This document shows positions 1 through 64,000 of a stretch of DNA of 64,000 bases, piece by piece. This DNA comes from Candidatus Auribacter fodinae (GTDB taxonomy: Bacteria > Auribacterota > Auribacteria > Auribacterales > Auribacteraceae). A program made the translations under genes and the position numbers. The notes beneath the pieces were generated by a model. It was not told the DNA's origin and made no database searches. It saw nothing but the letters and a program-made list of their open reading frames with translations. Positions within the stretch are counted from its first letter, which is position 1. The number at the start of each line of letters is the position of its first letter. The DNA lies in the NCBI GenBank assembly GCA_003599815.1, contig QZJZ01000105.1, positions 7,174 to 71,173 of the forward strand. Direction: 5' to 3'.

Positions 1-131
1 TTCGGCAATGACTCATACGCGCCTGTCTCAGGATTAACGATCAAAAAATACGAGCATCGCCCGAAACGAGGGTCAACATTGTCCTGCAAACTTTTACCTT
101 CCGATGTAACACAAATTTTCATGATTCCTCC

Positions 132-497
132 TTAATGCGAATGCGATCCGTGGTTCCTGCACGCGCTCAGTCCTGACAGGCTGTTGCTGAGCAGATGGTT
201 AACCGCTTCCGACGCTTTGCCCTGATAACCGGACACGACTACGCCCGCGTTCGCGAACTTTTGTTGCGCGCCCATTCCCATACTGCCTGATATTACATGA
301 GTTACGCCATACATGAGCATACCGTCAACAGCCACACAGCCTCCACCGCCATGGACATTTTCGTTCCGCACAACCTGCGTATCTTTTATTTTTCCGTTTT
401 CCACATCGACCAGCAGGAAATAAGGACTCTGCCCGAAATGCAGAGATACCTGCCCTTCAAGCCCCTGCTGATCTTCCATCGTAATTCCGATTCGCAT
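132..497 (-). CDS. NifB/NifX-like dinitrogenase FeMo-cofactor-binding domain protein (121 aa)
   Basis: The translation has the PHFGxxPYFLLVD motif, a GGGG turn and Gly/Ala-rich alpha/beta repeats typical of the Nitro_FeMo-Co small-protein family. It lies last in a minus-strand operon with Mrp and DUF5320. Confidence 0.6.
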   Translation of the reverse strand: MRIGITMEDQQGLEGQVSLHFGQSPYFLLVDVENGKIKDTQVVRNENVHGGGGCVAVDGMLMYGVTHVISGSMGMGAQQKFANAGVVVSGYQGKASEAVNHLLSNSLSGLSACRNHGSHSH

Positions 498-557
498 ATT
501 TTCTCTCCTTGTTTACTGCGCATCCCCTGCTTTTACACAGGGGATGCTATTATTGTT

Positions 558-863
558 TCAATTCTGTTTTTTATCCTGATTAAGACTATTAATCCGTTCA
601 CGCACAGCGGATAACTGCTCTTCCAGATATTCGGCCTGAGCGCTTAGCCCGGTGAGTTCATCCTTCGCGCTGAGCGGGATATCCCATGATCTCCAGCCGG
701 GTATACCTGTAAGGCGGGCTCTGTACCCGAAACCGAATCCCCGCGCGCCTCCGCCCGGGATACCGCGACGCATAGGACGTACGGGAACACCCGCGCAATA
801 TCCACGCCCGCCGCCGGTAAGAGCTCCGTAACCTGCAGGCCCTGTTCCATCAAATCCAGGCAT
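558..863 (-). CDS. DUF5320-family Gly/Pro-rich small protein
   Basis: The N-terminus has MPGFDGTGP...GRGYCAG and the C-terminus is a coiled-coil, which is the DUF5320 pattern. The start is taken at the ATG at 863, 8 nt downstream of AAGGAGG. The ORF track's GTG at 872 sits inside that RBS. Confidence 0.5.
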   Translation of the reverse strand: MPGFDGTGPAGYGALTGGGRGYCAGVPVRPMRRGIPGGGARGFGFGYRARLTGIPGWRSWDIPLSAKDELTGLSAQAEYLEEQLSAVRERINSLNQDKKQN

Positions 864-880
864 TGTAATCACCTCCTTAA

Positions 881-924
881 TTGATAATAAAAACCATTTT
901 CAGTTATGAGACAAAAAAATATAT
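881..924 (-). promoter_or_regulatory. Fur-box-containing promoter cassette, copy B (TAAAAACCATTTTCA core)
   Basis: A 44-nt stretch is nearly identical to 2494-2538. It contains a 7-1-7 inverted repeat one mismatch from the perfect palindrome found upstream of fur, and it immediately abuts the DUF5320 RBS. Confidence 0.5.
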
Positions 925-928
925 GCCT

Positions 929-1765
929 CTATTGCACTGCCTCTTCAGGAGCAAAATAATTCTCAATCGCATCAAGAATCGACTCCATCTGTTTTTTTAC
1001 CGTATCCGAGCACGAACTGTTGGCCACTGATTTTCCTGCGTCAGCGCCATCGACGATCTGCGGATCGAACCCAAGTTCGCCAAGAAACGGCACGTTCATA
1101 TCCAGCGACACATTTTTTCCGCCGCTTTTCTTAAATATATCTATCTGTTCCTTGCAGTGAGGACAGATCATCCCGCTCATGTTCTCTACTATACCGATGA
1201 CCGGAGTGTTCAGCTTTCTGGCAAAACTGATTGCCTTCCGGGCGTCAAGCGTCGCAACTTCCTGCGGTGTAGTCACTATTACACTGCCTGATATGCCCGG
1301 GATAAATTGCAGTATGCTTAACGGCTCATCGCCTGTGCCGGGAGGCAAATCGACAATCAGGTAATCCAGATCACCCCATTCAACATCCGACAGAAATTGT
1401 TCTATCACCTTTATTTTCAACGGGCCGCGCCATATAAGCGGAGTTTCGCACGAATCAATAAGCCCTGCCATGGATATCACTTTCAGGTTCGGCAGAGGTT
1501 CCAGCGGCATAATCTGGTTTTCCATAGCGAAAATCTTTTTTCCTTCAAGCCCAAGCATTTTAAATACGCTCGGCCCGTGCAGGTCAGCGTCCAGCAATCC
1601 GACTTTACAGTTTCGCATGGCAAACCCGACAGCGATATTCACCGACACCGTGCTTTTTCCCACACCGCCTTTATTGCTCATTACCGCTATGGTATGACGT
1701 ATTGATTTCATCCGTTCTTTAATCTGAGGACTGATAAAGTCTTCAGCATGATGACATTGATCCAT
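929..1765 (-). CDS. Mrp/NBP35 (ApbC) family iron-sulfur cluster carrier ATPase
   Basis: It has the deviant Walker A motif SNKGGVGKSTVS, a ParA/MinD-like fold and a C-terminal CPHC motif. The RBS AAGGAG lies 8 nt upstream of the start. Confidence 0.8.
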   Translation of the reverse strand: MDQCHHAEDFISPQIKERMKSIRHTIAVMSNKGGVGKSTVSVNIAVGFAMRNCKVGLLDADLHGPSVFKMLGLEGKKIFAMENQIMPLEPLPNLKVISMAGLIDSCETPLIWRGPLKIKVIEQFLSDVEWGDLDYLIVDLPPGTGDEPLSILQFIPGISGSVIVTTPQEVATLDARKAISFARKLNTPVIGIVENMSGMICPHCKEQIDIFKKSGGKNVSLDMNVPFLGELGFDPQIVDGADAGKSVANSSCSDTVKKQMESILDAIENYFAPEEAVQ

Positions 1766-1813
1766 ACTTTCCGCTCCTTGTATTGTGTGATCGGGCTTTT
1801 TTGTATTTCCAGT

Positions 1814-2479
1814 TCAGCTTCGCTTTTCAGCAACGTATATTTTCTGTAATTGCTCGTTATATTCCAGCACGTTAAATCCTTTATATTTCAGGTACGCCCC
1901 GACGATAGAAAAATCGTTTGATTTCTTTTCGTGAATTCTTCCCTCGCTTTCATGTATTATGTCAATAATAGCGAACCCCGCGGCATTAAAATCAGAGACA
2001 ATCAGCGTTTTATGCGTCACCCGCATCATCTCATCCAGCACCCTGAACGGTTTGTCAAAATGATGAAACGAGAATGTCGAGATGGACAGGTCAAATGCCC
2101 CGTCATCATAAGCGAGGCATTCCGCTGAAGACAGTATAAATTCAACCCGCTGTTCCACCTGCTCGTACGCGGCGTTCAGGTACGCCATATATAAATTCGC
2201 CTCGTCAATATCTATGGTGAGCACGTTGCCGAACCTCTTCGCGAGCGCGGCAGTCAGGTTTCCTTTGCCTGAACCGATCTCAATTATGCGGCCGGGCATG
2301 AAATCTATTTTTTCCACGGCTTCATCCGTTAGCAGAGCGCGGTCTACCCCGAATTTCAGGTAATATTCAAATCGCTCCGCCAGATTTCTATGGTTCTCAG
2401 CGATTTTATCCTGATTTTTCCGCCACACTTTTTTCATGTCGCAACATCCTGAATCTTTTTCACTTGCCATGCTTTTCAT
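1814..2479 (-). CDS. class I SAM-dependent methyltransferase
   Basis: Motif I (IIEIGSGKGNLT) and the post-I acidic residue (IDIDE) indicate a Methyltransf_11/25-like fold. Confidence 0.7.
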   Translation of the reverse strand: MKSMASEKDSGCCDMKKVWRKNQDKIAENHRNLAERFEYYLKFGVDRALLTDEAVEKIDFMPGRIIEIGSGKGNLTAALAKRFGNVLTIDIDEANLYMAYLNAAYEQVEQRVEFILSSAECLAYDDGAFDLSISTFSFHHFDKPFRVLDEMMRVTHKTLIVSDFNAAGFAIIDIIHESEGRIHEKKSNDFSIVGAYLKYKGFNVLEYNEQLQKIYVAEKRS

Positions 2480-2493
2480 TGAATCCTCTTTTA

Positions 2494-2539
2494 TTGATAA
2501 TGAAAACCATTTTCAGTTATGAGACAAAAAAAATATATT
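2494..2539 (-). promoter_or_regulatory. Fur-box-containing promoter cassette, copy A (TGAAAACCATTTTCA core at 2501-2515)
   Basis: A 45-nt near-duplicate of 881-924 lies 15 nt upstream of the methyltransferase ATG and overlaps the -10/RBS region. Its 22-mer is the exact reverse complement of the one at 8877-8898. Confidence 0.55.
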
Positions 2540-2542
2540 CCT

Positions 2543-3019
2543 CTAGCGAGTGTCCCTGCAGTCTTCGCAGAGCCCGTAAAACTGTATCAGATGCGTATTT
2601 ATGGTAAAATTATATTTTTCCGACAATCCTTTCTCGGTTTTTCTGAGCAGTTCGAGTTCGTCGTCGATAAATTCTTTGTAGTCGATAATTTTTTTGCAGG
2701 CAGTGCACACGAGATGGTGATGATGGTTTTCGTCGTCAGTGCCTGAAGCGAGTTCGTATCGTGCTCTGCCGTCGCCGAAATCGAATTTGAATACCATTCC
2801 CATATCGTTGAGGATTTCCAGTGTGCGGTAGATGGTTGTGAGCCCGACAGCGGGGTTATTTTCGTGGACGCTAAGATAGATTTCTTCCGCGCTCATGTGT
2901 TTTTCTTCGGACAGCATGAGAGTGTTGAGCACTGCTTCTCTGGCGGCGGTGATGCGGTATCCGCATCCTCTGAATTTACCTTGCCACCAACCGTGACCCT
3001 GACATTTCCCGTATGGCAT
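2543..3019 (-). CDS. Fur-family metalloregulator (Fur/PerR-like) with Cys/His-rich N-terminal extension
   Basis: The DNA-binding helix (TIYRTLEILNDMGMV), the HHHH metal site and two CxxC pairs (CTAC...CEDC) are all present. The N-terminus MPYGKCQGHGWWQGKFRGC is unusual. The RBS AAGGAG precedes the start. Confidence 0.8.
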   Translation of the reverse strand: MPYGKCQGHGWWQGKFRGCGYRITAAREAVLNTLMLSEEKHMSAEEIYLSVHENNPAVGLTTIYRTLEILNDMGMVFKFDFGDGRARYELASGTDDENHHHHLVCTACKKIIDYKEFIDDELELLRKTEKGLSEKYNFTINTHLIQFYGLCEDCRDTR

Positions 3020-3032
3020 CTCGTCTCCTTAA

Positions 3033-3047
3033 TGAAAATCATTTTCA
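3033..3047. promoter_or_regulatory. Perfect 7-1-7 Fur-box palindrome TGAAAATCATTTTCA (autoregulatory site)
   Basis: The sequence is an exact inverted repeat. It ends 4 nt before the RBS of the Fur-family gene. The Bacillus-type Fur box is TGATAATNATTATCA. Confidence 0.6.
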
Positions 3048-3105
3048 ATAATAATATAAGTTATAGATCGGCATGAGTCAATATTTTTTTACTGGTGAGG
3101 GATTA

Positions 3106-5865
3106 TTATTGAGAATATTCTTTAAGGAAAAGCTGAAATAAACTCTTTTGATCTCTGCTTAGTTTGTCGTATTCTTCTGAATTCTTTGTATAATCCGAAA
3201 TCATATTATAGAGTTCCTTGAGATTATCCGATATCCAGGGTTTTGCAGCAGAGAAAGTTCTATTATTCATATCGTTTTGAAGGCTATCAGAACAAGCGTG
3301 TAAAAATTTATAGCAGTGGTTTATATTCTTTTTGATGTAAGGGATTATTGTATCAAAAATATCGATTTTGTTTTGTTTGAACCAGAAGAGTACTTTCTTG
3401 AAAACTTCCAAATCAGTAAGACTCTCCAAATTGATTAAAGAAGCATTTTGATTCTCCTTAATGGCTTTTACCAACAACTCTTTCAAATCAGGATAAAATT
3501 GTTTTTCGAAAATCACTCGGATAAAAAGTATTTTTGCGAATAGATGCTCCATTTTATTAAAAACATTTTTGATATCCCCATCTTTCTTAAAATTCTCATG
3601 ACAATACAGAGATACCAATAGAGAAACAGCGTTTGTCCCAATAACCTCGTCATTGATATTCTCAGAAAGTAGCGAAATTACAGCTTTGAACATAAAAAAA
3701 AGTATATCGTGATTGATATCTCTATTATCAGAGACAAAACCCCTCAACAAATAGACCAATTTCGCCAACGGAATATCAGAAGTGCATATATTATTGTGCA
3801 CTTCTTTTTCAGTCATTTCAGTTGTTTTTAACCTAGTAAGGAAGGCTTTTATCTTGCTGTAACTGATATTTTCAGGACTCACGTGAAGGGAAAAATATTT
3901 ATCAAAGAAATCATAATGGCAAATTTTGTATTGACTCATCCATTCAACTCGTTTCGCTAGCAAATAACTCATTGCTCGATTATTTGCATATGCCACAACC
4001 GGAAACAAATATTCCAGAATTTTACTTAATCTGTCTTTTTCTATGGATAAAATATCTTTGTTGTGCTCTGCAATATTCTTATGAAAAATATCCTCTTTTC
4101 TTTTATCCGATCGATTACCTTGCGCTCTATTTGCCGCTTCCTCACTAGAGTATATGTACAAATCTCTATTTGACCAGATATCATCATAAACAGCATGAGA
4201 AATAAACCTGATTATTTCCAACAGCAAAAAATCATTCACATTAACTTCATCTTTAATCTGAGGTATATCAAAGGATACGGAGTTCAAATATCTTTTTACA
4301 TCCCGCAATGTATTGAAGTGCAAGATTGGAACATTTGCTTCAAACACTGCATACTCTTCTTCACCTATTTTTTCTGTTTCAAAAAGTAACTTAATACCTT
4401 TCTTCAAGTATTTATTAAGATAATATGCTTCTATTTTGGGCAATCGGTTAGGATGTTGAACAATTTTTCCCAGATAATCTCTATCACCAAGCTCTTTTAT
4501 GACTTTATCGTCGTCCAGCGCGACCAAGAACCTGGTATTGTCAAGTTTTGCATTTAAACGTATAAGTTTAAGTACGCTAAGTAATTCGTCTTTTTGCAAT
4601 CTGTCCAGATCATCAATGATGATTAATATTTTTTTCTCAGTTCGCCTTATATATTCATTAAGTTTACTTCTCAATTCTTCGAGATTTTCTTCACAACTTG
4701 ATTTTGCAAAACATTTGAGGTATTTATTCTCCCCTAAAATAGTATTTACATACTTATTTAATGTTTTGCTGAAATCCCTGAACAGAAAATTATAACACAC
4801 AGCGTTTTCAATCTGCTTATAAAAATTTTTCAATAACACTGTTTCATCTTCAAAATGCCATGGATCAAATTCTACCACCATATACTTAGACGACATTTTT
4901 TGTTTAGCCTGTTCTCTTTTCTCAGGGTCTTCTTCAGTTCCTCGAAATATCGACTTAAGAATCTCCAGAACAGAACTTTTCCCTTCACCCCATGACCCAT
5001 ATAAACCGATGACATGGGAATGGATATCTTTGATTTCGTCTATACGTTTTGCAAGTCCCTTAATGAAATCGATTCGCCCTAATTCATCTTGATCAAGGCG
5101 AGTTATCGGTTCATCGTTATAAATTTGTTTTCTTTCTTCTTCCTCATCTTTTCCAGCGTTTTGAGGAGTATTACTTTTTGGTTTTACAAAGAAAGCTCGT
5201 ATTACGATAATAAAGCCATAAATTACTGCAAAAATCATTATGCTTTTGAAATATAGATCAGATAACGAAAATCTCTGTAGCAAAGCGTTTAAACCCGACT
5301 TCGCAGGCCACAATACCCCTGCGCATATTAAAATTACATATAAAAATATAAATTCTTCAAAAACAAAGAGTGAGTTTTTAAGTTTAAGTGTATTGTGATA
5401 TTTCCTGAAAAAATCTATGAGTATGCTCCAAAAGCAAAACGCCAGAAAAGTCAAGACAACATAGATCAATACGATCAACAGTATATCCTGATACAAGAAA
5501 TCACTTATTTTAAATATTATTGATCTGAAATCGATATGTAGTTTATGTAAAAGATACTGAATTCCCAGAAAAGTTATCACTGCAAGTAACAGCGTATACC
5601 AATGTCGCTTCCAATTCCTCATCTTTCGTAACTTACCCTTATAAAGAATGAAATGAAGCAAAAAGAAAAATAAGGGGATATAGAAAAGACACTGAGGCAA
5701 ATCGACATAAATATCAATTAACACAAGAAAGACGGACAGTAAAAGAGCAACTGGTGTATAGAATGACCTTGAGAGTATTATCGTTACAATTTGTTTGATT
5801 AGCTCTTTCATCTTTTCTGCTGTAATGGTTTTATTGGAGATGCAGATCAGCTTACCCAATGACAT
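3106..5865 (-). CDS. KAP-family P-loop NTPase with N-terminal multi-pass membrane domain (919 aa)
   Basis: The Walker A motif GLYGSWGEGKSS and Walker B motif ILIIIDDLDRL are hallmarks of KAP NTPases. Roughly 250 aa of N-terminal hydrophobic helices precede them. The gene is markedly AT-rich relative to its neighbours. Confidence 0.65.
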   Translation of the reverse strand: MSLGKLICISNKTITAEKMKELIKQIVTIILSRSFYTPVALLLSVFLVLIDIYVDLPQCLFYIPLFFFLLHFILYKGKLRKMRNWKRHWYTLLLAVITFLGIQYLLHKLHIDFRSIIFKISDFLYQDILLIVLIYVVLTFLAFCFWSILIDFFRKYHNTLKLKNSLFVFEEFIFLYVILICAGVLWPAKSGLNALLQRFSLSDLYFKSIMIFAVIYGFIIVIRAFFVKPKSNTPQNAGKDEEEERKQIYNDEPITRLDQDELGRIDFIKGLAKRIDEIKDIHSHVIGLYGSWGEGKSSVLEILKSIFRGTEEDPEKREQAKQKMSSKYMVVEFDPWHFEDETVLLKNFYKQIENAVCYNFLFRDFSKTLNKYVNTILGENKYLKCFAKSSCEENLEELRSKLNEYIRRTEKKILIIIDDLDRLQKDELLSVLKLIRLNAKLDNTRFLVALDDDKVIKELGDRDYLGKIVQHPNRLPKIEAYYLNKYLKKGIKLLFETEKIGEEEYAVFEANVPILHFNTLRDVKRYLNSVSFDIPQIKDEVNVNDFLLLEIIRFISHAVYDDIWSNRDLYIYSSEEAANRAQGNRSDKRKEDIFHKNIAEHNKDILSIEKDRLSKILEYLFPVVAYANNRAMSYLLAKRVEWMSQYKICHYDFFDKYFSLHVSPENISYSKIKAFLTRLKTTEMTEKEVHNNICTSDIPLAKLVYLLRGFVSDNRDINHDILFFMFKAVISLLSENINDEVIGTNAVSLLVSLYCHENFKKDGDIKNVFNKMEHLFAKILFIRVIFEKQFYPDLKELLVKAIKENQNASLINLESLTDLEVFKKVLFWFKQNKIDIFDTIIPYIKKNINHCYKFLHACSDSLQNDMNNRTFSAAKPWISDNLKELYNMISDYTKNSEEYDKLSRDQKSLFQLFLKEYSQ

Positions 5866-5932
5866 ATTACACCATACAGCATTACTGTATCAATCTATAT
5901 TCGAATAATAAAAAGGAATGAAAAATTAAGCC

Positions 5933-6943
5933 TTAACTCCTCATTCTTTTGCGGAGAGCTGTACCGAATAGTCCGGCACACAGCAAAAAGATCGACATCG
6001 GTTCAGGTACCGCAAACTGTGAAGCGTCGGTCAACAGAAACGCGTGGGTCTCACCATCAGGATTGATACCATACCCGATGATCTGACCGAAACTATTGAT
6101 ATCCCAGGCATCCTGTAAATACCATCCAGTTCCATTATCAACAAGGTCATTCAAGTCTTTCATTGTGGAATCTTCATATAGAAAAGCGGTCGAATTGTTT
6201 AACGCATTCCTGGAATACCCAACCAATAAACCATCGTCATTTATACCGCGCACTTCGGATTTAACATCATCGGCAAGAGTACCAATAAAATGAGCGGTTC
6301 CGTCATAATACATTGCAGTATAATCAGTTCCGTTGTTAGTCACTGCTCCGGCCATCACATTACTGTTGTTTATCGCCCTGAACCAAGCGGATGTCCCGCC
6401 AAGCGTACCTATATTGTGCTGAGAACCATCCCAGTAAGCTGCCTGCTCCCAGTTGTATCCTGCCATGACACCGGAATCATTAATTGCCCACGGACGCCCG
6501 TGACTAAAATAAGTTAAGTTTCCGTTATATCGATATGCCTGATCGCTTTCAGTATATCCCGCAATCTGACCCGACGTGTTAATCCCGCGTGTATAACCAT
6601 TTATTCCAGGATCATGATATGTACCGTCATAGTACAAACTTTTGACTGGTGAGGTCATTGAATTAAATATTACTACGCCGGAATTGTTTATACCTGTCGC
6701 TACGGTATCGGAATATCCTAGTCCAGCCCCGATGTTTATCATGGTTGTGCCATTCCATAAAAATGCCTGTCTCTCACCTGAGGAATTAGTGGATTCACCA
6801 ACAACATGCCCGGAATCGTTCATGGCGTAAGCTTTGCTATTCGTGCCTCCAAGAGTGCCGAGGTCGATTATGTGATAGGCGGCAGAGTATGCCGCGCAGG
6901 GAAAAAGAATGGATATTAACAGGAAAAAGATTATTTTGCGCAT
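5933..6943 (-). CDS. HAF-repeat extracellular protein with PEP-CTERM sorting signal
   Basis: It has a signal peptide, repeated GYSxxxxG(x)xHAFLW/AxxYDG-type repeats and a C-terminal VPEP motif followed by a TM helix and RKRMRS. Confidence 0.65.
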   Translation of the reverse strand: MRKIIFFLLISILFPCAAYSAAYHIIDLGTLGGTNSKAYAMNDSGHVVGESTNSSGERQAFLWNGTTMINIGAGLGYSDTVATGINNSGVVIFNSMTSPVKSLYYDGTYHDPGINGYTRGINTSGQIAGYTESDQAYRYNGNLTYFSHGRPWAINDSGVMAGYNWEQAAYWDGSQHNIGTLGGTSAWFRAINNSNVMAGAVTNNGTDYTAMYYDGTAHFIGTLADDVKSEVRGINDDGLLVGYSRNALNNSTAFLYEDSTMKDLNDLVDNGTGWYLQDAWDINSFGQIIGYGINPDGETHAFLLTDASQFAVPEPMSIFLLCAGLFGTALRKRMRS

Positions 6944-7035
6944 TGTCTAATCCTTCTATATATAGAATTAAAAATATTATCAATTAATTATAACATATAT
7001 AGAAAGATATAGCAAATTTCAGACTTATTTTTCGC

Positions 7036-7066
7036 ACAAAAAAAGCGTGCCGAACCACACGGCACG
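7036..7066 (-). terminator. Rho-independent terminator for the ferritin-like/prx transcript
   Basis: On the minus strand the hairpin cgtgccg/cggcacg is followed by a T-run. The same stem sequence occurs at 9047-9079. Confidence 0.4.
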
Positions 7067-7100
7067 GCACGCTGGAAACTATCGTACTAACACTTACTTT

Positions 7101-7580
7101 TTATGCCATATCAGCGAGCAAAGATTCCAGATCTTCCTCATGCTTGACTTCATCCTCAAGGATTTCCAACACCAGATGGTAGGTGATAGGATCTTTATCC
7201 TTCACGAAATCAAGGAGTTTGCTGTATGTGGCGATGGCGCATTGCTCGCCTTTGATATTTTGTTTGAGCAATGTTTTGGTGCATGGATCAGTCGGAGCGT
7301 CGTATCCGCACCCTGACTCTTTCAACAACGCTTCCGGTGTCAGAAGCGGAGTTCCGCCTAATGTAATCATGCGTTCAACAAGCTTCTGCGCATGTTCCAG
7401 TTCTTCATTAGCGTGCTCTTCCAGCTCTCCGGCGACAATTCCTCTCATCCTGCCGGAAGCGACTTTCGCGCCGACCCAATACTGGTAATACGCGAGCCAC
7501 TCGTCCGCGTACGCTTTGTTCAGCATATCCAGCAGTTTCGCAACATCTACTCCGACAATAGCCTTACCTTTTGTGCCCAT
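7101..7580 (-). CDS. ferritin-like diiron protein (Dps-like/bacterioferritin-type)
   Basis: The four-helix-bundle ferroxidase ligands follow an ExxH pattern (ELEEHANEELEHAQK; EDEVKHEED). The protein is 159 aa. Confidence 0.55.
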   Translation of the reverse strand: MGTKGKAIVGVDVAKLLDMLNKAYADEWLAYYQYWVGAKVASGRMRGIVAGELEEHANEELEHAQKLVERMITLGGTPLLTPEALLKESGCGYDAPTDPCTKTLLKQNIKGEQCAIATYSKLLDFVKDKDPITYHLVLEILEDEVKHEEDLESLLADMA

Positions 7581-7619
7581 AATATCGTTTTCCTTTCGTC
7601 ACAATAAGTCTTGGTCATA

Positions 7620-8282
7620 TTATTTCAATTTAAGCGGCTTAAAACAAATAAACCAGTCAAGGCACTTTATGCCTTCTTTCTGAGCGCCTTCAACTCGCGC
7701 TTTCGCGGTACCGCAACTACCCGGAGGCGGTACAATAACGTCATCGCCGGGCTGCCAGTCCGCCGGAGTGGCGACGTTATACGTATCCACTGTCTGCATG
7801 GAAATAAGTATCCGCTTAATTTCCTGAAAATTGCGTCCTGTTGACAACGGATAATACATAAGCGCCCTCACTTTAGCCTTAGGGTCAATAAAAAACACTG
7901 CTCTTACCGCGCTCACGTCACTTTCAGAAGGCTGAATCATCCCGAACTTTTTCGCCACATCCATTTTAAGGTCGGCAATCACGGGAAAGTTCACTTCAAT
8001 ATTCTTTAATCCTTTGTACTCGATCTTTTCCTTGATTGTCCGCAACCACGCGATATGGCTGTAATGGCTGTCTATGGAAAGCCCGATAAGTTTGCAATTT
8101 AATGCGTCAAATTCTTTTTCCATAGACGCGAACGTCATAAATTCCGTCGTGCAGACAGGCGTAAAATCAGCCGGATGACTGAACAGTATAACCCATTTCC
8201 CCTTATAATCTTCCGGGAACTTTATTTTCCCCTGGGTTGTATCTGCTTCAAATGACGGGGCAACATCGCCGATGACAGGCAT
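7620..8282 (-). CDS. peroxiredoxin, 1-Cys Prx6 type
   Basis: The match to MPVIGDVAPSF...WVILFSHPADFTPVCTTE is canonical. The start was trimmed to the MPVIGD methionine (the ORF track extends to 8339). Confidence 0.8.
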   Translation of the reverse strand: MPVIGDVAPSFEADTTQGKIKFPEDYKGKWVILFSHPADFTPVCTTEFMTFASMEKEFDALNCKLIGLSIDSHYSHIAWLRTIKEKIEYKGLKNIEVNFPVIADLKMDVAKKFGMIQPSESDVSAVRAVFFIDPKAKVRALMYYPLSTGRNFQEIKRILISMQTVDTYNVATPADWQPGDDVIVPPPGSCGTAKARVEGAQKEGIKCLDWFICFKPLKLK

Positions 8283-8455
8283 ATAGGTTTTTTCACAGTT
8301 ATTCTGTTCCACTTTTAATCCCCCCTTCGCATCAACCATTTTTCAACGTTGTCGTTTGACAGTAAAAATCGACCTTATTATTTCAACGACGTCCCCGCAT
8401 CAGAAACGATTATATGTGTCTACTGCGGAGAGTCATGCCTCCTTGCGAAAAATCA

Positions 8456-8773
8456 TCAGACCGCCGTTTCGTACCACTTGTCAAGCCACGCCGCGTTTTC
8501 ATCAAAAGGATTTGTCTGCATGGCGAATAAAAAGAAATACGGATAATGCTCTCTTGTATAATACATATAACTCAGCCACTGGTGAGTCAGATGGTTATAC
8601 GCGCGTTCAAGATCTTTTTTGGTATGGGATTTATCTTCCTGAGAAAGATTAACCAGATTCCGCGCGGCTAATTCTTCAGTCATATGAAATATGGACATCA
8701 GAGTTTCCGTAAATGTCTGATGTTCAAGCAAATTCTGGTTTTGGAGCAAATTAACCAAAAAACCTCGCCGCAA
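8456..8773 (-). CDS. hypothetical protein (TTG start; alternative ATG at 8698)
   Basis: There is an open frame only. The RBS is weak and no recognisable domain is present. Confidence 0.25.
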   Translation of the reverse strand: MRRGFLVNLLQNQNLLEHQTFTETLMSIFHMTEELAARNLVNLSQEDKSHTKKDLERAYNHLTHQWLSYMYYTREHYPYFFLFAMQTNPFDENAAWLDKWYETAV

Positions 8774-8876
8774 AGGATGACCTCTTCTTCATTTTTACTA
8801 TTTGAGCCGCTTCTATCCAATAAACAAAAAAATGTTATATTTCCGCATGCAGTATGTACCATGCAAAGGATAGTAT

Positions 8877-8898
8877 TGAAAATGGTTTTCATTATCAA
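8877..8898. promoter_or_regulatory. Orphan Fur box (TGAAAATGGTTTTCATTATCAA), exact inverse of the 2494-2515 22-mer
   Basis: It lies in a 333-bp AT-rich interval between predicted genes, 104 bp from the nearest (weak) start codon. Confidence 0.45.
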
Positions 8899-9046
8899 TT
8901 TTATCTTTAGTGGGAGATTTGTCAATAATCATTTTTGGAGAATTATTCCAGGAGTGAACGCTGTATTTGAGAAGACTTCCGGTTCCGTTTTTCACAACTC
9001 AAACACATCGCAATAAAGATAAATATTTAACATATTGATACTAATG

Positions 9047-9079
9047 AAAAAAAACGTGCCGAATACGCAATCCGGCACG
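9047..9079 (-). terminator. Rho-independent terminator (minus strand) after the 9108-9905 gene
   Basis: The hairpin cgtgccg-N10-cggcacg is followed on the minus strand by eight T residues. Confidence 0.4.
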
Positions 9080-9107
9080 CTCTATGTTAACCTACTTTAA
9101 TTCAGGA

Positions 9108-9905
9108 TTATAATTCAAAAACCAGACTCATACCGCCCCACGGAATAACATCCTCGTAATCGTATTCCTCTTTAAGCCCTTTGGTCATATGCAGAAAACC
9201 GGTGACCGCCATGTGCCTGCTGAGCGGCACTGTATAATCAACCCCGAAATCAATATGCGTCAGAAAGGTGTGGTCAACTCCTTTGCGGGAATTCATGCCC
9301 AACGCCATCGACGGCACCAGCGCACCATACTTCCCAAACTCAAAACCATGCGATATGCACCATTCAAAATAATATCCTTTTTCCTCGTGATAATCATAAT
9401 TCATGATAAACGTTGGGTTCAGGAATGTGTCAATCGCCACTTCCAGCCCGACTTCTTCGGAATCAGGCTCGCCTTCAGGGATATCCACATACGTCCACAT
9501 CGGCACCAGAGTAACCGGGCCCACGCAGAACTCAGCAAAAATGGTATGGTCGCGCTCTAGCGTCTCAGGTTTCGCGTCAGTAAACGAGGCGCTGAAAAAG
9601 TTGTAGCCAACCGCCACAACATCGCCAATCGGTATACTCGCAGTATATGACTGGTGGACGTTCCAGTCATGAGGAGCGGCATTCGCGCCCTCGTCTATCC
9701 AGTGGCTCATGAAAATAGCTTCAGCGGTGAAATCGATCGGAACCGCCTCGCCCGCAGTATCGAGCGCGTTGTCCACATCTTTCACGAACGGCAATCCGTA
9801 TGTGATGTAACCATCGTTATCACTGGGACACTCATCATCCGCTAAAACACCGTGCTGTCCGCAAAGCGACATTAATAGAACTGCACAAATTATGTTTTTC
9901 TTCAT
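9108..9905 (-). CDS. secreted/outer-membrane hypothetical protein
   Basis: The signal peptide MKKNIICAVLLMSLCGQHGVLA follows GGAGG. The protein is aromatic-rich with alternating beta-like segments and a C-terminal F-x-L. The start was trimmed from 9995. Confidence 0.45.
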   Translation of the reverse strand: MKKNIICAVLLMSLCGQHGVLADDECPSDNDGYITYGLPFVKDVDNALDTAGEAVPIDFTAEAIFMSHWIDEGANAAPHDWNVHQSYTASIPIGDVVAVGYNFFSASFTDAKPETLERDHTIFAEFCVGPVTLVPMWTYVDIPEGEPDSEEVGLEVAIDTFLNPTFIMNYDYHEEKGYYFEWCISHGFEFGKYGALVPSMALGMNSRKGVDHTFLTHIDFGVDYTVPLSRHMAVTGFLHMTKGLKEEYDYEDVIPWGGMSLVFEL

Positions 9906-10193
9906 TATTATCCTCCATACTTGTTTATGGTACTCCATTCTGCCTTTATTATAATAGGTAAAAAGAACCAATAAAATGAATACCTGCACATCCAAAATTT
10001 AATTTGTTACTCGTTTATACCGGCATATTGTTAGGATAGCCTAACTTTTATTGCGGGTCAATTGTTTTTTTACCAAAAAAATCGTTTTTTTATTTTGATA
10101 AAAAATATTCATGGAAATTTGACAACTCACACTTATCATGCTATTTAAATATATGAAGGAAAATTATATAACTGCGCACAACGAGGCTGATCG

Positions 10194-11261
10194 ATGAAAT
10201 ATTCCAGATTATTTGCCACCACACTTTTTTTAGCACTATGCACACTGTTCTCAAACACGTCATTTTCCGCTGAATGGTGGGATGCGGATTACGATTACAG
10301 GCAGGCTCTTGATATAACCACCGCCGGGTACGGGGTATCAGCGGATTACAGTACCAAAGTCACACTTGACCTTGGTTCATTGGTTACGGACGGTAAAATA
10401 CGAGCTGATTACAATGACGTGCGCGTAGTGTTCCATGACGGTACGACATATACAGAGCTTGACCGTCATATCCGCAACGGTTCGTCAGGCAGTGAAATAT
10501 GGTTTGCCATGCAGGAAGGGCAATCCGCGAATACGACTGTTACCGGGAAGTACTACCTTTATTACGGCAACACAGAAGCAACCTCCGCTCCGACAAATTA
10601 CAGTAACATTTACATGATGTATGACGGGTTCAGCGGCACTTCGCTGTCCAGCAACTGGCATGGATCGACCAGCAGTTATTCCGTGTCAAACGGATCTTTG
10701 GTTATACCAAACACAAACGGTGGCGGGCTGGTTATTTATACTGACGCTTACCAGCACAATAGCGTTCGCGAATATTCCCTGAAACTCACTGCGCTGAGCC
10801 CCGGACAGTTATATGTCCATACCCTTGCCGATACAACCGCGAATAACGATTGGGGTTCCGGCAACAGAGTGGTCCACGACGTTGACCCGGCAGGAACCGT
10901 GAATAACAATATCCGCGAAGCGCCGCTCCAATTTTACTGGACACACTCCACATCGCAATTTGAAGTGTTTCAGGATGTTTTTTATAACAACACGGAATGG
11001 TATTACGCAGGTTCCAGCTATGAGTCTCTGGCATTGAAAAGCACGGATGCTCCGACAAATACCATCGCGACCCGCACATTTAAGATCAACAGCCAGCATA
11101 CCAAGCAGGTGTGGTACATGGACTACGTATTGATCCGCGACTACGTCCCGGTTGAGCCGAGTGTCACTTTTATGAGTGAGGAGTCCAACCTGATTCCTGA
11201 GCCTGTTTCAATTATCTTGCTTGGCATCAGCGTATTATACCTTAAGATACGCCGCAGGTAA
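10194..11261 (+). CDS. DUF2341-domain protein with PEP-CTERM sorting signal
   Basis: The DUF2341 pattern is signal peptide, W..DYDYR..L.I, DVRVVFHDG..., EIWF..., YYLYYGN. The C-terminus is IPEP, a TM helix and RRR. Confidence 0.6.
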   Translation: MKYSRLFATTLFLALCTLFSNTSFSAEWWDADYDYRQALDITTAGYGVSADYSTKVTLDLGSLVTDGKIRADYNDVRVVFHDGTTYTELDRHIRNGSSGSEIWFAMQEGQSANTTVTGKYYLYYGNTEATSAPTNYSNIYMMYDGFSGTSLSSNWHGSTSSYSVSNGSLVIPNTNGGGLVIYTDAYQHNSVREYSLKLTALSPGQLYVHTLADTTANNDWGSGNRVVHDVDPAGTVNNNIREAPLQFYWTHSTSQFEVFQDVFYNNTEWYYAGSSYESLALKSTDAPTNTIATRTFKINSQHTKQVWYMDYVLIRDYVPVEPSVTFMSEESNLIPEPVSIILLGISVLYLKIRRR

Positions 11262-11807
11262 CAAAATCCTTTTATTAACCCCTGTTGCCGCCTACTTATA
11301 TCGTGAACTGCTTAACGATTTCGTCCAGCATTGCGGCCTGCCCGTTCAAATAATCAAACCGGGCAACACTGCCGATTAAATTTTCCTCAATTACAGCAAA
11401 GCAGAGAATAACTATGTTCCCGTTTTTCTGACAGTGACAACAGGAAATACGGTGCGGGGACATAACATAGTAAAGTCAATTTTGCCGCCATAGCACAGAA
11501 TTTCAATCAAATACTTTTATTTTTTATTCAGTAATATCTTTATAATCAAAAACATAATCATTTTTTTACTTTATTGAAACAATGAAAGAATAAAAACCAT
11601 ACCTTTACACTCATAAAATAAATTAATTATTTCTGTAACTCCGATGTTCTTCATATTGTTATAGATTCATCAAAATATATTTTTTTAATTTATTTTTTTA
11701 TTTGCAAACAATAACATATTTTTTATATAATATCATATTATAAGCTGTTTCTGGCTTCTCCAAAACGGAGAGATGACTACATAGATTGCAACAACAAGGA
11801 GGAAACC

Positions 11808-12542
11808 ATGAAAAGGCTGATTTTCATCACATGCATCATTCTTTCAATCGCTTCCATTGCCGGAGCCGACCCACTGGGCAAATACTACAAATGGTCGCAA
11901 TTCCCCGACATGGATGCGAGCGGGTATGATGTGCCTGATGTGCACCCAAACATTCTGGCTGACGATTTTCTGTGCGAAAACGGGCTGGACATCACAGACA
12001 TCCACTGGTGGGGATCATTAATCGGCTGGCAACAGGATCTCCCAATGCCTGATCCTGCGTTAGCGCCGCAACCTGACTTTTTCGATTTCAGTTTTCACAC
12101 AGATGTCCCTGCCGGGCCTAACAGTCCATACAGCCATCCCGGGGGATTGCTGGCAACTGACCAAGCATCAAAGGTGGAGTATACCGTCAATTATTTCGGT
12201 ACAATAGACCATGGCGGTATCTTCGAGCATGTATTCCAGTACAATTTCGACCTTCATCAGTACTGGCAACAACAGCAAGGCCAGATTTACTGGCTGGATA
12301 TTTCCGCTATTTACGCTCAACAGCCAATGTTTACATGGGGATGGCATACCGCTAAAACACAATGGAACGATTCAGCGGTCATGCTGGCGCCGGGTACACC
12401 GCAGGGATGGGCGCCAATAGACAGCGGCGAACCGCGCGACCTGGCATTTGAGTTGTCGACAGTTCCTGAACCGGGCGCAATGATCCTGTTCGGCATGGGC
12501 GGCTTTTTCTGGCTGGCTAAACGCATCAGGAAACACGTATAA
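11808..12542 (+). CDS. PEP-CTERM sorting-domain secreted protein
   Basis: It has a signal peptide and a C-terminal VPEPGAMILFGMGGFFWLAKRIRK. Confidence 0.6.
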   Translation: MKRLIFITCIILSIASIAGADPLGKYYKWSQFPDMDASGYDVPDVHPNILADDFLCENGLDITDIHWWGSLIGWQQDLPMPDPALAPQPDFFDFSFHTDVPAGPNSPYSHPGGLLATDQASKVEYTVNYFGTIDHGGIFEHVFQYNFDLHQYWQQQQGQIYWLDISAIYAQQPMFTWGWHTAKTQWNDSAVMLAPGTPQGWAPIDSGEPRDLAFELSTVPEPGAMILFGMGGFFWLAKRIRKHV

Positions 12543-12556
12543 TTTTTTATGAAAAT

Positions 12557-12594
12557 AATCCCCCGCTTTTCGCAATCAGCGGGGGATTATTTTG
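12557..12594 (+). terminator. Rho-independent terminator
   Basis: The stem aatcccccgc/gcgggggatt has a 12-nt loop and is followed by a TTATTTT run, immediately after the stop at 12542. Confidence 0.6.
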
Positions 12595-12717
12595 CCTGAA
12601 CACCCTGTTAAGCAGGCAGGGCAGGCTTTGTTTATCAGATCAATTGAGTAAATCCTCCCATAGAAATACATTTTCCCGGCTATTCCTGCCAAATTTGTTA
12701 ATAACACATATATACGG

Positions 12718-12746
12718 TTGACATAATTTTACAAATACTGTATAAA
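12718..12746 (+). promoter_or_regulatory. sigma70-like promoter (TTGACA-17-TATAAA)
   Basis: The match to consensus has ideal spacing. It lies about 22 bp upstream of repeat copy 1 and about 210 bp upstream of the 12958 ATG. Confidence 0.35.
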
Positions 12747-12767
12747 TTCTGCCTATTCTGAAACAAT

Positions 12768-12921
12768 TTGGGAGTGCTGAAAAAGATTCTAAGTTCCTCT
12801 TTTAAGATGTCATCACAAGGAGCGTTAGCGGCGTGGTGATCTTAAAATGAATAAAGCTGAGATTGCCACAGCCCCTTTGGGGCTTCGCAATGACATTCTC
12901 TTGTGACTTTTTCATCGTTCT
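12768..12921 (+). repeat. Novel ~150-bp intergenic repeat, copy 1
   Basis: It is 85-90% identical to the copies at 14744-14895 (inverted), 41218-41354 and 52573-52727. It ends 37 bp before the ATG at 12958. Confidence 0.65.
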
Positions 12922-12957
12922 AAATTTATATGATATACAACAGGACAGGAGCAATCC

Positions 12958-14559
12958 ATGCGATCAATAATACATCTGGCGTTATTACTGACACTCGCGG
13001 CAGTCATATTTTCAGGCTCGCTCAGGGCGGACGATACTATCAACTTGGACGGCAGTTATTTTTACGGGGGGTTCAGCAGTCATTCGCCATATCCGTACGA
13101 ACCGTACACAGCCATCGGTGACCAGTACATATCCGGTTCAAGCATGGTGCTGACGCTCAACTTCTCGGACGATCCGCCATCTCAAACGTTCCTGACAATC
13201 ACCAACACGTTTTATGACAGCGAAGGATGGCTCAACCTCATTGTAGAGCTCGATAACGAGACATATCACGAAATAGGGATAGCGAACGACTGGCTCGCCA
13301 TATTTGTTATGCGCGACCCGGGTGTGGATGAAATACTTGACATAACATACAGCCTCAAGAAAAAGACTGCGCCCACTATTGCGGAAATCGCGGGCGAGTA
13401 CTCTATTTTCGGGCATTATTCCGGCGTGGGCAGTGATGAAATGTGGAGTTCATCCATGAACGGCGCCGTCACTCTGGGGCTGGATGGTTCTCTCACATAC
13501 AGCGTTACACCTGATTTCGGCGACACGGAAACAGGGGCATCAACATACACTCTTAACGCCTCTACCTCCACCATATATGTAACAGGCGTCGGAGAATTCC
13601 TTATCGGCGAAGGCGGTATGTTAATGCGCTTTGACAGGGATGCTTCAGACAACGAACTTTTCTATGAAATTCTGGTAAAACGGTCGTCAGGGAAAACCCT
13701 GGCTGATTTTGAAGGGTGCTGGAAATTCCAGGCGTTCGCGGCAGGCGATAACACCAGAGCGCCTTACACCGCATGGGGGTTAGCGGTAGTTTTTAATGAC
13801 GGAACCTGCCTTGTATCCAACGACTACTACGGGTATACCAGCGAGACCGTATCTGCAGTCATTTCCGCTTCTGACAACGGGGTGTTTACGGTAACCAGCA
13901 ATCTCGGGTACGAATATACCGGCATACTGAGCCCGGCATCCGATGCGGCAATCATGCAGATCGCCATTGACGAACTCTACCACTCGGTAGGCACTGCCAT
14001 AAAGATACAGCTCGACCCGTCGGACGATAATGACAACGACGGCATCAGCAACAACATGGAATTCGCGCAAAAAATCAATCCTCTTAACCCTGATACCGAC
14101 TCAGACGGCATGCCCGACGGCTGGGAACTCGCGAATACCCTCAGCCCCCGCGATAACGACGCTGAATCCGACACTGACCTTGACGGGCTCACCGCTCTGC
14201 GGGAATACAGCCTCAACACCAACCCCAACAACGATGACTCCGATAACGACGGGTTTAAAGACGGCGACGAAATCACCGCAGGCACGAATCCGAATGACAA
14301 TATATCCTTTTTTACAATGGTTTACATCAATCCCCGGACAAACACCCTCTGCTGGGTAGGCGCAACTACTGCCAGCTACAGGATGTCATGGAAAGATTCA
14401 TTTGACGAGTTCTGGCATGAAGTAACGCTATCGTCGGACGAACTGGTGTTTCAGTCAGATACTGTATCATACACAGATAACGGCGACGACACTTCTGTTC
14501 CGGCAAGACTGCCTCTCAATGAAGCAAATAAACGATTATACAAAATTACCGCATACTAA
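12958..14559 (+). CDS. secreted protein with thrombospondin-type-3-like Ca-binding Asp-rich repeats
   Basis: It has a signal peptide and six or more DxDxDG(x)xD/N motifs (e.g. DPSDDNDNDGISN, DTDSDGMPDGWE, DDSDNDGFKDGDE) in the C-terminal third. Confidence 0.5.
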   Translation: MRSIIHLALLLTLAAVIFSGSLRADDTINLDGSYFYGGFSSHSPYPYEPYTAIGDQYISGSSMVLTLNFSDDPPSQTFLTITNTFYDSEGWLNLIVELDNETYHEIGIANDWLAIFVMRDPGVDEILDITYSLKKKTAPTIAEIAGEYSIFGHYSGVGSDEMWSSSMNGAVTLGLDGSLTYSVTPDFGDTETGASTYTLNASTSTIYVTGVGEFLIGEGGMLMRFDRDASDNELFYEILVKRSSGKTLADFEGCWKFQAFAAGDNTRAPYTAWGLAVVFNDGTCLVSNDYYGYTSETVSAVISASDNGVFTVTSNLGYEYTGILSPASDAAIMQIAIDELYHSVGTAIKIQLDPSDDNDNDGISNNMEFAQKINPLNPDTDSDGMPDGWELANTLSPRDNDAESDTDLDGLTALREYSLNTNPNNDDSDNDGFKDGDEITAGTNPNDNISFFTMVYINPRTNTLCWVGATTASYRMSWKDSFDEFWHEVTLSSDELVFQSDTVSYTDNGDDTSVPARLPLNEANKRLYKITAY

Positions 14560-14743
14560 CGCACATCATCCATCGGCACATAACTCTCACAGCGGCAAGA
14601 GCAGGCAATAATAAATATTTTATTGTTTTTATGTCAGGGCATTATTATTCGCTTGTGATGCATGATAACCGGTTTATTTCTATTTGCCTTCTTATTAAAC
14701 TGTGCTATTGTTACAGTATATTGATAACATCCAATTAAAATAT

Positions 14744-14895
14744 GGGACCGATGAAAAGTCACAAAAAAATGTCATTGCGAAGCCCGAAGTGTCTGCGGCA
14801 ATCTCAGCTCGATTCATTTTGAGATCACCACGCCGCTAACGATCCTCATGATGACAGCTTAAGGAGAAATTGATAGACTTTTTCAGCGCACCAAA
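14744..14895 (-). repeat. Novel ~150-bp intergenic repeat, copy 2 (inverted)
   Basis: This is the reverse-complement copy and the most divergent, with a 1-nt indel in the core. Its edge is 20 bp from the kinase ATG at 14916. Confidence 0.65.
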
Positions 14896-14915
14896 TATTT
14901 CTATCGGAGACCGGC

Positions 14916-17450
14916 ATGGAGTTGTATGGATATCTGATTAAATGTGAAGCGGTTCTATCCGCATTTCTCATTGTTTACCTGTTTTTCTTTCTTGTAAAGG
15001 TTCCTTTTTGCAAGCATCTCATTTCCGCCGCGGCTTTTTTTGTCCTTTTATTTGCATATAATGCCGCGTCAATTAAATTAAACTCACCTGTAAATGAAGG
15101 TACTCCATATTTCTGGCACAGGATACAGCTGGTATCGGTGCTTCTTGTTCCGGTGTCGCTCATCTGGTTTATTTACCGGTTTTCAAGTAACCTCGACTTA
15201 TACCGAAAAGCGAGTAAACTTTTAACGGTTTTGTTATGCCTGTCCGCTCTGTCTGCGATGCTCGTTCCCGGCAACGCGCTGTTTGCGAACCAGTCAGGTC
15301 AGGGGTCTGCATTCGGCTGGAATATACTGCTGTACGCCCTGATTATGCCTGTATTTGCATCATATTATTTCCTTATTTACGTCACCTTTTCCAAATCCGT
15401 ATATAAACGACAATTTATGCGCATATTATTCCTTTCGGCATTTTCAATGGTTGCCGCAGGATCGGCGGCGTACTTCGCGTTTCATCTCAGCGTGTTGACT
15501 GGAAACGCCTACTTTGAGTATTCCGCCGCCAGCATGTTCATTGTGGTCATGTTTCTTTTGACCGATCAATTTTCCTGTAATATACAGGGATCCGACCTGA
15601 AACGCAATGTTGAGCTTCAGTACAAACTGCTGATGGAAAACGTGCCCATTAAAATGTTTTATAAAAACACGCATTCCGTGTATGTATTTTGCAGTAAAAG
15701 TTTCGCCCGCTTGATGAATGTATCGCCTGCTGAAATCGCTGGTAAGACCGACTGCGATTTAATGCCGAAACACCTCGCTGAAAAATACCGCTCTGACGAC
15801 AGGCGGATTATGGCGGAAAAAACAACCGAGGAGTTTGATGATGAATTCCTTGAGGACGGGCAAATAAAAATAGCAAGAACCACTAAAACTGCCGTACTGA
15901 ATGAAAAAGGTGAAGTGATCGGTATCCTTGGATCTTTTATCGACGTCACCGAACGCCGGCAGGCAGAAAACCTGCTCAGAAACAGCAAACAGGAAATATC
16001 GCTCCTGCTCAATAACCTTCCAGGTATGGTATACAGATGCAAAAACGACCATTCATGGACAATGACATTTGTCAGTGATGGATGTAAAGACCTTACCGGA
16101 TACAGGAAAGAAGACCTGCTTGGTAACAATGCCGTCTCTTACAACGACATCACTCACCCCGATGACCGGAAGTATATTTGGGATACCATTCAGAAACACA
16201 AAGAAAAAAATGAGCCATACCAGCTCGTTTACCGGATAAAAACCGCTGGTGGAGAAGAAAAATGGGTGTGGGAAAGAGGTTGGTTCATATTTGACTCAAC
16301 AACCGGGAATTTCCTGTATCTGGAAGGGTTTATTACAGACATAACCGCACAGAAAAACACTGAGCAAAAACTGAAGGAAAGCGAACAAACACTGAGAACA
16401 ATCCTTCAAGCCGCTCCGATCGGGATAGGTTTAATCACCAACCGTATCTTTAAATGGGTAAACAATCGGATGGCACAGATGGTCGGGTACACCCCCGATG
16501 AACTTGTCAATAAAAACGCGCGAATGCTGTATCCATCAGAAGAAGAATACCTTCGCGTCGGAAGAGAAAAACACGCGGATGTACTGAAAACCGGGTTTGG
16601 TCAAATTGAGACTCAGATGGTTCATAAAGACGGGCATCTGCTCGATATCCTTCTAAGTTCAGCATCTCTCGTGCATGGCGATTTGTCCGCCGGAATGATA
16701 TTCACCATGAACGACATTACCGAACAAAAAAAGGCACAAGATCAATGCAATCTCCTTATTGATAAACTTGAGCGCCAGAACGCTGAACTGGAAAATTTCA
16801 CGTATACCGTGTCACACGATTTAAAAAGCCCGCTTATTACCATAGAAGGGTTCGTCGGGTTCCTGAAACGCAACCCGGCTGTCGCGAAAAACAAGGATGC
16901 GCATGAAATGCTGGTACGCATCACCAACGCGGCGAGCAAAATGCGTAAACTGCTCGATGATTTGCTGGAATTGTCGCGCATCGGCAGGCTGGTTAATCCT
17001 TCGGAAGAATGTTCTATGAATGCCATTGTAGACGAAGCCATTGAACTCACCTCAGGCAGGCTGTCATCGCACCGAGTAACTGTCTCCGTCGCGCCGGGAC
17101 TGCCCACCGTAACCTGTGACAGACAGCGCATGGTGCAGGTTATGGTCAACCTTATTGATAACGCGGCTAAATTTGCTGAAGGAGTTGAACACCCGCAAAT
17201 CACTATCGGGATGCGCAGTACAGGCAAAGAAAACATTATTTTTGTCAGCGACAATGGAATCGGCATTGAAAAACAGTATTTCGGAACGATCTTCGGGCTC
17301 TTCAATAAACTCAACAATGAAAGTGAAGGGACGGGCGTAGGGCTGTCTCTGGTAAAACGTATTATTGAATTCCACGGCGGCAAAATTTGGGTTGAGTCAG
17401 AAGGGATTGATAAAGGTTGCGAATTCTGTTTTACCCTGCCGTTCAAATAA
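14916..17450 (+). CDS. membrane-anchored multi-PAS sensor histidine kinase
   Basis: It has about six N-terminal TM helices, three PAS/PAC-like segments, a HisKA domain (TVSHDLKSPL) and an HATPase_c domain (GTGVGLSLVKRII). Confidence 0.8.
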   Translation: MELYGYLIKCEAVLSAFLIVYLFFFLVKVPFCKHLISAAAFFVLLFAYNAASIKLNSPVNEGTPYFWHRIQLVSVLLVPVSLIWFIYRFSSNLDLYRKASKLLTVLLCLSALSAMLVPGNALFANQSGQGSAFGWNILLYALIMPVFASYYFLIYVTFSKSVYKRQFMRILFLSAFSMVAAGSAAYFAFHLSVLTGNAYFEYSAASMFIVVMFLLTDQFSCNIQGSDLKRNVELQYKLLMENVPIKMFYKNTHSVYVFCSKSFARLMNVSPAEIAGKTDCDLMPKHLAEKYRSDDRRIMAEKTTEEFDDEFLEDGQIKIARTTKTAVLNEKGEVIGILGSFIDVTERRQAENLLRNSKQEISLLLNNLPGMVYRCKNDHSWTMTFVSDGCKDLTGYRKEDLLGNNAVSYNDITHPDDRKYIWDTIQKHKEKNEPYQLVYRIKTAGGEEKWVWERGWFIFDSTTGNFLYLEGFITDITAQKNTEQKLKESEQTLRTILQAAPIGIGLITNRIFKWVNNRMAQMVGYTPDELVNKNARMLYPSEEEYLRVGREKHADVLKTGFGQIETQMVHKDGHLLDILLSSASLVHGDLSAGMIFTMNDITEQKKAQDQCNLLIDKLERQNAELENFTYTVSHDLKSPLITIEGFVGFLKRNPAVAKNKDAHEMLVRITNAASKMRKLLDDLLELSRIGRLVNPSEECSMNAIVDEAIELTSGRLSSHRVTVSVAPGLPTVTCDRQRMVQVMVNLIDNAAKFAEGVEHPQITIGMRSTGKENIIFVSDNGIGIEKQYFGTIFGLFNKLNNESEGTGVGLSLVKRIIEFHGGKIWVESEGIDKGCEFCFTLPFK

Positions 17451-17563
17451 GATCAGCCGGATACTCCTAACCTGTTCTTGTCTGAACTTTCATAAAATAG
17501 TATACTTAATTCCGTTTTTTCCGAAATATAACTAGGGGAAACATTCATAACAGGTTCATATAT

Positions 17564-19540
17564 ATGGATTTTTTAAATAAATTATTTAAACGGCCGAAAC
17601 TCTCATTAATTTTTATTGCCGTACTGCTTGCCGTATCAGGGCTTCTTGCCGTTTCCTATGTTACTGGTATCGTTGAAAGCGCGCAGTACGCTCATATTGT
17701 CGAGCAACAGATCAGTCAGGTAATTTTTTCTACCCGAATTATTGACGCGCTTCAGAAGGAACGGGCCGCCTCAGTGGCATTCTTATCACCAAACATTCCC
17801 GGCGATGAAAAATTTCTGAACGATAAATACGCACTGACCGACAAGCTGTTGGACGAGCTGGGCTCCAATCCCGCATTGGACGCTTTGAGAAAGGAAATCA
17901 GTTCAATACGGCAAAATATCGCGTCGCTCCCCCCTTCCAGCGGTTCAATTCTGGCTGTCACCGAAAACTACTCGCGTATAATCGAGGAGTTCAATAACAG
18001 TATTGTATCGCTGGTACAAAAAACACAGGATAACGAACTGAAAACAAAGTTCCATTCGTTAATTTTCCTCACACGGGCAAAAGAACTCCTCGGGCAAGCA
18101 CGGATGATGCTCCTCGCCGTTATAGACAGCAACGGGTTCACCAATCAGACACTGCAGGCATTCGCATCGTTGACCAGTGTCTTCAATTACAATATAGAAC
18201 GGTTTGTGAGCTGGTCACAGCCCGAGATCAAAAACTATTTCATATCGCATTTCAACACTCCTGCGGTCAGCAAAACCCGGGAACTGATCGAAAAAACAGT
18301 CCTGAGCTCCAGCTCAGGGGTGTTGGAAACGCACAGTAACGAATGGTGGCTCGTTTCAGGCGAAACAGCCAGTATACTTTTTGATGTGGAATCATTTACG
18401 CTCAAAGATATCACTGAAACATTGTCCCGCCTGCGGTACCGTGTATATACGCACCTCTTGAAAGTACTGTTTTTCATTGTGTTTGTCCTGACCATGCTGA
18501 TTGTATCTTCCGCGCCTCGTCAGGAAACTGCCCCGGAGGAAGACGCCCGTATGTCGCGAATATACCAGTCGCCCGTCTACCTGCTGATTCTGGTTGTGGT
18601 CTCTATTTTCGGCGCTCAGACCATATCCGCGCTCTTAATACGCAAAGGATTACTGCCGCCCTTCTCACCGATAATAACCGCCTTTATCGATTCATTGCTC
18701 ACTATGCTGATGGTTATACCTATTTTATATCTTTTCCTTTTCTGTCCGTTGATATTACATATACGACAACGCCACAAGGCTCAACAGGAACAGAAACGCC
18801 TGCTGAAAGAACTGTCCGAACAGAACGCCCGGCTGGAACAGCTGAACCGGCTTATGTCGGAATACGTCTCAGACGTATCGCACGAATTCAAAAACCCTTT
18901 GACCGTGATTCGAGAATCCATCAATATCACGCTCAAGCGCGACACCGCCAACGCTATCAAACCTCGCGACCGGCGGATGCTGGAACTCGGACGAAACAAT
19001 ACAGACCGCCTGATCCGCCTGATCAACGACCTGCTCGACCTTTCAAAAATCGAATCCGGCAGAATCACCATTCATCACACCCGCATCAACGCGTCAGACA
19101 TCATAAACGATGTTTTATCCATGTATGCCACCGCCATAGAGGAAAAGAAACTCACCGTAAGCACGCATTCCGAGGCGGAAGACCCCACAGTCGACGCGGA
19201 TGCCGACAAAATCACACAGGTTGTGATAAACCTCCTGAGCAACGCTATAAAATACACCCGCCCCGGCGACAGGATCGATATTACCATCCGCCGTACCGAT
19301 TCTTTCATGACACTGGAGTTCGCGGACACCGGCCCCGGAATAGAACCGCAGGATTTGCCCCGCATATTCGACAAATTCGAGCGCATTACCGCGGAAAGCC
19401 AGGAAGGAACAGGGCTCGGGCTCCCTATCGCAAAAGAAATCGTAGAACTGCACGGCGGGTCAATTCAGGCACAAAGCACACCGGGCAAAGGAAGCGTATT
19501 CACCGTAACATTACCCGTTCATGTGTCCGAACTGATATAG
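17564..19540 (+). CDS. sensor histidine kinase with N-terminal extracytoplasmic NIT-like sensing domain
   Basis: TM1 is followed by an approximately 250-aa helical domain (IDALQKERAASVAFLS..., typical of NIT), then TM helices, a HisKA domain (VSHEFKNPL) and an HATPase_c domain (GTGLGLPIAKEIV). Confidence 0.7.
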   Translation: MDFLNKLFKRPKLSLIFIAVLLAVSGLLAVSYVTGIVESAQYAHIVEQQISQVIFSTRIIDALQKERAASVAFLSPNIPGDEKFLNDKYALTDKLLDELGSNPALDALRKEISSIRQNIASLPPSSGSILAVTENYSRIIEEFNNSIVSLVQKTQDNELKTKFHSLIFLTRAKELLGQARMMLLAVIDSNGFTNQTLQAFASLTSVFNYNIERFVSWSQPEIKNYFISHFNTPAVSKTRELIEKTVLSSSSGVLETHSNEWWLVSGETASILFDVESFTLKDITETLSRLRYRVYTHLLKVLFFIVFVLTMLIVSSAPRQETAPEEDARMSRIYQSPVYLLILVVVSIFGAQTISALLIRKGLLPPFSPIITAFIDSLLTMLMVIPILYLFLFCPLILHIRQRHKAQQEQKRLLKELSEQNARLEQLNRLMSEYVSDVSHEFKNPLTVIRESINITLKRDTANAIKPRDRRMLELGRNNTDRLIRLINDLLDLSKIESGRITIHHTRINASDIINDVLSMYATAIEEKKLTVSTHSEAEDPTVDADADKITQVVINLLSNAIKYTRPGDRIDITIRRTDSFMTLEFADTGPGIEPQDLPRIFDKFERITAESQEGTGLGLPIAKEIVELHGGSIQAQSTPGKGSVFTVTLPVHVSELI

Positions 19541-19668
19541 CATCCTTTTTTTCCTTATTGTAAAAATAATTGAAATAAAACGGCATAAAGGTAGTCTATA
19601 CTTATGAGGCAATGATAGCGCATGTAACCCAAATGCCGCTAATGCAATAATGTCTCTCTCCTTTATTG

Positions 19669-19698
19669 GGCCGGACGCGTTTTGCGTCCGGTTTTTTA
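19669..19698 (+). terminator. Rho-independent terminator
   Basis: The hairpin ccggacgc-gtttt-gcgtccgg is followed by TTTTTTA. Confidence 0.5.
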
Positions 19699-19811
19699 TT
19701 ATTTCCATATTTTTTTCTACACCAGCTCACCCGATTTTGATACCATGTTATTCTCTTTTTCGCTATATACATAGTTTTAAGCATAAAATATCCACCAAAG
19801 GAGGCCTCACA

Positions 19812-20339
19812 ATGAATGACCTTATCCAGCGCATGATACGTGCCGCTAAACTTGATGTGACTCTCTATGAAGAGGTTGAAGCAGACACAACCGCCTTTAA
19901 ACCAGCCCTTGCCGTCGTGGCTATTTCCAGCATCGCGTCCGGTATAGGAAACCTGTATGTCGGGTTCGGCACAATGATAGGCACCCTGATAATATCGCTT
20001 ATCGCGTGGTTCGTCTGGTCATACGTCATTTTTCTGGTAGGGACAAAATTGCTCCCTGAACCTCAGACCTCGGCAGACTACGGCCAGTTATTGCGCTGTA
20101 TCGGATTTGCCAGCGCGCCGGGTGTGATCTGCGTACTGGGCATAATACCCCCTTTAAACGCCCTTGTATTTTTCACCGCCGGAATCTGGATGATTGTGGC
20201 AACGGTCATTGCAGTTCGGCAGGCGCTGGATTATACCAGCACCGGCAGGGCGGTCGGCGTTTGTGTTCTTGGTTTTCTCGCTTTTCTTGTCATACAGGCT
20301 ATTCTGGGAGTACTGTTGATCCCGTTTCATTCGGCTTAA
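19812..20339 (+). CDS. Yip1-family integral membrane protein
   Basis: It has five TM helices and Yip1/DUF1282-like topology. The start was trimmed to the MNDLIQ methionine after AAAGGAGG (the ORF track starts at 19650). Confidence 0.5.
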   Translation: MNDLIQRMIRAAKLDVTLYEEVEADTTAFKPALAVVAISSIASGIGNLYVGFGTMIGTLIISLIAWFVWSYVIFLVGTKLLPEPQTSADYGQLLRCIGFASAPGVICVLGIIPPLNALVFFTAGIWMIVATVIAVRQALDYTSTGRAVGVCVLGFLAFLVIQAILGVLLIPFHSA

Positions 20340-20369
20340 ACCCTAAGACTTGTAACAGAGGATACCGCA

Positions 20370-20822
20370 ATGCTGAAACTTACGAACTACCTGCAAAAAG
20401 AATCAGTCGCTTTATTTGATTTACCCGACAAAAAATCAGCTCTGACAGCGATGATTGATGTTATCACCGCCAACAACGACCTCACTGCCCGCAAAGCCGA
20501 TATCACTTCAGCAATTTTCGAGCGTGAAGCCATCATGAGTACCGGCATAGGCAGAGGCATAGCCGTGCCTCATGTACGAAGCGACGCGGTGTCAACCGTG
20601 CGCATGGCGTTCGGCATATTCAAAAAACCAATTGATTATACCAGCATGGACGACAAGCCTGTCCACATAATCGTTATGCTCGTTGTACCCAAAGCACTGC
20701 ATCAGGAATACCTCAGAATACTCGCGCGGATCGTTCTTTTATTAAAAAATGACAATCTGAAACAGCAACTGCTTGATTGCTCTGCCGCTGGAGATGCCTA
20801 TAACATACTGAGTGCGTATTGA
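20370..20822 (+). CDS. PTS EIIA type-2 (EIIA-Ntr/PtsN-like) regulatory protein
   Basis: The PTS_EIIA_2 fold is present with the phosphorylatable His in GIAVPHVRS. Confidence 0.65.
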   Translation: MLKLTNYLQKESVALFDLPDKKSALTAMIDVITANNDLTARKADITSAIFEREAIMSTGIGRGIAVPHVRSDAVSTVRMAFGIFKKPIDYTSMDDKPVHIIVMLVVPKALHQEYLRILARIVLLLKNDNLKQQLLDCSAAGDAYNILSAY

Positions 20823-22077
20823 TGCCATGAATACATTTCTATATTTATCATTAATATTTGTCGTATCATATGTTATGCGTTATTTAATACTAAAACTGAA
20901 ACTGCCGGCTGTGACAGGGTATGTGCTTGGCGGAGTGATACTTGGAGGCTCGTTATTCAGTTTCAGTTCAACCGTGCAGAATACCCTTTCATCGTTCCTG
21001 CTGACACCGCCTGTGCTTAATAAACTGTCCATACTCGCGGACGTGGCGCTGGGCATTATCTCGTTTTCCATCGGGGCGGAACTGTTGTGGGAATCTATAC
21101 GAAAGCTGGGCAAAAGCATCATGGCAATTGTGATTAGTGAAGCGATCGGCTCATTCATTTTGGTATTTGTGCTCTTCGCGATTTTTTTCCCGTCAAATAT
21201 GCTTTTGGGATTGCTTCTTGGCGCTATCGCTTCAGCGACTGCGCCTGCCGCGACGGTATCAGTGATTTCCGAATACCGTGCGTCCGGGCCGCTGACTACC
21301 ACAATTCTGGCTGTTGTCGGTATTGACGACGCCATCTCGCTGATCATATTTGTATTCGCGGCAACCGTACTGCGCGGTTCACTTGCGCACGAAAGTTTAC
21401 ATTTTTTGCCAATGATCGGAAAAGTCGGCATGGAAATATCCCTTGCGCTTCTTATCGGCGCGGTTGTGGGATTCGCGCTGATACGCCCGCTGAAAAAAGC
21501 TGATTATATGGAAGAACTTCTTTTCCTGCTGGCGATCGGGTTATTTGTCTGTATCGGGCTGGCGGAACTACTGCATACATCGCCGATCATGGCGAATATG
21601 TGTTTCGGCGCCGTCGCGGTCAATATGTATCCATCCATAAAGAAACGACTGCACCAGACGATCAGCGGCATAGCGCCCCTGTTTTTCGCCATATTCTTCG
21701 TGTTGGGCGGAGCGAATCTTGATATCACGCTTCTGCCGAGCATCGGGTTGATGGGACTGCTCTATTTTGTCGCCCGGACTGTAGGAAAAATATTCTGCGC
21801 CATGGGAGGCGCGTATATAAGCAAAGCGCCGCCCCTTATTACCCGTTACATCGGGTTAAGCCTTATTCCGCAGGTCGGCGTGGGGGTAGCCCTCGCCTTG
21901 ACGATTCAGCAGGAATTCGGTACCGGAGCGTTTGGGGAACAAGGCATATATATAGCGACAACGACCATGAATATCCTTCTGTTTACCACCATATTAACAG
22001 AAGTAATCGGCCCATTGCTGACCAAAATGAGTCTGATAAAAGCCGGAGAGACACGAAAACCACAGGTTCACCAGTGA
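20812..22077 (+). CDS. monovalent cation:proton antiporter (CPA2/Kef-type)
   Basis: It has 11-12 TM helices and Na_H_Exchanger-like motifs. Its GTG start overlaps the EIIA stop by 11 nt. Confidence 0.7.
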   Translation: MRIDAMNTFLYLSLIFVVSYVMRYLILKLKLPAVTGYVLGGVILGGSLFSFSSTVQNTLSSFLLTPPVLNKLSILADVALGIISFSIGAELLWESIRKLGKSIMAIVISEAIGSFILVFVLFAIFFPSNMLLGLLLGAIASATAPAATVSVISEYRASGPLTTTILAVVGIDDAISLIIFVFAATVLRGSLAHESLHFLPMIGKVGMEISLALLIGAVVGFALIRPLKKADYMEELLFLLAIGLFVCIGLAELLHTSPIMANMCFGAVAVNMYPSIKKRLHQTISGIAPLFFAIFFVLGGANLDITLLPSIGLMGLLYFVARTVGKIFCAMGGAYISKAPPLITRYIGLSLIPQVGVGVALALTIQQEFGTGAFGEQGIYIATTTMNILLFTTILTEVIGPLLTKMSLIKAGETRKPQVHQ

Positions 22078-22093
22078 AAGGAGCCTTGACACC

Positions 22094-22435
22094 ATGTTCT
22101 TGATAATAGTAAACCTATTTGAAGATACGCACCTGACCGAGGTTGTACTTGCAATGACACACCTTTTTGAACATAAACTTGTGATACAGGACGCATCAAC
22201 CAACGAGGAACATCTCAGCGCGTCTTTATCCATTTTCGCGGATTTCGGCAGTTCATTGTCGGGCAGGCAGAAATTCTGCAAAACCATATCCACCGTCACC
22301 AAACATGAAAAGCCTATACAAAAGTTCCTTGCCGCACTTAAAGAGGCGGATATTGATTTCGAAACAGAGAAACTGGGAAATGTCTGCGTGGTTCCTGTAT
22401 CAGATTACCTTATTGCTGAAAGAGATAACGATTAG
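22094..22435 (+). CDS. hypothetical small cytoplasmic protein (possible transporter-associated regulatory subunit)
   Basis: It is 113 aa with no confident domain. It lies 17 nt after the antiporter stop. Confidence 0.3.
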   Translation: MFLIIVNLFEDTHLTEVVLAMTHLFEHKLVIQDASTNEEHLSASLSIFADFGSSLSGRQKFCKTISTVTKHEKPIQKFLAALKEADIDFETEKLGNVCVVPVSDYLIAERDND

Positions 22436-22441
22436 AGAACC

Positions 22442-22981
22442 TCAGTTTGTTTTCTCTTCTTCCTCTTGTTCCTCTGCCGCTGGCAGGATAACCGTGTCAA
22501 TCAGGTGAATGACGCCGTTTGAGCACTTAATGTCTGTTTTGATGATGTCAGCGTTATCCACCATAACCCTGTCTTTGAACACGGACAACGTGACTTCCTG
22601 TCCATTAGCCGTGGGCTTCCGAAGAACGCCCTGTATGTCGTCAGCAACTATCGTTTCAGGTATGACATGCCGCGAAAGCACGCCGGAAAGAACTGTACTG
22701 TTCTCCGCGTTCATCAGTTCTGCCAGTTTTTCCTCACCAAGAGCCTCAAACGCCTTATTGACAGGTGCGAATACGGTAAACGGGCCGGCGCCCTGCAGTG
22801 TCTCTGCCAGCCCCGCGGAATTAACCGCGGATACAAACGTGCTCAGCTGTTTTATCGTGCCGGCTTTCGACATGACCGTGTCCGGCGCCGTTGCGGAAGG
22901 CGTATGGGCGCATCCGGTTACCATCATTATCAACGCTATACATCCTGTAAGACAGATACCGTATCCGTGTTTTGCTGTCAT
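22442..22981 (-). CDS. fasciclin (FAS1) domain lipoprotein
   Basis: A lipobox (MVTGC) precedes the FAS1 motifs (GPFTVFAPVNKAF, VIHLIDTVILP). The start was trimmed after AGGAGG. Confidence 0.7.
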   Translation of the reverse strand: MTAKHGYGICLTGCIALIMMVTGCAHTPSATAPDTVMSKAGTIKQLSTFVSAVNSAGLAETLQGAGPFTVFAPVNKAFEALGEEKLAELMNAENSTVLSGVLSRHVIPETIVADDIQGVLRKPTANGQEVTLSVFKDRVMVDNADIIKTDIKCSNGVIHLIDTVILPAAEEQEEEEKTN

Positions 22982-23114
22982 GGGCAACCTCCTTTTACCA
23001 TTTATTTGCGTAACAAAAATTCCGGTGTTCGATATTTTTCGTGACCATACTATACTGTAATATACTATAATGCCATAAAAAACGATACAACATAAATATA
23101 ACCACACACGGCTG

Positions 23115-24707
23115 ATGATTATAAACAACAGGCACCTGATGCGTCACTTACTCTATTTCCTCATACTGACAGCGGCAAGCTGGCTGTCATGGTTCCTGTT
23201 CAGCCGCTATTTTGGTGTCCCGGTTCTGATTGTCGACGAAGCGTTTTATATTGAAACGGCAAAAAAATTCCTTTCAGGCGATTTCGCGTACCGAGACAAC
23301 AAACCTCCGGGTATTTTTCTTATTTACTCATTCATTATGCACGTAACCAGGCACGCCGACCTCTCTGTTATGCATAGAGCCGCGGCAGTAGCTCATATAC
23401 TCGGCGGATGGCTGGTCTTTTTTCTGGTACGAAAAAACCAGTCGCCGTTTCCAGCGGTTATTTCAGCTGTAACATACCTTTTATTACCGAGCTTGTCTTC
23501 TTCCCCATCGAATTTTTACGCGGCAAACACTGAACTTTTCATGATGGCGCCATGGCTCGCGGCATGGCTGGCGTTCTGCTCGTCCGGCTCCCGGCTGGGC
23601 GGGTTGGTACTTGCCGGAGCCGGAGCGGGATGCAGTATGCTGATAAAACAGCAGGGAGCGTTCCTGATCCCGGCATTTTGTTTTATCATCGCTGTCGACA
23701 AGTCGTTTTATACCCGTTATTCGCTGATTGAAATAATGAAAAAATATAGTGCGCTCGCTGTAGGTTTCCTATGCGTTATTGTGCCTGTCATCCTTGTTTT
23801 TTCGCTGAATGATTCTCCATATTCCGTACTCTATAACTGGCTGTTGGTGAACAAAGGCATCGCATCGGAACAGGGTTCATTCATATGGGCGCTCGGGCGC
23901 ATACGGTTTAGGGCAATGCATCTGGAGCCGATCTATATATCTGCCGCTCTGGCGTTCGTAACTCAGATAATTATTCTTTTCAGGACAAAGATACGATCAT
24001 CACAGAGGATTAACGCCTCCCTGCTATGGATAGTCACCGCTATCGTGTCTTATGCGGGGCTCAATGTGGGAGGCAACTACTCCGGGCATTATTTTATCAT
24101 GCTGTTTCCTGCTGTCGCGGTTTTGTTCGGGCTATTCTGTTCATGGATCTTTGCAGGGGTTTTACGCATCAGGCAGGCATACGTTCGGTGGGCGATGTGC
24201 GTCACTTGCGGCTTAGGGCTGGGCTGGTGCCTGCTCTACCCACTTATACAGTACACGGGGTTCCCGCCCGGTTCAAAAAAACTGGTGACATATATCGACA
24301 GAGCTCCACTCGGGGAAATGATTAAAACCACAGCCGTATACCTGCGCGCGCAAACAACAAAGGATGACACCCTTTTCGTATGGGGTTTTTGCCCGGAGCT
24401 TTATTACCTGTCCGGCAGGCGGCCTGCGTCACGATATATTCACTGCAACTTTCTTGTCGGGGATATCTGCCCCTACCCGTACGGGCCTCGTCCGAACAAT
24501 ATCCAGCAGAGGCATTGGGACGAACTGTTCACCGACCTGAATACATCCATGCCGGAATATATTATAGATATTTCTCCCTCGGATTACCTGTTTTTCGGCT
24601 CAAACGAGATAGCAAAATATCCTGAATTTGAAGCTTTTTTGAAAAACCGTTACAGAATGGAAAAAAGAATGGGCTCTTTCGTGTTATATAAAAAGAAAAA
24701 GGAATAG
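23115..24707 (+). CDS. GT-C fold glycosyltransferase (ArnT/PMT-like, GT39/GT83)
   Basis: It has more than 12 TM helices and an N-terminal DEAFY motif in the first periplasmic loop. Confidence 0.55.
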   Translation: MIINNRHLMRHLLYFLILTAASWLSWFLFSRYFGVPVLIVDEAFYIETAKKFLSGDFAYRDNKPPGIFLIYSFIMHVTRHADLSVMHRAAAVAHILGGWLVFFLVRKNQSPFPAVISAVTYLLLPSLSSSPSNFYAANTELFMMAPWLAAWLAFCSSGSRLGGLVLAGAGAGCSMLIKQQGAFLIPAFCFIIAVDKSFYTRYSLIEIMKKYSALAVGFLCVIVPVILVFSLNDSPYSVLYNWLLVNKGIASEQGSFIWALGRIRFRAMHLEPIYISAALAFVTQIIILFRTKIRSSQRINASLLWIVTAIVSYAGLNVGGNYSGHYFIMLFPAVAVLFGLFCSWIFAGVLRIRQAYVRWAMCVTCGLGLGWCLLYPLIQYTGFPPGSKKLVTYIDRAPLGEMIKTTAVYLRAQTTKDDTLFVWGFCPELYYLSGRRPASRYIHCNFLVGDICPYPYGPRPNNIQQRHWDELFTDLNTSMPEYIIDISPSDYLFFGSNEIAKYPEFEAFLKNRYRMEKRMGSFVLYKKKKE

Positions 24708-24732
24708 AAAAAACTGCCGGAAATAAACACCG

Positions 24733-25107
24733 CTACTCGTCACAAATAGTATAATCGGATAGAGACTTTTTAAGGTTCCTGATTATCCGCAGAGCCTGTT
24801 CACGGTATTGATCGAGAACCAGAATGCTGATCGATTTCGATAATTCATTTTTGTCTTTCTTGCGGACATAACTCATTGCGCTGATGTTGTTGTTCTTGAG
24901 ACGGTCGAGGATAACATGCGCGGTTCTTTCTGTCTGACAAATCACCAGCTCGGAAAGATTAACATCACATGAATAACCGTCGCAAAACGAGCCGGTCTGA
25001 TAGTCCCAGCACTTATGTTTTCCTTTTTCATCCTTGCCTGAAATACATTTTTTCTTATCGCCGGAAAACTCTATATCATCCGACTCAAAACATGCCGCAC
25101 CCATCAA
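24733..25107 (-). CDS. hypothetical protein, C-terminal DUF2007-like fold with Cys cluster
   Basis: The assignment rests on weak pattern similarity only. Confidence 0.3.
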   Translation of the reverse strand: MMGAACFESDDIEFSGDKKKCISGKDEKGKHKCWDYQTGSFCDGYSCDVNLSELVICQTERTAHVILDRLKNNNISAMSYVRKKDKNELSKSISILVLDQYREQALRIIRNLKKSLSDYTICDE

Positions 25108-25390
25108 AACACCTATTCCGGTTTAATAAGTAGTATCAACAATCGACCCTATGCAGGTTTCAGGATATATGAATCCTTATACATTTTCAGACAAATAACA
25201 ACAAAAAATGTTACACTTTTTTCAAAAAAAAAGCAAAAACATAAAACCCTGTGATGTGAAAGGTCATCTTACAGTGTACACTAGTGTTTGATTTTCAGTT
25301 CCTTGAACAGGTATGGAACTTTTAATATTGTAAAGAATAATCTTTTAATTATAAGATAGATATAATTCGACTGCGACAGGGAGGATACTC

Positions 25391-28300
25391 GTGGCAAAAA
25401 AAGACCATCAGTCCGATGATGACCCCCAATGGTATAAAGACGCCATTATTTACGAAACCCATGTGAGGGCATTTTTTGACAGTAACGACGACGGTATCGG
25501 CGATTTCAAAGGAATGACCGAAAAACTCGATTACCTGCAAAGCTTGGGAATAACAGCCCTGTGGCTTCTCCCATTCTACCCGTCGCCGCTCCGTGACGAC
25601 GGATACGATATCGCAGACTATTACAACGTGCATCCTGATTACGGTACGCTCAAAGATTTCAAAAATTTTCTCAGCGCCGCCCATAAAAGAGGCATTAAAG
25701 TCATCACCGAGCTGGTCATTAACCATACATCCAGCGAACACGAATGGTTCAGGAACTCGCGGCGCGCCCGCCCGGGAAGCAACGCCAGAGAATTTTATGT
25801 ATGGAGCGATACTCCTGATAAGTATAAAGACGCGCGAATCATTTTTCAGGATTTCGAAAGCTCCAACTGGTCATGGGATTCCATCGCTCAGGCGTACTAC
25901 TGGCACAGGTTCTATTCACATCAGCCGGATCTCAATTTCGACAACCCCGCTGTCGGCAAAGCGGTATTCCGCGCCCTCGATTTCTGGCTCAGAATGGGCG
26001 TTGACGGCATGCGCCTGGACGCTGTGCCGTACCTCTTTGAACGCGACGGGACAAATTGTGAGAACCTGCCTGAAACACACGAGTTTCTCAAAAAGTTACG
26101 GGCGCATATCGACCAAACGTACAAAAACAAAATGCTCCTCGCTGAAGCAAACCAGTGGCCCGAAGATGCGGCGGCATATTTCGGCAACGGCGACGAATGC
26201 CACATGGCGTTTCATTTCCCTCTTATGCCCCGCATGTTCATGGCTGTACAGATGGAAGACAGCTTTCCCATTATCGATATCCTCAAATCAACGCCGAAAA
26301 TACCGTCCGCATGCGAATGGGCTATATTCCTGCGCAACCATGACGAACTGACTCTGGAAATGGTTACTGACGAAGAACGCGACTATATGTACCGGATGTA
26401 CGCAAAAGACCCCCGCGCACGGATAAACGTGGGAATCAGGAGGCGCCTCGCGCCCCTTTTGCGTAACAACCGCCGAAAAATTGAACTGATCAACATACTG
26501 CTCTTTTCACTGCCGGGAACCCCGGTTCTCTATTACGGTGACGAAATAGGAATGGGCGACAACTATTATCTCGGCGACCGCAACGGCGTACGCACTCCCA
26601 TGCAATGGACACCTGACCGCAACGCGGGATTTTCCAAAACCAACCCGCAACAATTATACCTGCCGGTTATAACCGACCCTGAATACCATTACGAAGCTAT
26701 CAATGTGGAAACACAGGACAGAAACCCCTCGTCACTGCTCTGGTGGATGAAACGGGTTATTGCCATGCGTAAACGCTTGCCCGCTCTGGTAAAAGGAGAC
26801 CTGAAGATACTCATCCCCTCTAACGGAAAAGTACTGGCATTCACCCGGTCATACCAAAACGAAACAATTCTTGTTGTGGCAAACCTGTCGCGGTTTACAC
26901 AGGTACTCAACCTTGATCTGGCTGAATACGAAGGGTATAAGCCTGTTGAAGTATTCAGCCTCAATGAGTTTCCGCCCATACGGCGCAAACCCTACGTGCT
27001 AACCATGAGCCCATACGCTCATTATTGGATTTCACTTGTTCGTGAACTGGAATCTATCCATGTCAGTACCACCTGTTCATCAATGCCGGTAATTACCACT
27101 GCCGGATGGCGCAATGTTCTCACGGAAGGACACAAACAAAAACTGACATCCGATATTCTTCCCGGTTATCTGAAAAGCTGTACATGGTTCAAAGCACGGG
27201 AAAAAGCGATACGTAAAATCGATATCGTGGAAGACGCAATCATTCGTCACGAAAGCTCCGCATATCACCTGCTGTTCCTGAGCATCAGCTTCAATGAGGG
27301 AAGTCCCGACACATACTTTCTGCCAATATCGCTCCAGCCGCAGAAAGATGCACAACGCATTATTGAAGACTATCCGAAACGAATTATTACAACCATCATG
27401 ATCGATAACGAAGACAGCATCATCTATGACAGCACATGCGATGAATCATTTCATAAAGCGCTTCTGACACATATTCTGTCAAGAAAACGAATCCGGGGGA
27501 AACAGGGCGACTTTACCGCCTCGACGCTCATAAAACACACCCACGCCGGCATATCAGAAAATTTTCATGCTTTGTCGCATCCACTTGAAGCTGAACAGCA
27601 TAACTCATCTGTCATTTATGGAAAAAGCCTTATCGCGAAACTATACCGCCGTATTGAAACAGGAACAAATCCCGAACTGGACATCACCCATCACTTGAGT
27701 ACTGAAACCAGATTCGAGCACATTCCGCCTTTCGTTGGAGCGCTTGAATACACCACACCTGACAACGAACCTGCCACAGTGGCGATCATTCAGAAGTACA
27801 TGGAACACACCGCCGACGCGTGGACATATACTGTTGACGCGGTATCCGCGTATTTCGAGTCGGTTCTGTCTGGAAAAGATGAACTCGCGGATATGGACTT
27901 TGAACTGCCGGCAATGCTGGATGTGGATCCTGACAACGTTCCGGTATTCATGCAGGATCTGCTCGGCGGAGCGTATCTTCAAATGGCAGAACTCCTCGGC
28001 AAACGAACAGGCGAACTGCATCTGGCGCTCGCTGAAATAACAGACAGCACATTCCAGCCGCAGGCGTTTTCCACGCTATACCAGCGTTCCGTGTGCCAGT
28101 CCATTCAGAGCCTTGTCAGGCGCAATTTTCTGCAGATAAAAAAGTATAAATCCCTTCTTCCTGAAAATATACGAAAGGAAGCGGAGGCTATCGCCTCTTC
28201 CGAACAAAAAATAGTGAACCGGCTAGAAACGATTAACCAAAAGAAGTTCCATGCCATGAAAATCCGCATTCACGGCGATTATCATCTCAAACAGGTTTTA

Positions 28301-28720
28301 TTTACCGGAAAGGATTTTGTCATAATCGATTTTGAAGGAGAACCCGCCCGCACACTCAGCGAACGGCGGTTAAAACATTCCCCGCTTAAAGATACGGCGG
28401 GGATGATACGTTCTTTTCATTACGCGGCGTACAGCGCTCTGTTTCTACTGCATTCCGTGCGCCCTGAAGACCGTACTCTGATTGAAAAATGGATTGAACC
28501 ATGGCACAGGTTCAGTAGCGGCGCGTTTATGTTCGGGTACCTGAATACCATTCAGGATTCGGGACTTATACCCGAAATACACGAAGATCTGGAAGCACTG
28601 CTTCAGGCATTCCTCATTGAAAAAGCGGTGTATGAAATCGGTTATGAACTGCATAACCGCCCAGATTGGACCATTATTCCGATCAGGGGAATTAATCACA
28701 TTATGAAAAGTACGTTCTAA
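25391..28720 (+). CDS. treS: trehalose synthase fused to maltokinase (TreS-Mak/Pep2)
   Basis: An N-terminal GH13 TreS domain (DAIIYETHVRAF, ELVINHTS, GVDGMRLDAV) is fused to a C-terminal Mak kinase domain (RIHGDYHLKQVL, VIIDFEGEP). The start is GTG after GGGAGGA. Confidence 0.8.
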   Translation: MAKKDHQSDDDPQWYKDAIIYETHVRAFFDSNDDGIGDFKGMTEKLDYLQSLGITALWLLPFYPSPLRDDGYDIADYYNVHPDYGTLKDFKNFLSAAHKRGIKVITELVINHTSSEHEWFRNSRRARPGSNAREFYVWSDTPDKYKDARIIFQDFESSNWSWDSIAQAYYWHRFYSHQPDLNFDNPAVGKAVFRALDFWLRMGVDGMRLDAVPYLFERDGTNCENLPETHEFLKKLRAHIDQTYKNKMLLAEANQWPEDAAAYFGNGDECHMAFHFPLMPRMFMAVQMEDSFPIIDILKSTPKIPSACEWAIFLRNHDELTLEMVTDEERDYMYRMYAKDPRARINVGIRRRLAPLLRNNRRKIELINILLFSLPGTPVLYYGDEIGMGDNYYLGDRNGVRTPMQWTPDRNAGFSKTNPQQLYLPVITDPEYHYEAINVETQDRNPSSLLWWMKRVIAMRKRLPALVKGDLKILIPSNGKVLAFTRSYQNETILVVANLSRFTQVLNLDLAEYEGYKPVEVFSLNEFPPIRRKPYVLTMSPYAHYWISLVRELESIHVSTTCSSMPVITTAGWRNVLTEGHKQKLTSDILPGYLKSCTWFKAREKAIRKIDIVEDAIIRHESSAYHLLFLSISFNEGSPDTYFLPISLQPQKDAQRIIEDYPKRIITTIMIDNEDSIIYDSTCDESFHKALLTHILSRKRIRGKQGDFTASTLIKHTHAGISENFHALSHPLEAEQHNSSVIYGKSLIAKLYRRIETGTNPELDITHHLSTETRFEHIPPFVGALEYTTPDNEPATVAIIQKYMEHTADAWTYTVDAVSAYFESVLSGKDELADMDFELPAMLDVDPDNVPVFMQDLLGGAYLQMAELLGKRTGELHLALAEITDSTFQPQAFSTLYQRSVCQSIQSLVRRNFLQIKKYKSLLPENIRKEAEAIASSEQKIVNRLETINQKKFHAMKIRIHGDYHLKQVLFTGKDFVIIDFEGEPARTLSERRLKHSPLKDTAGMIRSFHYAAYSALFLLHSVRPEDRTLIEKWIEPWHRFSSGAFMFGYLNTIQDSGLIPEIHEDLEALLQAFLIEKAVYEIGYELHNRPDWTIIPIRGINHIMKSTF

Positions 28721-28736
28721 CTGTAATGGAGGAATT

Positions 28737-30692
28737 ATGCCGTCTTCTGCACATAAACAAAATGTTATTCATGGAGTAAGCCTCTTTACGGAATACGATA
28801 TTCATTTATTCCGGGAAGGAAGCCATTTTAATCTGTACACCAAATTCGGTTCGCATACCATGACCGTTGACGGAACGGAAGGCACCTATTTTGCCGTCTG
28901 GGCTCCCAACGCAAAACATGTATACGTTATGGGCGATTTCAATAAATGGAAAAAAACGTCCCATCCTCTGGCTGTGCGCTGGGACAGTTCCGGGATATGG
29001 GAAGGGTTTATACCCGGCCTGAAAAAAGGTACGCGCTACAAATATAATATAATCTCCCATCATAACAATTACAAAGTGGATAAAGGCGACCCCTATGCCC
29101 TGTTCTGGGAAATATCCCCGAACACCGCGTCACGCGTCTGGGATCTGGAGTACGAATGGAACGATGCCGAATGGATGAAAAAGAGAAGGCATTACAATTC
29201 CCTGCATGCTCCGCAATCCATTTATGAAGTGCACCTCGGTTCATGGCGGCGCGTACCCGACGATAACGGGTTCCTCTCGTACCGGGATATGGCGCCGTAT
29301 CTTGTCCAGCACGTCAAAAAAATGGGGTTTACGCATGTTGAGTTCCTGCCGGTCATGGAACATCCTTTTTACGGGTCATGGGGATACCAGTGCGTAGGAT
29401 ACTTCGCGCCGACCAGCAGGTTCGGCACACCGCAGGATTTCATGTACCTGATCGATTACCTGCACCAGCACGATATCGGGGTGATCCTCGACTGGGTACC
29501 GTCGCACTTCCCGTCCGACGAGCATGGCCCAATCTATTTTGACGGAACGCACCTCTACGAGCACGCCGACCCGCGCAAGGGATTTCATCCTGACTGGAAA
29601 AGCTATATCTTCAATTTCGGCAGGAACGAAGTGCGCAATTTTCTTATCAGCAACGCCTTGTTCTGGCTGGAAAATTACCATGCAGACGGTTTGCGGGTAG
29701 ACGCCGTCGCCTCTATGCTCTACCTCGATTATTCCCGCAAAGAGGGAGAATGGATCCCTAACGAGTACGGCGGCAGGGAAAACCTTGAGGCGATTCATTT
29801 CATGCGCCGCCTCAACGAAGTGGTGTACGAACGATTTCCCGATACACAGACCATTGCCGAGGAATCCACGTCATGGCCCATGGTGTCACGCCCAAACTAT
29901 CTGGGCGGGCTCGGGTTCGGCATGAAATGGAACATGGGCTGGATGCACGATACGCTGGCGTATCTGTCAAAAGACCCCATATACAGGGTATACCATCACG
30001 GACAACTGACATTCAGCATAATGTACGCCTTCTCCGAAAACTTCGTGCTTGCGTTGTCGCACGATGAGGTTGTTCACGGCAAAGGGTCGCTGATAAATAA
30101 GATGCCCGGAGACGAATGGCAGAAATTCGCCAATCTTCGACTGCTCATGGCGTACATGTTTACGCATCCCGGCAAAAAACTCCTTTTCATGGGCGCTGAA
30201 TTCGGGCAATGGAACGAATGGAACCACGATAACAGCCTCGACTGGCACCTGACGCAGTATCCTCTGCATAGAGGGTTACAGCAATTAATAAGCCAGCTCA
30301 ATTTTATATATCGCCGTGAATCAGCGCTGTATGATCTGGACAATCACCCGAACGGATTTGAATGGCTCGATTGCCATGACTGCGAAAAAAGCATTATCAG
30401 TTATGTCAGGAAAGGATCTCTGCCGGACAGCAATATGATCATAGCCTGCAATTTCACTCCTGTACCCCGTTACAATTACACAATCGGTGTGGAGGAAAAG
30501 GGGTACTGGAATGAAGTACTCAACACGGACGCTGGGGAATACGGCGGTAGCGGAATCGGCAATTTCGGCGGCGTTGAAGCCCGGCAGGTGCCGTGTCACG
30601 GCAAAACTCGTTCCATTTCAATCACTTTACCACCTCTGGCTGCGGTCATATTCAAAAAAACACCTCAGGCGGAAGAAGGACAGAAAACGTGA
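28737..30692 (+). CDS. glgB: 1,4-alpha-glucan branching enzyme
   Basis: It has a CBM48 domain plus GH13_9 motifs (VILDWVPSHF, GLRVDAVASMLY). Confidence 0.85.
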   Translation: MPSSAHKQNVIHGVSLFTEYDIHLFREGSHFNLYTKFGSHTMTVDGTEGTYFAVWAPNAKHVYVMGDFNKWKKTSHPLAVRWDSSGIWEGFIPGLKKGTRYKYNIISHHNNYKVDKGDPYALFWEISPNTASRVWDLEYEWNDAEWMKKRRHYNSLHAPQSIYEVHLGSWRRVPDDNGFLSYRDMAPYLVQHVKKMGFTHVEFLPVMEHPFYGSWGYQCVGYFAPTSRFGTPQDFMYLIDYLHQHDIGVILDWVPSHFPSDEHGPIYFDGTHLYEHADPRKGFHPDWKSYIFNFGRNEVRNFLISNALFWLENYHADGLRVDAVASMLYLDYSRKEGEWIPNEYGGRENLEAIHFMRRLNEVVYERFPDTQTIAEESTSWPMVSRPNYLGGLGFGMKWNMGWMHDTLAYLSKDPIYRVYHHGQLTFSIMYAFSENFVLALSHDEVVHGKGSLINKMPGDEWQKFANLRLLMAYMFTHPGKKLLFMGAEFGQWNEWNHDNSLDWHLTQYPLHRGLQQLISQLNFIYRRESALYDLDNHPNGFEWLDCHDCEKSIISYVRKGSLPDSNMIIACNFTPVPRYNYTIGVEEKGYWNEVLNTDAGEYGGSGIGNFGGVEARQVPCHGKTRSISITLPPLAAVIFKKTPQAEEGQKT

Positions 30693-32548
30693 TCAAATCC
30701 GACATTTTTCCCGTAGGATGCTGGTACATAGGCAATAAAAAGGCCTCATTTACCGTGTGGGCTCCGAAAGCGGAGCAGGTCGACGTTGAATTTACCGCTG
30801 TAAACAGGATAGTCCCGCTTACGTACGCAGACTTGGGGTACTGGCGCGGGGTAATTGAAGAGGTTGAACCGGGTTCGCCATATAAATACCGGCTCAACCA
30901 GTCGTGTTCATTTCCTGACCCCGCTTCTTTTTATCAGCAGGACGGCGTCCATCAGCCTTCTGTGGTGGTCAATCACGGCGGGTTTCACTGGGCAGACCAT
31001 AAATGGGCTAACCTGCCGCTCGAATCATACATAGTATACGAAATTCATGTAGGAACATTCACGCCGGAGGGAACCTTTGACGCGGTTATTGATAAACTCG
31101 GCTACCTGAGCGACCTTGGCATTAACGCACTGCAAATCATGCCTGTCGCCCAGTTTCCGGGAAATCGCAACTGGGGATATGACGGCACATACCCGTTTGC
31201 CGTGCAGAATTCGTACGGAGGGCCTGACGGACTCAAACGGCTTGTCAATGCCTGCCATTCATACGGCATAGCGGTTGCGCTTGATGTGGTATACAACCAT
31301 TTCGGGCCTGAAGGAAATTACAGCGGAATGTTTGGGTATTATACAACACCTAAGCATCATACGCCGTGGGGGGACGCCATCAATTACGATAGCGAATACT
31401 CGTTCGCGGTACGGTCTTTTGTCATCCAGAACGCCCTGTACTGGTTTCAGGAATATCACATTGACGCACTGCGCATAGACGCCATTCACGGTATTTTCGA
31501 TATGAGCGCGAAACATATTCTTGAAGATTTGGCGGAACACACGAAAACACTCAGCAAAGACCTTGACAAACCATTGTACCTGATAGCGGAAAGCGACCTG
31601 AACGACGCGCGGGTTATCAGGGAAAAAGCACAGGGCGGATACGGTATCCATGCCCAGTGGAATGACGATTTCCATCATGCTCTGCATGCAGTGCTCACCG
31701 GAGAAAAAACAGGATACTACGCTGATTTCGGGACGATTGACAACCTTGTCAAAGCAATCCGTGAAGGATTTGTGTACTCTTGGGAATACTCAGTTTACCG
31801 CAAACGGTTCTTCGGCAGTTCATCTAAAGATATTCCCCCGCAAAAATTCGTGGCGTATATCCAGAACCATGACCAGACAGGCAACCGCCACTCCGGTGAC
31901 AGGCTGTCAGCTCTTGTGTCCTACGAAGCATTGAAACTGGCGGCAGGCGCGCTGATTACCAGCCCGTTTATCCCGCTCCTATTCATGGGTGAGGAATACG
32001 GCGAAGAGTCGCCGTTCCTTTATTTCATCAGCCACAGCGACGAACATCTCATCAATGCGGTGCGTGAAGGACGGAAAAAAGATTTCAAGTCATTCGGTTG
32101 GACAACTGAACCTCCTGACCCGCAAAGCGAATCGGCTTTCGAGCATTCAAAATTGTACTGGGACAGGTTATCGCAGACACGGAACAAGGCATTACACGAA
32201 TATTATCAGGCACTGCTGGAACTGCGCAAAAAACTCCCGGCTCTGTCAATCCTGACCAAAAAAAAGCTCCATGTGGAACGAATTCCCGATACAGCTGTGG
32301 TGCTCATGCACCGTTGGGACGAGGCAAAACATGTCCTTGTTCTGATGAACTTCAGCAATCAGGACTATTCCATTACCCTTGAACAGGCGCAGGAAACCAG
32401 CATCAAACTGCTCGATTCATACGAGGAATGCTGGATGGCATCAGGATCAGGAATATCATCCACTGTCGGAGTGGGACAGCGCATCACCGTGAAGCCGTAT
32501 CATTTCCTGATATTCATGACAGAAAGCCGAGAGCATGACGATCAATAG
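30687..32548 (+). CDS. treZ: malto-oligosyltrehalose trehalohydrolase (TreZ-type GH13)
   Basis: The key motifs are YEIHVGTFTPEGTF, DVVYNHFGPEG and IDALRIDAI. The start is taken at the GTG overlapping the glgB stop (GTGA) after GGAAGAAGGA. The ORF track's upstream extension overlaps glgB by 100 nt. Confidence 0.7.
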
Positions 32549-32682
32549 GGCTTGTAAAATTTCCGCATAAGCACAGAATAAAAACGTAACATCAATTAAA
32601 AAAATTAACTATTTTATATTTTTGTAAAATTCATTATAGTAAAAATCACGCAGTCGATACATATCCATTCAATTAAGGAGAA

Positions 32683-33243
32683 ATGATTATGTGGATTATT
32701 ATTGCGGCAATAGCAGTGCCTGTTTTGTTCATCATTATCATGTACAACAGCCTTGTCGGCAAAAAAAATAAGGTAAACAACACCTTTGCCAGCATCGACG
32801 TCATGCTCAAAAAGCGATACGACTTGATCCCTAATCTCGTTGCCGCCGTTAAAAATTATATGAAACATGAAAAAAGTACCCTGACAGAAATAACCGAACT
32901 CAGGGCTAAAGCCATTTCCCCGAATATATCCGATGAAGAAAAAGTCGACCTCGATAACAAAATCACCGGCGCCCTCGGCGGAATCATGGTTGCCGTTGAA
33001 AATTATCCTGACCTGAAAGCGAATCAGAATTTCCTCCAGCTCCAAGGCGCGATTAACGAAGTTGAGGAACAGATCTCAGCCGCGCGCAGAGCATATAACG
33101 CCACAGTCACAGACTATAACAATGCGGTGGAAATGTTTCCGACAAACATTATGGCATCCATGATGAAATACAAACAGAAGCCGTTCTTCGCCATACCTGA
33201 AACAGAGCGGGCAAACGTTAATGTGAACCAGCTGTTTGAATAA
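32683..33243 (+). CDS. lemA: LemA family protein
   Basis: It has an N-terminal TM helix and the conserved LemA core (KRYDLIPNLV...ENYPDLKAN...RRAYNATV). Confidence 0.8.
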   Translation: MIMWIIIAAIAVPVLFIIIMYNSLVGKKNKVNNTFASIDVMLKKRYDLIPNLVAAVKNYMKHEKSTLTEITELRAKAISPNISDEEKVDLDNKITGALGGIMVAVENYPDLKANQNFLQLQGAINEVEEQISAARRAYNATVTDYNNAVEMFPTNIMASMMKYKQKPFFAIPETERANVNVNQLFE

Positions 33244-33245
33244 TA

Positions 33246-34199
33246 ATGAAAACCATCGAAGATCTTCAGAAATTTTATAACGAAGAGCTTATTAAAGACT
33301 TAGAGGTTCTCGAAACCAAACGAAAAAAAACGCTGTCCACAGTCTTCGCAGTACTTCTTCCTTTACTCGCAGTCATAGCTGTAGTCATGCTGTTTTTCAG
33401 TGACAAAGGAAGCAATGCCCTTATTTTTATTGTGGTCATTGCGATCGCGGTGATTTTTCTTATCTTCTCTCTTCTGACCAGAGGGTATGTCAGCACCTTT
33501 AAAGATACTGTCATCCATAAGATAGTAGAATTTATCGATCCGAACCTCAGTTATAATAAATCGAATTATGTGACATCTTCCGAATTCATGAACAGCGGCA
33601 TATTTCTAAGGGAACCCGACCGCTACAAAGGCGAAGACTATGTACGGGGCATTCTTGATAAAACAAACATCGAGTTCTCTGAAATCAACGCAGAATATGA
33701 AACCCGCGATAATAAAGGGAGAAAAAGTTACCACACTATTTTCAAAGGGCTTTTTTTTATCGCTGATTTCAATAAAGATTTCAAAGGCAGGACACTCGTT
33801 CTGCCTGATACCGCAGAAAAACTGTTTAAGGGGCTCGGCAAAATGCTTCAGTCATGGAATATCTCGCGCCCTGAACTGATTAAGCTGGAAGACCCTGAAT
33901 TTGAAAAACATTTCGCGGTATACGGGACAGATCAGATAGAAGCGCGCTATATCCTCTCCACCAGCTTAATGAAACGAATATGCGATTTTCGGGAGAAATC
34001 CCGCAAAAAACTGGCGTTGTCATTTGTCAACTCACGGTTGTACATCGCACTGACTACAAATAAAAATATGCTGGAACCGCGACTGTTCCGCACACTGCTC
34101 AACTTTAAGCTGGTACAGGAATATTTTGAGGATCTCAAACTCGCTGTCGACATTGTGGAAGACCTGAACCTCAACAGGCGTATCTGGAGCAAACAATAA
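33246..34199 (+). CDS. LemA-associated membrane protein (DUF3137-like)
   Basis: It lies 2 nt after the lemA stop. It has an N-terminal helix, a TM segment and a cytoplasmic domain. Confidence 0.4.
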   Translation: MKTIEDLQKFYNEELIKDLEVLETKRKKTLSTVFAVLLPLLAVIAVVMLFFSDKGSNALIFIVVIAIAVIFLIFSLLTRGYVSTFKDTVIHKIVEFIDPNLSYNKSNYVTSSEFMNSGIFLREPDRYKGEDYVRGILDKTNIEFSEINAEYETRDNKGRKSYHTIFKGLFFIADFNKDFKGRTLVLPDTAEKLFKGLGKMLQSWNISRPELIKLEDPEFEKHFAVYGTDQIEARYILSTSLMKRICDFREKSRKKLALSFVNSRLYIALTTNKNMLEPRLFRTLLNFKLVQEYFEDLKLAVDIVEDLNLNRRIWSKQ

Positions 34200-34444
34200 C
34201 ACAGGATAGTGCAGTTGCCGATCACACTTCGCTTGTTCTGCTTAGTTTCCCCGAATTTATCCGCATTCAAGAGAGTACGCATAAAAAGTATTCAGTATAC
34301 TGATTTCGATTTCGTACCGACAATTATTGTAAAAAAATGTTCAGCCGGCGCGGCGATTGGTAATCTTAAATATTGTCTTAAGCGCTCATTAATGATAGGC
34401 TTTATTGCGTTACAAAACATCCATTTACTTAAAATCACGGACAT

Positions 34445-35605
34445 ATGACTAAAAAAACACTGTTAGTATCAGAAATATTCCCTCCGACCACAGGAGGCAG
34501 TGGACGGTGGTTTTTTGAGGTGTATTCCCGCTTATCAAAGAAAGATTATTATATCGCGGGGGGCACACATCCTGACGCGGAGCAGTTTGACAAACAGCAT
34601 CCTGAATTAAGCATTGACCGCTGGCATCTCAAAATTCCTTCATGGGGCATTTTATCTTTTTCAGGTCTATACGCATACACAACATTGTTCTTTAAACTTG
34701 CCGGTATGATCCGCCGGGAAAAGATTGAAGCGCTTCACAGCGCGCGAAATCTTCCTGAAGGCTTTTTGTGCTGGCTTGCTTCCAAATTATTCAGGCGTCC
34801 CTATTTAACCTATGTGCACGGCGAAGAACTGCAAACTCTTGCCGCGAGCCGTGAACTGTTTTTCATGTCCAGACTGGTTTATAACGGCGCTCAGCGCATT
34901 ATAGTCAACAGCGCAAATACAAAAAGATTGATGATCGATTATTATCCGTCAACATCCGACAAAATCCGTATTGTCCATCCCGGAGTAAATTCCGAGTATT
35001 TCGTGCCAGCCAAGCCGTCCGAAAAGGTAAGGAAAGAACTGGGATGGGGCAACAGAACCGTCATGATCACCGTCGGGCGGCTTCAAAAACGCAAGGGGCA
35101 CGACAATACCATCAGGGCATTACACGCCATCAAAAAAGCTATTCCCGACATACTCTACGTTATTATTGGAAACGGAGAAGAGAACGAACATCTCAGAGAA
35201 CTGGTGCGGGAATTAAACCTTGAGGAGCACGTTCAGTTCCGCGGCGAGATCACGGACGGGCAGTTACTGCGCTGTTATCAGCAATGCGACCTGTTTATAC
35301 TCGCTAACCGTGATATTAACGGTGATATCGAAGGGTTCGGCATGGTTCTGGTTGAAGCACAGGCGTGCGGCAAACCAGTCATCGCCGGCGATTCCGGCGG
35401 CACTGCCGAAACCATGATCCCCGGAGAAACCGGGCTTCTTATCGACTGCACCAATCCCGACCTGATCGCGAAAGGCGTTGTATCCATATTGACAGATCAG
35501 GAAAAACACAGAGCCATATCAAAAAAAGCGCGGGACTGGGTAGAAAACAACCTCGATTGGAAATCTCTAGTTCATAAAGCCGCCGCCATATTTGACGAGC
35601 TGTAA
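34445..35605 (+). CDS. glycosyltransferase family 4 (GT-B)
   Basis: The EX7E region is present (EGFGMVLVEAQACGKPVIAGDSGGTAE). Confidence 0.75.
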   Translation: MTKKTLLVSEIFPPTTGGSGRWFFEVYSRLSKKDYYIAGGTHPDAEQFDKQHPELSIDRWHLKIPSWGILSFSGLYAYTTLFFKLAGMIRREKIEALHSARNLPEGFLCWLASKLFRRPYLTYVHGEELQTLAASRELFFMSRLVYNGAQRIIVNSANTKRLMIDYYPSTSDKIRIVHPGVNSEYFVPAKPSEKVRKELGWGNRTVMITVGRLQKRKGHDNTIRALHAIKKAIPDILYVIIGNGEENEHLRELVRELNLEEHVQFRGEITDGQLLRCYQQCDLFILANRDINGDIEGFGMVLVEAQACGKPVIAGDSGGTAETMIPGETGLLIDCTNPDLIAKGVVSILTDQEKHRAISKKARDWVENNLDWKSLVHKAAAIFDEL

Positions 35606-35829
35606 TACATTTCCGGCACATGCATTGAGCCCTGAACCTGACTATTAATTAGCCCCTGATATGCCTGATTCCTGAAATAAATATGATACATTATTCTTGT
35701 TCACCGAAAACAATTTTGGTAAAATGACGTTATATCTTTTCATTTTGAGACGGATTCTTTTAGGTCAATTGTCTTTAACCAGCGTATGCCCAACCATTTT
35801 TAACCGAAAAAAAATACAGGAGAAAAAGT

Positions 35830-36558
35830 ATGCGGAAATCATTCATTATGCTGATCTTGTGCGGCGTTGCGGCAACGATTGCCCTGAATGGCTGTAAAGC
35901 CGGTGCCGGCAAGGATGCCGGGTTCGTTGATCCTTCAGTGATGGAAAAACGGGCGGACCTCCCTTTCCATAAGGCATGGATAAAAGAAGGGCTGGATAAA
36001 AGCACCTACGACTCTGTATACATCGCCCCCGTCAGTACACAATACCTTATAGTGCAAAACAACTGGTGGCGCGAAATGTTCCGGTATCACCAGATTCAAC
36101 AGGACGCCGAAAAGATAGCTGTTTTTACCCGTGAGGCGTTTGTCAAGGCGTTTAAGGAAGACCCGAACCACCGCTTTGAAGTTGTTGATGAACCACGCGA
36201 AAATACCTTTATTGTGGAACTCGCCATTATCGAATTAACACCGAACAACCCGTTCCTGAAAGCCGGCAGTTACGCCCCATTTGGGATTGGCGCGGGTGTA
36301 TCACTCATTAACTCCACCAATTTGAGCACCGTCGCTTTTGAAGCGCGTATCCGTGACGGCTCAACAGGCGAAACGGTTGCCATGTTCACGGACCGTGAAC
36401 AGGAAAAAAAATATATTGTTACTGATAAGCACCTTACATGGTACGGGCATGCAGAAGACATTATCGATGACTGGGCGCTTCAGTTTGTCGCTCTGGGCAA
36501 CAGGGCTCCGGGAGACATTATCAGCGATACGAAAACCTTCGAATTAAAACCTTGGTAA
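35830..36558 (+). CDS. lipoprotein (DUF3313-like)
   Basis: A signal peptide with a lipobox (LNGC) is followed by an approximately 220-aa periplasmic domain. Confidence 0.4.
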   Translation: MRKSFIMLILCGVAATIALNGCKAGAGKDAGFVDPSVMEKRADLPFHKAWIKEGLDKSTYDSVYIAPVSTQYLIVQNNWWREMFRYHQIQQDAEKIAVFTREAFVKAFKEDPNHRFEVVDEPRENTFIVELAIIELTPNNPFLKAGSYAPFGIGAGVSLINSTNLSTVAFEARIRDGSTGETVAMFTDREQEKKYIVTDKHLTWYGHAEDIIDDWALQFVALGNRAPGDIISDTKTFELKPW

Positions 36559-36577
36559 TAAAACCGATTTTTATACA

Positions 36578-36619
36578 GAAAAACGGCGGGATCTATAATG
36601 ATACCCGCCGTTTTTATCA
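36578..36619. terminator. Bidirectional rho-independent terminator between convergent genes
   Basis: The hairpin acggcggg-N13-cccgccgt has an A-run on its 5' side and a T-run on its 3' side. Confidence 0.5.
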
Positions 36620-36637
36620 TAAAACCTGAAACACATA

Positions 36638-38527
36638 TCAAACTCTAAACTTATTAACCAGCGTATCCAGTTTTTGCGCTTCCGAGGATAAACCCACCGC
36701 CGCCGCCACACTGTTTCGCGCTCCTTCATCATTCTCATGCGAAATAACGCTGACCTGTTCCACAGACTGATTGATTTCCTCCGCGCCCTGCGCCTGTTCG
36801 TTCATTGCAGTATTGATTTCCTCAGCGACCCTCGTAAGCGATTCAGTCGCTTTGGATATCTCGTCAGCTCCCTGTGCCTGTTCCTGCATAGCGACCAGCG
36901 TTGCCTGTGTGATGCGGTTTACCTCTTCCATTGCCCGGGCAATTTCCTCAGCCCCCTTTTCCTGTTCTCCGGTCTGAAGAGATACCATATTGATCAGGTT
37001 ACTCACTTCTGCAATGGAATCAATCATTTCCCCGATTACAGAATCAACCGACTCAACCAGTTCCACTCCTCGTTCCGCTTTGCTGTTCGCTGTTTTGATG
37101 AGTTCGGTGATTTCCTTTGACGCCTGAGCAGATTGTTCAGCAAGGCCCCGCACCTCAGCGGCAACTACGGCAAACCCTCTTCCCGCCTCACCGGCACGCG
37201 CCGCCTCAATAGCGGCATTCAATGCCAGAAGGTTCGTTTGCGAGGCGATACCGGTAATCACCCCAATAATATTATTTATCTGCTGAGAGCTGTTCGCTAT
37301 GTCCCGCATCCCGTTCACAGACTCCTTAACCGCCAGATTGCCTTTTCGCGCTTTGTCGTTCACCAGCTCAGATATCTGCTGTACTTTAGTCGAATTAGCG
37401 GCTATTTCCTTTATCGACGAGACCAGTTCATCCACCGCCGCGGTTGACTCGTTGACCGCAGATGCCTGCATCTCGACATTTTTGCAAACCGCATCAACAT
37501 TGCGGGACATTTGTTCCACGGATGCGGACGTTTCAGTTACCGAAGCGGTCTGGAGTTCAATACTCTTCAGCACTTCTTGTATATTCCGTGTCATTTGCGC
37601 CACAGCGCTGGACGACTGGTTGCTCACAGAAGCGAGATCCTCTGACCGTTTTGACATCTGCGTCGCCGTGGCGCTCAGTTCCTCAGAGCCTGATGCAATC
37701 TCTTCTGCGGACGCTATGATCTTTTTTACCATATCGCGCAATGAACTCAGAAACACATTGAAATAAAGCGCAAGTTCTCCCACTTCATCTTTTGAGTCAA
37801 CATCTATTGTCCGGGTAAGATCACCTTCGCCTTCAGCTATTTCGCGTAATTTTGCCACCACTTTTTTAATCGGATTTACAATAGCGCCCGCGATATAAAA
37901 AGCTATCAGCAGACCCATTACTACGGATACAGAAAGAACGATCACAATCGTTTTTTTCAGGGCACTAAATGTGTTGTTTTGTATTTTTTCAAGGCGGGCG
38001 TTTTCCTCATCGAACTGCCCGAATAGGGTATTGAATGTGTCCATGAGTCCAGCAAGAATATTTTGTGTCTCCTCTCTATATATGGATTTACACTCATCAG
38101 CCGCTTCATCATTTAAGGACTGCCATGTATCCCTGATTTTTACCGCTGACTCGTGAAGGCACTTATGCGGTTCGCCCATAGACAGTATGGTTTGCTGAAT
38201 ATTTTCAGGGTACAACTTAAATTCTTCGCTCTGCGTCGTTGCGTAAAACCATTTGCCGAACCCGCATTTGGTTGGGTCGGTTTGCACAGTCAGTTCTTTT
38301 TCATTGTTTAAGAAAAGATTGGATATTTTTGCGGCCCATTTGAGATGGTCGATTTCTTTTTCGAGCGCAAACCGTGTAATGTTCAGGTTGTCCGCCCTGC
38401 TCTGTGTAACCTGCGAATACGTGATGCTTTTTGTAAGTGATATCACGCCCATTCCCAGCATCAATGCGAGAATGAGCCCGAACCCAACCAACAGCTTTGT
38501 TCGAATTCCAAAATCATTAATCTTCAT
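36638..38527 (-). CDS. methyl-accepting chemotaxis protein with N-terminal CZB-like (His/Cys zinc-binding) sensing region
   Basis: The order is TM1, about 170 aa containing DHLKW...[12 protein letters not shown]2, HAMP, then an MCP signalling domain ([23 protein letters not shown]). Confidence 0.8.
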
Positions 38528-38756
38528 AGCACCTCTCCTTCATGATGATAACTTCTCAATCGGTTGTTAATTCCCCACGCCCCGTAAAAGTACAATTTCT
38601 TCAATCCGAATACCACGTAACTAAAAAAACAATCTCTCCTTTTTCCTACTATTTTTATAGGATTTATCGGCTCAAATCATCCATCCTTTAATTTTTGTAA
38701 AAAAGCGCACAATATATTGGTAACCAATTAGTAAAAGAAAGCAACTCCCCATTTAT

Positions 38757-38890
38757 CGGAATAAAAAGATATTTACTTTACATTATTTTTAAATTTATTT
38801 AATTTTTTGCTGGACAAATTATTTCTGAGTTTGGTACCGTAAATCAACTTCATCTTGAACCTCTTCTTTTGATTTCCCCTTTTTACTATT
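38757..38890. repeat. ~130-bp AT-rich direct repeat, unit 1 (MCP/rrf2 divergent promoter region)
   Basis: It is about 75% identical to 39119-39255 and shares the cores tttacattatttt, gctggacaaatta and ttgaac. Confidence 0.45.
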
Positions 38891-39118
38891 ATGATCGTAT
38901 TTCATACAATTATAGTATAGTATTTAGATTGACATGTTTTAAATATGATAAATAATCAACAAGGCGTCCTTCATCCAAAGATAATGCAGATACAAATAGT
39001 AACTCCGATGATTTTTCCTATTTCTTTAATAGGATATGTTGCATTGACATTCTTAATTCCATCATGGCTTTTTTCTGCAACCACTTGATAATCATAAAAA
39101 TATAATTATTATTTATAA

Positions 39119-39255
39119 GGGCATAAAAAATATTGCCTTTACATTATTTTATTTTTTATTTTTTTATTGATTTTTATGCTGGACAAATTAGTTTTGAGTC
39201 TGATAATCTTTTTTTCAGTTCATTTTGAACTTCATTATTTTTATTGTTTTTTCGT
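39119..39255. repeat. ~130-bp AT-rich direct repeat, unit 2
   Basis: It pairs with unit 1 and ends about 45 bp before the rrf2 ATG. Confidence 0.45.
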
Positions 39256-39301
39256 AAACCATACATAACAACAACATTCAACTAAATTACAGGTTTTAAA
39301 C

Positions 39302-39757
39302 ATGTTAAAACTATCCACCCGATACAGATATGGATTGCGAATACTGGTATCCCTCGCGGATAACGGCGACTGCTATTCCTCCATAAAACACCTCTGCGAT
39401 TCGCAGGAGCTTACTGTAAAATACATAGAATCCATCATTGCCATACTCAACAAAAAAGGTATGGTGATCTCAAAACGGGGCGCGCTGGGCGGTTATAAGT
39501 TATCGAAACCGGCGGACGCAATCACCCTGAAAGAGGTACAGGAAACACTCAACGAATCTGTCTTTTTTCTGGAGTGCATTGAAAAACCGGAAACATGCAC
39601 GGATAGATCAAATTCCTGCCCTTCCCGCCTGTTATGGCTGGCTGTGAAGGCACGAATCGATGAAATCCTTGAGTCCCTGACCATTAAAGATTTATGCGAG
39701 GCAAGCAGGCTTGCGGATATTGAAACCATTATCGCCAGCAGGATACAGTCTCCATAA
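39302..39757 (+). CDS. Rrf2-family (IscR/NsrR-like) transcriptional regulator
   Basis: It has the N-terminal wHTH (YGLRILVSLA) and a three-Cys cluster (C-x6-C-x6-C) for Fe-S ligation. Confidence 0.8.
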   Translation: MLKLSTRYRYGLRILVSLADNGDCYSSIKHLCDSQELTVKYIESIIAILNKKGMVISKRGALGGYKLSKPADAITLKEVQETLNESVFFLECIEKPETCTDRSNSCPSRLLWLAVKARIDEILESLTIKDLCEASRLADIETIIASRIQSP

Positions 39758-39844
39758 GTATATTGCAGACAGCCGCTAATCTTATCACCTTCCAGTGTCG
39801 ATACCATACTAAACAGCCTGTCCTTTTTTGAGGGGTACAATACC

Positions 39845-40258
39845 ATGGTAGATTTTGTCTGCTGGAACGATACATACAGTGTGCATATCAGAGAGATGGA
39901 TACCCATCACAGAACATTCATCGGGCACATCAATACCCTGTACAACGCCATTATGCATAAAGAGACCGATACCGCGCTGGCAAAAATAATGCAGGACCTG
40001 CATGCGTACGCGCAGTATCATTTCAGCGCTGAAGAAGAACTCATGCTTAAACATAACTACCCGGGGCTCAAACAGCAGGTAAAACAGCACATCGCCTTTG
40101 TTGATAAACTTGAAGCCTTTGCCGTAATGCTTTTCAAGGAAAAAGACGAGCGAGCCCGCGAAACCCTGTCCTTCATGAAAGACTGGTTCCTCTATCACAT
40201 CAGAGTTGTCGATAAAAAATATTCAGACTATTTTGCGGAACACAATATAACGATTTAA
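39845..40258 (+). CDS. bacteriohemerythrin
   Basis: The opening W.D.YSVHI.EMD..H, the His-rich four-helix bundle (H...H....E...H....H...D) and a 137-aa length fit bacteriohemerythrin. Confidence 0.8.
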   Translation: MVDFVCWNDTYSVHIREMDTHHRTFIGHINTLYNAIMHKETDTALAKIMQDLHAYAQYHFSAEEELMLKHNYPGLKQQVKQHIAFVDKLEAFAVMLFKEKDERARETLSFMKDWFLYHIRVVDKKYSDYFAEHNITI

Positions 40259-40269
40259 TTGCCTGTCAA

Positions 40270-41016
40270 TTATCGCCTCTTCATCTGCCTGAACAGCCAT
40301 GAGATGCCTAACAGGCTCAACAGCATGGCAGACGGTTCGGGAATAGGGCTTACAGAAAAGGTATCGAACCCCAGAGTACCTGTCAGGTCGCCCTGAGCGT
40401 TGGCAAGCCCGAACCCGATTTGCTGGGGCGCGCTGAGCATGGTCGCGAGATCAATACCTGCACCGCCGTCGACCTCGATCCAGTCATTCACATCCGAACT
40501 GATGAAAAAATAGGATTTCTGCCATTTGCTTAATCCGATGGTAATCGGGTTCTTGAGCATAAACCATGTCCAAACGCCAGTCCCGCCCTGATCGATGTAT
40601 TCACCGATAAAGAAGTGCATGGTCGCGCTCATCAGGTTAAGCGACCCGAACCCATTGGTATACACGCTTCCTATATGATTCGCGAGGCTTCCTGCCGCTC
40701 CGGCAGGTTTGTTTTGCGCATCAACAAGATACGCCGGCCAGTACATGTCTTCCACGCCCGGCTGCCATACTCCGGCTTCAGATAAATCGCAATACACATA
40801 CCCGGCATTAAGGCTTCCCGGGCCGCTGGACTGCCCGCCGGTCATCGAATGATGCATCGGCAAATCATGAAGGTACCACCCGCCGGGCTGAAGCTCGCCG
40901 TCCTCGTCCCAGTAGAGCCAGTAGTTATTGCTGGTATCCCATGTCTCTTTATACTCTGTTGCGCATACGTTCGCGGCACATAAAAGCATACTCAGAAGAA
41001 GAATAGCGTTTTTCAT
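40270..41016 (-). CDS. PEP-CTERM sorting-domain secreted protein
   Basis: It has the signal peptide MKNAILLLSMLLCAANVCA and a C-terminal IPEPSAMLLSLLGISWLFRQMKRR. The start was trimmed from 41187. Confidence 0.6.
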   Translation of the reverse strand: MKNAILLLSMLLCAANVCATEYKETWDTSNNYWLYWDEDGELQPGGWYLHDLPMHHSMTGGQSSGPGSLNAGYVYCDLSEAGVWQPGVEDMYWPAYLVDAQNKPAGAAGSLANHIGSVYTNGFGSLNLMSATMHFFIGEYIDQGGTGVWTWFMLKNPITIGLSKWQKSYFFISSDVNDWIEVDGGAGIDLATMLSAPQQIGFGLANAQGDLTGTLGFDTFSVSPIPEPSAMLLSLLGISWLFRQMKRR

Positions 41017-41217
41017 GATTTCACCTTTCTGTTTCATCAATGGATGCATTGGCGTAAAACCGGACAATAGCTTTATAACTTTTATATTACATATTTTATA
41101 ACAATTATTACAAAATTTTATTTTTCTTTTTTTTAATTGCTGTAAACTGTTTTTAACCTTGTCAACATTAATAATAAATGCATACAAACCGCATCAGCCG
41201 GGATATAAAATAAAAAA

Positions 41218-41354
41218 TTGGGAGTGCAGAAAAAGATTCTAAGTCTAATGGAGGAGCGTTAGCGACGTGGTGATCTCAAAATGAATAGAGATGAGATTGT
41301 CACAGCCCCTCTGGGGCTTCGCAATGAGATTCTCTTGTGCTTTTTCATTGCTCT
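41218..41354 (+). repeat. Novel ~150-bp intergenic repeat, copy 3 (with ~20-nt internal deletion)
   Basis: It aligns to copies 1 and 4. It lies about 225 bp upstream of the ATG at 41579. Confidence 0.6.
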
Positions 41355-41578
41355 CAAATTACATGACAGACCTACCATATGACACATGTTTTCCCTCGCC
41401 TTCTTTACTTATTTTTGCTATAATAACAGTAAGATTGAAATAGATATTTTGTGATACGGAAAACTACGTTGTAAAATCTTTGTTCTTTGAATATAATGAT
41501 CTTGATATAAAGTTAATACAAACGAATATTAATCCATTTTTTACAAAAAAAACGCATTTATCACTGGAGGATAATGCA

Positions 41579-43786
41579 ATGAAAACACTACACCATCGTA
41601 AATCCGGGTTAGGAACGTTAGTCACATGCTTTTTTGTTATCCTGTTTATCTGTCAGATCGGGCATGCCCAATCCATCACCCGCCTGATAACGGACAGTGG
41701 AACAAACACGCCCTCTGTAACGCTTACCGTTACTCCTGACAGCGGTACAACATCATATTACGTAGTTGAATTTCTGGTAGCGGAATTAACCCCGACTTTT
41801 GTTACAGACGGCGGTATAGTCAGTTATGGATCAGGGACAATCCAGTGGGGGCCTTTTGAAGATAACCTGCCCCGTACATTCTCATACAGGCTGATGGGAA
41901 GCACAACGGCTTTTGAACTGGCAGGTTTCGCAAAATTCTCCAGCGACCCGCCGGAAGTATCACCAAAGAGCTACTATAAAGTATATACTGACGGCGATAA
42001 GGTCGGTACAAATATCGCGCCGATAACCCATTCCATCTCTGTGCTGGAACCGGGCGTGGTGTATACCGTGACAACCCGTCATTTTACCGTATATAGCGGA
42101 CAACCTGTCAGCCATCCGACTTTTTATCCTGAACTTCACCTGCTTAACGGTCAGAGAAACAACATTTTAGCCATACGCGCATATCACGGGCCTGAAGGCA
42201 CTGGGTTTGCCACAATGAAAAAAACAGCTCCGTATACAACGCCGATTGAATGGAACATTCCAGAGCTGGAAGTCATTTCCGTTACCGGCACACCGATAAG
42301 CAATCCTGAAGGCATAGAGCTGACATGGACATTCCGCTTATCAGCAACCACACTGTGGGATGTATATGAAGAAAGCATCTGCCTTGGAACATTTACCATA
42401 ACCGATGCCGGCGACTACGGCGCGTACTGTGACCTTTCCAACCTGACATACACAGGCGGCATTCCAAAGGTGTTCAAAGGACGCCGGGGCATATATGTCT
42501 GGAAAGAAGGGTACTATATCGCCACGAATCCGCAGAACCAGAGAGATTTTTTCAGTTTTTGCGCCGCGCCGAAAGGCAAGGCAAATAATAAGATTGAGTC
42601 CATTATTATAGCGTTCCCTCAGGATATTAACGGAGCTGAAGCGCCGCTTTTCCGCTCATTTATCGCTGAAGCGCACAGCAGGGGCATGGAAGTCAACTTT
42701 GTGACCGGCGAGCCGGAATGGTCGTTCCTCGATAACCGCCAGATCGGGACTGATGAAATCAACAAGATATTCACCTTCAACCAGTCAGCAGTCTTTGAGG
42801 AACAATTCGACTCGATTCAGTTCGACGTGGAACCGCACGCTATCGACACCGACAACGAACCGGGTATGGAACCATGGGTATGGGAACAATTCATCCCGAA
42901 CATGGCATATTTCAAATCAGTTGTTGATCAGAACAATATAGCAACAGGCCTGAACATACCGTTCGTCGCGGCAATCGGCAACTTCTGGCACGAGGATTAC
43001 GTACCCACTGATGCGTACCCGGGTCCCGGATACGAACAGATACTCAATATCATAGACAAAGCCGCGATCATGAATTACGTAACACACAGCGGAGCGGTTT
43101 ATACCTGCCGCGAAGAGCTTGAATATTCAAGGCTTCTCAATAAACCAATTGATATTGTGTACGAAACGTTCAATACGTCGCCCACGGAATCATTCTGGTT
43201 TAACGGGAACAACGCTCTGGAAAGGACTGTCAATTCAATAGACTACGCCTATGTCGACCCGTTTTCGACTGATTATTACGAGAATTTCGGGTTTAATGTC
43301 ATTCATTATTACGAAGCGGCGGACGAAATATGGCCCCACAACGGAGTCATTAAACGGTCATACCGCCAGTTGCGCCCTGACATTTTCTCGGATCAGGAAC
43401 CGCTTGACCCGGTATATAACACAGCTCCGGTTTGTTATGTGTTGTCGCCTAATGGCGGTGAGGAAACCAGCGGACGGCGACTGACCATAACCTATTCAGT
43501 GTATGATGATAATTCCGCTGTTCCTATTTCAGTGAAATTCTATCTCCGGAATACAGCATCAGGAAGCGAGTATTATCTTGGGACACAGAGTGTGCAGGTA
43601 AGCGCTTCCACCCACATGTATTCAGGCAGTTTCAACGCTACGGTCAACGCGTATCCGGTCGGCACGGACTACAGGATCAGGATTACGGTGGACGAGCAGT
43701 CCGGTAGTCCGGCTCTAAGCAGTTTCGACTCTTCAAATTATGATTTCGCCCGTGTAGCCAGCGGCGGCGGCGGGAAAAAGAAGTAA
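41579..43786 (+). CDS. secreted hypothetical protein (735 aa), possible glycoside-hydrolase-like TIM-barrel core
   Basis: It has the signal peptide MKTLHHRKSGLGTLVTCFFVILFICQIGHAQS after GGAGGA, a C-terminal Ig/fibronectin-like region and a GGGGKKK tail. The start was trimmed from 41480. Confidence 0.45.
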   Translation: MKTLHHRKSGLGTLVTCFFVILFICQIGHAQSITRLITDSGTNTPSVTLTVTPDSGTTSYYVVEFLVAELTPTFVTDGGIVSYGSGTIQWGPFEDNLPRTFSYRLMGSTTAFELAGFAKFSSDPPEVSPKSYYKVYTDGDKVGTNIAPITHSISVLEPGVVYTVTTRHFTVYSGQPVSHPTFYPELHLLNGQRNNILAIRAYHGPEGTGFATMKKTAPYTTPIEWNIPELEVISVTGTPISNPEGIELTWTFRLSATTLWDVYEESICLGTFTITDAGDYGAYCDLSNLTYTGGIPKVFKGRRGIYVWKEGYYIATNPQNQRDFFSFCAAPKGKANNKIESIIIAFPQDINGAEAPLFRSFIAEAHSRGMEVNFVTGEPEWSFLDNRQIGTDEINKIFTFNQSAVFEEQFDSIQFDVEPHAIDTDNEPGMEPWVWEQFIPNMAYFKSVVDQNNIATGLNIPFVAAIGNFWHEDYVPTDAYPGPGYEQILNIIDKAAIMNYVTHSGAVYTCREELEYSRLLNKPIDIVYETFNTSPTESFWFNGNNALERTVNSIDYAYVDPFSTDYYENFGFNVIHYYEAADEIWPHNGVIKRSYRQLRPDIFSDQEPLDPVYNTAPVCYVLSPNGGEETSGRRLTITYSVYDDNSAVPISVKFYLRNTASGSEYYLGTQSVQVSASTHMYSGSFNATVNAYPVGTDYRIRITVDEQSGSPALSSFDSSNYDFARVASGGGGKKK

Positions 43787-43860
43787 TAATAGATTTACCC
43801 TGTTTAAATAATTGACTAAGAGCAAGGCGCTGAAGGATAGACCACTAATTCAGTGCCTTG

Positions 43861-44706
43861 CTATAATGTTCTAAAAAAGTCATCATCAACAGAAATATCT
43901 TCAATAGTTTTTTGCTTAATTACTAAACCTAAACGCAACTCTCTTAATTTTTCAGCAAGAGCTTGTCCATCAACTAGATCAACTGGTGGAGCACCATCTC
44001 TTTTGGCTTCTTTTTTTGCATCTGGACTAAACGTGCCTGTTGTTAGAATTAATCCTTTTTCCGCTCTGCCAATCATTGCACCCCGAAAATCTCTAACGAC
44101 AGAAGCAGAAACACTACCCTGATAACGTTTACACTGGAAAATAATTGGAAACGATAATAAACCGCCAATGCGAATAATTCCTTTACCGTCAATTCCTCCA
44201 TCGCCTGATTTTCCAGTGACTTCTACTTGTGTAAAACCAGCTTCACGTAACAATCGTTGGCATAACCGTTCAAAAGCATCTGGGGAAACTGCCTTAATCT
44301 TCTCTAATAAAACATTCTGCCAAGCAATTTCCTCAGGTTCCTTATCATTGTTTAATGCACCATCAACACTATCTTCTGATTTTGAGCCGAGTTTCTTCAC
44401 AAATCTATCAACTTTTGCCTTGCTAACATTTTCGGTTTTTCTGCCTTCCGGAGTTAACGCCCATATTCCACGAACTGAATTATTTAGTAACCCATATCTC
44501 TTTAAATAATGGCGTGCCCATGCCAACCTATTACTAAAAACTGTACAATTTCTATACTGAATTTTAGTAATATCTTCATCTGATAACCCAAGTATTTTCG
44601 CAACTTCCTCCTCCTGTTCTGAAATGGAAGCTGAACTCCCTAAATTATGCATAGCTTTCAACAACGGATTAAACAAATCATTATATTTTGGGATAGTCAT
44701 AACCAT
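43861..44706 (-). CDS. mrr: Mrr-type restriction endonuclease (type IV, modification-dependent)
   Basis: An Mrr_N winged helix is followed by an Mrr_cat PD-(D/E)xK core (GKSGDGGIDG...FQCKRY). The gene is AT-rich. Confidence 0.75.
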   Translation of the reverse strand: MVMTIPKYNDLFNPLLKAMHNLGSSASISEQEEEVAKILGLSDEDITKIQYRNCTVFSNRLAWARHYLKRYGLLNNSVRGIWALTPEGRKTENVSKAKVDRFVKKLGSKSEDSVDGALNNDKEPEEIAWQNVLLEKIKAVSPDAFERLCQRLLREAGFTQVEVTGKSGDGGIDGKGIIRIGGLLSFPIIFQCKRYQGSVSASVVRDFRGAMIGRAEKGLILTTGTFSPDAKKEAKRDGAPPVDLVDGQALAEKLRELRLGLVIKQKTIEDISVDDDFFRTL

Positions 44707-44724
44707 TTTCCTTAAAAACTTCTC

Positions 44725-45402
44725 TTACCGTACAGCCAGCATATCCTCAAAAAAGGAGAGAGGAACAGCTTTTATGGAATTTTCCGGCGCGCCGAGGATT
44801 CGTACTATCGCTGACTCGTACGATGCTGTTTTCGCTTTAAGTATCATGATATGATCGGGATGAGCGTCCATTTCGAGCAGGTATCGGGCAAAAATATCGT
44901 TTAACGCTGTTCCCAGAAACACAATCAGTTCAGCTGTATCATCGGGATTAACGGCATTAAACATTCCCTCAGCAATACCCTGCCTGATAATGCTCGCGAC
45001 TTCAGGTACCGCAAGCGCGATATTGCGTTGTGCCAGTTTATGGCGGATAATCAGGTTCTTGTCGTCATACAGTACCCTGAGCGTATCCTGCATCATATGC
45101 CTGTTTTCCAGTTTCCAGTCACGGGCAATCTTAAATACCCTGTTCAGTTTGCACAACGCGTTAAGCGAGCTGTTCGCTACAATATCACGCACTTTTTCTA
45201 TTCCCTGCAGAGCGATATCATCAATGAGAGTGTCGAGGATTTCTTCTTTGGAGGTGAAGTAATAATAAAAGGAGCCTTTCGCCACACCGACTTTCTGTAT
45301 GATGTCGGACACCGATGTTTTCTCGTAGCCCTGCACGAAAAACAGCTCACGAGCGGCATTCAGCAAATCGGATTTGCGGTGTTCGTATTCCGGTGACGCC
45401 AT
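44725..45402 (-). CDS. TetR/AcrR-family transcriptional regulator
   Basis: The TetR_N HTH is present (TSVSDIIQKVGVAKGSFYYYF). The start ATG follows AGGGGG. The upstream GTG at 45420 is an alternative. Confidence 0.75.
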   Translation of the reverse strand: MASPEYEHRKSDLLNAARELFFVQGYEKTSVSDIIQKVGVAKGSFYYYFTSKEEILDTLIDDIALQGIEKVRDIVANSSLNALCKLNRVFKIARDWKLENRHMMQDTLRVLYDDKNLIIRHKLAQRNIALAVPEVASIIRQGIAEGMFNAVNPDDTAELIVFLGTALNDIFARYLLEMDAHPDHIMILKAKTASYESAIVRILGAPENSIKAVPLSFFEDMLAVR

Positions 45403-45553
45403 AACATACCCCCTGTTCACCTGACTGGTGGTCGGATATTTTATTAAACACTGCTATCTCTTTACTGTCAAGGATATTTATTACGCAGTCAGATTAGGCT
45501 TGCGTTTTTTTTGTTCTTCCATTTTAATGCTCTATAACAAAAAAGGAGCCATT

Positions 45554-47692
45554 ATGAATATTACCCGCCTGATAGCGGAAGACTGTTCCATCGCGGAAAA
45601 ATCCGTACAAAACACAATCCGTCTCTTCGACGACGGCGCGACAGTACCGTTTATCGCCCGCTACCGTAAGGAAGTTACCGGAAACCTCGATGAAACCCAG
45701 ATCCGCGATATCAAAGAACGGCACACCTATTACACGGAGCTGAACGAACGAAAAGAAACCATTATCGCTTCAATTAAAGAGCAGGACGCCCTCACCGAAA
45801 ATCTCCTGCGTAAAATTGAATCCACTACATCCAAAACCGAACTTGAAGACATATACCTTCCCTACAAGCCAAAACGCAAAACACGCGCGGTTATCGCCCG
45901 GGAAAAGGGGCTGGAACCGCTGGCAAAACGCATGATGGCGCAACAGGATGTGTCCGGTTCGGCTGACACCCTAGCGGCTTCGTTTATTACCAATGACGTT
46001 CCTGATACCGAAGCGGCTCTGAACGGCGCGCGCGATATTATAGCCGAATGGGTCAACGAGGACAGCGCGGTACGCCAGCGACTGCGCCAAATCTTTTTTC
46101 AGAACGGATCGATCTGCTCGGCAGTCAAAAAAGACAAAAAAGGCGAGCCGTCCAAATTCGAGCAGTACTATGATTTTCAGGAAGCGGTGAAATCAATACC
46201 ATCGCACCGTGCGCTTGCCCTGTTCAGGGGCGAAAACGAAGATTTTCTATCGCTATCCATTGAGGTTCCGCGCGATACGATCATCACTGAACTGAACAAC
46301 CGTTTTATAAAAAACAAGCGATGCATTTTTGCCGCTCATATAGAAAACGCCGTCAGCGATGCGTTTCAACGCCTCCTTCACCCGTCTATTTCCACGGATA
46401 TTCGGCAGGAACTGAAGGAAAAAGCTGACCTCACCGCGATAGATACATTCGCTAAAAACCTCAGAACCATACTGCTCGCACCTCCGCTGGGCGCTCAGCC
46501 CGTCATCGCGCTTGACCCCGGGTTCAGAACCGGAATCAAGACTGCTGTGCTTGACGCCACAGGAAGACTGCTGGAGCACACGGCTATATATCCGCTGGCG
46601 CCTCATTCTAAAACAGATGAAGCGCACGATATTATACAATCCCTTATTAAGCGTTACGCCATAAAATACATAGCGGTTGGAAACGGGACTGCAGGCAGGG
46701 AAACCGAAGCGTTTATCAGAGATCACAGCAAACTCTTTCGCAACGATATACAATGCGTGATGGTGAACGAGTCGGGAGCGTCAATCTATTCCGTGTCAGA
46801 CAAAGCCCGTGAGGAGTTTCCCGACCTTGACGCAACCGTTCGCGGAGCTGTATCCATCGGCAGGCGGTTACAGGATCCTCTGGCTGAACTGGTAAAAATA
46901 GAGCCCCGTTCGCTGGGTGTGGGGCAGTACCAGCACGACGTGAACCAGAACTTACTGCGCAGTAAACTTGATGATGAAGTCGAGCATTGCGTCAACCTTG
47001 TCGGCGTTGACCTGAACACCGCATCGGCAGACTTACTGTCATATACTGCAGGCATCGGCCCGAAACTGGCGCAGGAAATTGTAAAGTACCGTTCTGAAAA
47101 CGGGCAGTTTTCGTCACGCAAAGAACTTATGTCCGTACCGCGGCTTGGCGCAAAAGCGTTTGAGCAATGCGCGGGCTTCCTGCGTATCAGAAACGGTAAA
47201 AACCCGCTCGACGCATCAGCGATTCACCCTGAATCGTACCCCATAGTGGAACGCATCCTGCGCGATTTGAAAGCGTCTATTACCGACATTATGGGAAACG
47301 AACGCCTGATCTCATCTATCCGCAAAGAACAGTATGTTTCCGAGACCACCGGCGTTCATACCCTGAACGATATCATCGCTGAACTGCTAAAACCGGGGAG
47401 AGACCCGCGCAAATCGTTTGAGGCCGTCGCGTTTCGCGAGGATATACGGGAAATAACGGATCTCCAGCCGGGTATGGTGTTACCCGGCATTGTGACGAAT
47501 GTCACTAATTTCGGCGCTTTTGTGGACATCGGCGTGCATCAGGACGGGCTGGTTCATATCTCGGAGCTGGCAAACTCATATATTTCTGACCCGCACGATA
47601 TTGTCTCTACGGGCGATCCGGTGACGGTCAAGGTAGTGTCCGTTGACACGGTACGCAAACGTGTTTCATTATCCATGAAACAAGCCACGTAA
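45554..47692 (+). CDS. tex: Tex transcription accessory protein (YqgF/HhH/S1 domains)
   Basis: It has the Tex_N region (FIARYRKE), a YqgF-like core, HhH motifs and a C-terminal S1 domain. The start is the ATG after AAAGGAG. The ORF track extends 42 codons upstream from a GTG. Confidence 0.85.
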   Translation: MNITRLIAEDCSIAEKSVQNTIRLFDDGATVPFIARYRKEVTGNLDETQIRDIKERHTYYTELNERKETIIASIKEQDALTENLLRKIESTTSKTELEDIYLPYKPKRKTRAVIAREKGLEPLAKRMMAQQDVSGSADTLAASFITNDVPDTEAALNGARDIIAEWVNEDSAVRQRLRQIFFQNGSICSAVKKDKKGEPSKFEQYYDFQEAVKSIPSHRALALFRGENEDFLSLSIEVPRDTIITELNNRFIKNKRCIFAAHIENAVSDAFQRLLHPSISTDIRQELKEKADLTAIDTFAKNLRTILLAPPLGAQPVIALDPGFRTGIKTAVLDATGRLLEHTAIYPLAPHSKTDEAHDIIQSLIKRYAIKYIAVGNGTAGRETEAFIRDHSKLFRNDIQCVMVNESGASIYSVSDKAREEFPDLDATVRGAVSIGRRLQDPLAELVKIEPRSLGVGQYQHDVNQNLLRSKLDDEVEHCVNLVGVDLNTASADLLSYTAGIGPKLAQEIVKYRSENGQFSSRKELMSVPRLGAKAFEQCAGFLRIRNGKNPLDASAIHPESYPIVERILRDLKASITDIMGNERLISSIRKEQYVSETTGVHTLNDIIAELLKPGRDPRKSFEAVAFREDIREITDLQPGMVLPGIVTNVTNFGAFVDIGVHQDGLVHISELANSYISDPHDIVSTGDPVTVKVVSVDTVRKRVSLSMKQAT

Positions 47693-47695
47693 TTT

Positions 47696-49363
47696 CTATT
47701 CCTTAAATTCCCTGACCCGTTCAGCCAGTTCCTCTCCGGTTACTGTTACGTTCCCGATCTGACTGCCTGACGAATCAAGAAAAATAAATGCAGGCGGTCC
47801 AATGATGTTAAATTTTTTCACCAGTTCGGGGTTGCTGTCAAAATCAACTTCAACAAAGGTAAATTTTTTGATATCTCGTTGAAACTCTTCTGTCTCGATA
47901 ACGGTTTCCTCTATCTCTTTACAAATCGTGCACCACGGCGCTTTGAAGTCAAGCAGAACAGGTTTATCTGAAGACGCAACAACCTCATTCAAGTCAACAA
48001 CAGCCGCATCCTCTGCCAGTTCATGCCCTGATTCTATCAACGAATCAACGGTATAATACACGGTACCGCTGAGAATAAGCAGGGCGATAACTATTCCGGC
48101 AAACCCTTTTCTGCTCTCAACCGCGCTTTTCATGGACAACAGCCCTGCGGCATTCAGTCCTGCCGCCAGAGAAACGATTGAAGCAGTGATAAATATGGTC
48201 TCACCGATAAACGGGCGGGTAAAATAAAACGCCGCCCAGATAAGAATAACTCCCAGAGTATATTTCACGCGTTCCATCCATCCGCCTGCTTTCGGCAACG
48301 CCCCTGCGGCGCTTCCCGCCACAAAAAGCAGTACGCCCATGCCCCACGCCAACGCAAAAAAGTAGGCGAACCCCCGTATAATATCTCCGGTAGTAGCGAC
48401 AAAGGTTATAAGGCTGATAATAGGCCCTGATACACAGGGACCTACCACAAACGCAGATAACGCTCCCATAAGAAATATCCCTGTGTACGATCCTTTAAAC
48501 CGCGACGACAAACCCTGTATTCTGAGAGATAACGATGATGACGTCTGTAATGAAAAAACGTCAAACATAGACAGCCCCAAAAGAATGAATATGACGCCGA
48601 TCGGAATAAGCACCCACGCCGACCGGAAAAACGACGACGCCGTACTCCCCAGAGACGCCACGATAACACCAGTCAGGGCGTACACGACAGACAAGCCCAG
48701 AACATAGAGGAATGTCAGGAATATACTTTCTGATCTGGATGCTTTCTTCGCCCCGATAATCGCCACCGTTATGCCGACCATCGGATACACGCACGGAGTC
48801 AGGCTCAACAGTAATCCGGCGACAAATGAGCCGAGTATCCCCCACAATAACCCTCTGGAATACGGCGACTCCGGTTCAATATCCCCTACATCGCCTGCAC
48901 TCCTGCCAACCGCACCTTCAGGTATAATTCCCGAAAACGTAAACGCTTCTTTCTGCGGAGGGTAACAGGTGGTATCCGTACAGCCCTGAAACTGAATATA
49001 ACCGCTGAGATTCCAGCTGTCGCCCGGGTTACCATCATAGTCGTACCGGACACGGATCTCTGCCTGCCCGGTAAACACGTCCACTATGGATCCGTCAAAA
49101 TTTTCAAACGGTTTTGTCTCCGGTTTTATAACTTTCTGGCCGGACAGGTTCACAGCGGTATCGGCGTAAACCTTAAAAAAATAATCCTCACTGCTGTACA
49201 CATGGACGCCGTCACTGACATCGAGATCAATACGCAGTTCAAGATATGGTGTATCGCGCTCAACCGACACTTTCGCGACTGCCGCTGTATCAGGCTGGGA
49301 TTGAGCAGATACCAATAACGGCACTGCCAGTAAAAAAACAAGCTGAACTGCATATCGTCGCAT
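47696..49363 (-). CDS. dsbD: thiol:disulfide interchange protein DsbD (cytochrome c biogenesis/disulfide reductase)
   Basis: A signal peptide and periplasmic DsbD-alpha-like domain are followed by a DsbD TM core (CVYPMV...) and a C-terminal thioredoxin domain (WCTIC). Confidence 0.75.
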   Translation of the reverse strand: MRRYAVQLVFLLAVPLLVSAQSQPDTAAVAKVSVERDTPYLELRIDLDVSDGVHVYSSEDYFFKVYADTAVNLSGQKVIKPETKPFENFDGSIVDVFTGQAEIRVRYDYDGNPGDSWNLSGYIQFQGCTDTTCYPPQKEAFTFSGIIPEGAVGRSAGDVGDIEPESPYSRGLLWGILGSFVAGLLLSLTPCVYPMVGITVAIIGAKKASRSESIFLTFLYVLGLSVVYALTGVIVASLGSTASSFFRSAWVLIPIGVIFILLGLSMFDVFSLQTSSSLSLRIQGLSSRFKGSYTGIFLMGALSAFVVGPCVSGPIISLITFVATTGDIIRGFAYFFALAWGMGVLLFVAGSAAGALPKAGGWMERVKYTLGVILIWAAFYFTRPFIGETIFITASIVSLAAGLNAAGLLSMKSAVESRKGFAGIVIALLILSGTVYYTVDSLIESGHELAEDAAVVDLNEVVASSDKPVLLDFKAPWCTICKEIEETVIETEEFQRDIKKFTFVEVDFDSNPELVKKFNIIGPPAFIFLDSSGSQIGNVTVTGEELAERVREFKE

Positions 49364-49472
49364 GGTATTCTCCACTGTTTGCATTAATATTACCACGATC
49401 TCATATCCTGTGTATAAAAAAGGGGAGGATTTGTATGTCCCCCCCATGAAACAATTTTAAAAGAACAAGGTA

Positions 49473-49943
49473 TCATGATTCCAACGGCAGGCCGCCTTCT
49501 TTCCATGCCTTAATACCTGTCTTAAAGTAATAGACCTGAGAAAACCCCTTATCTTTCAAAAAACTCGCCGTTTTTTTTGCCGCTCCGCATTCAGCATGCG
49601 CGCAATACACCACAATAAAAGCGTCCTTCGGTACATCTTTCATTTTCGGGAAATTCGCTTCCTGACTTTTTGCCGGAACATTCACCGCACCGGGAATATG
49701 TTCAACAGCATACGTTTCTTCAGACAACGCGTCGACAAAAACAGCCTTATTACCCAGCCATAGCTGATGAGCCACAGCGGCAGACACAACCGGCAAATCA
49801 TAAACCGGCTCTTCAGTTTGAGCAAGGCACGCATGGCATCCGGGCTCAATTTCTTCTTTGTTGCCCATTGCGTATACGCCCGAAGCGGATACAGAAAGAC
49901 AGGTCGCGACAACAACAGCGGTTACTCCTAGTGAATGAACCAT
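49473..49943 (-). CDS. periplasmic rhodanese-domain sulfurtransferase
   Basis: It has a signal peptide and an active-site loop around the catalytic Cys (VVYCAHAECG). Confidence 0.7.
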   Translation of the reverse strand: MVHSLGVTAVVVATCLSVSASGVYAMGNKEEIEPGCHACLAQTEEPVYDLPVVSAAVAHQLWLGNKAVFVDALSEETYAVEHIPGAVNVPAKSQEANFPKMKDVPKDAFIVVYCAHAECGAAKKTASFLKDKGFSQVYYFKTGIKAWKEGGLPLES

Positions 49944-50200
49944 TTAACATCTCCTATGTTAAGTACCTTAGTTACATGATATTCTAAACTTTACCCTTCG
50001 ATAACTCTTTCGCTGTCCGGTTTAATCAGTGACAGCAAAAAATAAATATAGCATTATTATCTTTACAAAACAACTTTTAAGCGAATAAAATCATTTTCAT
50101 CAGACATTTATAGACATCATCTTATACAAGAGCCGATTCCGCAACATTTTTTACTGCTGAAATGTTCTCATGAATTTTTATTTTCAAAAAGGAGACATGA

Positions 50201-51169
50201 ATGAAGCGACTTATTTTCAAGCTGGCATTGGTTGTTATTTTCTGCGCTCTGCTACCATCAGCGGCACACGCCGGCGGAGCGACAACGTATCCAAACGGGG
50301 CGGAAGATTTTCTGTCAGGAGCGCTGCCTCCTCCGGGCGATTACGGCATCTGGTATTCTATTTTCTATCACGCGAACGGATTCAAAGACAACTCCGGGCA
50401 CGATTATTCTTTCGGGCCCCGCTCTGATATACGCATTACAACGTGGGCAAATGCCCTGCGCTGGATTCATGTAAGCGATGTTACCCTGTTCGGTGCAAGT
50501 ACGGGTTTTCACCTGTTTTTGCCCACGGTGCAGGCAGAATTTGATTTCGGGCACGAATTCAATGTTTTTGATGACGAAAAATTCGGATTCTCAGATCTGA
50601 TTTTCGACCCGCTTCTGCTTGGCTGGCATTTTAAAAACCTGCATATCGTCGCCGGCGTCGATATATACGTCCCTACGGGCAGGTACGATCATGAAACCGA
50701 TATCCTTAACCTCAGTTCAAAAGTATGGACATTCGAGCCTGCTCTGGCATTCACATGGTTACCCGGCCCTTTTGACATATCTGTCAAACTGATGTATGAC
50801 TTCAGCACAATCAATAACGACCACCGCATCGATCCGTACGAAGCTTTAGCTCTCAATCAGCCGGGGTTGGCTGGAACCGAAGCGTCATTGCGCCCCGGAC
50901 AGGAATTCCATTTTGATTACAATGCGGGATACAACTTCAACAAATGTTTCGCGCTTGGCGTAAACGGGTACTTCTACCGCCAGATGACCGATGACCGGAT
51001 AGATCACAACTATGTCCATAACATGAAGGGGCGCACATTTGCCATAGGCCCTGTCGCTAAATACAACTACCAGAGGTTTTCATTCGTCGCAAAAGCCTTG
51101 TGGGAAATGGAAACAAACAACCGCCCGCAGGGGCAAAGCACTTGGCTGAAAGTTATTTACGTTTTTTAA
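50201..51169 (+). CDS. outer-membrane beta-barrel protein (MetA-pathway/phenol-degradation-like transporter family)
   Basis: It has a signal peptide, alternating amphipathic beta strands, Gly/aromatic girdles and a C-terminal aromatic residue (VIYVF). Confidence 0.4.
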   Translation: MKRLIFKLALVVIFCALLPSAAHAGGATTYPNGAEDFLSGALPPPGDYGIWYSIFYHANGFKDNSGHDYSFGPRSDIRITTWANALRWIHVSDVTLFGASTGFHLFLPTVQAEFDFGHEFNVFDDEKFGFSDLIFDPLLLGWHFKNLHIVAGVDIYVPTGRYDHETDILNLSSKVWTFEPALAFTWLPGPFDISVKLMYDFSTINNDHRIDPYEALALNQPGLAGTEASLRPGQEFHFDYNAGYNFNKCFALGVNGYFYRQMTDDRIDHNYVHNMKGRTFAIGPVAKYNYQRFSFVAKALWEMETNNRPQGQSTWLKVIYVF

Positions 51170-51294
51170 TTTACTTTATATCAATCAATTACAACTATTA
51201 TGAAATTTTTTAATTTTATCGCTAAAGTCCTCATACACTTGTGCCGTTATAATAAAGGGTTCGTCTTATCATTTTAAAAGCGGAGGCTTACAAC

Positions 51295-52407
51295 ATGAAT
51301 GGTCAAAAACGTTCTGGTTTTTCCTTGTTAGAAATACTGCTTTGCTTTGCCGGGCTTTCTGTAGTAATGACAGTCATTGTGTCAGCGAGCCATCGTGTCC
51401 GCGACCACGCGCACACCACTTTATGCATGAATAATCTCCGCCAGATATCCTTCGCGGTGTCACAATATTACAACGACCATAAAGAATATCCGCGCGGATT
51501 GCCCTACGATACTCTGTCCAGCCAGCTGGACAGCTATATCGGGGCGTCTGTGTTTATCTGTCCTGAAGACAAAATGGAACTGTCAGACAGTTACAGCCAG
51601 TACTACGTGTATCGAGGCAATGACGTATCCGCCTTTCAGTATGTTATAGGATGCCCGCGCCATGCGTCCCGATCGCGTTCTGTTAATATTTTTTCACTGC
51701 AGAAAGCGCAAACCTGCAATAACGCAAAGGTTGTCGCCAACCATACTGAAATTCTGCCCGGAGCGGCAACTACCGGAACCATTACGCTTGACGATGGAAC
51801 CACCATTCAATCTGACACAGTAAAAATGATCCTGATCCAGTCTGTCAAGCTCGGCGGAGGCGCGTTGTACACTGTTGTACGGGTACCTGATACGGAAACA
51901 GGCAAAGTTACCGTAAACGCTACTCCCGGCACAAAGCTGGAAATCGTGACGCCCGCTGTTGTCGCCGGTGTAAGAGGTACTCGTTTTGTGCTGGATATCG
52001 GCTATCAGGATGACGTGCCGTACACTAACGTCAATGTTGAGGAAGGCGTAGTCGCGGTGGAACCTCTGGGCGGCGACATGATAGACGGTACATCCGTAAA
52101 AGCGGCTGGTTTCAGCCCCATATTGCTAACCAAAGGAATGTCAGTCAATATACGCAACCGGCAAAAACCTTTTCACTTTGAAGCGTTGACTGAACGTATT
52201 GTATACTTGCGTAAAAAGATCGCCGGCTACGAATCAATAGGCAAAGACAGCCAAAATGTCCGTAACTACTGCGACTGGCTGGAAAAAACCAAAACACGGG
52301 AACTCGCAGAACTAGCGGACGATTCTGATAACACAAATGAAACCGCGAGTGATACCGCGAATGACGCCGCGGTTAATAACGCGAACCCAAACGCGGCTAT
52401 AAAATAG
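51295..52407 (+). CDS. prepilin-type N-terminal cleavage/methylation domain protein with FecR-like beta-domain, paralog A
   Basis: The type-IV pilin leader is KRSG|FSLLEIL (Phe+1, Glu+5). The FecR-like motif VVAGVRGTRFVLD is present. The C-terminal tail is Asn/Ala-rich. Confidence 0.55.
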   Translation: MNGQKRSGFSLLEILLCFAGLSVVMTVIVSASHRVRDHAHTTLCMNNLRQISFAVSQYYNDHKEYPRGLPYDTLSSQLDSYIGASVFICPEDKMELSDSYSQYYVYRGNDVSAFQYVIGCPRHASRSRSVNIFSLQKAQTCNNAKVVANHTEILPGAATTGTITLDDGTTIQSDTVKMILIQSVKLGGGALYTVVRVPDTETGKVTVNATPGTKLEIVTPAVVAGVRGTRFVLDIGYQDDVPYTNVNVEEGVVAVEPLGGDMIDGTSVKAAGFSPILLTKGMSVNIRNRQKPFHFEALTERIVYLRKKIAGYESIGKDSQNVRNYCDWLEKTKTRELAELADDSDNTNETASDTANDAAVNNANPNAAIK

Positions 52408-52572
52408 ATTGATTGACAGGCGAGCGTAACAAAAGAGCTCGCAGAAAACCACCTATATTTTTCAATAAACCGCCTGCCGGATACCGCCGGCAGGCGGTTT
52501 ATTGCCTGTATGTCGCCTTATATATTCTTGAACAGTTTGATGTTACTACGCCGAATAAATTCCTTTAATACG

Positions 52573-52727
52573 TTTGGAGCGCTGAAAAAGATTCTAAATT
52601 CCTCTTTTAAGATGTCATCACGAGGAGCGTTAACGACGTGGTGATCTCAAAATGAATAGAGCTGAGATTGCCACAGCCCCTTTGGGGCTTCGCAATGACA
52701 TTCTCTTGTGACTTTTTCATCGTTCTC
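52573..52727 (+). repeat. Novel ~150-bp intergenic repeat, copy 4 (most complete)
   Basis: It lies between the two prepilin/FecR paralogs and ends 138 bp before the ATG at 52865. Confidence 0.65.
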
Positions 52728-52864
52728 ACGTTACTTTCTTTGATTTTAGTGTACTTTTTTCGGTATTTACCCTACTTTTATGTAAATTTATAAGCTTCCT
52801 GTTCCGATAAATGCTGTAAGATTATTGTATCTGGTGACAATGCTATTATATACCGGGAGCAGTT

Positions 52865-54037
52865 ATGAAAAAAATACACAGCATAAAAGGGTTCACTCTC
52901 TTAGATATTCTCATCTGCATAACGACTCTGTCCGTAGTATCGACCATTATCTTCACTGCCGGTAAAGAAGTACGATTTAAAGCGAACACAACTATCTGCA
53001 TGAATAACCTTCGCCAGATATCGTTTGCCATGGCAAGCTATTACGCGGACTATCAGGATTACCCGCGCGGGCTTCCATACGGCACACTCAGCGCGCAGTT
53101 ACATTCATACATGTCCAACGAACTTGTGTTTCTCTGCCCTGAAGACAAATTCGAGGAAGTTGACAGTTACAGCGAATATTATGTATACCGGGGCGACGAC
53201 CTCGCGTCATTTAAGTATGTGCTGGGCTGTCCTCGCCATAGAAGACAGAAAACAGCCACAAATATCTTTTCTCTCCAGACAGCCAAAAATTACCCGAACG
53301 CAACCGTTCTGGCGAATAATAAAGTTGTCACAGCCGGTTCGTTTACCAGCGGAACACTTCTGCTGGAAGACAACTCAATCGTTGAAACCGGTTCAGCAGA
53401 AGTCATGATCGTTCAGTCGCTAAGGCTTGAAAACGGATTGCTGTATACCGTACTGCGTGTTCCGGACGGAGAAAGCGGCAAAATCACCGTTAATGCCACC
53501 ACAGGAACTAAGCTTGAAGTGGTAACGCCATCCGTAGTTGCCGGGGTGAGAGGCACTGAATTTGAAGTAGACTTCGGGTACTCGGAATCATACCCGTACG
53601 CGAATGTTACTGTTATTTCAGGCAGTGTGGCGGTAGTTCCTCTCGATGGAAAAGTCGAGTATAACGGACAGCTGGTCAATGCCGGCAAACAGGAAATGAT
53701 TCTTAATGAGAACATGACCGTGAAAATACACGCTAACCCGCATTATTACAACAGCAAACAGATTGGCAAACGGCTGGATAAACTATCAAGAAAAATTGAC
53801 CGTTTGGAATCAATCGGGCATGAAACCGAAAAAGCCGAGGGGCTGTATGAATGGCTCAGCACCCAGTATCCCGGGTCAGGCGAACTTGTGTATGACAGCG
53901 AAACCCAGCAGTGGGGCCCGCCTCCTCCGCCGCCTCCTCCGGAAGAGGAAGGTTCCGAAGGAGAAGAACCGCCGCCCGAAGATCCACCTGAGGAAGAAGG
54001 CGGATTCTGGGAATGGTGGACTGGATTCTGGCTCTAA
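52865..54037 (+). CDS. prepilin-type N-terminal domain protein with FecR-like beta-domain, paralog B (Pro-rich, aromatic C-terminus)
   Basis: The leader is HSIKG|FTLLDIL. It aligns with paralog A throughout (TICMNNLRQISFA..., YPRGLPY, CPEDK, VVAGVRGTEFEVD). The C-terminus is GPPPPPPPPEEEG...FWEWWTGFWL. Confidence 0.55.
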   Translation: MKKIHSIKGFTLLDILICITTLSVVSTIIFTAGKEVRFKANTTICMNNLRQISFAMASYYADYQDYPRGLPYGTLSAQLHSYMSNELVFLCPEDKFEEVDSYSEYYVYRGDDLASFKYVLGCPRHRRQKTATNIFSLQTAKNYPNATVLANNKVVTAGSFTSGTLLLEDNSIVETGSAEVMIVQSLRLENGLLYTVLRVPDGESGKITVNATTGTKLEVVTPSVVAGVRGTEFEVDFGYSESYPYANVTVISGSVAVVPLDGKVEYNGQLVNAGKQEMILNENMTVKIHANPHYYNSKQIGKRLDKLSRKIDRLESIGHETEKAEGLYEWLSTQYPGSGELVYDSETQQWGPPPPPPPPEEEGSEGEEPPPEDPPEEEGGFWEWWTGFWL

Positions 54038-54070
54038 AATATAACAGATACATTAAATCAGCATAAAAAA

Positions 54071-54110
54071 AGCCCTGATACTTTCGGGTATCAGGGCTTT
54101 ATATATTTTT
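54071..54110. terminator. Bidirectional rho-independent terminator
   Basis: The hairpin agccctgatac-tttcg-ggtatcagggct has an A-run on its 5' side and a T-rich run on its 3' side, between convergent genes. Confidence 0.5.
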
Positions 54111-54120
54111 CAGCAATCGA

Positions 54121-54618
54121 TTAAAAACTGTATTTCTGCATGATCCAGTTATACGCAATATACGCAGAAAGAAGAACGATTATCATATAAATCACAACGG
54201 TAAGCGGGTTCCAGATGATTTTCTTCAGGAACAGCCATAAACGGCTGATTTTCGCCAGTTCCGCCCGGTTATGCTCCAACTCGCCCAGTACTCGCTCCAG
54301 CATAATATAATGCTCGTTCCAGATTGTTATCATACGGCGAGCCATACCGTCAGTCTGGGCTTTAAGTTCTTTCAGATTCACTATCTGGGACAGGACATCC
54401 ATTCCTTTGGCTTCCTGGCCGCCTTCAAGCCCGACTGATTTCATGAGAACATTGTATCGTTTAAGAATGCTTCGTTTCAGTTCAAAAAAACGTTTTTCAT
54501 CAGTTTCCGGAATTTCTTCCGTCTCACGAGCGGTTTTCATCAGCTCATGAAACTCTTTCCAGTCCTCGATAAAATATCCAAAATCAACTATCTGCTGTTC
54601 CAGTTTTTTATCGCGCAC
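54121..54618 (-). CDS. hypothetical protein with C-terminal TM anchor
   Basis: An ORF with one C-terminal hydrophobic helix. No domain was recognised. Confidence 0.3.
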   Translation of the reverse strand: MRDKKLEQQIVDFGYFIEDWKEFHELMKTARETEEIPETDEKRFFELKRSILKRYNVLMKSVGLEGGQEAKGMDVLSQIVNLKELKAQTDGMARRMITIWNEHYIMLERVLGELEHNRAELAKISRLWLFLKKIIWNPLTVVIYMIIVLLSAYIAYNWIMQKYSF

Positions 54619-54638
54619 GCGATAACTCCTGATATGGT

Positions 54639-55799
54639 TTATTTTCTCATTCCGACACGTTGAGCGGTCTGAAAAATTTTACCTTCAGTTTGAATTGATG
54701 GAGCAATAATAATTTCAGTCAACTGTAACTCGCGAATATTCCGCGCGCCAACGTTACCCATACAGGTCTGCAACGCACCCATCAGGTTCTGCGAACCGTC
54801 GTCCAGCCGTGCAGGGCCGAACAGAATCTGTTCCAGAGTACCGGTTGTGCCGACTCTGATACGCGTACCGCGCGGCAGATTAGCGTGCGGGGTAGCCATA
54901 CCCCAGTGGTACCCTCTGCCCGGAGCTTCTTCAGCACGGGCAAAAGCGGAACCGACCATCACAGCGTCAGCGCCTGAGGCAAAGGCTTTACAAATATCAC
55001 CGCCGTTCGACATACCGCCATCGGTTATAATCGGAATATACCGTCCGGTTTGTTTATAATAAAAATCACGCGCCGCCGCGCTGTCAGCCGTTGCCGTCAC
55101 CTGCGGAACACCAATGCCCAGCACTCCGCGGGTCGTGCAGGCGGCTCCCGGGCCGATACCTATCAACAACCCGCCTACACCAGCTTCCATTAAAGACAAG
55201 GCAACACGATATGTCACTGAATTACCGACTACCACAGGTATTTTCATTGAACTGCAGAACTTCTGGAAATCAAGCGTTTTGTATTCGGTCGATATATGGC
55301 TTACGGTCGTGACCGTTGACTGGACAATAAAAATATCCGCTCCGGCTTCCTGTGCTATTTTGCCAAACTGCTCGGCACGCTGAGGTATTGCAGACACCAC
55401 CGCAGGGCCGCCGGCCTTTTTGATGGTCTTAATACGTTCAGAGATCAATTCTTCCTTGATCGGACGGTTATATATACCCTGAACCAGTTTGGTCGCTTCT
55501 TCAGGCGACGCCACAGCTATTTCGTTCAGGACTTCATCAGGGTTCTCGTAGCGGGTCTGTATCCCTTCAAGATTCAAGACAGCAATACCGCCGAGTTTGC
55601 CCATGCGAATAGCGAATTTCGTATCAACAACACCGTCCATTGCGGCGGCAAGAATCGGAACGTTAAACTTCAATCCGCCAATTTCCCACGAAGTATCAAC
55701 TTCATTGGGATTGATGGTTACTTCACCCGGAACCAGAGCAATTTCATCAAATCCGTAACAACGGCGTGCCTTACGGCCTCTTCCTACCCACATGCCCAT
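54639..55799 (-). CDS. IMP dehydrogenase/GMP reductase-family protein lacking CBS pair (GuaB3-like)
   Basis: It has an IMPDH TIM barrel (KARRCYGFDEIALVPG, active-site-loop Cys in GIGPGAACTTR) and no CBS insertion. Confidence 0.6.
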   Translation of the reverse strand: MGMWVGRGRKARRCYGFDEIALVPGEVTINPNEVDTSWEIGGLKFNVPILAAAMDGVVDTKFAIRMGKLGGIAVLNLEGIQTRYENPDEVLNEIAVASPEEATKLVQGIYNRPIKEELISERIKTIKKAGGPAVVSAIPQRAEQFGKIAQEAGADIFIVQSTVTTVSHISTEYKTLDFQKFCSSMKIPVVVGNSVTYRVALSLMEAGVGGLLIGIGPGAACTTRGVLGIGVPQVTATADSAAARDFYYKQTGRYIPIITDGGMSNGGDICKAFASGADAVMVGSAFARAEEAPGRGYHWGMATPHANLPRGTRIRVGTTGTLEQILFGPARLDDGSQNLMGALQTCMGNVGARNIRELQLTEIIIAPSIQTEGKIFQTAQRVGMRK

Positions 55800-55944
55800 A
55801 ATATAAAACCCCCTAGATTGAGTATAGTTTCAGCAAATAAAACGCCATGACGCGAGACAACAGGCTGGTTTAAAATAATTGAGTATACTAAATGAATAAC
55901 GGGGCGCTTGTCAATAGTTTTTTGAGCTTAAATGGAACGTGAAC

Positions 55945-57081
55945 TCATGCTTTGCCGCGCAATATGCCGCGCATCTGATCTGCTATGCTGTCCCAGTTGT
56001 ATTTACGGGCAAACTCAACAGCGTTTCGCGAGTATTCGTCCAGCAGTTTTCTATCTTTGAGCAGTTTGATGATGCCGCGAGCCAATGCGGCGGAATCGCC
56101 TGGTTCGCAGAGTATACCCGTTTTTCCGTCATCCACCACTTCAGGAATACTTTTCGATGCGAACGCCGCAGACGGCGTACCGCACGCCGCCGCCTCGACA
56201 AAAGTCATGCCGAATGTCTCGTCCAGAGCGCCGGAGACAAATATATCAGCACCGCCGTACAGGTACGGCACGATTTCACCGTAAATGTCGCGGAACATCA
56301 TGACTGAACCGGAAAGACCGTTATCCGCAATAAACTGTTTTAACTGAGATACATATTCCCGGTGCTCGTGGCGGGCGAACATATACAGCACAGCGTCCGG
56401 CACTTCTTTATTAACGACGGCGAAGGCTTGAAGAAGGTTCATCACACCTTTATGCGGGGTATATCGTCCGATGTACATCAGCACCGGGCCCTTTTTTTGT
56501 ATAGCCGGCAATTTTTTGCCCGGGCGGAAAAAGTCCATATCCACACCATTCGGCACAACAACGGACTGTATGCCAAGAGACTCAAGTTCACGGGCAGTAT
56601 GCCGGCTTACCGCCATGACATAATCCGCGCGCCTCACCTGTGCATGCATGGCGTCACGGGTTTCTATCCGTTTGCGCCGATCCTCACCGGTATACATTTC
56701 AGGATCGGCAATGCCGTGATATGTATAAACGACTTTATATCCCAGCTTTTTTCTGCATTCCATCGCATACCTGTCTACCGGCACAAAATCAACGACCACA
56801 ACCTCAGGCGCAAGCCGTTTCAGGCACGCCATGATACTCGTGCGGGCAAGAGCATTAAACAGCCCTGATTTCATTTCAAGAAAACGGTACGGCAGTCGCA
56901 TTTTACCGAACAACTTCGGTTCCAGTACCCGAATCGAATCCGGCAAACTGCGGTTCGCGCGGTCAAAAGTGACAATACTCACCGTATCGCCTTTTTTATC
57001 AAGAGCGACAGCCATTGAGGCTACCCGGTTGGGTATGCCTTTTCCTTCACTCAATGTATTTATAAGGAATGTTATCTTCAT
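55945..57081 (-). CDS. glycosyltransferase family 4 (GT-B)
   Basis: The EX7E region is present (ETFGMTFVEAAACGTPSAAF). Confidence 0.75.
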   Translation of the reverse strand: MKITFLINTLSEGKGIPNRVASMAVALDKKGDTVSIVTFDRANRSLPDSIRVLEPKLFGKMRLPYRFLEMKSGLFNALARTSIMACLKRLAPEVVVVDFVPVDRYAMECRKKLGYKVVYTYHGIADPEMYTGEDRRKRIETRDAMHAQVRRADYVMAVSRHTARELESLGIQSVVVPNGVDMDFFRPGKKLPAIQKKGPVLMYIGRYTPHKGVMNLLQAFAVVNKEVPDAVLYMFARHEHREYVSQLKQFIADNGLSGSVMMFRDIYGEIVPYLYGGADIFVSGALDETFGMTFVEAAACGTPSAAFASKSIPEVVDDGKTGILCEPGDSAALARGIIKLLKDRKLLDEYSRNAVEFARKYNWDSIADQMRGILRGKA

Positions 57082-57084
57082 ATT

Positions 57085-59718
57085 TTACAGATAAACAGCT
57101 ACCTTCACGATTTTTGCTGTTGTGCCGGAGTTGACAAAAACATGGTCATTGTACGGAATCGTAATGCCGTCGTGTCCTGCGGTCACGAATTTTCCGTCCA
57201 CAGATACCTTGCTCGCGCCTTTTAGAGCGTCATCCCTGTACACTTCAAGTTCAATAACGATATTTTTATGCTCCGCGCGATGCGACACTTTACGCGCTGA
57301 AAGGATTCGTTCACCGTTTTGAACAGCCTCACGCCATACCGAAGGCACGCGCGGATCAATCTTCATGCCCGAATGATGCGGAACAATACCGATCATCTCA
57401 GCCATAAACCTCATCCGCCACGAATGCGACCCCGTAAACGGGTAATACGGTTCCTTGCCGTAATCAGCGTTGTTCGGCACAGCAGTGTAGTTGCTGTGGT
57501 ATATCGGCGGATTGGTGGATATGTCAGGGAGACGGTTGTCATCAGATATACGGCGGAACGATTCATATGCCTGATCGACATAGCCTGCCTTCAGCAACGC
57601 CGCCGCCCAGAAAAGCACACCGTGCTGGTAAACAGCGCCGTTCTCGAAATGCCCCTGCGCCTGATCGGCAATACGCCCCACATGAACCGAGCTTTTCTTG
57701 CTGTACGGTTTCAGCAAACGGTGCCCGAAAGGAGTCTGAAGTTCGTCCATGGCGGAAATGACCGGTTCAAACCGCTGTTGCGGAATCACGTCGCTGATAA
57801 ACGCCCATGCGTTTTCGTTCAGGTGCTTCTGCCCTTCGTCATTCACTGACGCACCAACTTTCTGCCCGTCATTGTCATATCCGAAAATATAGTATCCTTC
57901 AGTATCCCAGCCGCTTTTGTTTATCGCCGAGGAAATGTTCTTTATAAGTAAATTCATGTATTCGATAGTCTTGTTATCTTTTTTCAACTGAGCAAGAACC
58001 GCCATCTTTCGGGCGGCATACACGAGAAGCTGTGACAACCAGACACTTTCGCTCCGGTTGCCGCGCAATCCGTCGAGCGCGTCGTTCCAGCCGCCGTATC
58101 CGAGCTTGCAGAGCCCGTGCTCACCGATATTCCCTTCATACGCGCTTCTCACCGCCAGTACGAGATGATCGTAAATCGAGACCGCACCCTTCTCCGATAA
58201 CGTGACATTATCGTTTTCAAGGAACCCGACCTTTTTATCAAGAAGCGCCATGTCGCCGGTTTCCCTGATATACATCTCCATGAGGTCAGGAGCCCAGAGC
58301 TGGCAATCCATGAAATTACGTAAATCATGCAAAGATGAAAACTTACATATCTGACGGGGAATCCTGCCGTCACGGTACTGATACGACAGCATGAACGGCA
58401 CGAATAACCGCACATAGCCCGGCTCAAACATACAGTTTGCCAGCAGATACTGAAACATATCCCGTGTACCCACATCATACGGGCTGTTAAACCGTGAACA
58501 GAGTATACTCTGATATTTACCCCAGATATTGAATGTCCTGTTCATAGGCTCGCAGGGAGTATCGACAAGATAGGTGTTTATGACCGACTGCCACGCGGCG
58601 CGAACGTCTTTGAGCTCTTTTTCTATCTGTTCATCAGTCAAAAATGAGTACACATCGCTTACCTGACGGTTGACATCTTTTGCCGGATTAACAGCGCTGA
58701 CAGCGCAATGCGTGGAAAACGTTTTGCCCGCCCCTAAATCCACTTTATACTGAAACGCGCCGATCATTCCTTTGAGCGGTTGTTTCGCTTCCGTATTGGA
58801 TAGCGATTCGTCAAACACGGACGGCGGATACATGATCGACGCCCCGAACTTGTAGTAGGTATCCGCGCAGGAATCGAACGAATCCGGTTTGCGCGCGGAT
58901 ACAAAGGCTCCCCATCGGGGAAACGAATTTTTGATATCAAGATTTTTGGCGATGATGGCGTTATGTGTGCCGTCAAACGTGACTTCACTGACAGCCATGC
59001 CCACAAAATAGTGGCTCGGATGGCTGTCCAGCCCGAAATTTATTTCAGGATACACCTGAACCGACCTTTTTTTGTCTGTGGTATTGGTGATGGAAATCGT
59101 CCATATCTCGCAAGGCAGAGACAACGGCACGAATATCCTTAACGACATTTTCAGCCCGTCTCGCTCAGTGAGGTACTCAATAAAACCCGGCCCCTGCCTG
59201 CACGAGTATCCGTCGTACGCTTCAGCCTCACATTTTCCTGCGGCGTCATACTGATTCGGCTGGGGAATAAGTGAAAATACCGATCCGGAATCTGTTTTTA
59301 CCCAGACAGTACGGGCATTGTGATACACCTGCGATACATGCATATAATTTTCATTGCCGCTGAGTTTGGTCACAGGCCCGAACAGGACTGAATCAAGCGA
59401 CATAACCCCTGCCCCGTCATGGGCGGCAATGGATAACGCCACATCACGAATGGTATGCTTGAGGTTAAGCATATAATGATACCACCCTTTCGGGGTGTGC
59501 AGTTTATCTATGACAAGCGTGCTGTTAGTAAGGTATTCGCCGTCAAAACTGTCCTGAAAATGAGAATACCTGCTCTTGAGCTGTTTAACCTGCTCCGCAG
59601 TGAGCTGTTCCATCTGCTGTTCGCCTGACGCAAGCCCGGCACGTACCGCGTCTGTCATTTTTTTATAAGCCGAAGCCTGTTCCGGGGCTTCAAGAAATTT
59701 TTTCCGATCGTTTTTCAT
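57085..59718 (-). CDS. large (alpha/alpha)6-barrel glycoside phosphorylase/hydrolase, GH94-like
   Basis: It is 877 aa. A GGWND segment resembles the catalytic-Asp region of GH94 cellobiose/chitobiose phosphorylases. This is a tentative family call. Confidence 0.4.
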   Translation of the reverse strand: MKNDRKKFLEAPEQASAYKKMTDAVRAGLASGEQQMEQLTAEQVKQLKSRYSHFQDSFDGEYLTNSTLVIDKLHTPKGWYHYMLNLKHTIRDVALSIAAHDGAGVMSLDSVLFGPVTKLSGNENYMHVSQVYHNARTVWVKTDSGSVFSLIPQPNQYDAAGKCEAEAYDGYSCRQGPGFIEYLTERDGLKMSLRIFVPLSLPCEIWTISITNTTDKKRSVQVYPEINFGLDSHPSHYFVGMAVSEVTFDGTHNAIIAKNLDIKNSFPRWGAFVSARKPDSFDSCADTYYKFGASIMYPPSVFDESLSNTEAKQPLKGMIGAFQYKVDLGAGKTFSTHCAVSAVNPAKDVNRQVSDVYSFLTDEQIEKELKDVRAAWQSVINTYLVDTPCEPMNRTFNIWGKYQSILCSRFNSPYDVGTRDMFQYLLANCMFEPGYVRLFVPFMLSYQYRDGRIPRQICKFSSLHDLRNFMDCQLWAPDLMEMYIRETGDMALLDKKVGFLENDNVTLSEKGAVSIYDHLVLAVRSAYEGNIGEHGLCKLGYGGWNDALDGLRGNRSESVWLSQLLVYAARKMAVLAQLKKDNKTIEYMNLLIKNISSAINKSGWDTEGYYIFGYDNDGQKVGASVNDEGQKHLNENAWAFISDVIPQQRFEPVISAMDELQTPFGHRLLKPYSKKSSVHVGRIADQAQGHFENGAVYQHGVLFWAAALLKAGYVDQAYESFRRISDDNRLPDISTNPPIYHSNYTAVPNNADYGKEPYYPFTGSHSWRMRFMAEMIGIVPHHSGMKIDPRVPSVWREAVQNGERILSARKVSHRAEHKNIVIELEVYRDDALKGASKVSVDGKFVTAGHDGITIPYNDHVFVNSGTTAKIVKVAVYL

Positions 59719-59817
59719 AGTACTGTATCCTCATTTCGGAGGGTTGGCGACTTCATAAATTCTCCGAAATAAGCTACACTAATATGCGTTTTTTTTCAAG
59801 AAGGTATTGAAATAAAA

Positions 59818-59855
59818 ACGGGTACTGAGGATAAATAACCTCCGTACCCGCCGAA
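59818..59855 (-). terminator. Rho-independent terminator (minus strand)
   Basis: An imperfect hairpin cgggtactgagg/cctccgtacccg is followed on the minus strand by a T-run. Confidence 0.35.
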
Positions 59856-59881
59856 AAAAACGTTTTAATCAGTATAAAAAC

Positions 59882-60145
59882 TTATGATTTATGAGACCCG
59901 CACGCGGCTTTACATGCGTCAGACCCCTTCGGAGCGCCGCATCCGCCGCATTTTTCTCCGCACGCCATTTTACATGCGTCAGATCCTTTAACCGCACCGC
60001 ATTTAGCGCATACTTCCTCTTTTTTGCCCATTGAATACTGTTCCACAGCCGATGACACAACGCATGGGCATTGCCCTCCTGCGAATGCGTTACTGTTAAT
60101 AACCATAACCGCCATCACAGCAATCAGTAATAATGCTTTTTTCAT
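59882..60145 (-). CDS. small secreted Cys-rich tandem-repeat protein (87 aa; 12 Cys)
   Basis: The signal peptide MKKALLLIAVMAVMVINSNAFA after GGAGG is followed by two repeats, C(A/G)xCGA(V/P)KGSDACK(M/A)ACG. Confidence 0.45.
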   Translation of the reverse strand: MKKALLLIAVMAVMVINSNAFAGGQCPCVVSSAVEQYSMGKKEEVCAKCGAVKGSDACKMACGEKCGGCGAPKGSDACKAACGSHKS

Positions 60146-60197
60146 TTTTGTTTCCTCCATATGTCATTATTATATAACCACACTAATCACGTACCGA

Positions 60198-60659
60198 TTA
60201 TGGTTTACGTGAGTACTTCCCGATAATATACCCTTTCGCAATACAATGATCTTCAACCAGTTTAAAAAATTCTCTCTTGTTCCCTGCTGATAAGGAACCC
60301 GAATCAAGCGCGTACACTGTAAAAAAATAACGGTGTGTCCCAGACGGAGGGCACGGCCCGCCATACTCCGCCCTGCCAAAATCGTTCTTCAGCGTGACCG
60401 CGGGCGATTTGAATACACCGGATTCAGAAATGTCGTGAGTACTGACAGGGATATTGTACACCATCCAATGCACAAAGCTGCCGGAAGGAGCATCCGGGTC
60501 AACACACGAAACAGCAAAACATTTGGTATGGTCAGGCGCTCCGCTCCAGTTCAAGTGCGGAGAAATATTCCGTCCATCGCAGGTATAGCATGAATCCATC
60601 ATTTCGTCATGGTTAAAACTCTGGCTTGTAACGGTTAATCTGGTTAGCATTTTCATCAC
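60198..60659 (-). CDS. YbhB/YbcL-family PEBP (Raf-kinase-inhibitor-like) protein
   Basis: The PEBP motifs DPDAPSG...HW and GPCPPSGTHRYFFTVYALD are present. Confidence 0.8.
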   Translation of the reverse strand: MMKMLTRLTVTSQSFNHDEMMDSCYTCDGRNISPHLNWSGAPDHTKCFAVSCVDPDAPSGSFVHWMVYNIPVSTHDISESGVFKSPAVTLKNDFGRAEYGGPCPPSGTHRYFFTVYALDSGSLSAGNKREFFKLVEDHCIAKGYIIGKYSRKP

Positions 60660-60941
60660 GGCACTCCTTTTTTTTCGCGATAATCACTAACGTTGACATA
60701 TCTCATCGAAACCAGTAACTGAATTAATATTATCGCTTTAAACAAATATAACGATACCGGGCTCTGGCAATCAGTTCATTTTCCGATAAACAAAACATGC
60801 CGGGCATACCGCTAAAACTCGCCGTACTAACGTAAAAAGACGTTCCGTTTCAGCATTAATAAAGATTTATTTGACCCCGGGGCTCAGGAGGGGTATTATA
60901 CACTGTTTAACATACATTAAATTATTGCTGAGACGACGAAG

Positions 60942-62351
60942 ATGAATATATTACTGAGCACATTACCTGAAATTTACGTTTCCAAGGAATACCTTCCCCC
61001 GTTGGGGCTGTCGTATGTTGCCGCCGCACTGGAAAAAGGCGGGCATTCGGTGAACATTATCGATTCGCACATCGAAGGGTTTACCATTGAAGAACTTATA
61101 AAAAACATTGTTCATGCGGGCCCTGATATGCTCGGTTTAACGGGAACCTGCCATAACCGTTTTAACGTGATACGGGTTATCCGTGAAGTAAAACAGGCGT
61201 TGCCTGATATCACCATAGTAGCGGGCGGCGTTCATTTTACCATTACCGCTGAAGACGCTCTTAAATGCGTGCCTGAACTTGACGTGATCGTTATCTGGGA
61301 AGGCGAATACACGTTTCTGGAACTCGCAGATGTGCTCGGCAACGGCAAAGATTTCTCTTCAGTCAAAGGGATCGCTTACCGCACAGAAGACGGCGAAGTC
61401 GTTTTCACTGAACCGCGCCCATTTATTCAGAACCTTGACGACCTGCCCATGCCGGCATGGCATCTGCTCAAACTGGACAAATACCAGGCGCGCCTTGAAG
61501 GAACATACGACGAACGGGCTATCGGAGTGATGAGCTCGCGCGGATGCCCGTGTTTCTGCGTGTTCTGTTCCAACTCAGCATGGGGCAGAAAAAGCCATAG
61601 ACGGCGCACTCCGGCAAACTTTATAGATGAGGTCGAATTCCTTCACAAAAAATACGGGTTCAACGGGTTTGATTTCTGGGACGATACCCTGACCATCAGC
61701 AAAGAGCATATTTACGGTATCTGCGAAGAAATTCATAAACGTAACCTCAGAATAAAATGGTACGCCCGGGCACGCGTCAATACTGTAACACCGGAAATGC
61801 TGGCAGTCATGAAAGACGCCGGATGCGTAGCTATCGCGTACGGTATCGAGTCAGGAAGCCCGAAAGTGTTACAGGCTATCAAGAAAAACATTACGCTGGA
61901 TCAGATCAAAACCATGGTCAAAGCCAGCGCCGACCTTGGGCTGGTGGTAAAGAACTGTTTCATGTTCAGCCTTCCCGAAGAGGAAAAAGAAGACGTTCTC
62001 ATGACCATTAACCTGATGAGAGAACTGAAGACATACTCCCCTAAAGTAATCAACCCGCACGGGCTGACACTCATTTATCCCGGTACTGAATTTGAACGGC
62101 TCGCGAAACAACAGGGGCTCCTGCCTGAAAACTTCTCATGGAACACATACACGGAATTTCCAAAATCCAGGATGTACGGGCTGAATAAAACCATACCGTT
62201 CTATGAGGATAAACTGACGCTGGAAGAAGTAAAATCCATACTGCGCAGGGAACTGTCTTCAAACAAGAGCTTTTTCAGGCGGGCGATGAAACGGCTGAAA
62301 CGCGTCAGGTCGCTGGACGACCTTGCCAGCCTTTTCCGGTCAATCCGATAA
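60942..62351 (+). CDS. B12-binding domain-containing radical SAM protein
   Basis: An N-terminal Rossmann-like B12-binding region is followed by the radical-SAM Cys cluster (RGCPCFCVFCS, a CxxxCxxC motif) and an elongated C-terminal domain. Confidence 0.8.
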   Translation: MNILLSTLPEIYVSKEYLPPLGLSYVAAALEKGGHSVNIIDSHIEGFTIEELIKNIVHAGPDMLGLTGTCHNRFNVIRVIREVKQALPDITIVAGGVHFTITAEDALKCVPELDVIVIWEGEYTFLELADVLGNGKDFSSVKGIAYRTEDGEVVFTEPRPFIQNLDDLPMPAWHLLKLDKYQARLEGTYDERAIGVMSSRGCPCFCVFCSNSAWGRKSHRRRTPANFIDEVEFLHKKYGFNGFDFWDDTLTISKEHIYGICEEIHKRNLRIKWYARARVNTVTPEMLAVMKDAGCVAIAYGIESGSPKVLQAIKKNITLDQIKTMVKASADLGLVVKNCFMFSLPEEEKEDVLMTINLMRELKTYSPKVINPHGLTLIYPGTEFERLAKQQGLLPENFSWNTYTEFPKSRMYGLNKTIPFYEDKLTLEEVKSILRRELSSNKSFFRRAMKRLKRVRSLDDLASLFRSIR

Positions 62352-62531
62352 CAGTTTTTTATCAAATAGATGCAGAGACGATGCCGCGATGCTCGACAGC
62401 TGAATCTTGAACTGTTCATACTTCTGGTCTGAATACTGCTGCCTGCGCTGAATGCGCATAATCGCCCTGATTGTTCTCGGATGAACACCCAGACGCGCAA
62501 GCTCAAATGTTTTCCAGTAACTTTTTCTCAT
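62340..62531 (-). CDS. hypothetical small basic protein
   Basis: The ATG follows GGAGGAAACACGT. It is convergent with the rSAM gene and overlaps its 3' end by 12 nt. No homology was recognised. Confidence 0.2.
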   Translation of the reverse strand: MRKSYWKTFELARLGVHPRTIRAIMRIQRRQQYSDQKYEQFKIQLSSIAASSLHLFDKKLLSD

Positions 62532-62637
62532 ACGTGTTTCCTCCTTTTTGAATATTGTGTCTGGAAATAAATGGATTATTCGTGATATGATGGACGCCAT
62601 CATGTCGTTCACTCAATTGTAACCATGGAGAGGATCT

Positions 62638-63540
62638 ATGTTCACTGCCATAACATCCGACCAGAAACTGGGGTTTACTGCTCTCTGGCGCTATGCTTTT
62701 TCTTTTTATAAAACCAACCTGAAAAAAATCATGACAATCGTGCTTCTTTTTTACGTGCCGATTGAAATTATTATGTCGTTTTTTACTTTGGATATAGCCT
62801 CAGGACAGGAGCTTGATGCAGGGACAAAACTCATCGGCACGCTGGTCATTTCATTACTTATCGCAACGACACTCATACCCGTTGCGGCGATTATTTCCCT
62901 GACTAAGGAATGTACCGGCGAACCTCCTTTATCTGTAAAAGAAGCTATTATCTTGGGAGTCCGCTCATGGTGGAATATGATTCTTATTTTCGTTATAAGC
63001 ATGTTTGCCCTGTACTCCACCTTTTTGCCGTACCTGCTTCTTGCTCTGGTTATGGCGGCACTTTCCCTTATTTCCGGCAACAACCCGATGATACTTGTGC
63101 CATGCCTGCTTGCCGGTGTGGCAATGGTAGTTCCTGTTTTTCAGGTCGGCGCGCTGATTTGCCTTACGCAATACGCCGGCATATTACGCGGCAAGTGGAG
63201 ATGTAAAAATATAGGGCACGTATACCGCGTTTTTCATCCATACATACTCCGTACCTTTTTATTCTCGCTCGGTTCAATGGGTATATTTATGGTACTCAGG
63301 GTGATGATGTCGTTCATCATAGCCCGGGTTATGCCGGTGATGCCTGTTTTCGCGCTGGTGCAGATAACCTCAGATTTGCTCTTCGTTCTGCCTGTGCTGG
63401 TTCTGGCTTTCTATTTTATCAATACGGAATCACGTATAAAATTACCTGAGGAACCAGAACCGATATCGTTCTGGAAATTTCTGGCGAAACTGCCCAAGTT
63501 GTACTTATCTTTGTTTGTAGTCACAATACGGAAAAAGTAA
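62638..63540 (+). CDS. polytopic membrane protein, hypothetical
   Basis: It has about seven predicted TM helices. RBS-like GGAGAGG lies upstream. Confidence 0.4.
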   Translation: MFTAITSDQKLGFTALWRYAFSFYKTNLKKIMTIVLLFYVPIEIIMSFFTLDIASGQELDAGTKLIGTLVISLLIATTLIPVAAIISLTKECTGEPPLSVKEAIILGVRSWWNMILIFVISMFALYSTFLPYLLLALVMAALSLISGNNPMILVPCLLAGVAMVVPVFQVGALICLTQYAGILRGKWRCKNIGHVYRVFHPYILRTFLFSLGSMGIFMVLRVMMSFIIARVMPVMPVFALVQITSDLLFVLPVLVLAFYFINTESRIKLPEEPEPISFWKFLAKLPKLYLSLFVVTIRKK

Positions 63541-63557
63541 AGGAACAGTGATAGTGA

Positions 63558-63941
63558 TTATTGCTTATCGGGATTTCCGTATTCCGCAGGGATTGATTCT
63601 GTCAACACCACAGGAATAGGTGGCGAATCACGAAACTGGAAGAAAAATACCGGTTCACGGTTCGGTACAGCTACAATCAATTTGAACGCTCCGGTCAGTT
63701 TCTGAATTGAACAAACAGAATCAATGCCATCCAGAGCGATAAAACACTTCATCTGGTAAAAATCACCGTTACGGTCATACACCCTGAATTCATCATGCTG
63801 TAAATCAACAGCATTGTCAACGGTGGCAGGCAGTTCCAGAAACCCTTCTATCAACAGTAACGATGAGCTGGCGTCAGGCGGTTCCAGTACCAGCCGTGGT
63901 TTAGCGCTGTTCGGGATATGCACTTTTTTAAGTTGAAACAT
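63558..63941 (-). CDS. hypothetical protein
   Basis: An ORF only. Confidence 0.25.
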   Translation of the reverse strand: MFQLKKVHIPNSAKPRLVLEPPDASSSLLLIEGFLELPATVDNAVDLQHDEFRVYDRNGDFYQMKCFIALDGIDSVCSIQKLTGAFKLIVAVPNREPVFFFQFRDSPPIPVVLTESIPAEYGNPDKQ

Positions 63942-64000
63942 CTTGGATAAGGTAATCTTACAGCCTTTCGACCACGAATTCTGCCCGGTATATATCAGCG

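Follow-up and report, generated by a model that had tools for sequence, protein, structure and literature searches.

Fur of Bacillus subtilis recognizes the box TGATAATNATTATCA, a 7-1-7 inverted repeat with TG...CA ends that overlaps the promoter, and its targets are iron-uptake genes. The putative operators described here have the same architecture, the same ends and the same overlap with the promoter, and they agree with this box at 13 of 15 positions. The differences are A for T at position 4, as the original prediction had read it, and the symmetric change at position 12. Also as in B. subtilis Fur, the regulator gene has an operator at its own promoter, and the recognition helix of the protein is nearly identical to that of Bacillus Fur, its Arg included (TTIYRTLE vs ATVYRTLE). 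The protein differs from B. subtilis Fur in Asp113 for Glu108, in a 6-residue insertion that makes up a long helix (118-136) and in a Gly/Trp-rich N-terminal tail, and its conserved targets are Fe-S handling genes instead of iron-uptake genes.

The PerR regulons of B. subtilis, Clostridium acetobutylicum and Desulfovibrio are a second point of comparison. Like them, the system considered here has a metal site of five N/O ligands, with the PerR-type Asp among them; its putative targets comprise a peroxidase and a protein of Dps/ferritin type, and its hosts are anaerobes. Autoregulation is known for perR, and the PerR-type box reportedly reads TTATAAT...ATTATAA.

The genes of the locus have their closest counterparts in the orp cluster, which is specific to anaerobes (PMC6345978). 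In Desulfovibrio it is divided between two divergent operons, which sigma-54 activates together with IHF and the enhancer-binding protein DVU2106 (PMC3897727). The locus shares with Desulfovibrio vulgaris (DVU2103-DVU2109) two MinD-like ATPases with ferredoxin inserts (Orp3/4), single-domain PF02579 proteins (Orp8) and an Mrp/NBP35 Fe-S carrier (Orp9/MrpORP). Unlike the two-domain MrpORP, however, the Mrp protein here has no fused Di-Nase domain, the Di-Nase part being encoded separately, and the unit includes DUF5320 and methyltransferase genes. The ORP-type cluster here and in many other phyla lies downstream of a predicted Fur-family repressor gene with Fur-type operators, unlike that of Desulfovibrio. 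No enhancer-binding protein was called in the ORP-type locus of the window (the whole 64-kb stretch of DNA that was analysed), and no GG-N10-GC match for sigma-54 was seen by eye at sites 1 and 2.

IssA of Pyrococcus furiosus contains the PF02579/IPR003731 domain, which is also found here. It is produced only when iron and sulfide are abundant, and its tail consists of 15 Gly, 7 cationic, 14 aromatic, 11 Pro and 1 Cys residues with a pI of 10.7 (PMC5524996). Residues 1-62 of the DUF5320 protein are rich in Gly, Arg and aromatic residues (19 Gly, 8 Arg/Lys, 8 aromatic, 6 Pro, 1 Cys; pI 11.2) and match this tail in chemical character, as judged by composition. Unlike in IssA, domain and tail are on separate proteins in the window and are fused in one locus only (L069); the DUF5320 protein adds a C-terminal segment with the look of a coiled coil by eye.

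In E. coli, sufABCDSE is controlled by Fur together with OxyR and IscR. The logic proposed here is similar, with Fe-Fur holding Fe-S supply down and iron shortage or oxidative stress inducing it, although the proteins are unrelated (Suf vs ORP/Mrp/NifX-like), and Fur acts globally in E. coli, in contrast to the apparently local and dedicated regulator of this locus.

The locus and a proposed circuit

The sites, promoters and genes are listed in Table 1. The four palindromic sites are all located within 9 kb of the regulator gene and are probably operators of the Fur-family protein encoded at 2543-3019. We infer that this protein binds and represses at these sites. The dimer would carry a divalent metal, most likely Fe2+, at a site formed by H41, E89, H100, H102 and D113, and would bind the 7-1-7 sequence TG(A/G)AAA(T/C)N(A/G)TTT(T/C)CA plus TAA/TTA flanks. 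Repressor bound at the promoter of fur or of the peroxiredoxin operon would cover +1 to about +20 and exclude RNA polymerase. The units under control would be the regulator's own gene; methyltransferase-mrp; the ORP-type Fe-S handling cluster of DUF5320, two NifX-like genes and two MinD-like Fe-S ATPases; and the small ORF, peroxiredoxin and DPS-like ferritin. Loss of the metal in iron or Fe-S shortage, or its oxidation, would take the repressor off the DNA, and Fe-S carrier/storage proteins would be made together with peroxide- and iron-detoxifying proteins.

Table 1. Sites, promoters and genes in the window (positions count from its first letter)
Feature	Position	Strand	Details
Operator 1 (DUF5320 operon)	888..902	.	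TAAAAACCATTTTCA; two mismatches vs perfect palindrome; weight-matrix score 21.6
Operator 2 (methyltransferase-mrp)	2501..2515	.	TGAAAACCATTTTCA; one mismatch; weight-matrix score 28.9
Operator 3 (fur)	3033..3047	.	TGAAAATCATTTTCA; perfect 7-1-7 inverted repeat; TTAA and ATAA flanks; weight-matrix score 37.4
Operator 4 (peroxiredoxin operon)	8877..8891	.	TGAAAATGGTTTTCA with adjoining TTATCA; weight-matrix score 33.3
Predicted sigma-70-like promoter of regulator gene	3053..3081	-	-35 TTGACT (3081-3076), 17-nt spacer, -10 TATATT (3058-3053); 10/12 matches
Best sigma-70-like promoter of first 10 kb	8898..8925	-	TTGACA-16-TAAAAT; 11/12 matches
Intergenic module copy A	872..931	-	mrp stop codon, T-run, operator, RBS
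Intergenic module copy B	2485..2545	-	fur stop codon, ATATATTTTTTTT, GTCTCATAAC, operator, TTATCAAT, RBS
Second NifX-like gene, start	1..123	-	Read from sequence; runs past window edge
NifX-like/ORP-like single-domain protein, 121 aa	132..497	-	PF02579, 54 bits
DUF5320 protein, 101 aa	558..863	-	PF17253, 73.3 bits; N-terminus MPGFDGTGP
Mrp/NBP35 Fe-S carrier ATPase, 278 aa	929..1765	-	PF10609, 313.7 bits; P-loop domain only
Class I SAM-dependent methyltransferase, 221 aa	1814..2479	-	PF08241 and PF13649
Fur-family regulator, 158 aa	2543..3019	-	PF01475, 107.8 bits
Terminator-like hairpin and T-run	7046..7066	-	End of peroxiredoxin/DPS-like operon
DPS-like ferritin-superfamily protein	7101..7580	-	PF00210, 95.8 bits
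1-Cys-type peroxiredoxin	7620..8339	-	PF00578 and PF10417; NF009668 332 bits, above cutoff 211
Small ORF, MJ1433_C-type domain	8456..8773	-	First after operator 4; 105 aa, or 75 aa from ATG at 8683

Past the window edge, gene calls on the source contig (L081 12898-15058) continue the operon with two MinD-like CbiA+Fer4 ATPases of Orp3/Orp4-like type (L081 13344-14195 and 14192-15058). The Mrp protein scores 349.9 bits against the MrpORP model NF041136, under the cutoff of 450, and covers model positions 1-250 of 365. For the small ORF, PF27232 is recorded on the source contigs, and the Pfam scans of this analysis gave no match. The DPS-like protein reaches 77-79 bits with archaeal-type DPS models, under their cutoffs. 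Repression of ferritin-like storage at high iron opposes the usual logic of storage and counts against the proposed circuit.

Palindromic sites and promoter geometry

The original prediction had placed a perfect inverted repeat upstream of fur and a one-mismatch variant before the methyltransferase-Mrp operon, and both are present. A third site had been given as 887-902 with one mismatch; it does exist, but starts one position later (888-902) and has two mismatches. Operator 4, which is kept in three strains, had been overlooked. On the minus (fur-gene) strand, TT-AAGGAG follows operator 3 and leads to the start codon of the Fur-family gene, the ATG at 3019, and a TGATAA hexamer at 2495-2500 adjoins operator 2. 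Operator 1 has one mismatch with respect to operator 2. One of its changes falls at G2/C14, unvarying in 98 cross-species sites, and this substitution is retained in three strains; a mutation at an otherwise invariant position counts against the proposed circuit.

The occurrence of the sites is not random. Six matches with at most two mismatches are found in 64 kb, where chance predicts 0.82, and none of 100 shuffles yields as many. A scan with a 27-nt weight matrix returned only four real sites, with the scores of Table 1; the next-best score (10.7) belongs to a displaced copy of one of these sites, and 50 shuffles reached at most 15.5. Two-mismatch matches at 50085-50099 and 59339-59353 were rejected as noise, their matrix scores being below the shuffle maximum (-1.4 for the match at 59339; outside the top 25 for that at 50085). 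Since only four sites are present in 64 kb, the motif does not behave as a ubiquitous promoter element, the outcome that had been named in advance as speaking against the original prediction. Its statement that all three sites abut the RBS is accurate at fur, where the gap is 2 nt, and loose at operators 1 and 2, where about 10-12 nt intervene.

Operator 3 starts 5 nt downstream of the fur -10 box, and the cross-species consensus at the fur promoter (TT..-17-tAtAtT-5 nt-operator) has the same spacing. The core of operator 4 starts 6 nt downstream of the TAAAAT -10 box. Because the sites begin 5-6 nt past the -10 box, a bound dimer would cover the transcription start. Sites starting at about +1 have, as far as sequence can tell, the geometry of repression, in agreement with what had been predicted.

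The two internal sites are arranged differently. Operators 1 and 2 are part of a direct repeat of about 60 nt (872-931 and 2485-2545, 94% identical), absent from the original prediction, which extends from the preceding stop codon via T-run and operator as far as the RBS. At 2520-2540 and 905-925, TATATTTTTTT modules are candidate promoters, and the layout tAtaTTTTTTT-N9-TTAA-operator is conserved across phyla at the downstream sites. Neither the promoter scan nor the cross-species consensus gave a convincing -35/-10 pair for sites 1 and 2, which is a further point against the proposed circuit; thus, these sites may act only on read-through transcripts, or they may have promoters of their own.

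The duplicated cassette and the conserved T-run beside the downstream sites would also suit a different reading, in which the palindromes are sites of another factor, an AT-rich promoter element or a meaningless repeated cassette. We consider this very improbable: the motif differs little from the Fur box, it occurs only four times in the window, and neither an Rfam match nor a conserved RNA hairpin was found. A search of the whole window against Rfam gave no family match, and a riboswitch or leader RNA is therefore unsupported. A terminator hairpin between the regulator stop and the T-run was rejected as not conserved (50 loci; mean z -0.5, median -0.16). A few Omnitrophota have compensatory stems in the interval from fur stop to T-run, for example AGCGG/CCGCT and GACGG/CCGTC.

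Recurrence of regulator, site and genes across phyla

The comparative set consisted of 80 related genomic loci (985 kb) from uncultured MAGs, and the hosts of the regulator subfamily include Omnitrophota, Atribacterota, Planctomycetota, Elusimicrobiota, Thermodesulfovibrionales and other phyla. In these loci the weight matrix found 70 sites upstream of the regulator, 54 downstream and only 8 elsewhere, 3 of the 8 preceding relocated DUF5320 genes. One palindrome is located about 30 nt before the regulator start codon (70/80), and a second just past its stop codon (54/80), the position occupied by operator 2. The window-derived pattern alone gave 128 matches against 18.3 expected, of which 98-99 fall in two narrow positional windows beside the regulator gene; it is found within -125..-10 of the regulator ATG in 54 of 77 loci and just past the stop codon in 44 of 80. 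T1G2/C14A15 of the operator is invariant in 98/98 sites, while the flanking sequence is not conserved. Some loci have the canonical Fur box TGATAATGATTATCA (L058).

The genes recur together with the site. Synteny of the regulator with genes for DUF5320, NifX-like, MinD/Mrp and methyltransferase proteins extends over more than 10 phyla, and what usually follows the second site is DUF5320, a pair of NifX-like genes, MinD/Mrp Fe-S ATPases and the methyltransferase. Among the 54 loci that extend 4 kb or more downstream, the first gene past the second operator is of DUF5320 type in 43, and a methyltransferase homologue is within the operon in 28. The operon census gives DUF5320, two NifX, MinD/Mrp and the methyltransferase as the core, and peroxiredoxin, DPS-like, EncFtn-like ferritin and IscU-like scaffold genes as recurrent accessories. 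A tblastn search of the genome loci with the DUF5320 protein found nothing; ORF calling together with a motif/profile search did bring up the DUF5320 genes.

An unbiased search of metagenomes with the perfect 21-mer gave 120 loci. The Fur subfamily or its DUF5320/NifX genes adjoin 41 of them, and other Fur paralogues, TroA-like metal transporters, feoAB or flavodoxin adjoin 16 further; palindromes of identical sequence lie before feoB, flavodoxin and TroA-like genes of other organisms. The remaining point in favour of unrelated repeats or promoter elements is that 47 of the 120 perfect matches have no metal-related neighbour. Against it, the position beside the regulator gene is fixed in about 70 of 80 loci and more than 10 phyla despite the unconserved flanks, and no other regulator gene is conserved in the related loci. 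No iron-uptake gene was identified beside a site, either in the window, among the annotated minority of its genes, or within 10 kb of the regulator in the 80 loci, and this counts against the proposed circuit.

The sites thus occur non-randomly and in a fixed geometry, and regulator, site and gene set are conserved together across phyla. Cross-locus matches, synteny and promoter geometry independently back the prediction that the palindromes are Fur/PerR-type operators, and comparative genomics points to metal or peroxide control of the regulator, methyltransferase-Mrp and DUF5320/NifX-like genes, as had also been proposed. In the searchable literature on DUF5320, on orange protein/Mrp/NifX-like proteins with Fur and on Omnitrophica Fur N-terminal extensions, we found no description of this Fur subfamily, nor of a regulator, site and gene set recurring together in more than 10 phyla.

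The regulator and its possible signals

The FUR domain PF01475 is matched over residues 20-148, far above the gathering cutoff of 23.1 bits. The regulator scores under the curated cutoff of every Fur and PerR equivalog model, which counts against the proposed circuit. The best of these matches is the NCBIfam Bacillus-type Fur model NF051892 (137.1 bits, cutoff 220); other Fur models give 86.8 (NF006999, cutoff 146) and 66.2 (NF051891, cutoff 200), and all PerR models are missed (83.3 < 180; 63.8 < 200; 35.7 < 200; 20.2 < 250). The best structure match is also a Bacillus-type Fur, PDB 9ire (9ire_A), with 114 bits vs 63.7 bits for BsPerR. The AlphaFold2 model has a mean pLDDT of 79. The protein is a member of a distinct Fur subfamily of about 157 aa.

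The metal ligands are those of the family and, leaving Asp113 aside, are invariant. The proposed regulatory site aligns with H37, D85, H91, H93 and D104 of BsPerR. A second, Fur-type site (H99, H101, E121, H143) is invariant in the subfamily, and its residues presumably correspond to H86, D88, E107 and H124 of P. aeruginosa Fur. The proposed structural Zn ligands C105, C108, C151 and C154, in two CxxC pairs, are invariant in 79 sequences. Asp113 is at the position of BsFur Glu108 and BsPerR Asp104 and is conserved in more than 90% of the 79 members. Asp at this position is typical of PerR and Glu of Fur (PMC4866751); the Asp where iron-Fur has Glu is one more observation that counts against the proposed circuit.

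This residue speaks for a PerR-like reading, in which H2O2 would oxidise His41 or His100 via the Fe2+ of the regulatory site and the oxidised protein would leave the same operators. The regulon would then be the response of a strict anaerobe to oxygen or peroxide damage, with peroxidase, DPS-like ferritin and resupply of Fe-S clusters. The location of operator 4 before the peroxiredoxin/DPS-like operon, the peroxiredoxin, DPS-like or EncFtn-like genes within the operon in other phyla and the operator at the regulator's own promoter, suggestive of autoregulation, are all consistent with it. However, PerR models and structures score lower than those of Fur, Glu89 replaces PerR Asp85, and the second-site residues H99 and H101, invariant here, are absent from BsPerR. 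The operator ends are Fur-type TG...CA and not those of the PerR box TTATAATNATTATAA, and Arg65 of the recognition helix, invariant in the subfamily, aligns with BsPerR Asn61. The recognition-helix Arg is reportedly paired in its role with the TG...CA box. The regulator has the features of the Fur family, and it appears to mix Fur-type DNA reading with a PerR-type Asp. Peroxide as the effector is a guess that we hold possible but unlikely, and Fe2+ availability, the effector in the proposed circuit, is a tentative guess.

The N-terminal segment CQGHGWWQGKFRGC had been described as an unusual Cys/His-rich extension. The segment exists, but the protein extends only about 4 residues beyond Bacillus Fur at this end, and C6 and H9 of the segment are not conserved. 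The conserved residues are only W11, W12, G18, C19, G20, Y21 and R22, and several members have another residue in place of C19. The tail, residues 1-10, is flexible; AlphaFold predicts it as disordered and followed by an ordinary Fur helix 1. On these grounds a Cys/His metal knuckle was rejected.

The tail enters a further reading, in which the signal is neither free Fe2+ nor peroxide. The repressor might respond through its tail to the Fe-S/thioferrate pool or to the state of the ORP machinery, or it might repress in the apo form and come off the DNA once iron and sulfide abound, which would give expression of storage genes under such conditions. The action of H. pylori apo-Fur on pfr and the expression of IssA in Pyrococcus are precedents for the latter. 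The conserved targets are Fe-S carrier/storage-type proteins and not uptake genes, tails starting MPRGDGTGP in some members match positions 1-21 of the DUF5320 profile (E = 0.03-0.3), and the Fur-likes are the best non-DUF5320 matches of a local N-terminal profile. The same N-terminal tag recurs on other proteins of related loci, and the disordered DUF5320 region resembles the IssA tail in composition (PMC5524996). The similarity between tail and DUF5320 is, however, weak, short and below threshold, the regulator of the window has no match to the DUF5320 profile, and the variable cysteines and histidine and the disorder of the tail also speak against it. All canonical Fur metal ligands are intact, so that no extra sensor is needed. 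Another signal of this kind is a guess that we regard as rather doubtful.

A more specific version is more speculative still and, in our judgement, improbable: the Fur subfamily would be a feedback sensor of the ORP/IssA-like Fe-S machinery by means of a tail copying the DUF5320 tag. The tail, MPRG-D/x-G/C-x-G-P/Q-x-WW, would be the tag found at the N-terminus of DUF5320 and of further small proteins from these loci. It would be engaged by the partner that these proteins share, either the NifX-like/MinD-like ATPase proteins or an anionic Fe-S/thioferrate species, and operator occupancy would report how full or busy the Fe-S store is. If true, this would add a sensory mode new to the Fur family and give the first regulatory handle on the ORP complex and DUF5320.

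For annotation, the proteins of this subfamily are unsuited to the generic label of ferric uptake regulators. The short operator and its putative regulator form a testable pair, amenable to reconstitution in vitro or in a heterologous host. A natural Fur/PerR hybrid, with Fur-type DNA reading and a PerR-type Asp, would be a model for the peroxide sensitivity of Fur proteins. The ORP cluster with its DUF5320/NifX-like companions is among the most widespread anaerobe-specific gene sets of unclear function, and its regulation has so far been known only for Desulfovibrio, via sigma-54. Its association with a Fur-type repressor in more than 10 mostly uncultured phyla would link the cluster firmly to iron, Fe-S and oxidative-stress physiology.

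Gene layout and palindromic sites

Every gene in the first 9 kb of the window, which derives from a Candidatus Auribacterota MAG, is carried by the minus strand. Past the window edge, the source contig completes the second NifX-like gene and goes on to two MinD-like ATPases with 4Fe-4S inserts. Together with this continuation, the operon comprises the same gene set as the orange protein (ORP) cluster of Desulfovibrio (PMC6345978).

Coordinates of genes, putative operators and related features in the window
Feature	Position	Strand	Remark
Small MJ1433_C-type ORF	8456-8773	-	First in transcription order
1-Cys-type peroxiredoxin	7620-8339	-	
DPS-like ferritin	7101-7580	-	Followed by a terminator-like hairpin
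PEP-CTERM protein and KAP NTPase	between DPS-like gene and fur	-	
Fur-family regulator gene (fur)	2543-3019	-	
SAM methyltransferase	1814-2479	-	
Mrp/NBP35 ATPase	929-1765	-	
DUF5320 protein	558-863	-	
NifX-like PF02579 protein	132-497	-	
Second NifX-like gene	1-123	-	Start only
Site 1 (DUF5320)	888-902		
Site 2 (methyltransferase-mrp)	2501-2515		
Site 3 (fur)	3033-3047		
Site 4 (peroxiredoxin operon)	8877-8891		
Putative peroxiredoxin operon promoter	8898-8925		
Variable segment	3106-6943		
Hairpin	520-547		Between DUF5320 and NifX-like genes

The perfect palindrome reported upstream of fur (TGAAAATCATTTTCA) and the one-mismatch copy before the methyltransferase-Mrp operon are both present. 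The copy predicted before the DUF5320 gene also exists, but with two mismatches rather than one. A fourth site, TGAAAATGGTTTTCA, which was absent from the original prediction, lies upstream of the small ORF, the peroxiredoxin and the DPS-like ferritin, with a leader of ~100-190 nt according to the start codon chosen. At ≤2 mismatches the palindrome has six matches in the window versus 0.82 expected. With a 27-nt weight matrix built from 98 cross-species sites, the four sites score 37.4, 33.3, 28.9 and 21.6, against ≤10.7 everywhere else in the window and 15.5 for the best of 50 shuffles. Because of these counts and scores, the motif is considered rare and clustered; the ubiquitous promoter element that had been entertained as a refuting case did not materialise, the matrix finding four sites in the window. 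Three strains of the species preserve all four, and with them the degenerate base of site 1. Sites 1 and 2 fall inside a ~60-nt direct repeat (94% identical), which starts at the preceding stop codon and takes in ATATATTTTTTT, the operator and TTATCAAT before ending at the RBS; a complete control module is duplicated in this genome.

The putative fur promoter, TTGACT-17-TATATT, ends 5 nt upstream of its operator. The putative peroxiredoxin operon promoter, TTGACA-16-TAAAAT, is sigma-70-like, ranks first among promoter-like sites in 10 kb and ends 6 nt upstream of the site 4 core. At either site, a bound dimer would lie over the transcription start. Sites 1 and 2 lack an evident -35/-10 pair, and the sole candidate -10 is the TATATT that opens a T-run. 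This tAtaTTTTTTT tract stands ~9 nt upstream of every operator of the downstream type and is conserved across phyla (window 905-925 and 2520-2540; loci L001-L080), with no conserved hairpin ahead of it. Three readings are conceivable for it: a -10 box followed by a T-rich start region, a DNA-bending tract, or an element that enhances translation of a read-through transcript. The hairpin preceding the NifX-like gene (10 bp, 7 G-C pairs) lacks a T-run in the gene direction and may serve in mRNA processing or stability, setting the ratio of DUF5320 to downstream proteins.

The three strains differ in the gene content of the segment between the DPS-like gene and fur. The KAP-family NTPase and PEP-CTERM protein are found in the window and in the source-species contigs L082 and L083; in their place the NCBI assembly (L081, 6273-9832) carries a 1045-aa protein and a 69-aa protein on the opposite strand. 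The segment has the lowest GC of the window (33-39%) and looks like an inserted island splitting an ancestral peroxiredoxin-fur-orp supercluster.

The regulator and its N-terminal tag

A FUR domain is clearly present in the regulator. Among curated models it matches Bacillus-type Fur best, at 137 bits, which falls short of the cutoff of 220; PerR models give ≤83 bits. Its best solved structure is the Bacillus-like Fur 9ire_A (114 bits; BsPerR, 64 bits). By mapping on BsPerR, whose sequence was checked against 2fe3, the regulatory site is predicted to consist of H41, E89, H100, H102 and D113. The Fur-type second site (H99, H101, E121 and H143) and four zinc cysteines are invariant among 79 close relatives, which are ~157 aa long and have the N-terminal segment in common. 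Arg65 corresponds to Arg61 in BsFur and Asn61 in BsPerR, and fits the invariant TG...CA operator ends. A functional role of this recognition-helix residue was reportedly described by Caux-Thang et al. in 2015. Asp113 occupies a discriminating position at which Asp marks PerR proteins and Glu marks Fur proteins (PMC4866751). Arg65 and Asp113 thus point in opposite directions as regards Fur versus PerR.

The N-terminal extension, described originally as Cys/His-rich, exists but is modest, the regulator being ~4 residues longer than Bacillus Fur ahead of the conserved Tyr-Arg-x-Thr; its C6 and H9 are not conserved. In the AlphaFold2 model (mean pLDDT 79), residues 1-8 are disordered and 12-19 form the ordinary first Fur helix. 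Subfamily members starting MPRGDGTGP match DUF5320 profile positions 1-21 (E = 0.03-0.3), and in a local test on 9,241 ORFs of the loci the Fur-like proteins were the best matches after genuine DUF5320 proteins (E ~0.1). The tag MPRGDG(T/A/Q)GP, which also starts other small Gly/Arg-rich proteins (L042, L054, L065, L071), behaves like a portable module; the L054 protein ends in several CxxC pairs and is zinc-ribbon-like in appearance.

Residues 1-62 of the window DUF5320 protein (19 Gly, 8 Arg/Lys, 8 aromatic, 6 Pro and 1 Cys; pI 11.2) are close in chemistry to the tail with which Pyrococcus IssA binds thioferrate; the globular part of IssA is a PF02579 domain (PMC5524996). In L069, an ORF from ~1256 is a natural fusion of NifX-like PF02579, a Gly/Arg-rich linker and a DUF5320-type C-terminal segment, an IssA-like architecture on one polypeptide. 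Because of the tag similarity, the tail chemistry and this fusion, the highly speculative and improbable suggestion is made that DUF5320 and the NifX-like protein form a split IssA-like unit, whose partner the regulator tail might also touch.

Association across phyla

A genome scan returned 591 loci encoding relatives, of which the best 80 were analysed (Omnitrophota, Atribacterota, Planctomycetota, Elusimicrobiota, Spirochaetota, Thermodesulfovibrionales, Syntrophaceae, Calditrichota, WOR-3, TA06, Lentisphaerae and Clostridia). In these 80, the palindrome pattern derived from the window sites alone gives 128 matches versus 18.3 +/- 5.8 expected; it falls within -125..-10 of the regulator ATG in 54 of 77 loci and at +465..+565, directly past the stop, in 44 of 80. 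With the matrix, upstream sites number 70 and downstream sites 54; a further 8 lie elsewhere, including three before relocated DUF5320 genes and two before a CGGC-domain gene. In Thermodesulfovibrionales such an additional operator stands before a gene that lies upstream of the regulator and encodes a Cys-rich protein with a CGGC domain (PF08821; L012, 94-108; L016, 102-116).

The upstream consensus is TT..-17-tAtAtT-gaTAA-TGgAAAtCATTTTCA-aTAAGGAG-ATG, and the downstream one stop-tAtaTTTTTTT-N9-TTAA-operator-TTAACAA..AGGAGGTG-ATG CCA GGT, its start encoding the DUF5320 N-terminus MPG(F/G)DGTGP. After the regulator, the usual content is DUF5320, a pair of NifX-like genes, between one and three MinD/Mrp ATPases and a methyltransferase. 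Genes for peroxiredoxin, a DPS-like protein, EncFtn-like ferritin, an IscU-like scaffold, and radical SAM and MBL-fold proteins recur as additions. In the Auribacterota genome, methyltransferase-mrp has moved ahead of DUF5320 with the control module copied along. An 83-aa EncFtn-like ferritin (PF22277) lies within the predicted operon, as gene 4 or 5 after the regulator, in L001, L002, L004 and L046, and three other genomes have IscU-like NifU_N proteins. Two more Fur-like subgroups (L104, L108, L136, L186; L133, L149, L150, L154), of 148-154 aa and 45-50% identity to the window protein, start with MPGPHKWRHRF...RWT.PRE or MPRRHCARHGLREQVGRWTEPRD; they have the same perfect palindrome ~18 nt upstream of the ATG and NifX-like and Mrp genes downstream.

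An unbiased metagenome scan with the perfect 21-mer returned 120 loci, 41 of which adjoin the subfamily or its DUF5320/NifX genes. Eight lie near other Fur paralogues; in five (L086, L098, L101, L116, L123) the palindrome precedes TroA/ZnuA-like metal-binding lipoproteins, and in three (L144, L197, L200) feoA, feoB or flavodoxin. Sixteen represent one gut organism, and 47 have no metal-related neighbour, the order of magnitude estimated for chance. Given this breakdown, the palindrome is regarded as a Fur-family operator type with the cluster as its commonest context. Three of the five TroA/ZnuA-like loci have a distant Fur paralogue at 2.7 kb. In the human gut organism (L099, L100, L118, L126-L129 and others), the 21-mer precedes a surface protein of ~1126 aa (MANQRLMKKVAP...) by 140 nt and is probably the Fur box of an unrelated bacterium.

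Proposed mechanism and signal

The best-supported model, as judged from sequence, is a dedicated, autoregulated Fur-family repressor, whose metal-loaded form would sit on operators overlapping the transcription start and keep the Fe-S handling cluster off; in the Auribacterota genome the peroxiredoxin/DPS-like operon would also be off. As the trigger, iron or Fe-S shortage is tentatively proposed, in line with the overall Fur similarity, the intact second metal site, Arg65 with a Fur-type box, and the identical boxes ahead of feoB and flavodoxin elsewhere. A peroxide trigger, to which Asp113 and the peroxidase and ferritin-type regulon members point, appears rather unlikely, and a signal other than these two quite improbable. 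Ferritin-like storage genes are usually wanted in abundant iron. Since this logic runs against classical Fe-Fur repression, an apo-repressor or Fe-S-sensing model is kept alive beside the metal-loaded repressor. In logic, the closest analogy is the control of suf by E. coli Fur; in regulon content, PerR comes closest.

Fur-family repressors, 7-1-7 boxes and autoregulation all belong to textbook knowledge. In the literature search, no account came up of a Fur-type regulator for the ORP cluster, nor of the present Fur subfamily or any function for DUF5320; the Desulfovibrio cluster is activated by sigma-54, DVU2106 and IHF (PMC3897727). As a prediction, the regulon is solid and widely conserved, and the sensor may prove instructive.

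Follow-up and report, generated by a model that had tools for sequence, protein, structure and literature searches.

An AT-rich cassette in a Candidatus Auribacterota genome (positions 3092..5922) is swappable cargo at a hotspot that has a ferritin/PEP-CTERM block on one side and the fur promoter on the other, and it holds only one gene and the 56-bp region upstream of it. The gene encodes a membrane-anchored KAP NTPase of 919 aa that, judged by sequence and profile comparison, is a distant relative of PifA. Most likely it is an anti-phage gene that works alone, of a known kind but an undescribed architecture, and a defence role for its product is probable. The explanation we favour, with a probability of roughly 0.55, is that this horizontally acquired, strain-variable cargo encodes a one-protein PifA-clade KAP anti-phage system whose membrane effector causes abortive infection. 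All coordinates refer to the window, i.e. the whole 64-kb stretch of DNA that was analysed. To our knowledge, no member of the candidate phylum Auribacterota has been cultured and none of its phages is known.

Exchange at the site was observed in a sister strain (L014), which is 96.3-96.8% identical to window positions 13354..7029 and 3091..1 and carries different cargo between them. At the same location, between the 3′ end of the PEP-CTERM gene and the fur promoter, L014 has another AT-rich single gene, encoding 1045 aa of no known family in the opposite orientation; the KAP cassette is therefore swappable hotspot cargo. The horizontal acquisition suggested in the first-pass annotation is thus shown directly. 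Operationally, hotspot cargo was recognised by replacement at one site, between conserved flanks, in close strains, and each of these features was found here. An identical copy of the KAP gene was recovered from a second metagenome, and the gene is missing beside fur in a more distant relative. A Fur protein search of species genomes returned no close relative, and the site was compared via exact-protein look-ups; an exact look-up of the ferritin protein yielded no third hotspot allele.

The KAP gene lies on a 134-kb contig with housekeeping genes, and its neighbours are, as had been read from the sequence, a Fur-family gene (2543..3019) and a HAF-repeat PEP-CTERM gene (5933..6943, minus strand). 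The latter was considered as part of the cassette and rejected because its G+C content is host-like (0.448) and the sister strain retains 81 bp of its 3′ end. On the other side, the conserved flank holds the fur promoter, TTGACT-17-TATATT, with a 7-1-7 palindrome, TGAAAATGATTTTCA (3033..3081, minus strand), which begins 10 bp from the cassette end.

Composition also sets the gene apart. The KAP ORF has a G+C content of 0.325 and a GC3 of 0.326, compared with 0.473 ± 0.027 and 0.52, respectively, for the 42 remaining ORFs of 150 aa or more (z = −5.5), and it is the lowest-GC 2.76-kb stretch in the window. These computed values agree with the earlier estimate by eye for the gene (30-35%, against 32.5% found), but the flanks are at 45-50% G+C rather than at a flat 50%. 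No integrase, transposase, tRNA or flanking repeats were found at the KAP locus. Rfam returned no family for the whole window and ARAGORN no tRNA or tmRNA, so there is no tRNA-linked island. A repeat search between 2900 and 7200 revealed no convincing repeats, either direct or inverted, that flank the cassette; a 15-nt repeat over the right junction (3086-3100 / 6640-6654, 14/15 matching) was treated as chance because its partner lies within the HAF gene. Searches of 50,697 phage records with the 919-aa protein (tblastn) gave no match and thus no sign of phage origin.

The ORF spans 3106..5865 on the minus strand, within the interval 3060-5930 singled out in the first-pass annotation, and opens with an ATG. 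Two start codons are possible, M1 at 5865 or M18 at 5814; the JGI call is 710 aa from Met210 on this contig but the full 919 aa on an identical one. In this DNA of 32% G+C the frame stays open for all 919 codons, while every 100 codons of the other frames contain 7-11 stops. M82, at which the homologs begin, was considered as the sole true start and rejected because the 81 codons upstream of it are open (P = 0.005 from shuffles; 3-8 stops in the other five frames) and a comparable two-helix extension is present in L051. No strong Shine-Dalgarno sequence was found upstream of M1, M18 or M82. A sigma-70-like promoter, TTGATA-18-TAATAT (5864..5893, minus strand; a consensus match only), lies within the cassette immediately before M1, which it overlaps.

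The order of parts in the protein is about six predicted transmembrane (TM) helices, a KAP NTPase domain and an all-alpha tail (all features below are on the minus strand). The helices fall within residues 26-230, based on Kyte-Doolittle peaks and AF2 helices, in line with the multiple N-terminal TM helices initially noted. Two of them (~34-52 and 56-75) are extra and belong to an N-terminal extension, residues 1-81 (5623..5865), that is missing from the close homologs aligned and paralleled in L051. The other four (~88-108, 125-150, 166-189 and 205-228) make up a core module, residues 82-232 (5170..5622). Between TM4 and TM5, a predicted cytoplasmic loop carries the motif RKYHNTLKL (5380..5406; family consensus [KR]YxNTxxL), in which Y156 and L162 do not vary among 8 sequences and, across 54, conservation of the Tyr is at least 90%. 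By inspection, the charged loops are consistent with an N-in/C-in topology and a cytoplasmic NTPase. AF2 confidence is low across the TM region (pLDDT 45-80), and the TM core is the least conserved region of the protein; its 15% identity to homologs would also fit a mere anchor, whereas the conserved loop motif argues against a passive one.

The KAP family P-loop NTPase domain (residues 265-531; 4273..5073) is modelled with an AF2 pLDDT of ~90 and matches KAP_NTPase (Pfam PF07693) at 110.7 bits against a cut-off of 20 (E 1e-31; model positions 2-287 of 293). Both motifs by which the ORF had originally been assigned to the family hold, namely Walker A as GSWGEGKS at residues 290-297 (4975..4998) and Walker B as LIIIDDLDR at residues 414-422 (4600..4626). 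All catalytic motifs are intact, with W292, G293, G295, K296, D418, D421 and R422 invariant across 46 sequences. A helical middle region follows (residues 532-683; 3817..4272) that is still homologous to F-plasmid PifA, and then a divergent all-alpha C-terminal region (residues 684-919; 3109..3816), which is a putative sensor. The latter has a weak alpha-solenoid resemblance, the best PDB match being to armadillo/14-3-3-like repeats at E = 0.14. No enzymatic fold was found in this region and the fold search gave nothing below E = 0.1, which leaves no basis for claiming an effector fold; searches with the 919-aa protein turned up neither TPRs nor any other named repeat.

Since no hydrophobic segment occurs beyond residue 230, the stretch between the two Walker motifs is free of insertions. 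The TM helices of KAP NTPases are reportedly inserted within or right after the NTPase domain, and the present protein departs from that original description in having none at either place. Such insertion is not universal for the family, as PifA too is without it, and no TM segment inside the P-loop domain or between the Walker motifs was seen in any of 77 complete species-genome relatives. The N-terminal membrane domain had been called atypical: the uninterrupted P-loop stands, but the architecture recurs in the clade and is no one-off, so the term was overstated.

Relatives are patchily distributed. The nearest homolog is ~30% identical, and relatives occur in at least 329 species genomes from many phyla and on 92 plasmid records. 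The four-TM module is rare: its profile matched only 98 clusters among 1.84 billion representatives, always at the N-terminus, and KAP_NTPase is also present in 54 of the 54 matches of at least 550 aa. Of the 50 nearest metagenomic relatives, about half have the N-terminal membrane module; among the 80 best species-genome loci, it is found in 8 of the 77 complete relatives and 67 are soluble, and the core activity of the clade therefore needs no fused membrane domain. Six membrane-anchored homologs were examined gene by gene, and all six have lower G+C than their flanks. Tabulating their neighbourhoods, as had been proposed at the outset, placed four of the six beside type ISP or type II restriction-modification genes, toxin-antitoxin genes or an ICE-like region (neighbours include PIN/ParE toxin-antitoxin genes and an IS200-like transposase), but the other two contexts are housekeeping-like. 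Pooled scans of 12 membrane-anchored homolog loci added type I restriction-modification matches. With PADLOC, 74 neighbour ORFs matched 186 models against 12 for 42 control ORFs, counts that are purely descriptive and inflated by redundant restriction-modification models.

The best PADLOC match of the protein itself is PifA (PDLC02361; E = 2.9e-47, 159.7 bits), followed by QatA at 3.3e-15. In hhalign, residues 258-683 align with residues 21-477 of F-plasmid PifA over 406 columns (99.5% probability, E = 2.7e-23), and BLASTP gives 22% identity (E = 4e-17). PifA, which is among the oldest known abortive-infection genes, is responsible for the exclusion of phage T7 by the F plasmid (Pif), aborting T7-type infection after sensing gp1.2 or gp10, with membrane leakage. 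According to PMC13001434, it causes membrane depolarisation and nucleotide leakage. TM-bearing KAP NTPases have been found experimentally to protect against phage, with Walker B and the C-terminal region required (PMC13552941, PLoS Biol 2026). Together with the PifA matches and the four homolog contexts above, this supports the view, already put forward in the first-pass annotation, that the gene is a defence candidate.

Under the favoured explanation, the divergent all-alpha C-terminal region would sense a phage product, upon which the STAND/AAA+-like KAP NTPase would assemble into a ring oligomer, in the manner of RdrA, with binding or hydrolysis of NTP. The six-helix N-terminal module (four-helix core plus two extra helices) could then be brought together or gated, so that the cytoplasmic membrane would be depolarised or permeabilised and the infection would abort. 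The lesion proposed is the one reported for soluble PifA, with the membrane part here built into the protein.

A different division of labour is conceivable, although we doubt it, in which the gene is still defensive and the membrane module is just an anchor or localiser, with sensing and antiviral activity both in the C-terminal region and no need for cell death. Enterococcus EF_KAP would be the precedent: it contains TM helices, depends on Walker B and on its C-terminal region, gives the same protection at MOI 1 and 10, and is reported to be non-abortive (PMC13552941). The poor conservation of the TM core would suit an anchor, as would the dominance of soluble relatives in the clade. The C-terminal region, however, offers no nuclease, protease or other effector fold, and the four-TM module keeps its loop motif and accompanies KAP in every match of at least 550 aa. 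The known phenotype of PifA, moreover, is a membrane lesion (PMC13001434). As a separate observation, the behaviour of EF_KAP, a tested TM-KAP that is reportedly non-abortive and dependent on its C-terminal region (PMC13552941), counts against an abortive reading.

Two further explanations place the gene outside host immunity, and we consider both improbable. A non-immune membrane-associated signalling or scaffold NTPase, like animal Kidins220/ARMS, that is AT-rich by chance would accord with the housekeeping-like contexts of two homologs, with the LemA/TPM genes that recur near two homologs, and with the inclusion of non-immune scaffold proteins in the KAP family (PMC13001434). It sits poorly with presence and absence between strains whose flanks are 96-97% identical, where the alternative is another foreign gene, and with the absence beside fur in the more distant relative; homologs below their flanks in G+C in all cases examined, a patchy distribution over many phyla and PifA as the best model match likewise count against it. 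Slimmer still is the chance that the gene serves a mobile element by excluding competing elements, or that it landed recently and is unexpressed or decaying. PifA is itself plasmid-borne, relatives occur on plasmids, one homolog lies in an ICE-like region with TraG and Fic, and M1, M18 and M82 lack a strong Shine-Dalgarno sequence; yet the locus shows no integrase, transposase, tRNA or flanking repeats, and the long frame, intact despite its low G+C, the complete catalytic motifs and the identical copy from a second metagenome also speak against it.

If the protein proves to be only an anchored PifA-like one, the KAP defence family gains one more, unremarkable member. Soluble PifA damages the membrane, and the fusion of a membrane module to a PifA-like engine in relatives suggests where the effector activity lies. 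As a one-gene construct, the system offers a putative sensor, a switch and a membrane part that deletions can separate. The natural replacement of one AT-rich single gene by another at one site in near-identical strains provides an in-situ marker of a defence hotspot, and it draws attention to the unannotated 1045-aa gene as a further candidate. More speculatively, and with low confidence in either part, the four-to-six-helix module found only with KAP might be a nucleotide-gated pore and, separately, the ferritin|fur site of this Auribacterota species might be a recombination hotspot at which immune cassettes, AT-rich and of one gene each, are exchanged. A pore would mean that sensor, switch and channel are united in one chain, a bacterial counterpart of the resistosome built on KAP with no NACHT/NB-ARC engine, and would show which component soluble PifA has to recruit at the membrane. 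If the site does exchange immune cassettes, the 1045-aa gene of no known family would be a new defence gene.

Compared with known systems, the protein is closest to PifA, with which it shares the KAP NTPase core and helical middle region (profile homology over ~400 residues) and the organisation as a single-protein system on mobile DNA. It differs in that identity is just 19-22%, its last ~235 residues are unaligned, and there are about six TM helices at its N-terminus, whereas PifA is described in PMC13001434 as being without any. The setting also differs, being a chromosomal hotspot rather than a plasmid and having no pifC-like repressor gene, which in F abuts pifA. EF_KAP and three other KAP anti-phage proteins are likewise stand-alone; they have TM helices, and their C-terminal region matches no known fold (PMC13552941). 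Compared by description, EF_KAP has a single TM helix at the N-terminus and a second within the KAP domain, in contrast to the six-helix N-terminal module here. QatA of QatABCD is also a KAP-type defence ATPase, but the HMM match is weak (53.5 bits against an NCBIfam cut-off of 600), and no QatB, QatC or QatD genes were found near the KAP gene.

A profile search of PDB sequences returned only generic P-loop matches (E ~3e-3) and identified no solved KAP structure. By fold, the best solved-structure match is RdrA of RADAR (PDB 8hr8, 8fnu; Foldseek E = 6e-6), a ring-forming STAND/AAA+-like defence ATPase of similar size, with ORC/Cdc6 and NLRs ranking next; the TM-score is only ~0.26, however, and RdrA is soluble. 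PADLOC gave no RdrA match, and no RdrB adenosine deaminase was found among the neighbours. Tmn and YobI NTPases are similar in being membrane-embedded P-loop NTPases that sense a phage protein and act at the membrane as a large oligomer, but they belong to another family with two TM helices inside the P-loop domain and act by Mg2+ export and plasmolysis without depolarisation (PMC13001434). The 919-aa protein has no YobI or Tmn match and no TM helix between its Walker motifs. STAND/Avs proteins reportedly share its proposed layout of an N-terminal effector, a central NTPase switch and a C-terminal helical-repeat sensor. Some of them carry pore-forming membrane effectors (PMC13001434); their switch is of the NACHT/NB-ARC type, whereas here it belongs to the KAP NTPase clade.

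The gene at window 3106..5865 (minus strand) was confirmed as an ATG-initiated ORF of 919 aa, placed, as the first-pass annotation had described, between a Fur-family regulator gene (2543..3019) and a gene for a PEP-CTERM protein with HAF repeats (5933..6943). Its AT-richness, previously judged by eye, was borne out, with a G+C of 0.325 and GC3 of 0.326 compared to a mean G+C of 0.473 ± 0.027 and GC3 of 0.52 for the 42 other window ORFs of ≥150 aa (z = −5.5), and no 2.76-kb stretch in the 64 kb has a lower G+C. A second compositional outlier (window 43861..44706, minus strand; G+C 0.37, GC3 0.238) encodes an Mrr-type type IV restriction endonuclease (Mrr_N, Mrr_cat; PADLOC mREase_IV, 5.7e-31), and thus the two most AT-rich genes of the window are both defence-type singletons.

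The strongest new result of this analysis is the strain variability of the site. Horizontal acquisition had been proposed, and a sister strain indeed carries different DNA here between near-identical flanks. An identical Fur protein, listed by NCBI under Candidatus Auribacterota, is encoded by the sister genome (GCA_040756935.1, JBFLXX010000002.1; locus L014) and by a Logan contig (L017). L014 matches the window at 96.3–96.8% nucleotide identity over 13354..7029 and 3091..1, L017 aligns across 3091..1, and the DNA between the matching blocks differs from that of the window. Finer alignment revealed that the sister retains an 81-bp 3′-end remnant of the PEP-CTERM gene that includes the stop codon and TTAATTT; divergence sets in only beyond this point. 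At the other junction, identity returns 10 bp ahead of the fur −35 box. The exchanged unit is therefore window ∼3092..5922, containing the KAP gene alone plus 56 bp upstream. The sister allele is ∼3.2 kb long with a single 1045-aa gene in reverse orientation (L014:6695-9832, minus strand; G+C 0.329), which matched no Pfam or PADLOC family. Full-length homologs of this gene were found on at least 11 plasmids (25–30% identity, all “hypothetical protein”); on a Nostoc plasmid the homolog adjoins an AbiEii/DUF6088 toxin pair, an integrase and a NACHT protein, and on an Agrobacterium plasmid it adjoins Tn7-like TniQ/TniB/Mu-transposase genes. We regard the 1045-aa gene as an unannotated defence candidate. 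The window cassette locus lacks tRNA, integrase and transposase genes as well as bracketing repeats, which fits exchange by homologous recombination through the conserved flanks. In a relative further removed, whose Fur is 67% identical, fur lies beside a ZnuA/ABC-3 transporter and the KAP gene is absent from the locus.

Several further features were observed around the site. A 15-nt direct repeat (window 3086-3100, TTTTTACTGGTGAGG, and 6640-6654, TTTTGACTGGTGAGG; 14/15) is probably due to chance; one copy straddles the junction at the right end of the cassette, and its partner is located within the HAF/PEP-CTERM gene. A dispersed intergenic repeat of ∼80–125 bp (80–90% identity; window 12771-12894, 14771-14847, 41245-41327 and 52602-52699) had no Rfam match and is possibly MITE- or REP-like; in the sister strain, a copy (L014 6435-6558) sits at the place where the HAF/PEP-CTERM gene lacks its 5′ part. 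Upstream of fur, a perfect 7-1-7 palindrome, TGAAAATGATTTTCA (window 3033..3047, minus strand), sits between the −10 box and the ribosome-binding site and resembles a Fur/PerR box; this putative operator suggests fur autoregulation, and the peroxiredoxin (7620..8339) and ferritin-like (7101..7580) genes just upstream would suit a PerR-type regulon. A second strain-variable spot was located downstream of a PMT glycosyltransferase gene (L014 19097-20477; L017 12631-14011; window-strain locus L015 19230-20003), where the sister strains encode a DUF4276 protein and an AAA_15/AAA_21 ATPase, and the window strain a 257-aa PEP-CTERM protein. The sister-strain pair resembles AriB/AriA of PARIS.

The assignment to the KAP family was upheld by Pfam (KAP_NTPase over residues 265–531, 110.7 bits, cut-off 20), with both Walker motifs present as previously read (A, GSWGEGKS, 290–297; B, LIIIDDLDR, 414–422). 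Kyte-Doolittle hydropathy likewise supported the N-terminal membrane domain, giving approximately six TM-grade segments within residues 26–230 and none past residue 230, and long helices in the AF2 model coincide with these segments. On the JGI metagenome contig of which the window is part (Ga0394679_046267, 133.7 kb; L001), the gene was called as only 710 aa from Met210 (L001 10001-12133), losing the membrane-domain region (window 5176..5865); a 100% identical 19.9-kb contig from a second metagenome was called by JGI at the full 919 aa. Truncated calls of this kind (e.g. P0006, 722 aa) may conceal the architecture in databases. Homolog alignments begin at about residue 82, the site of M82. 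Judged from sequence, a protein longer than the M82 start is favoured because the 81 codons 5′ of it are open (P = 0.005, composition-matched shuffles), each of the other five frames has 3–8 stops over the same stretch, and a relative (L051) carries about two additional TM helices ahead of the equivalent point. A promoter-like consensus match overlaps M1, and the true start may therefore be M18; all six helices are retained with either start.

Among PADLOC defence-protein models the top match was PifA, the F-plasmid phage-exclusion protein (E = 2.9e-47), the match to QatA being far weaker and far under its curated cut-off. Direct comparison with F-plasmid PifA gave 22% identity (E = 4e-17). 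Against PifA, a profile of the membrane-anchored clade gave a probability of 99.5% across 406 aligned columns (query 258–683, PifA 21–477), so that homology covers the NTPase and the helical middle region; the last ∼235 residues had no homology to PifA in this alignment. A sequence search found no solved KAP structure. The model of the whole protein (mean pLDDT 74.6, core ∼90) best matched RdrA of RADAR, a ring-forming defence ATPase, then ORC/Cdc6, clamp loaders and NLRs. Modelled alone (pLDDT 67.5), the C-terminal 345 residues were all-alpha, and a fold search returned no significant match, the weak ones being armadillo/HEAT/14-3-3-like.

The membrane domain had been called atypical, which holds in that it is real and rare in absolute terms; it is not exclusive to this gene. 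Roughly half of the 50 nearest proteins from a 5.8-billion-protein search have 3–4 TM helices ahead of Walker A (at ∼residue 182–218), the other half being soluble with Walker A at ∼residue 45–60; in one of the 50, TM helices lie between the Walker motifs. Among the best 80 species-genome loci, 77 encode complete relatives: 67 are soluble, eight carry the N-terminal TM module (hosts include Nitrospirota, an actinomycete MAG, Aminicenantes, Ignavibacteria, Dysgonomonas and Elusimicrobia) and none has a P-loop-domain insertion. A four-helix-core profile (query residues 82–245 plus six homologs) matched only 98 clusters among 1.84 billion representatives, always at the protein N-terminus, and KAP_NTPase was present in all 54 matches of ≥550 aa, the set checked (shorter matches were 88–407 aa). 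The architecture is thus real, rare and KAP-linked, with no fusion to a non-KAP domain family among the matches examined. The query adds two helices to the four-helix core, which places Walker A at 290. A loop motif is conserved in the module (W..[KR]YxNTxxL...F.[YW].D), with Y156 and L162 invariant in eight sequences and the Tyr ≥90% conserved in 54.

Relatives were found in no fewer than 329 species genomes, spread over many phyla that include CPR bacteria, and in 92 plasmid records; none was found in the phage records searched. KAP NTPases had been noted to recur in defence-island contexts, and some of the homolog loci had neighbours of this type. Gene-by-gene inspection covered six membrane-anchored homologs. 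The first neighbours a type ISP restriction enzyme as well as an IS200-like transposase, and PIN/Phd and ParE toxin-antitoxin pairs surround the second; the third has a BglII-type restriction-modification system next to it, and the fourth belongs to an ICE-like region that also encodes TraG and Fic. The fifth is flanked by a TPM gene and a LemA gene, a DUF2283 gene being near, and the sixth has housekeeping flanks. All six had lower G+C than their own flanks. Pooled from 12 loci, 74 neighbour ORFs matched 186 PADLOC models (among them restriction-modification types I, II and IIG, SoFic, PDC-S01 and mad2) versus 12 for the window's 42 other ORFs, counts that are an indication and not a statistic, restriction-modification models being highly redundant. 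Pfam gave the same mixture of defence-type and housekeeping genes. LemA and TPM genes lie near membrane-anchored homologs in two unrelated genomes (Nitrospirota, Dysgonomonas), with TPM_phosphatase upstream and LemA downstream at L003/L018, and LemA and TPM 1.5 kb downstream at L011/L046; this may be coincidence or a favoured insertion neighbourhood.

The protein is thus a chain of three parts (membrane module, KAP NTPase with PifA-like middle, divergent helical tail) carried on a swappable AT-rich cassette. We consider a defence role probable (approximately 0.75). A specific membrane-effector mechanism is more tentative and somewhat doubtful: by analogy with PifA and STAND-type immune NTPases, the tail would be the sensor, the NTPase an oligomerisation switch and the membrane module the effector. 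PifA is reported to cause membrane depolarisation and nucleotide leak upon sensing T7 products (as summarised in PMC13001434). The distribution of positive charges in the loops fits a predicted N-in/C-in arrangement of the six helices with a cytoplasmic NTPase. In the main rival reading, the helices would be no more than an anchor and the activity would lie in the tail, with the cell surviving. EF_KAP of Enterococcus, the one tested TM-bearing KAP, is reported to work in this way, requiring Walker B and the C-terminal region and protecting equally at MOI 1 and 10 (PMC13552941). Identity to homologs is 15% in the TM core versus 39% in the NTPase, a low conservation compatible with effector and anchor alike.

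By their defining tests, the query is not a member of QatABCD, RADAR or Tmn. It does group with KAP and the PifA model, as a distant PifA homolog that would work in a similar manner; it differs from PifA in not being soluble, in lacking a pifC partner and in not being plasmid-borne. The KAP gene is no new kind of system, because automated tools would already yield a PifA-like label and TM-bearing KAP NTPases were recently shown to be anti-phage. The novelty relative to these systems lies in the N-terminal membrane module associated with KAP, which takes a six-helix form here, and in the clean exchange of two cassette alleles within a candidate phylum.

Follow-up and report, generated by a model that had tools for sequence, protein, structure and literature searches.

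The repeat family dispersed through this DNA is, with a probability of about 0.9, a MITE—a non-autonomous DNA transposon of 136–153 bp that carries no transposase gene of its own. Four copies lie in the window (the whole stretch of 64,000 nucleotides that was analysed): c1 at 12770–12922 (+ strand, 153 bp), c2 at 14744–14893 (− strand, 150 bp, the inverted and most diverged copy), c3 at 41220–41355 (+ strand, 136 bp, with a deletion of 16–17 nt inside the left arm) and c4 at 52575–52727 (+ strand, 153 bp). Two more were found on the same 133.7-kb contig, just beyond the window: c5, on the − strand at 14613–14764 of the stretch L124, and c6, on the + strand of the stretch L126 from 18753 to about 18848–18850, where only the 5' half is present. 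The boundaries of c1–c4 were set by the register of the terminal inverted repeats (TIRs) and target-site duplications (TSDs). The original prediction had all four window copies in place, one of them inverted, and our coordinates refine its own; the internal deletion it reported in c3 is real, at 16–17 nt instead of ~20 nt, and it overlooked the TIRs, the TSDs and the two copies beyond the window. Pairwise identity among the copies spans 74–94%, a wider range than the 85–90% first proposed, with c1 and c4 sharing 94% and c2 matching the others at 74–82%. A 26-nt core pattern occurs four times in the window, against 0.00 occurrences expected from shuffles, and nhmmer --max over the window returned no copy or fragment beyond c1–c4. 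The density amounts to six copies in about 91 kb of a single contig, and the 3'-truncated c6 together with the internally deleted c3 represent typical decay.

The ends of the element carry the identification. Every full copy is bounded by imperfect TIRs, GGGAGYGCTGAAAAAG ... CTTTTTCATYGYTCTC, that match at 13 of 16 positions; the same agreement (13/16) holds between GGGAGTGCTGAAAAAG and the reverse-complemented right end GAGAGCGATGAAAAAG, and both ends were found in each of c1–c5. In c1, for example, the left TIR occupies 12770–12785 (+ strand, GGGAGTGCTGAAAAAG) and the right TIR 12907–12922 (reverse complement, TAGAACGATGAAAAAG). The similarity between the left and right ends fades beyond 16 bp, reaching at most about 17/24 in an alignment by eye. 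Immediately outside the TIRs, all five full copies display a perfect, AT-rich TSD of 5 bp in a single fixed register: AATTT for c1 (12765–12769 and 12923–12927), ATATT in element orientation for c2 (AATAT on the + strand; 14739–14743 and 14894–14898), AAATT for c3 (41215–41219 and 41356–41360), ACGTT for c4 (52570–52574 and 52728–52732) and AAAAT for c5. The empirical per-site probability of a 5-mer match at such spacing is 0.0013–0.003, so that five out of five would arise by chance with a probability of about 7e-12 to 1e-11, once 25 register choices are allowed for. Beyond the TSDs, the sequences are unrelated when copies are compared. Such a combination of TIRs and 5-bp TSDs is characteristic of a DDE-type MITE. 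We also observed a motif, ACAACAGG, common to the stretches that follow c1, c5 and c6 and enriched in the window (6 occurrences versus 1.3 expected); it lies beyond the TSDs and is therefore not part of the element.

Between these ends lies an inner palindromic core, which in c4 extends over 52612–52701 (+ strand) and consists of a left arm (GTCATCACGAGGAGCGTTAACGACGTGGTGATCTC), a 15-nt spacer and a right arm (GAGATTGCCACAGCCCCTTTGGGGCTTCGCAATGAC). Both arms are instances of a hairpin unit, GTCATTGCGAG...GAAGCAATC (GTCATTGCGAG...GCAATC), set as a convergent doublet. This very widespread unit is abundant beyond the element, both among unrelated bacteria and in viral contigs, of which more than 120 contain it. 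Elsewhere it occurs singly or in doublets, often with GNA triloops in its loops—a feature known from stable DNA mini-hairpins—while it is absent from Rfam, and a literature search with its sequence strings returned nothing relevant. The REPIN-like pairing of short hairpin units as a convergent doublet, the wide distribution of the same kind of unit (alone or paired) and the frequent GNA triloops would all suit a palindromic element of the REP/REPIN type, or one derived from IS200/IS605, that moves in single-stranded form through a tyrosine (HUH) transposase (RAYT). Such an origin is nevertheless highly improbable: the full copies have 5-bp TSDs in every case, whereas HUH/RAYT transposition is not known to make target-site duplications. 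Moreover, beyond the core the element continues for a further 37 nt on the left and 26 nt on the right, ending in the TIRs, and the TSDs lie outside these segments. Throughout the 91 kb read, the unit is confined to the MITE, with no occurrence outside it.

We further examined other genomes for copies, for a parent element and for empty sites. Among 185,579 reference genomes, a 22-base core pattern recovered one degenerate relative only (L001, from 'Bacterium isolate R3-B46'), a fragment that corresponds to the right-hand part of the element, lies between convergent genes and has no further similarity to the window. A loose gapped pattern gave chance matches in metagenome contigs, and nhmmer yielded no true copy among the 120 matches listed there; neither viral contigs (core pattern) nor plasmids and phages (blastn) contained a match to the element. 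A parent IS was sought through the TIRs in the window, L124, L126 and L001, with no further TIR pair found, and the 91 kb read held no transposase with matching ends. Two metagenome assemblies of the species, obtained independently, share copies c1, c2, c4 and c5, with the same sites occupied and no empty site seen. The nearest relatives, about 62% identical in Tex, are too distant for a nucleotide-level comparison of empty sites; the closest relative (L127, with a FecR homologue of 57% identity) shows partial synteny and lacks the element, and is likewise too diverged for an empty site to be read at the level of single bases. Additionally, a contig from the second metagenome begins within c1, and the long contig stops 88 nt past c6—breaks that are expected at these two copies because the repeat is dispersed.

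All copies are intergenic, even though coding sequence fills about 88% of the window, and the GC content is 36% in intergenic DNA versus 47% in coding DNA. Copy c1 sits 35 nt upstream of a gene for a TSP3-repeat protein (12958–14559); c2 lies between the end of that gene (14559) and the start of a PAS/HisKA kinase gene (14916), 22 nt from the latter; c3 separates divergent genes at 40270–41187 (−) and 41579–43786 (+), 223 nt before the plus-strand start, or 124 nt if a TTG start is taken; and c4 lies between tandem FecR/DUF1559 paralogues (51295–52407 and 52865–54037), 137 nt before the second. These gaps fit the 20–225 bp given in the original prediction, and Pfam agrees with its description of the neighbours (TSP3 Ca-binding repeats, a PAS/HisKA kinase and a DUF1559/FecR protein), with no strong domain detected in the 735-aa protein it also listed. 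Its claim that copies always stand upstream of plus-strand genes holds as a pattern and fails as a sign of regulation, since the genes are nearly all on the plus strand: the placement is what insertion between genes produces where most genes run in one direction. Five of six copies share the direction of the downstream gene, which does not depart significantly from chance (two-sided binomial p about 0.2). The occurrence of both orientations close before start codons, and of palindromes that could bind dimeric proteins, might instead point to a regulatory module in the DNA that works in either orientation, namely an array of transcription-factor sites or an enhancer-like site upstream of its targets. 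We consider this extremely unlikely, given that TIRs and target-site duplications do not bound regulatory sites, that operator sites do not evolve as sharp-edged blocks of 150 bp conserved at 74–94% between unrelated flanks, that the neighbouring genes have no function or pathway in common and that c6 retains the 5' half only.

At the RNA level, the sense strand is predicted to fold with −53 kcal/mol (z = −3.8; the antisense strand reaches z = −2.75), and in all five full copies it folds better than the antisense strand by 7–12 kcal/mol, purely through G-U pairs. This advantage could hint at selection on the RNA, but it is effectively a single observation because the copies share ancestry. The strong fold itself follows from the architecture of the element, a long imperfect palindrome made of the TIRs and the inner convergent doublet. 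Among five closely related sequences, none of 50 predicted pairs shows a compensatory double change, and the substituted cells divide into 15 that keep the pair through wobble and 15 that are unpaired. A search of the whole window against Rfam 15 at the gathering threshold gave no match; at E<=10, the best match to c4 was RT-2 (E = 0.98, 12 bits versus a cutoff of 40 bits). No terminator-like site follows any copy. A structured cis-regulatory RNA, i.e., a riboswitch-like 5' leader common to a regulon of genes for secreted or envelope proteins, would account for the stable fold, for the G-U gain on the sense strand of every copy and for the five of six copies that stand in sense orientation before a gene, several of which encode exported proteins. 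We judge it very unlikely all the same. The perfect TSDs and the TIRs show that the copies arrived by transposition, pair-breaking substitutions equal pair-keeping ones without a compensatory change, and both c2 and the related L001 fragment lack a downstream gene on the same strand. Distances to the start codon range from 22 to 260 nt with no common expression platform or terminator, and Rfam is empty; the copies are 74–94% identical with the stems included, unlike riboswitch paralogues. The original prediction was right to leave a role for RNA structure unproven and to assign the repeat to no known riboswitch or sRNA class. Of the two readings it favoured, the MITE/REP-like one stands—as a MITE, through its TIRs and the TSDs on five of five full copies—and the regulatory module finds no support, with covariation and Rfam both negative and the placement explained by intergenic insertion.

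Promoter-like hexamers and a short reading frame were inspected as well. A promoter-like site, TTGACA-17-TATAAA, lies at 12719–12747, and c1 begins about 23 nt downstream of it (by eye); in c2, a promoter-like ATGACA-17-TAGACT at 14851–14879 (+) points outward and faces the kinase gene. The only ORF of the element has 19 codons (MNRAEIATAPLGLRNDILL*); in c4 it spans 52652–52711 (+), beginning within the central spacer. Copies c1 and c4 keep the frame whole, c2 and c5 carry frameshifts and c3 has lost the stop; we judge the ORF to be non-coding. The notion of a small ORF, which is also intact in L001, was rejected on the ground that the frame is broken in three of the five full copies. Taken as a family of small genes, the repeat would encode a peptide of 19 residues (MNRAEIATAPLGLRNDILL) or an independent sRNA driven from a promoter of its own, in keeping with the unbroken frames of c1 and c4, the ORF of equal length in the diverged L001 fragment (MNKVEITKFPSVLATTSFF) and the promoter-like hexamers seen by eye before c1 and c3. 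To this idea we give next to no credence: besides the frameshifts and the lost stop, the upstream promoter-like sites are outside the repeat and differ from copy to copy, and the element has no terminator after it.

For the MITE, the following course of events is proposed. The imperfect inverted-repeat ends would be recognised and bound by a transposase that we infer to be encoded elsewhere in the genome, which would cut an AT-rich target with a stagger of 5 bp; repair of the gaps would then leave a direct target duplication of 5 bp on both sides of the element. Copies persist only in AT-rich intergenic spacers, as would follow from an AT-rich target preference combined with selection against insertions within genes, and their placement shortly before genes is a by-product of the permitted landing sites. 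The element may also influence neighbouring genes: where it is co-transcribed with the downstream gene, a hairpin of about −50 kcal/mol would be added to the 5' UTR, and a putative outward promoter at the left end (ATGACA-16/17-TAGAMT) may act on adjacent DNA, pointing in c2 toward the kinase gene. A bolder proposal, which we think unlikely, is that the MITE is not merely selfish and serves as a vehicle by which a functional hairpin doublet has reached the 5' regions of genes for envelope and secreted proteins and of a sensor-kinase operon. If so, the inserted doublet would alter transcript stability, processing or promoter activity, and the widespread unit would itself represent a nucleic-acid motif, so far undescribed, that is shared across phyla and partnered by a host or phage factor.

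These findings bear on annotation, in that the repeat is to be treated as mobile DNA rather than as a new riboswitch or enhancer. The element accounts for contig breaks in the assemblies of an uncultivated deep-subsurface bacterium and would be the first mobile-element family described for Ca. Auribacterota. Its copies flag sites of possible expression rewiring, e.g., c2 in front of the PAS sensor-kinase gene, and more may be gained by following the core hairpin unit, which recurs in many phages and in distant bacteria.

The features of the element agree with the published definition of prokaryotic MITEs, which comprises TIRs, direct repeats, AT-rich intergenic sites and stable transcript folds (PMC10969869). 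Like Correia of Neisseria, QMITE of Coxiella and MITEAba12 of Acinetobacter, it is a non-coding unit of about 150 bp with TIRs and flanking TSDs, occurs in many copies scattered through AT-rich intergenic DNA (often shortly before genes), yields a transcript predicted to form a long stable hairpin and contains an outward-facing pair of sigma-70-like hexamers. It differs from these families in having no sequence relationship to any named MITE, in residing in an uncultivated candidate phylum (Ca. Auribacterota) and in an inner core built as a doublet of a hairpin unit also found alone in many unrelated genomes and viral contigs. MITEAba12 has a TSD of 9 bp. The duplication of 5 bp seen here likewise contrasts with the TA of Correia and the 7–9 bp of QMITE2 (PMC10969869). 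TIMEs, the Tn3-derived MITEs, are about 262 bp long, usually single-copy and bounded by inverted repeats of about 38 bp that fit the Tn3-family consensus, with AT-rich direct repeats of 5 bp (PMC4133298). The present element shares with TIMEs the 5-bp AT-rich target duplication, the non-autonomous state, a predicted stable RNA fold and a G-run where the ends start (GGGAG/GAGAG here, GGGG in Tn3). However, its TIR measures about 16 bp (13/16), with weak similarity to 24 bp, its copy number is high and no Tn3-family transposase is in view; a comparison by eye revealed no inverted repeats of the 38-bp Tn3 type, and the link to TIMEs rests only on TSD length and target preference. With REPINs, the RAYT-mobilised doublets of REP sequences, the element has in common two inverted short hairpin units that, across a short spacer, together form one long hairpin. 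In contrast, REPINs have neither an outer segment bounded by TIRs nor a target-site duplication, and the element described here has both.

The repeat of ~150 nt occupies 12770-12922 (+; copy c1), 14744-14893 (-; c2), 41220-41355 (+; c3) and 52575-52727 (+; c4), and the four copies placed here by the original prediction were recovered by a repeat finder, which grouped them into one direct family and inverted pairs. The window contains four occurrences of a 26-nt core pattern, compared with 0.00 in shuffled sequences, and alignment of the copies delimits a sharp-edged block of ~150 nt whose flanks are unrelated from copy to copy. The copies are indeed alike, but their pairwise identity spans 74-94%, a wider range than the 85-90% first proposed; divergence is greatest in the inverted copy, c2, and c3 has lost 16-17 nt internally. 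Using a window protein, we matched the region to a larger contig (JGI 3300038436 Ga0394679_046267, 133.7 kb) and examined up to 10 kb past each window edge, which yielded two extra copies and hence six in ~91 kb. One of these, c5, lies at 14613-14764 (-) of locus L124, 260 nt upstream of a same-strand gene of 568 aa; the other, c6, starts at 18753 (+) of locus L126, retains only its first ~97 nt and begins 3 nt past the stop codon of a PEP-CTERM gene, with a ribosome-binding site and an ATG then following at the contig end. A contig from a second metagenome starts within c1 and the long contig terminates 88 nt past c6—breaks of the kind that assemblers produce at dispersed repeats.

With the copies anchored on two internal motifs and one common offset (6 nt 5' of GCWGAAAAAG and 5 nt 3' of CATYG), a perfect 5-bp flanking direct repeat was found in five of five full copies, in a single fixed register: AATTT on both sides of c1, ATATT of c2, AAATT of c3, ACGTT of c4 and AAAAT of c5. 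The target is an AT-rich 5-mer at every copy bearing such a target-site duplication (TSD). Because a 5-mer equals the 5-mer ~150 nt away at only 0.13-0.3% of window positions, the chance of five such duplications is ~7e-12, with 25 register choices allowed for. The ends form imperfect terminal inverted repeats (TIRs; left GGGAGTGCTGAAAAAG, right end as reverse complement GAGAGCGATGAAAAAG), which agree at 13 of 16 positions. Small size, the lack of coding capacity, TIRs, TSDs, dispersed multiple copies and the occurrence of truncated and internally deleted variants together define a prokaryotic MITE (PMC10969869), and all of these features are present here: the repeat family is a MITE. No second TIR pair able to bound a parent insertion sequence was found in the ~91 kb of A. 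fodinae DNA or in L001, a locus of the reference genome 'Bacterium isolate R3-B46'.

Of the two readings offered originally, the MITE-like element is thus borne out by its TIRs and TSDs, while an upstream regulatory module is unsupported. The latter drew on the position of the copies, and each window copy does lie upstream of a plus-strand gene; Pfam also agrees with the neighbors named, which encode a protein with TSP3 Ca-binding repeats, a PAS/HisKA kinase, a protein of 735 aa with no strong domain and a DUF1559/FecR protein. The window is ~88% coding (GC content of 36% in spacers vs. 47% in genes), and the plus strand carries nearly all genes between ~10 and 36 kb, which puts any spacer in that region upstream of a plus-strand gene. 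The placement follows from intergenic insertion into this co-directional arrangement and is not a regulatory signal. Orientation matches that of the downstream gene in five of six copies, which is not significant; c2 and the L001 fragment described below have no downstream gene on their own strand, and the neighboring genes share no function except that several encode exported proteins.

Several other features of these surroundings were recorded. Copy c4 is inserted between tandem paralogues (51295-52407 and 52865-54037; 72% DNA identity across part of their length) encoding prepilin-like proteins with a DUF1559 N-terminus and a FecR domain; in L127, a contig of the closest relative, one longer gene (582 aa) adjoining DsbD and rhodanese occupies the syntenic place. 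The octamer ACAACAGG is found just outside the right TSD of c1 (12937-12944) and c5 (L124, ~14598) and before the ATG that follows c6 (L126, ~18918). The window contains six instances of it, where 1.3 would be expected, and it may be a common 5'-UTR/RBS-context motif or part of an insertion-site preference.

The element also has a good predicted fold (-53 kcal/mol, z = -3.8), for which RNAalifold gives a long closing stem and a three-way junction; it folds well because the whole element is a single long imperfect palindrome. Comparison of the five full copies shows no predicted pair changed on both sides, and the substituted cells divide into 15 that stay paired through wobble and 15 that are unpaired, the pattern that a neutrally decaying palindrome should give. 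The good fold is not evidence for an RNA, and the earlier caution that an RNA-structure role was unproven is upheld. Likewise, Rfam returned no match for the whole window, nor for c4 at relaxed thresholds, in line with the view that this is no known riboswitch or sRNA class, and no terminator-like site was found 3' of any copy. The sense strand is more stable than the antisense by 7-12 kcal/mol in all five full copies, an advantage that comes wholly from G-U pairs (strand energies are equal with G-U disallowed) and is effectively one observation, since the copies share ancestry. It could reflect an accident of inheritance, a strand bias in mutation or weak selection at the RNA level, and we do not count it as support for an RNA role.

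A 19-codon ORF, MNRAEIATAPLGLRNDILL, with its start in the central spacer, is preserved in c1 and c4, and the L001 fragment has an intact ORF of identical length (MNKVEITKFPSVLATTSFF). Given the frameshifts in c2 and c5 and the lost stop in c3, the ORF was treated as non-coding. MITEs commonly carry outward promoters (PMC10969869), and a sigma-70-like pair, ATGACA-16-TAGAAT, identified by consensus match only, lies close to the left end on the antisense strand and points outward (12813-12786 (-) and 52618-52591 (-)). The equivalent in c2, ATGACA-17-TAGACT at 14851-14879 (+), faces the PAS/HisKA kinase gene (ATG at 14916, with GGAG 8 nt before it), to which the insertion may supply a candidate promoter.

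Three further repeats were noted in the window. A 48-nt segment at 872-919 and 2485-2532 (94% identity) lies directly upstream of two minus-strand genes that flank a ParA-like gene and adjoin a fur gene (2543-3019); on the gene strand its last bases are AAGGAGG. It includes TGATAATAAAAACCATTTTCA, Fur-box-like in appearance, and may be a shared operator or leader. Two AT-rich segments (38764-38836 and 39125-39205; 77-78% identical, ~365 nt apart) share ...TGCTGGACAAATTA.TTT.TGAGT.TG.TA within a 774-nt spacer and may be duplicated promoter/operator regions upstream of 39302-39757. Two tandem imperfect repeats of ~60 nt (CCGCACGC...TTTACATGCGTCAGA..., 73% identical) lie at 59898-60016, in the spacer between two minus-strand genes.

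A search of 185,579 reference genomes with the core pattern gave a single match: a fragment of ~85 nt in L001 (2786-2879 (-), 76% identical), which covers the right arm and the spacer together with a portion of the left arm. It sits between convergent genes, and L001 has no similarity to the window beyond it. The element itself was found in no viral contig, plasmid or phage genome, the matches listed for a loose pattern in metagenome contigs were all due to chance, and the partly syntenic L127 contains no copy; the nearest relatives available are ~62% identical in Tex.

A weak nhmmer match to an unrelated metagenome contig, L037, revealed a short hairpin unit that makes up both inner arms of the MITE: GTCATTGCGAG, a variable hairpin and GAAGCAATC. 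It lies at 52612-52646 and 52662-52701 in c4, with the same arms in c1, c2, c3 and c5, and at 4272, 4757 and 5857 in L037. The right arm (reverse complement) reads GTCATTGCGAAG-CCCCAAAGGGG-CTGTGGCAATCTC; the left has ATCAC/GTGAT in place of the common ATTGC/GCAAT, a double compensatory change. At least 120 IMG/VR viral contigs carry the unit, as do unrelated metagenome contigs, with at least 213 units in the 1.07 Mb of listed viral loci, up to eight per contig among the matches listed, and at least 34 convergent doublets resembling the MITE core. Its distal helix varies freely yet stays paired in the examples inspected by eye (covariation unscored), and GNA triloops are frequent among its loops. 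In the matches listed, units are enriched outside ORFs and show no orientation preference relative to the next gene (37 same, 29 opposite). Rfam has no family for the unit, and the ~91 kb of A. fodinae DNA contains none outside the MITE copies.

The 5-bp AT-rich duplication and G-rich ends of the element most closely recall the Tn3 family and the TIMEs derived from it (PMC4133298); however, the ~38-bp Tn3-type inverted repeat is absent, and we rejected filing it there. The MITE family adds a new member of a known element class in a poorly known phylum, and the hairpin unit within it behaves like REP-like small palindromic elements, but with an unusually wide distribution.

Follow-up and report, generated by a model that had tools for sequence, protein, structure and literature searches.

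Two adjacent genes in the 64,000-nt stretch of DNA analysed here (the window), from the uncultured Auribacterota bacterium Candidatus Auribacter fodinae, encode proteins that begin like type IV pilins and continue into a domain resembling that of the regulator FecR. What kind of protein joins these parts, and is it a sensor, as a first-pass annotation of the sequence had proposed? On balance we favour the reading that the two products, A and B, are tandem bimodular pilin-like envelope proteins, each probably a minor subunit of a filament with a self-cleaving FecR joint and a variable tail.

The two open reading frames occupy exactly the positions at which the first-pass annotation had placed a pair of tandem paralogs, and all of the motifs that it quoted are present: both prepilin-type leaders, (I/L)CPEDK, and VVAGVRGT(R/E)F. 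The products are 49% identical over 339 aa (BLASTP, E 4e-117), and theirs are the sole ORFs with a prepilin motif in the 64-kb window. A plausible Shine-Dalgarno sequence lies 6–8 nt before the ATG of both genes (GGAGG for A, GGGAG for B), and the product of gene B is identical to a protein named Ca. Auribacter fodinae C4541_13510 (P0004). The dN/dS ratio is 0.05 among A orthologs and ~0.13–0.18 for A versus B, therefore A and B are real genes. These ratios, together with a core common to 158 representative clusters, rule out a pseudogene or an artefact. The AF2 models have a pLDDT of 86.2 and a pTM of 0.80 for A, and 84.1 and 0.77 for B. The features of the locus are collected in Table 1.

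Table 1. Features of the A–B locus, in window coordinates; residue numbers (aa) are those of each protein.
Feature	Position	Strand	Description or basis
Gene A ORF	51295..52407	+	370 aa; DUF1559-type head, FecR module, helical hairpin and Asn/Ala-rich tail
A class III (prepilin-type) leader MNGQKRSG	51295..51318	+	predicted cleavage after Gly8; read from sequence
A pilin module, aa 11-155	51325..51759	+	AF2 secondary structure, profile, Foldseek
A FecR-type all-beta module, aa ~158-287	51766..52155	+	Pfam, Foldseek, hhalign
A Gly228-Thr229 in VRGTRF	51976..51981	+	predicted N-O acyl-shift self-cleavage dyad
A C-terminal end: helical hairpin, aa 295-344; disordered Asn/Ala-rich tail, aa 345-370	52177..52404	+	AF2
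GC-rich hairpin	52467..52500	+	11-bp core stem CCGCCTGCCGG / CCGGCAGGCGG, then TTTATTG; read from sequence
Repeat copy 4, ~155-160-nt structured, MITE-like	52573..52733	+	A-B spacer; outside the proteins
Gene B upstream region (own promoter/5' UTR and RBS)	52748..52864	+	conserved; L089 homology resumes here
Gene B ORF	52865..54037	+	390 aa; paralog of A
B leader MKKIHSIKG|FTLLD			within gene B
B pilin module, aa 12-157			within gene B
B FecR module, aa ~160-290			within gene B
B Gly230-Thr231	53552-53557	+	equivalent dyad
B hairpin, aa 297-334			within gene B
B Pro8/acidic linker, aa 335-380			within gene B
B aromatic tip FWEWWTGFWL	54005-54034		within gene B
Bidirectional intrinsic terminator after gene B	54069..54100	.	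14-bp stem, T-runs on both strands

Both proteins start with a leader of the prepilin type. In A (MNGQKRSG|FSLLEILL) the predicted mature N-terminus is FSLLE, with Glu13 at position +5. In B (MKKIHSIKG|FTLLDILI) the residue at mature +5 is Asp, not the canonical Glu. Among 133 relatives, position -1 is Gly, Ala or Ser in 116, position +1 is Phe in 104 (Phe, Leu or Met in 119), and position +5 is Glu in 123 (~92%) and Asp in 4. In pilins the glutamate at this position is important for assembly of the filament, not for insertion into the membrane. The leader is followed by an alpha1 helix (aa 11–62 in A, 52 residues, and aa 12–63 in B) and then by beta-sheet in the AF2 models. The pilin module of A further consists of an alpha-beta loop containing C-x-NNLRQI and ICPED, and a small beta-sheet bearing GCPRH. 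Four residues of A, Cys44, Cys89, Cys120 and His123, are near-invariant across the 133 relatives and make up a Cys3-His cluster that holds the small head together.

Comparison of the family profile with the PDB recovers pilin N-termini, with geopilin as the best match (E 3.8e-10) followed by TcpA, PilA and GspG, and the A model matches the type IVb pilin 9iuf_A in Foldseek (prob 0.99, rmsd 2.3). The Pfam N_methyl model (PF07963) scores 13.1 bits in each of A and B, under its gathering threshold of 21.2, and is found in 14 of 26 long relatives at E<=1e-3 (best 1.5e-8). Because A and B fall below this cut-off, lists of modular pilins based on InterPro may miss them.

The head that carries these features is, by its sequence motifs and profile alignment, a truncated pseudopilin module of the DUF1559 class (PVC-type), a kinship overlooked at first pass. 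The family head aligns with a profile of 49 DUF1559 sequences (hhalign, prob 99.9, E 1.8e-33), and the motifs of the N-terminal half of DUF1559, C-x-NNL(K/R)QI, phi-x-CP-x-D and S/T-x-Y, are present after the pilin helix. The DUF1559 Pfam scores of A and B (20.1 and 20.4 bits) are just short of the gathering threshold of 23.3. The hhalign comparison with DUF1559 gives no confident alignment past residue ~105, and the H-X9-DG domain (TIGR04294) has no NCBIfam match in A or B even at E<=10. The sequence H123-x9-FS has a suggestive resemblance to an H-X9-DG motif that is supported by neither NCBIfam nor hhalign, and it was rejected as such.

The second module matches Pfam PF04773 (IPR006860) with 27.0 bits in A and 26.3 bits in B, against a gathering cut-off of 24, and PF04773 also matches 23 of 26 long relatives (best 2.3e-11). 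In Foldseek, A and B have the same four top matches, all of them FecR-type periplasmic domains (prob 1.00, E 1.6e-5 to 6.7e-4): 4m0n/4m0h, from the anti-sigma protein BDI_1681, and 6ovk_R, the CCSSD of PupR. The rmsd values are high and the TM-scores low (0.2–0.39), since the overlap is limited to one module. When the family profile was run against the PDB by sequence alone, it found pilins and no FecR-type chain, so Pfam and Foldseek are needed to see the FecR relation. The FecR-like similarity, whose disappearance under profile-based search would have counted against the first-pass annotation, survives both the profile search and the fold search. Sequence and models together support the architecture of a pilin leader followed by a FecR-like domain.

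Within this module, the VRGTxF motif corresponds by alignment to the Gly|Thr autoproteolysis site of FecR and FoxR, and cleavage is predicted at this point in A and B; the motif had been noted at first pass and its correspondence to the cleavage site had not. In FecR, Gly181|Thr182 is the mapped self-cleavage site (PMC12036975, PMC9249621). The dyads of A and B are in register with Gly181-Thr182 of E. coli FecR, of which residues 122–205 are aligned, and also with G191|T192 of FoxR. The hhalign comparison was made with the single E. coli FecR sequence and its E value of 0.16 is not significant alone, so it was used solely for the register of the dyad. The glycine is conserved in 127 and the threonine in 125 of the 133 relatives (~95%), and both are invariant in alignment A1. 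Self-cleavage also hinges on local geometry.

Beyond the FecR module the C-terminal tails diverge as first described, with an Asn/Ala-rich end in A, and in B a run of eight prolines, an acidic Pro/Glu linker and then the aromatic tip, for which AF2 predicts a short helix at 381–389. The tails are the variable part of the whole family. Its 158 representatives have positions 1 to ~265 in common and range from 145 to 1470 aa in length, and the long members carry adhesin-type C-terminal domains (Ig-like, cadherin-like, Rib-type and MopE-type) at the position of the tail. Pro/Glu-rich linkers and Trp-rich tips recur in 13 of 133 members. In L089, a relative that is 97–99% identical, the C-terminal segment of A is swapped: dS is 1.34 in this segment and 0.061 in the core. 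Such replacement of a tail between nearly identical genomes points to fast diversification of a surface-exposed part.

The spacer between the genes contains copy 4 of a repeat family, as had been reported at first pass. The repeat is 161 nt long here, is present in four copies in the window, and is missing from the corresponding spacer of L089. Rfam has no match for the repeat or anywhere else in the 64-kb window. The GC-rich hairpin that follows gene A is likely its terminator, to judge from the sequence; the T-run rule of terminator prediction does not call it.

The family is conserved and multi-copy, with 2–4 copies per genome in tandem arrays of 2–3 plus further dispersed copies, which agrees with the description of an expandable family. 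Its members come from Auribacterota and from related phyla of the PVC type, and public records label relatives 'FecR domain-containing' or 'DUF1559 domain-containing'. The neighbors of A and B in the window include genes for Tex, DsbD, a rhodanese, a MetA-type outer-membrane barrel, an IMPDH-like protein, GT4 and GH94. An operon link with the upstream barrel gene (Phenol_MetA_deg) was considered and set aside; the arrangement is kept only in the near-identical L089 and not elsewhere. Neither a prepilin peptidase nor filament machinery is encoded in the 64-kb window, and most loci of the family are orphan genes distant from such machinery. One ortholog (P0007) lies at the 3' end of a cluster encoding GspF, a GspG-like protein, a pseudopilin, PilMN and GspM, and in another locus (L022) a GspG-like gene is found ~450 bp upstream of the family member. 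Type IV pili have been reported to be encoded in Auribacterota MAGs.

In the filament-subunit reading that we favour, prepilin peptidase would remove the leaders of A and B, and the N-terminal part of alpha1 would anchor the proteins in the cytoplasmic membrane and allow their entry into a filament of the T2SS/T4P type, in which they would serve as minor subunits, probably at the tip. The FecR module would cleave itself by an N-O acyl shift at Gly228|Thr229 in A and at Gly230|Thr231 in B. The resulting C-terminal fragment, consisting of the last beta-strands, the hairpin and the tail, would stay non-covalently bound to the pilin-anchored fragment. The FecR module may then work as a joint, displayable and separable, by which the variable tail is presented or tethered, and the Pro/Glu spacer and Trp-rich tip of B could act as a membrane-interface anchor. 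A further step, which we consider unlikely, is that the self-cleaved module is a 'breakaway joint' at which mechanical load separates the fragment bearing the tail, tip or cargo from the pilin-anchored part. The load would come, for example, from extension or retraction of the filament, or from a pull on a bound surface or membrane. Such a joint would be akin to the autoproteolytic mechanosensing domains SEA and GAIN and to the TonB-driven dissociation of FecR, and in a type IV filament it would let force either release the cargo or lay the remaining stub open to proteases.

It is possible, though we think it doubtful, that A and B never polymerise and are periplasmic tethers anchored in the inner membrane, with the pilin-like N-terminus functioning only as a signal-anchor; the many orphan DUF1559 paralogs in PVC bacteria may be a similar case. 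The FecR module and tail would then span the periplasm toward the outer membrane, as FecR does, and B would make contact with the outer membrane through a TonB-like Pro/Glu spacer and the Trp-rich tip; such a protein would be an envelope-spanning tether, or a proteolysis-gated envelope sensor without a sigma factor. The same domain does operate between both membranes in FecR (PMC12036975, PMC9249621). The orphan placement of most family genes is consistent with a tether, as are the 13 of 133 members with Pro/Glu linkers and Trp-rich tips and the short helix predicted for the tip of B. Our literature search found no work on DUF1559 function and no demonstrated filament role for that class, which also suits this reading. 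However, the strong conservation of Glu at +5 argues against it, as do the P0007 ortholog, whose gene closes a T2SS/T4P-like operon, and the Ig-like, cadherin-like and Rib-type modules of the long members, which typify surface-exposed proteins. As a sensor, moreover, a tether has no evident output domain or partner.

This bears on the pseudopilin-anchored surface or periplasmic sensors of the first-pass annotation, of which the pilin-type leader is borne out and the sensor role is unsupported: A and B lack a cytoplasmic output domain, an STN domain and a sigma or TonB-dependent-transducer partner. A PF04773 score above cut-off, a fold like those of PupR and BDI_1681, and the retained Gly-Thr dyad would also be expected of genuine FecR/FoxR-like cell-surface-signalling regulators (anti- or pro-sigma) fed by a TonB-dependent transducer, yet we regard this as highly improbable. 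A cytoplasmic sigma-binding domain is lacking, given that the membrane helix begins after only 8–9 residues (Pfam and NCBIfam show none either), and where STN would be, Pfam finds no match and the proteins have the helical hairpin and low-complexity tail instead. In the nine contexts examined (the window and eight others), no gene for an ECF sigma factor or a TonB-dependent transducer adjoins a family gene. The one ECF sigma gene encountered, in L084, is oriented divergently with a dUTPase gene in between, and was judged coincidental. Lacking a cytoplasmic domain, an STN domain and any sigma or TonB-transducer neighbors, A and B are not FecR-like sigma regulators. Quite unlikely, in our view, is a role as substrates of envelope O-glycosylation, in which the Ser/Thr/Asn/Pro-rich tails would be modified by a GT-C enzyme (PMT_2 or TMEM260-like), in the manner of pilin glycosylation by TfpW or PilO, to give a glycan-decorated surface or matrix protein. 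The tails are indeed low-complexity and disordered, a PMT_2 gene is found downstream of a family member in three genomes, directly adjoining it in L004/L083 and L005/L084 and at a distance of ~1.6 kb in L006, and L083 has a TMEM260_N GT-C gene on the upstream side. However, this PMT_2 association occurs at only 3 of ~25 loci, and the 64-kb window and the syntenic L089 have no PMT_2 gene. Glycosylation of the tails would also be compatible with a filament subunit and does not exclude it.

If the filament-subunit reading is right, the self-cleaving FecR domain would have uses beyond sigma signalling, as a portable module of the envelope for which a pilin helix can be the mount, and type IV filaments would gain a new kind of graft that is autoproteolytic and separable. 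The large and unexplained DUF1559 class of PVC bacteria would gain a small and tractable subfamily, with leader cleavage, cleavage at Gly|Thr, a Cys3-His site and tail exchange as its predicted traits.

The closest relatives of the head are the DUF1559 / H-X9-DG proteins (PF07596, TIGR04294) of Planctomycetota, Verrucomicrobiota and Lentisphaerota, which have the leader, alpha1 and the three head motifs in common with the family of A and B. In both groups the genes are multi-copy, are mostly orphans and have no characterised function. However, only the N-terminal ~105–135 residues are common to the two, the FecR module replacing the C-terminal half including H-X9-DG, and the copy number per genome is 2–4 in the A/B family and in the tens for DUF1559.

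The FecR, FoxR and PupR regulators resemble A and B in having the PF04773 beta-domain, which in the PupR CCSSD is the juxtamembrane subdomain, in the register of the Gly-Thr dyad, and in using an N-terminal helix to tether the domain to the inner membrane. This helix is a pilin helix in A and B and a bitopic transmembrane segment in the regulators, and A and B have no cytoplasmic sigma-binding domain, Tat motif, STN or FecI/FecA-type neighbors. FecR domains outside sigma regulation and on other anchors are also found in the Leptospira lipoproteins LipL45, Lsa33 and Lsa19, whose NCBIfam models match A and B at E 8e-9 to 1e-3, far below the family cut-offs, and in the TatC-FecR fusion of Kuenenia (PMC2881027). 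These proteins are anchored by a lipid or by a polytopic membrane protein, in contrast to the pilin helix of A and B, and have no DUF1559 head.

Minor (pseudo)pilins of the GspK and CofB type are, like A and B, large and equipped with extra domains, and they are thought to be located at the filament tip (PMC8179133). Their extra domains are unrelated to those of A and B, and their genes lie inside machinery operons. More similar in design are the modular type IV pilins, such as PilB and PilC of S. sanguinis (Raynaud et al. 2021, PMC8179133), in which an N-terminal class III signal peptide and a small pilin module carry a bulky C-terminal graft, as in A and B. The grafts of PilB and PilC, unlike those of A and B, are vWA or lectin modules, and the two proteins are part of a defined T4P operon. 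The same survey lists the architecture IPR012902 (N_methyl)–IPR006860 (FecR) in 12 proteins, among the 15 most frequent, with 'no clear function' (PMC8179133). The architecture, which at first pass was not recognised as a characterised family, had already been catalogued, and relatives are already named by domain in public records. In the literature we found the pilin-FecR fusion only in this 2021 catalogue and no characterised modular pilin of the FecR type. The N_methyl-FecR design is therefore rare, uncharacterised and already catalogued, and A and B, for which this annotation is well supported, are not a new class of system. What distinguishes them from the catalogued modular pilins is a PVC-type DUF1559 head with a Cys3-His cluster, a graft that is predicted to be autoproteolytic, and a hypervariable tail or cargo beyond it.

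Genes A and B, described as tandem paralogs in the first-pass annotation, correspond exactly to two ORFs at the positions it proposed. The predicted proteins are 49% identical across 339 residues (BLASTP, E 4e-117), and a Shine-Dalgarno-like sequence lies 6–8 nt before the ATG of each gene. All of the motifs quoted in that annotation are present. The leaders are MNGQKRSG|FSLLEILL (A) and MKKIHSIKG|FTLLDILI (B), and both proteins contain (I/L)CPEDK and VVAGVRGT(R/E)F. The C-terminal end of A is Asn/Ala-rich, and the C-terminal part of B contains Pro8, an acidic Pro/Glu stretch and FWEWWTGFWL. No ORF of the 64-kb window other than A and B carries a prepilin-type motif. The spacer between them is 457 bp.

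Coordinates of genes A and B, associated elements, and related loci in other genomes
Feature	Sequence	Position	Strand	Remark
Gene A ORF	window	51295..52407	+	370 aa
Cys44 of A	window	51424-51426		equivalent position in B
Cys89 of A	window	51559-51561		equivalent position in B
Cys120 of A	window	51652-51654		equivalent position in B
His123 of A	window	51661-51663		equivalent position in B
Replaced, non-homologous block	window; L089	52234-52747; 10940-11242		
Terminator-like GC-rich hairpin	window	52467-52500		A-B spacer
Repeat copy 4 (~155-160 nt)	window	52573-52733	+	A-B spacer
Gene B ORF	window	52865..54037	+	390 aa
Bidirectional terminator	window	54069-54100		3' of B
Repeat copy 1 (~155-160 nt)	window	12768-12921	+	
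Repeat copy 2 (~155-160 nt)	window	14743-14895	-	
Repeat copy 3 (~155-160 nt)	window	41251-41362	+	partial
Three tandem family paralogs	L084 (= L005)	7627-11305 (= 8860-12192)		one genome
GT-C (PMT_2) gene	L083	11374-12828		directly downstream of family member
GT-C (PMT_2) gene	L084	11390-12823		directly downstream of family member
GT-C (PMT_2) gene	L006	2773-4158		about 1.6 kb downstream of family member
TMEM260_N-type GT-C gene	L083	7320-9080		upstream of family member

The AlphaFold2 models of A (pLDDT 86.2, pTM 0.80) and B (pLDDT 84.1, pTM 0.77) are confident. In each, an N-terminal helix of 52 residues leads through a loop with two short helices to a small beta-sheet; after this come a larger all-beta body, a helical hairpin and, last, a disordered tail. 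In Foldseek the N-terminal part matches a type IVb pilin (probability 0.99, rmsd 2.3 Å over 97 columns), and a 24-member family profile hits type IV pilins and pseudopilins of solved structure at their N-termini, best geopilin (3.8e-10), followed by TcpA, PilA, PilE and GspG. A and B themselves do not reach the Pfam gathering scores for N_methyl and DUF1559. Aligned with a profile built from 49 ordinary DUF1559 genes, the family head gives a probability of 99.9 and an E-value of 1.8e-33. The confident alignment covers about 105 residues (leader, alpha1, C-x-NNLRQI, phi-x-CP-x-D and S/T-x-Y) and nothing beyond; the H-X9-DG half of the DUF1559 class was not found in the family by NCBIfam search or profile alignment. 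Among 133 diverse relatives, 123 have Glu at mature position +5, where B carries Asp; a small residue at -1 is found in 116 and Phe at +1 in 104. Three cysteines and a histidine, spread over the C-terminal part of alpha1, the alpha-beta loop and the first beta-strand of the head, are near-invariant (each in 130–132 of the 133). Because the number of cysteines is odd and a single histidine accompanies them, the set suggests that these residues form a Zn-type site, or that two cysteines are disulfide-bonded and the third is a free thiol.

The FecR-like similarity noted in the first-pass annotation persists under profile search: PF04773 scores 27.0 bits in A and 26.3 bits in B, above the gathering score of 24, and also matches 23 of 26 long relatives. 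The best NCBIfam matches are the Leptospira FecR-type lipoproteins Lsa33, LipL45 and Lsa19, far under the family cut-offs. For both models the four best PDB matches in Foldseek (all with probability 1.00) come from two proteins: the putative anti-sigma factor BDI_1681, with its periplasmic domain (4m0n, 4m0h), and PupR, with its C-terminal cell-surface signalling domain (6ovk_R). The TM-scores are low (0.2–0.39) because the overlap is confined to the FecR module.

In E. coli FecR (taken from NC_000913.3) the Gly181-Thr182 bond, which falls within LTALGTEFTV, is the mapped site of self-cleavage (PMC12036975; PMC9249621). Cleavage proceeds by N-O acyl rearrangement, a mechanism established on FoxR Gly191-Thr192 (PMC12036975; PMC9249621), and the FecR fragments remain associated until TonB force pulls them apart (PMC12036975). 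A statistically weak hhalign alignment (E 0.16) of A 164-256 with FecR 122-205 places G228/T229 on G181/T182, and in a consistent register sets 'LDDGT' at the domain start of A on 'LEDGS'. All 24 sequences of the family alignment have the dyad; among the 133 relatives Gly is conserved in 127 and Thr in 125, with Phe two residues on in 119. In the models it occupies a turn between strands 222-227 and 230-238. We infer that A and B probably self-cleave at the dyad, Gly228-Thr229 in A and Gly230-Thr231 in B.

Family sequences diverge past position ~265–290. In the Auribacterota clade the tail that comes after a helical hairpin is of several kinds: Asn/Ala-rich, (GN)n-polyAsp, coiled-coil-like, or Pro/Glu-rich with an aromatic tip (FWEWWTGFWL, DFWLWWLCH, WLIWVWWLFF, FWHWFFKFLFLY). 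Short Trp/aromatic-rich tips at the extreme C-terminus, often with Arg/Lys and usually after a Pro/acidic linker, occur in 13 of the 133 relatives, among them B (window 54005-54034), P0007, P0009, P0010, P0012, P0084, P0089, P0147 and P0163. The tip of B is modelled as a short helix (pLDDT ~57) and may serve to anchor the protein at the membrane interface or as a tag for sorting. Longer members carry C-terminal additions of MopE-type Cu-binding, Big_7, Big_13, PKD, HYR, cadherin-like, Rib or He_PIG type. Given these varied tails and appended modules, the conserved core of leader, head and FecR module acts like a carrier of exchangeable surface-type cargo.

The locus is 97–99% identical to the syntenic contig L089 outside one replaced block. 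This block begins at about codon 287-313 of gene A and takes in the part that encodes the hairpin and tail up to the stop codon, then the terminator and the repeat element, with whose end its right edge coincides. dS is 1.34 inside the block versus 0.061 in the core, a pattern better explained by recombination with a diverged allele than by local drift. Purifying selection acts on the cores (omega 0.05 for A orthologs, ~0.13–0.18 for A versus B).

The four copies of the ~155–160-nt repeat in the window are 85–95% identical and strongly structured (MFE -49 to -53 kcal/mol), with terminal inverted repeats and an inner GC hairpin. No match was found in Rfam. Copies 1 and 2 flank a TSP3-repeat gene (12958-14559) in inverted orientation; in L089 the equivalent A-B spacer lacks the repeat and a copy lies elsewhere (19-173). 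The repeat resembles a MITE or a structured RNA element that is mobile. A repeat finder also reported a 48-nt repeat (94% identical; 872-919 and 2485-2532) downstream of adjacent minus-strand genes for a ParA-like NTPase and a methyltransferase, two 59-nt units in tandem at 59898-60016 (73% identity), and AT-rich 44–55-nt repeats spaced about 365 nt apart at 38764-39205.

The public record for P0004, whose sequence equals that of B, names it a hypothetical protein of Candidatus Auribacter fodinae, and P0001 is an A ortholog (94% identical) labelled, like other relatives, Candidatus Auribacterota. A word-indexed search of 5.8 billion clusters returned only 27 relatives; an exhaustive profile search among 1.84 billion representatives of 50%-identity clusters returned 158 at E <= 1e-30. 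Nearly all of these span profile positions 1 to ~265, and they range from 145 to 1470 aa. The 46,139 matches at E <= 1e-10 consist of ordinary N-termini of DUF1559 or pilin type. Among contigs drawn from one genome per species, full-length relatives were seen in MAGs of Auribacterota, Planctomycetota (including Brocadiia), Omnitrophota, Ratteibacteria and TA06, usually with two to four copies in each genome. Members stand in tandem at this locus (two), in L089 (two) and at the locus shared by L005 and L084 (three), where the middle paralog has 412 aa, no Pfam annotation and a (GN)n-polyAsp-KNKNK tail.

Type IV pili are reported to be encoded in Auribacterota MAGs (PMC9324843). The gene for the ortholog P0007 is at the 3' end of a T2SS/T4P-like cluster that runs GspF, a peptidase_MA_2 protein, a GspG-like pseudopilin, a second N_methyl protein, three unknowns, a PilM-PilN fusion, a GspM-like protein, a TMEM260-type GT-C and P0007; the gene after it encodes a PMT_2 GT-C glycosyltransferase. 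In a TA06 MAG the family member is preceded by a GspG-like gene. PMT_2 genes with 36–40% mutual identity lie 3' of family members in three genomes; none was found in the 64-kb window. These GT-C neighbours hint that the low-complexity tails could be O-glycosylated. Other family members are orphan genes, as is usual for DUF1559 genes. A and B neighbour genes for Tex, DsbD, a rhodanese, a Phenol_MetA_deg barrel, a 165-aa unknown, an IMPDH-like protein, GT4 and GH94, and no pilus/T2SS machinery or prepilin peptidase gene was found in the rest of the window. Elsewhere in the window, low-GC stretches hold genes for an Mrr-type restriction endonuclease (43861-44706, minus strand) and a 919-aa KAP-family P-loop NTPase (3106-5865, minus strand; GC 0.33–0.39 at 2-6 kb), and may be defence or mobile islands.

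We somewhat favour the reading of A and B as bimodular pilins or pseudopilins whose FecR module probably cleaves itself and carries a hypervariable tail. The leader would be removed by prepilin peptidase, alpha1 would be the inner-membrane anchor, and the proteins could join a T2SS/T4P-type filament as minor or tip subunits. The main rival, to which we assign a distinctly smaller chance, is a tether that runs from the inner membrane across the periplasm and is never polymerised. It is improbable, though conceivable, that the FecR module of the pilin is a self-cleaved joint separable by force. A FecR-type sigma regulator was rejected: only 8–9 residues lie ahead of the membrane helix, the STN domain is absent, and neither an ECF sigma factor nor a TonB-dependent transducer gene is adjacent here or at eight other loci.

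The first-pass annotation did not recognise this architecture as a characterised family. The combination of N_methyl with the FecR domain (IPR006860; PMC5498481) is already catalogued, as yet uncharacterised. In our literature search, neither a pilin-FecR protein nor this subfamily's DUF1559 head nor the conserved Gly-Thr dyad of such proteins was the subject of any paper. DUF1559 proteins form the largest paralog group in Planctopirus limnophila, without known function (PMC10632474). The concept of a modular pilin, where a functional module is joined to a small pilin module, is established for PilB and PilC of S. sanguinis (PMC8179133).
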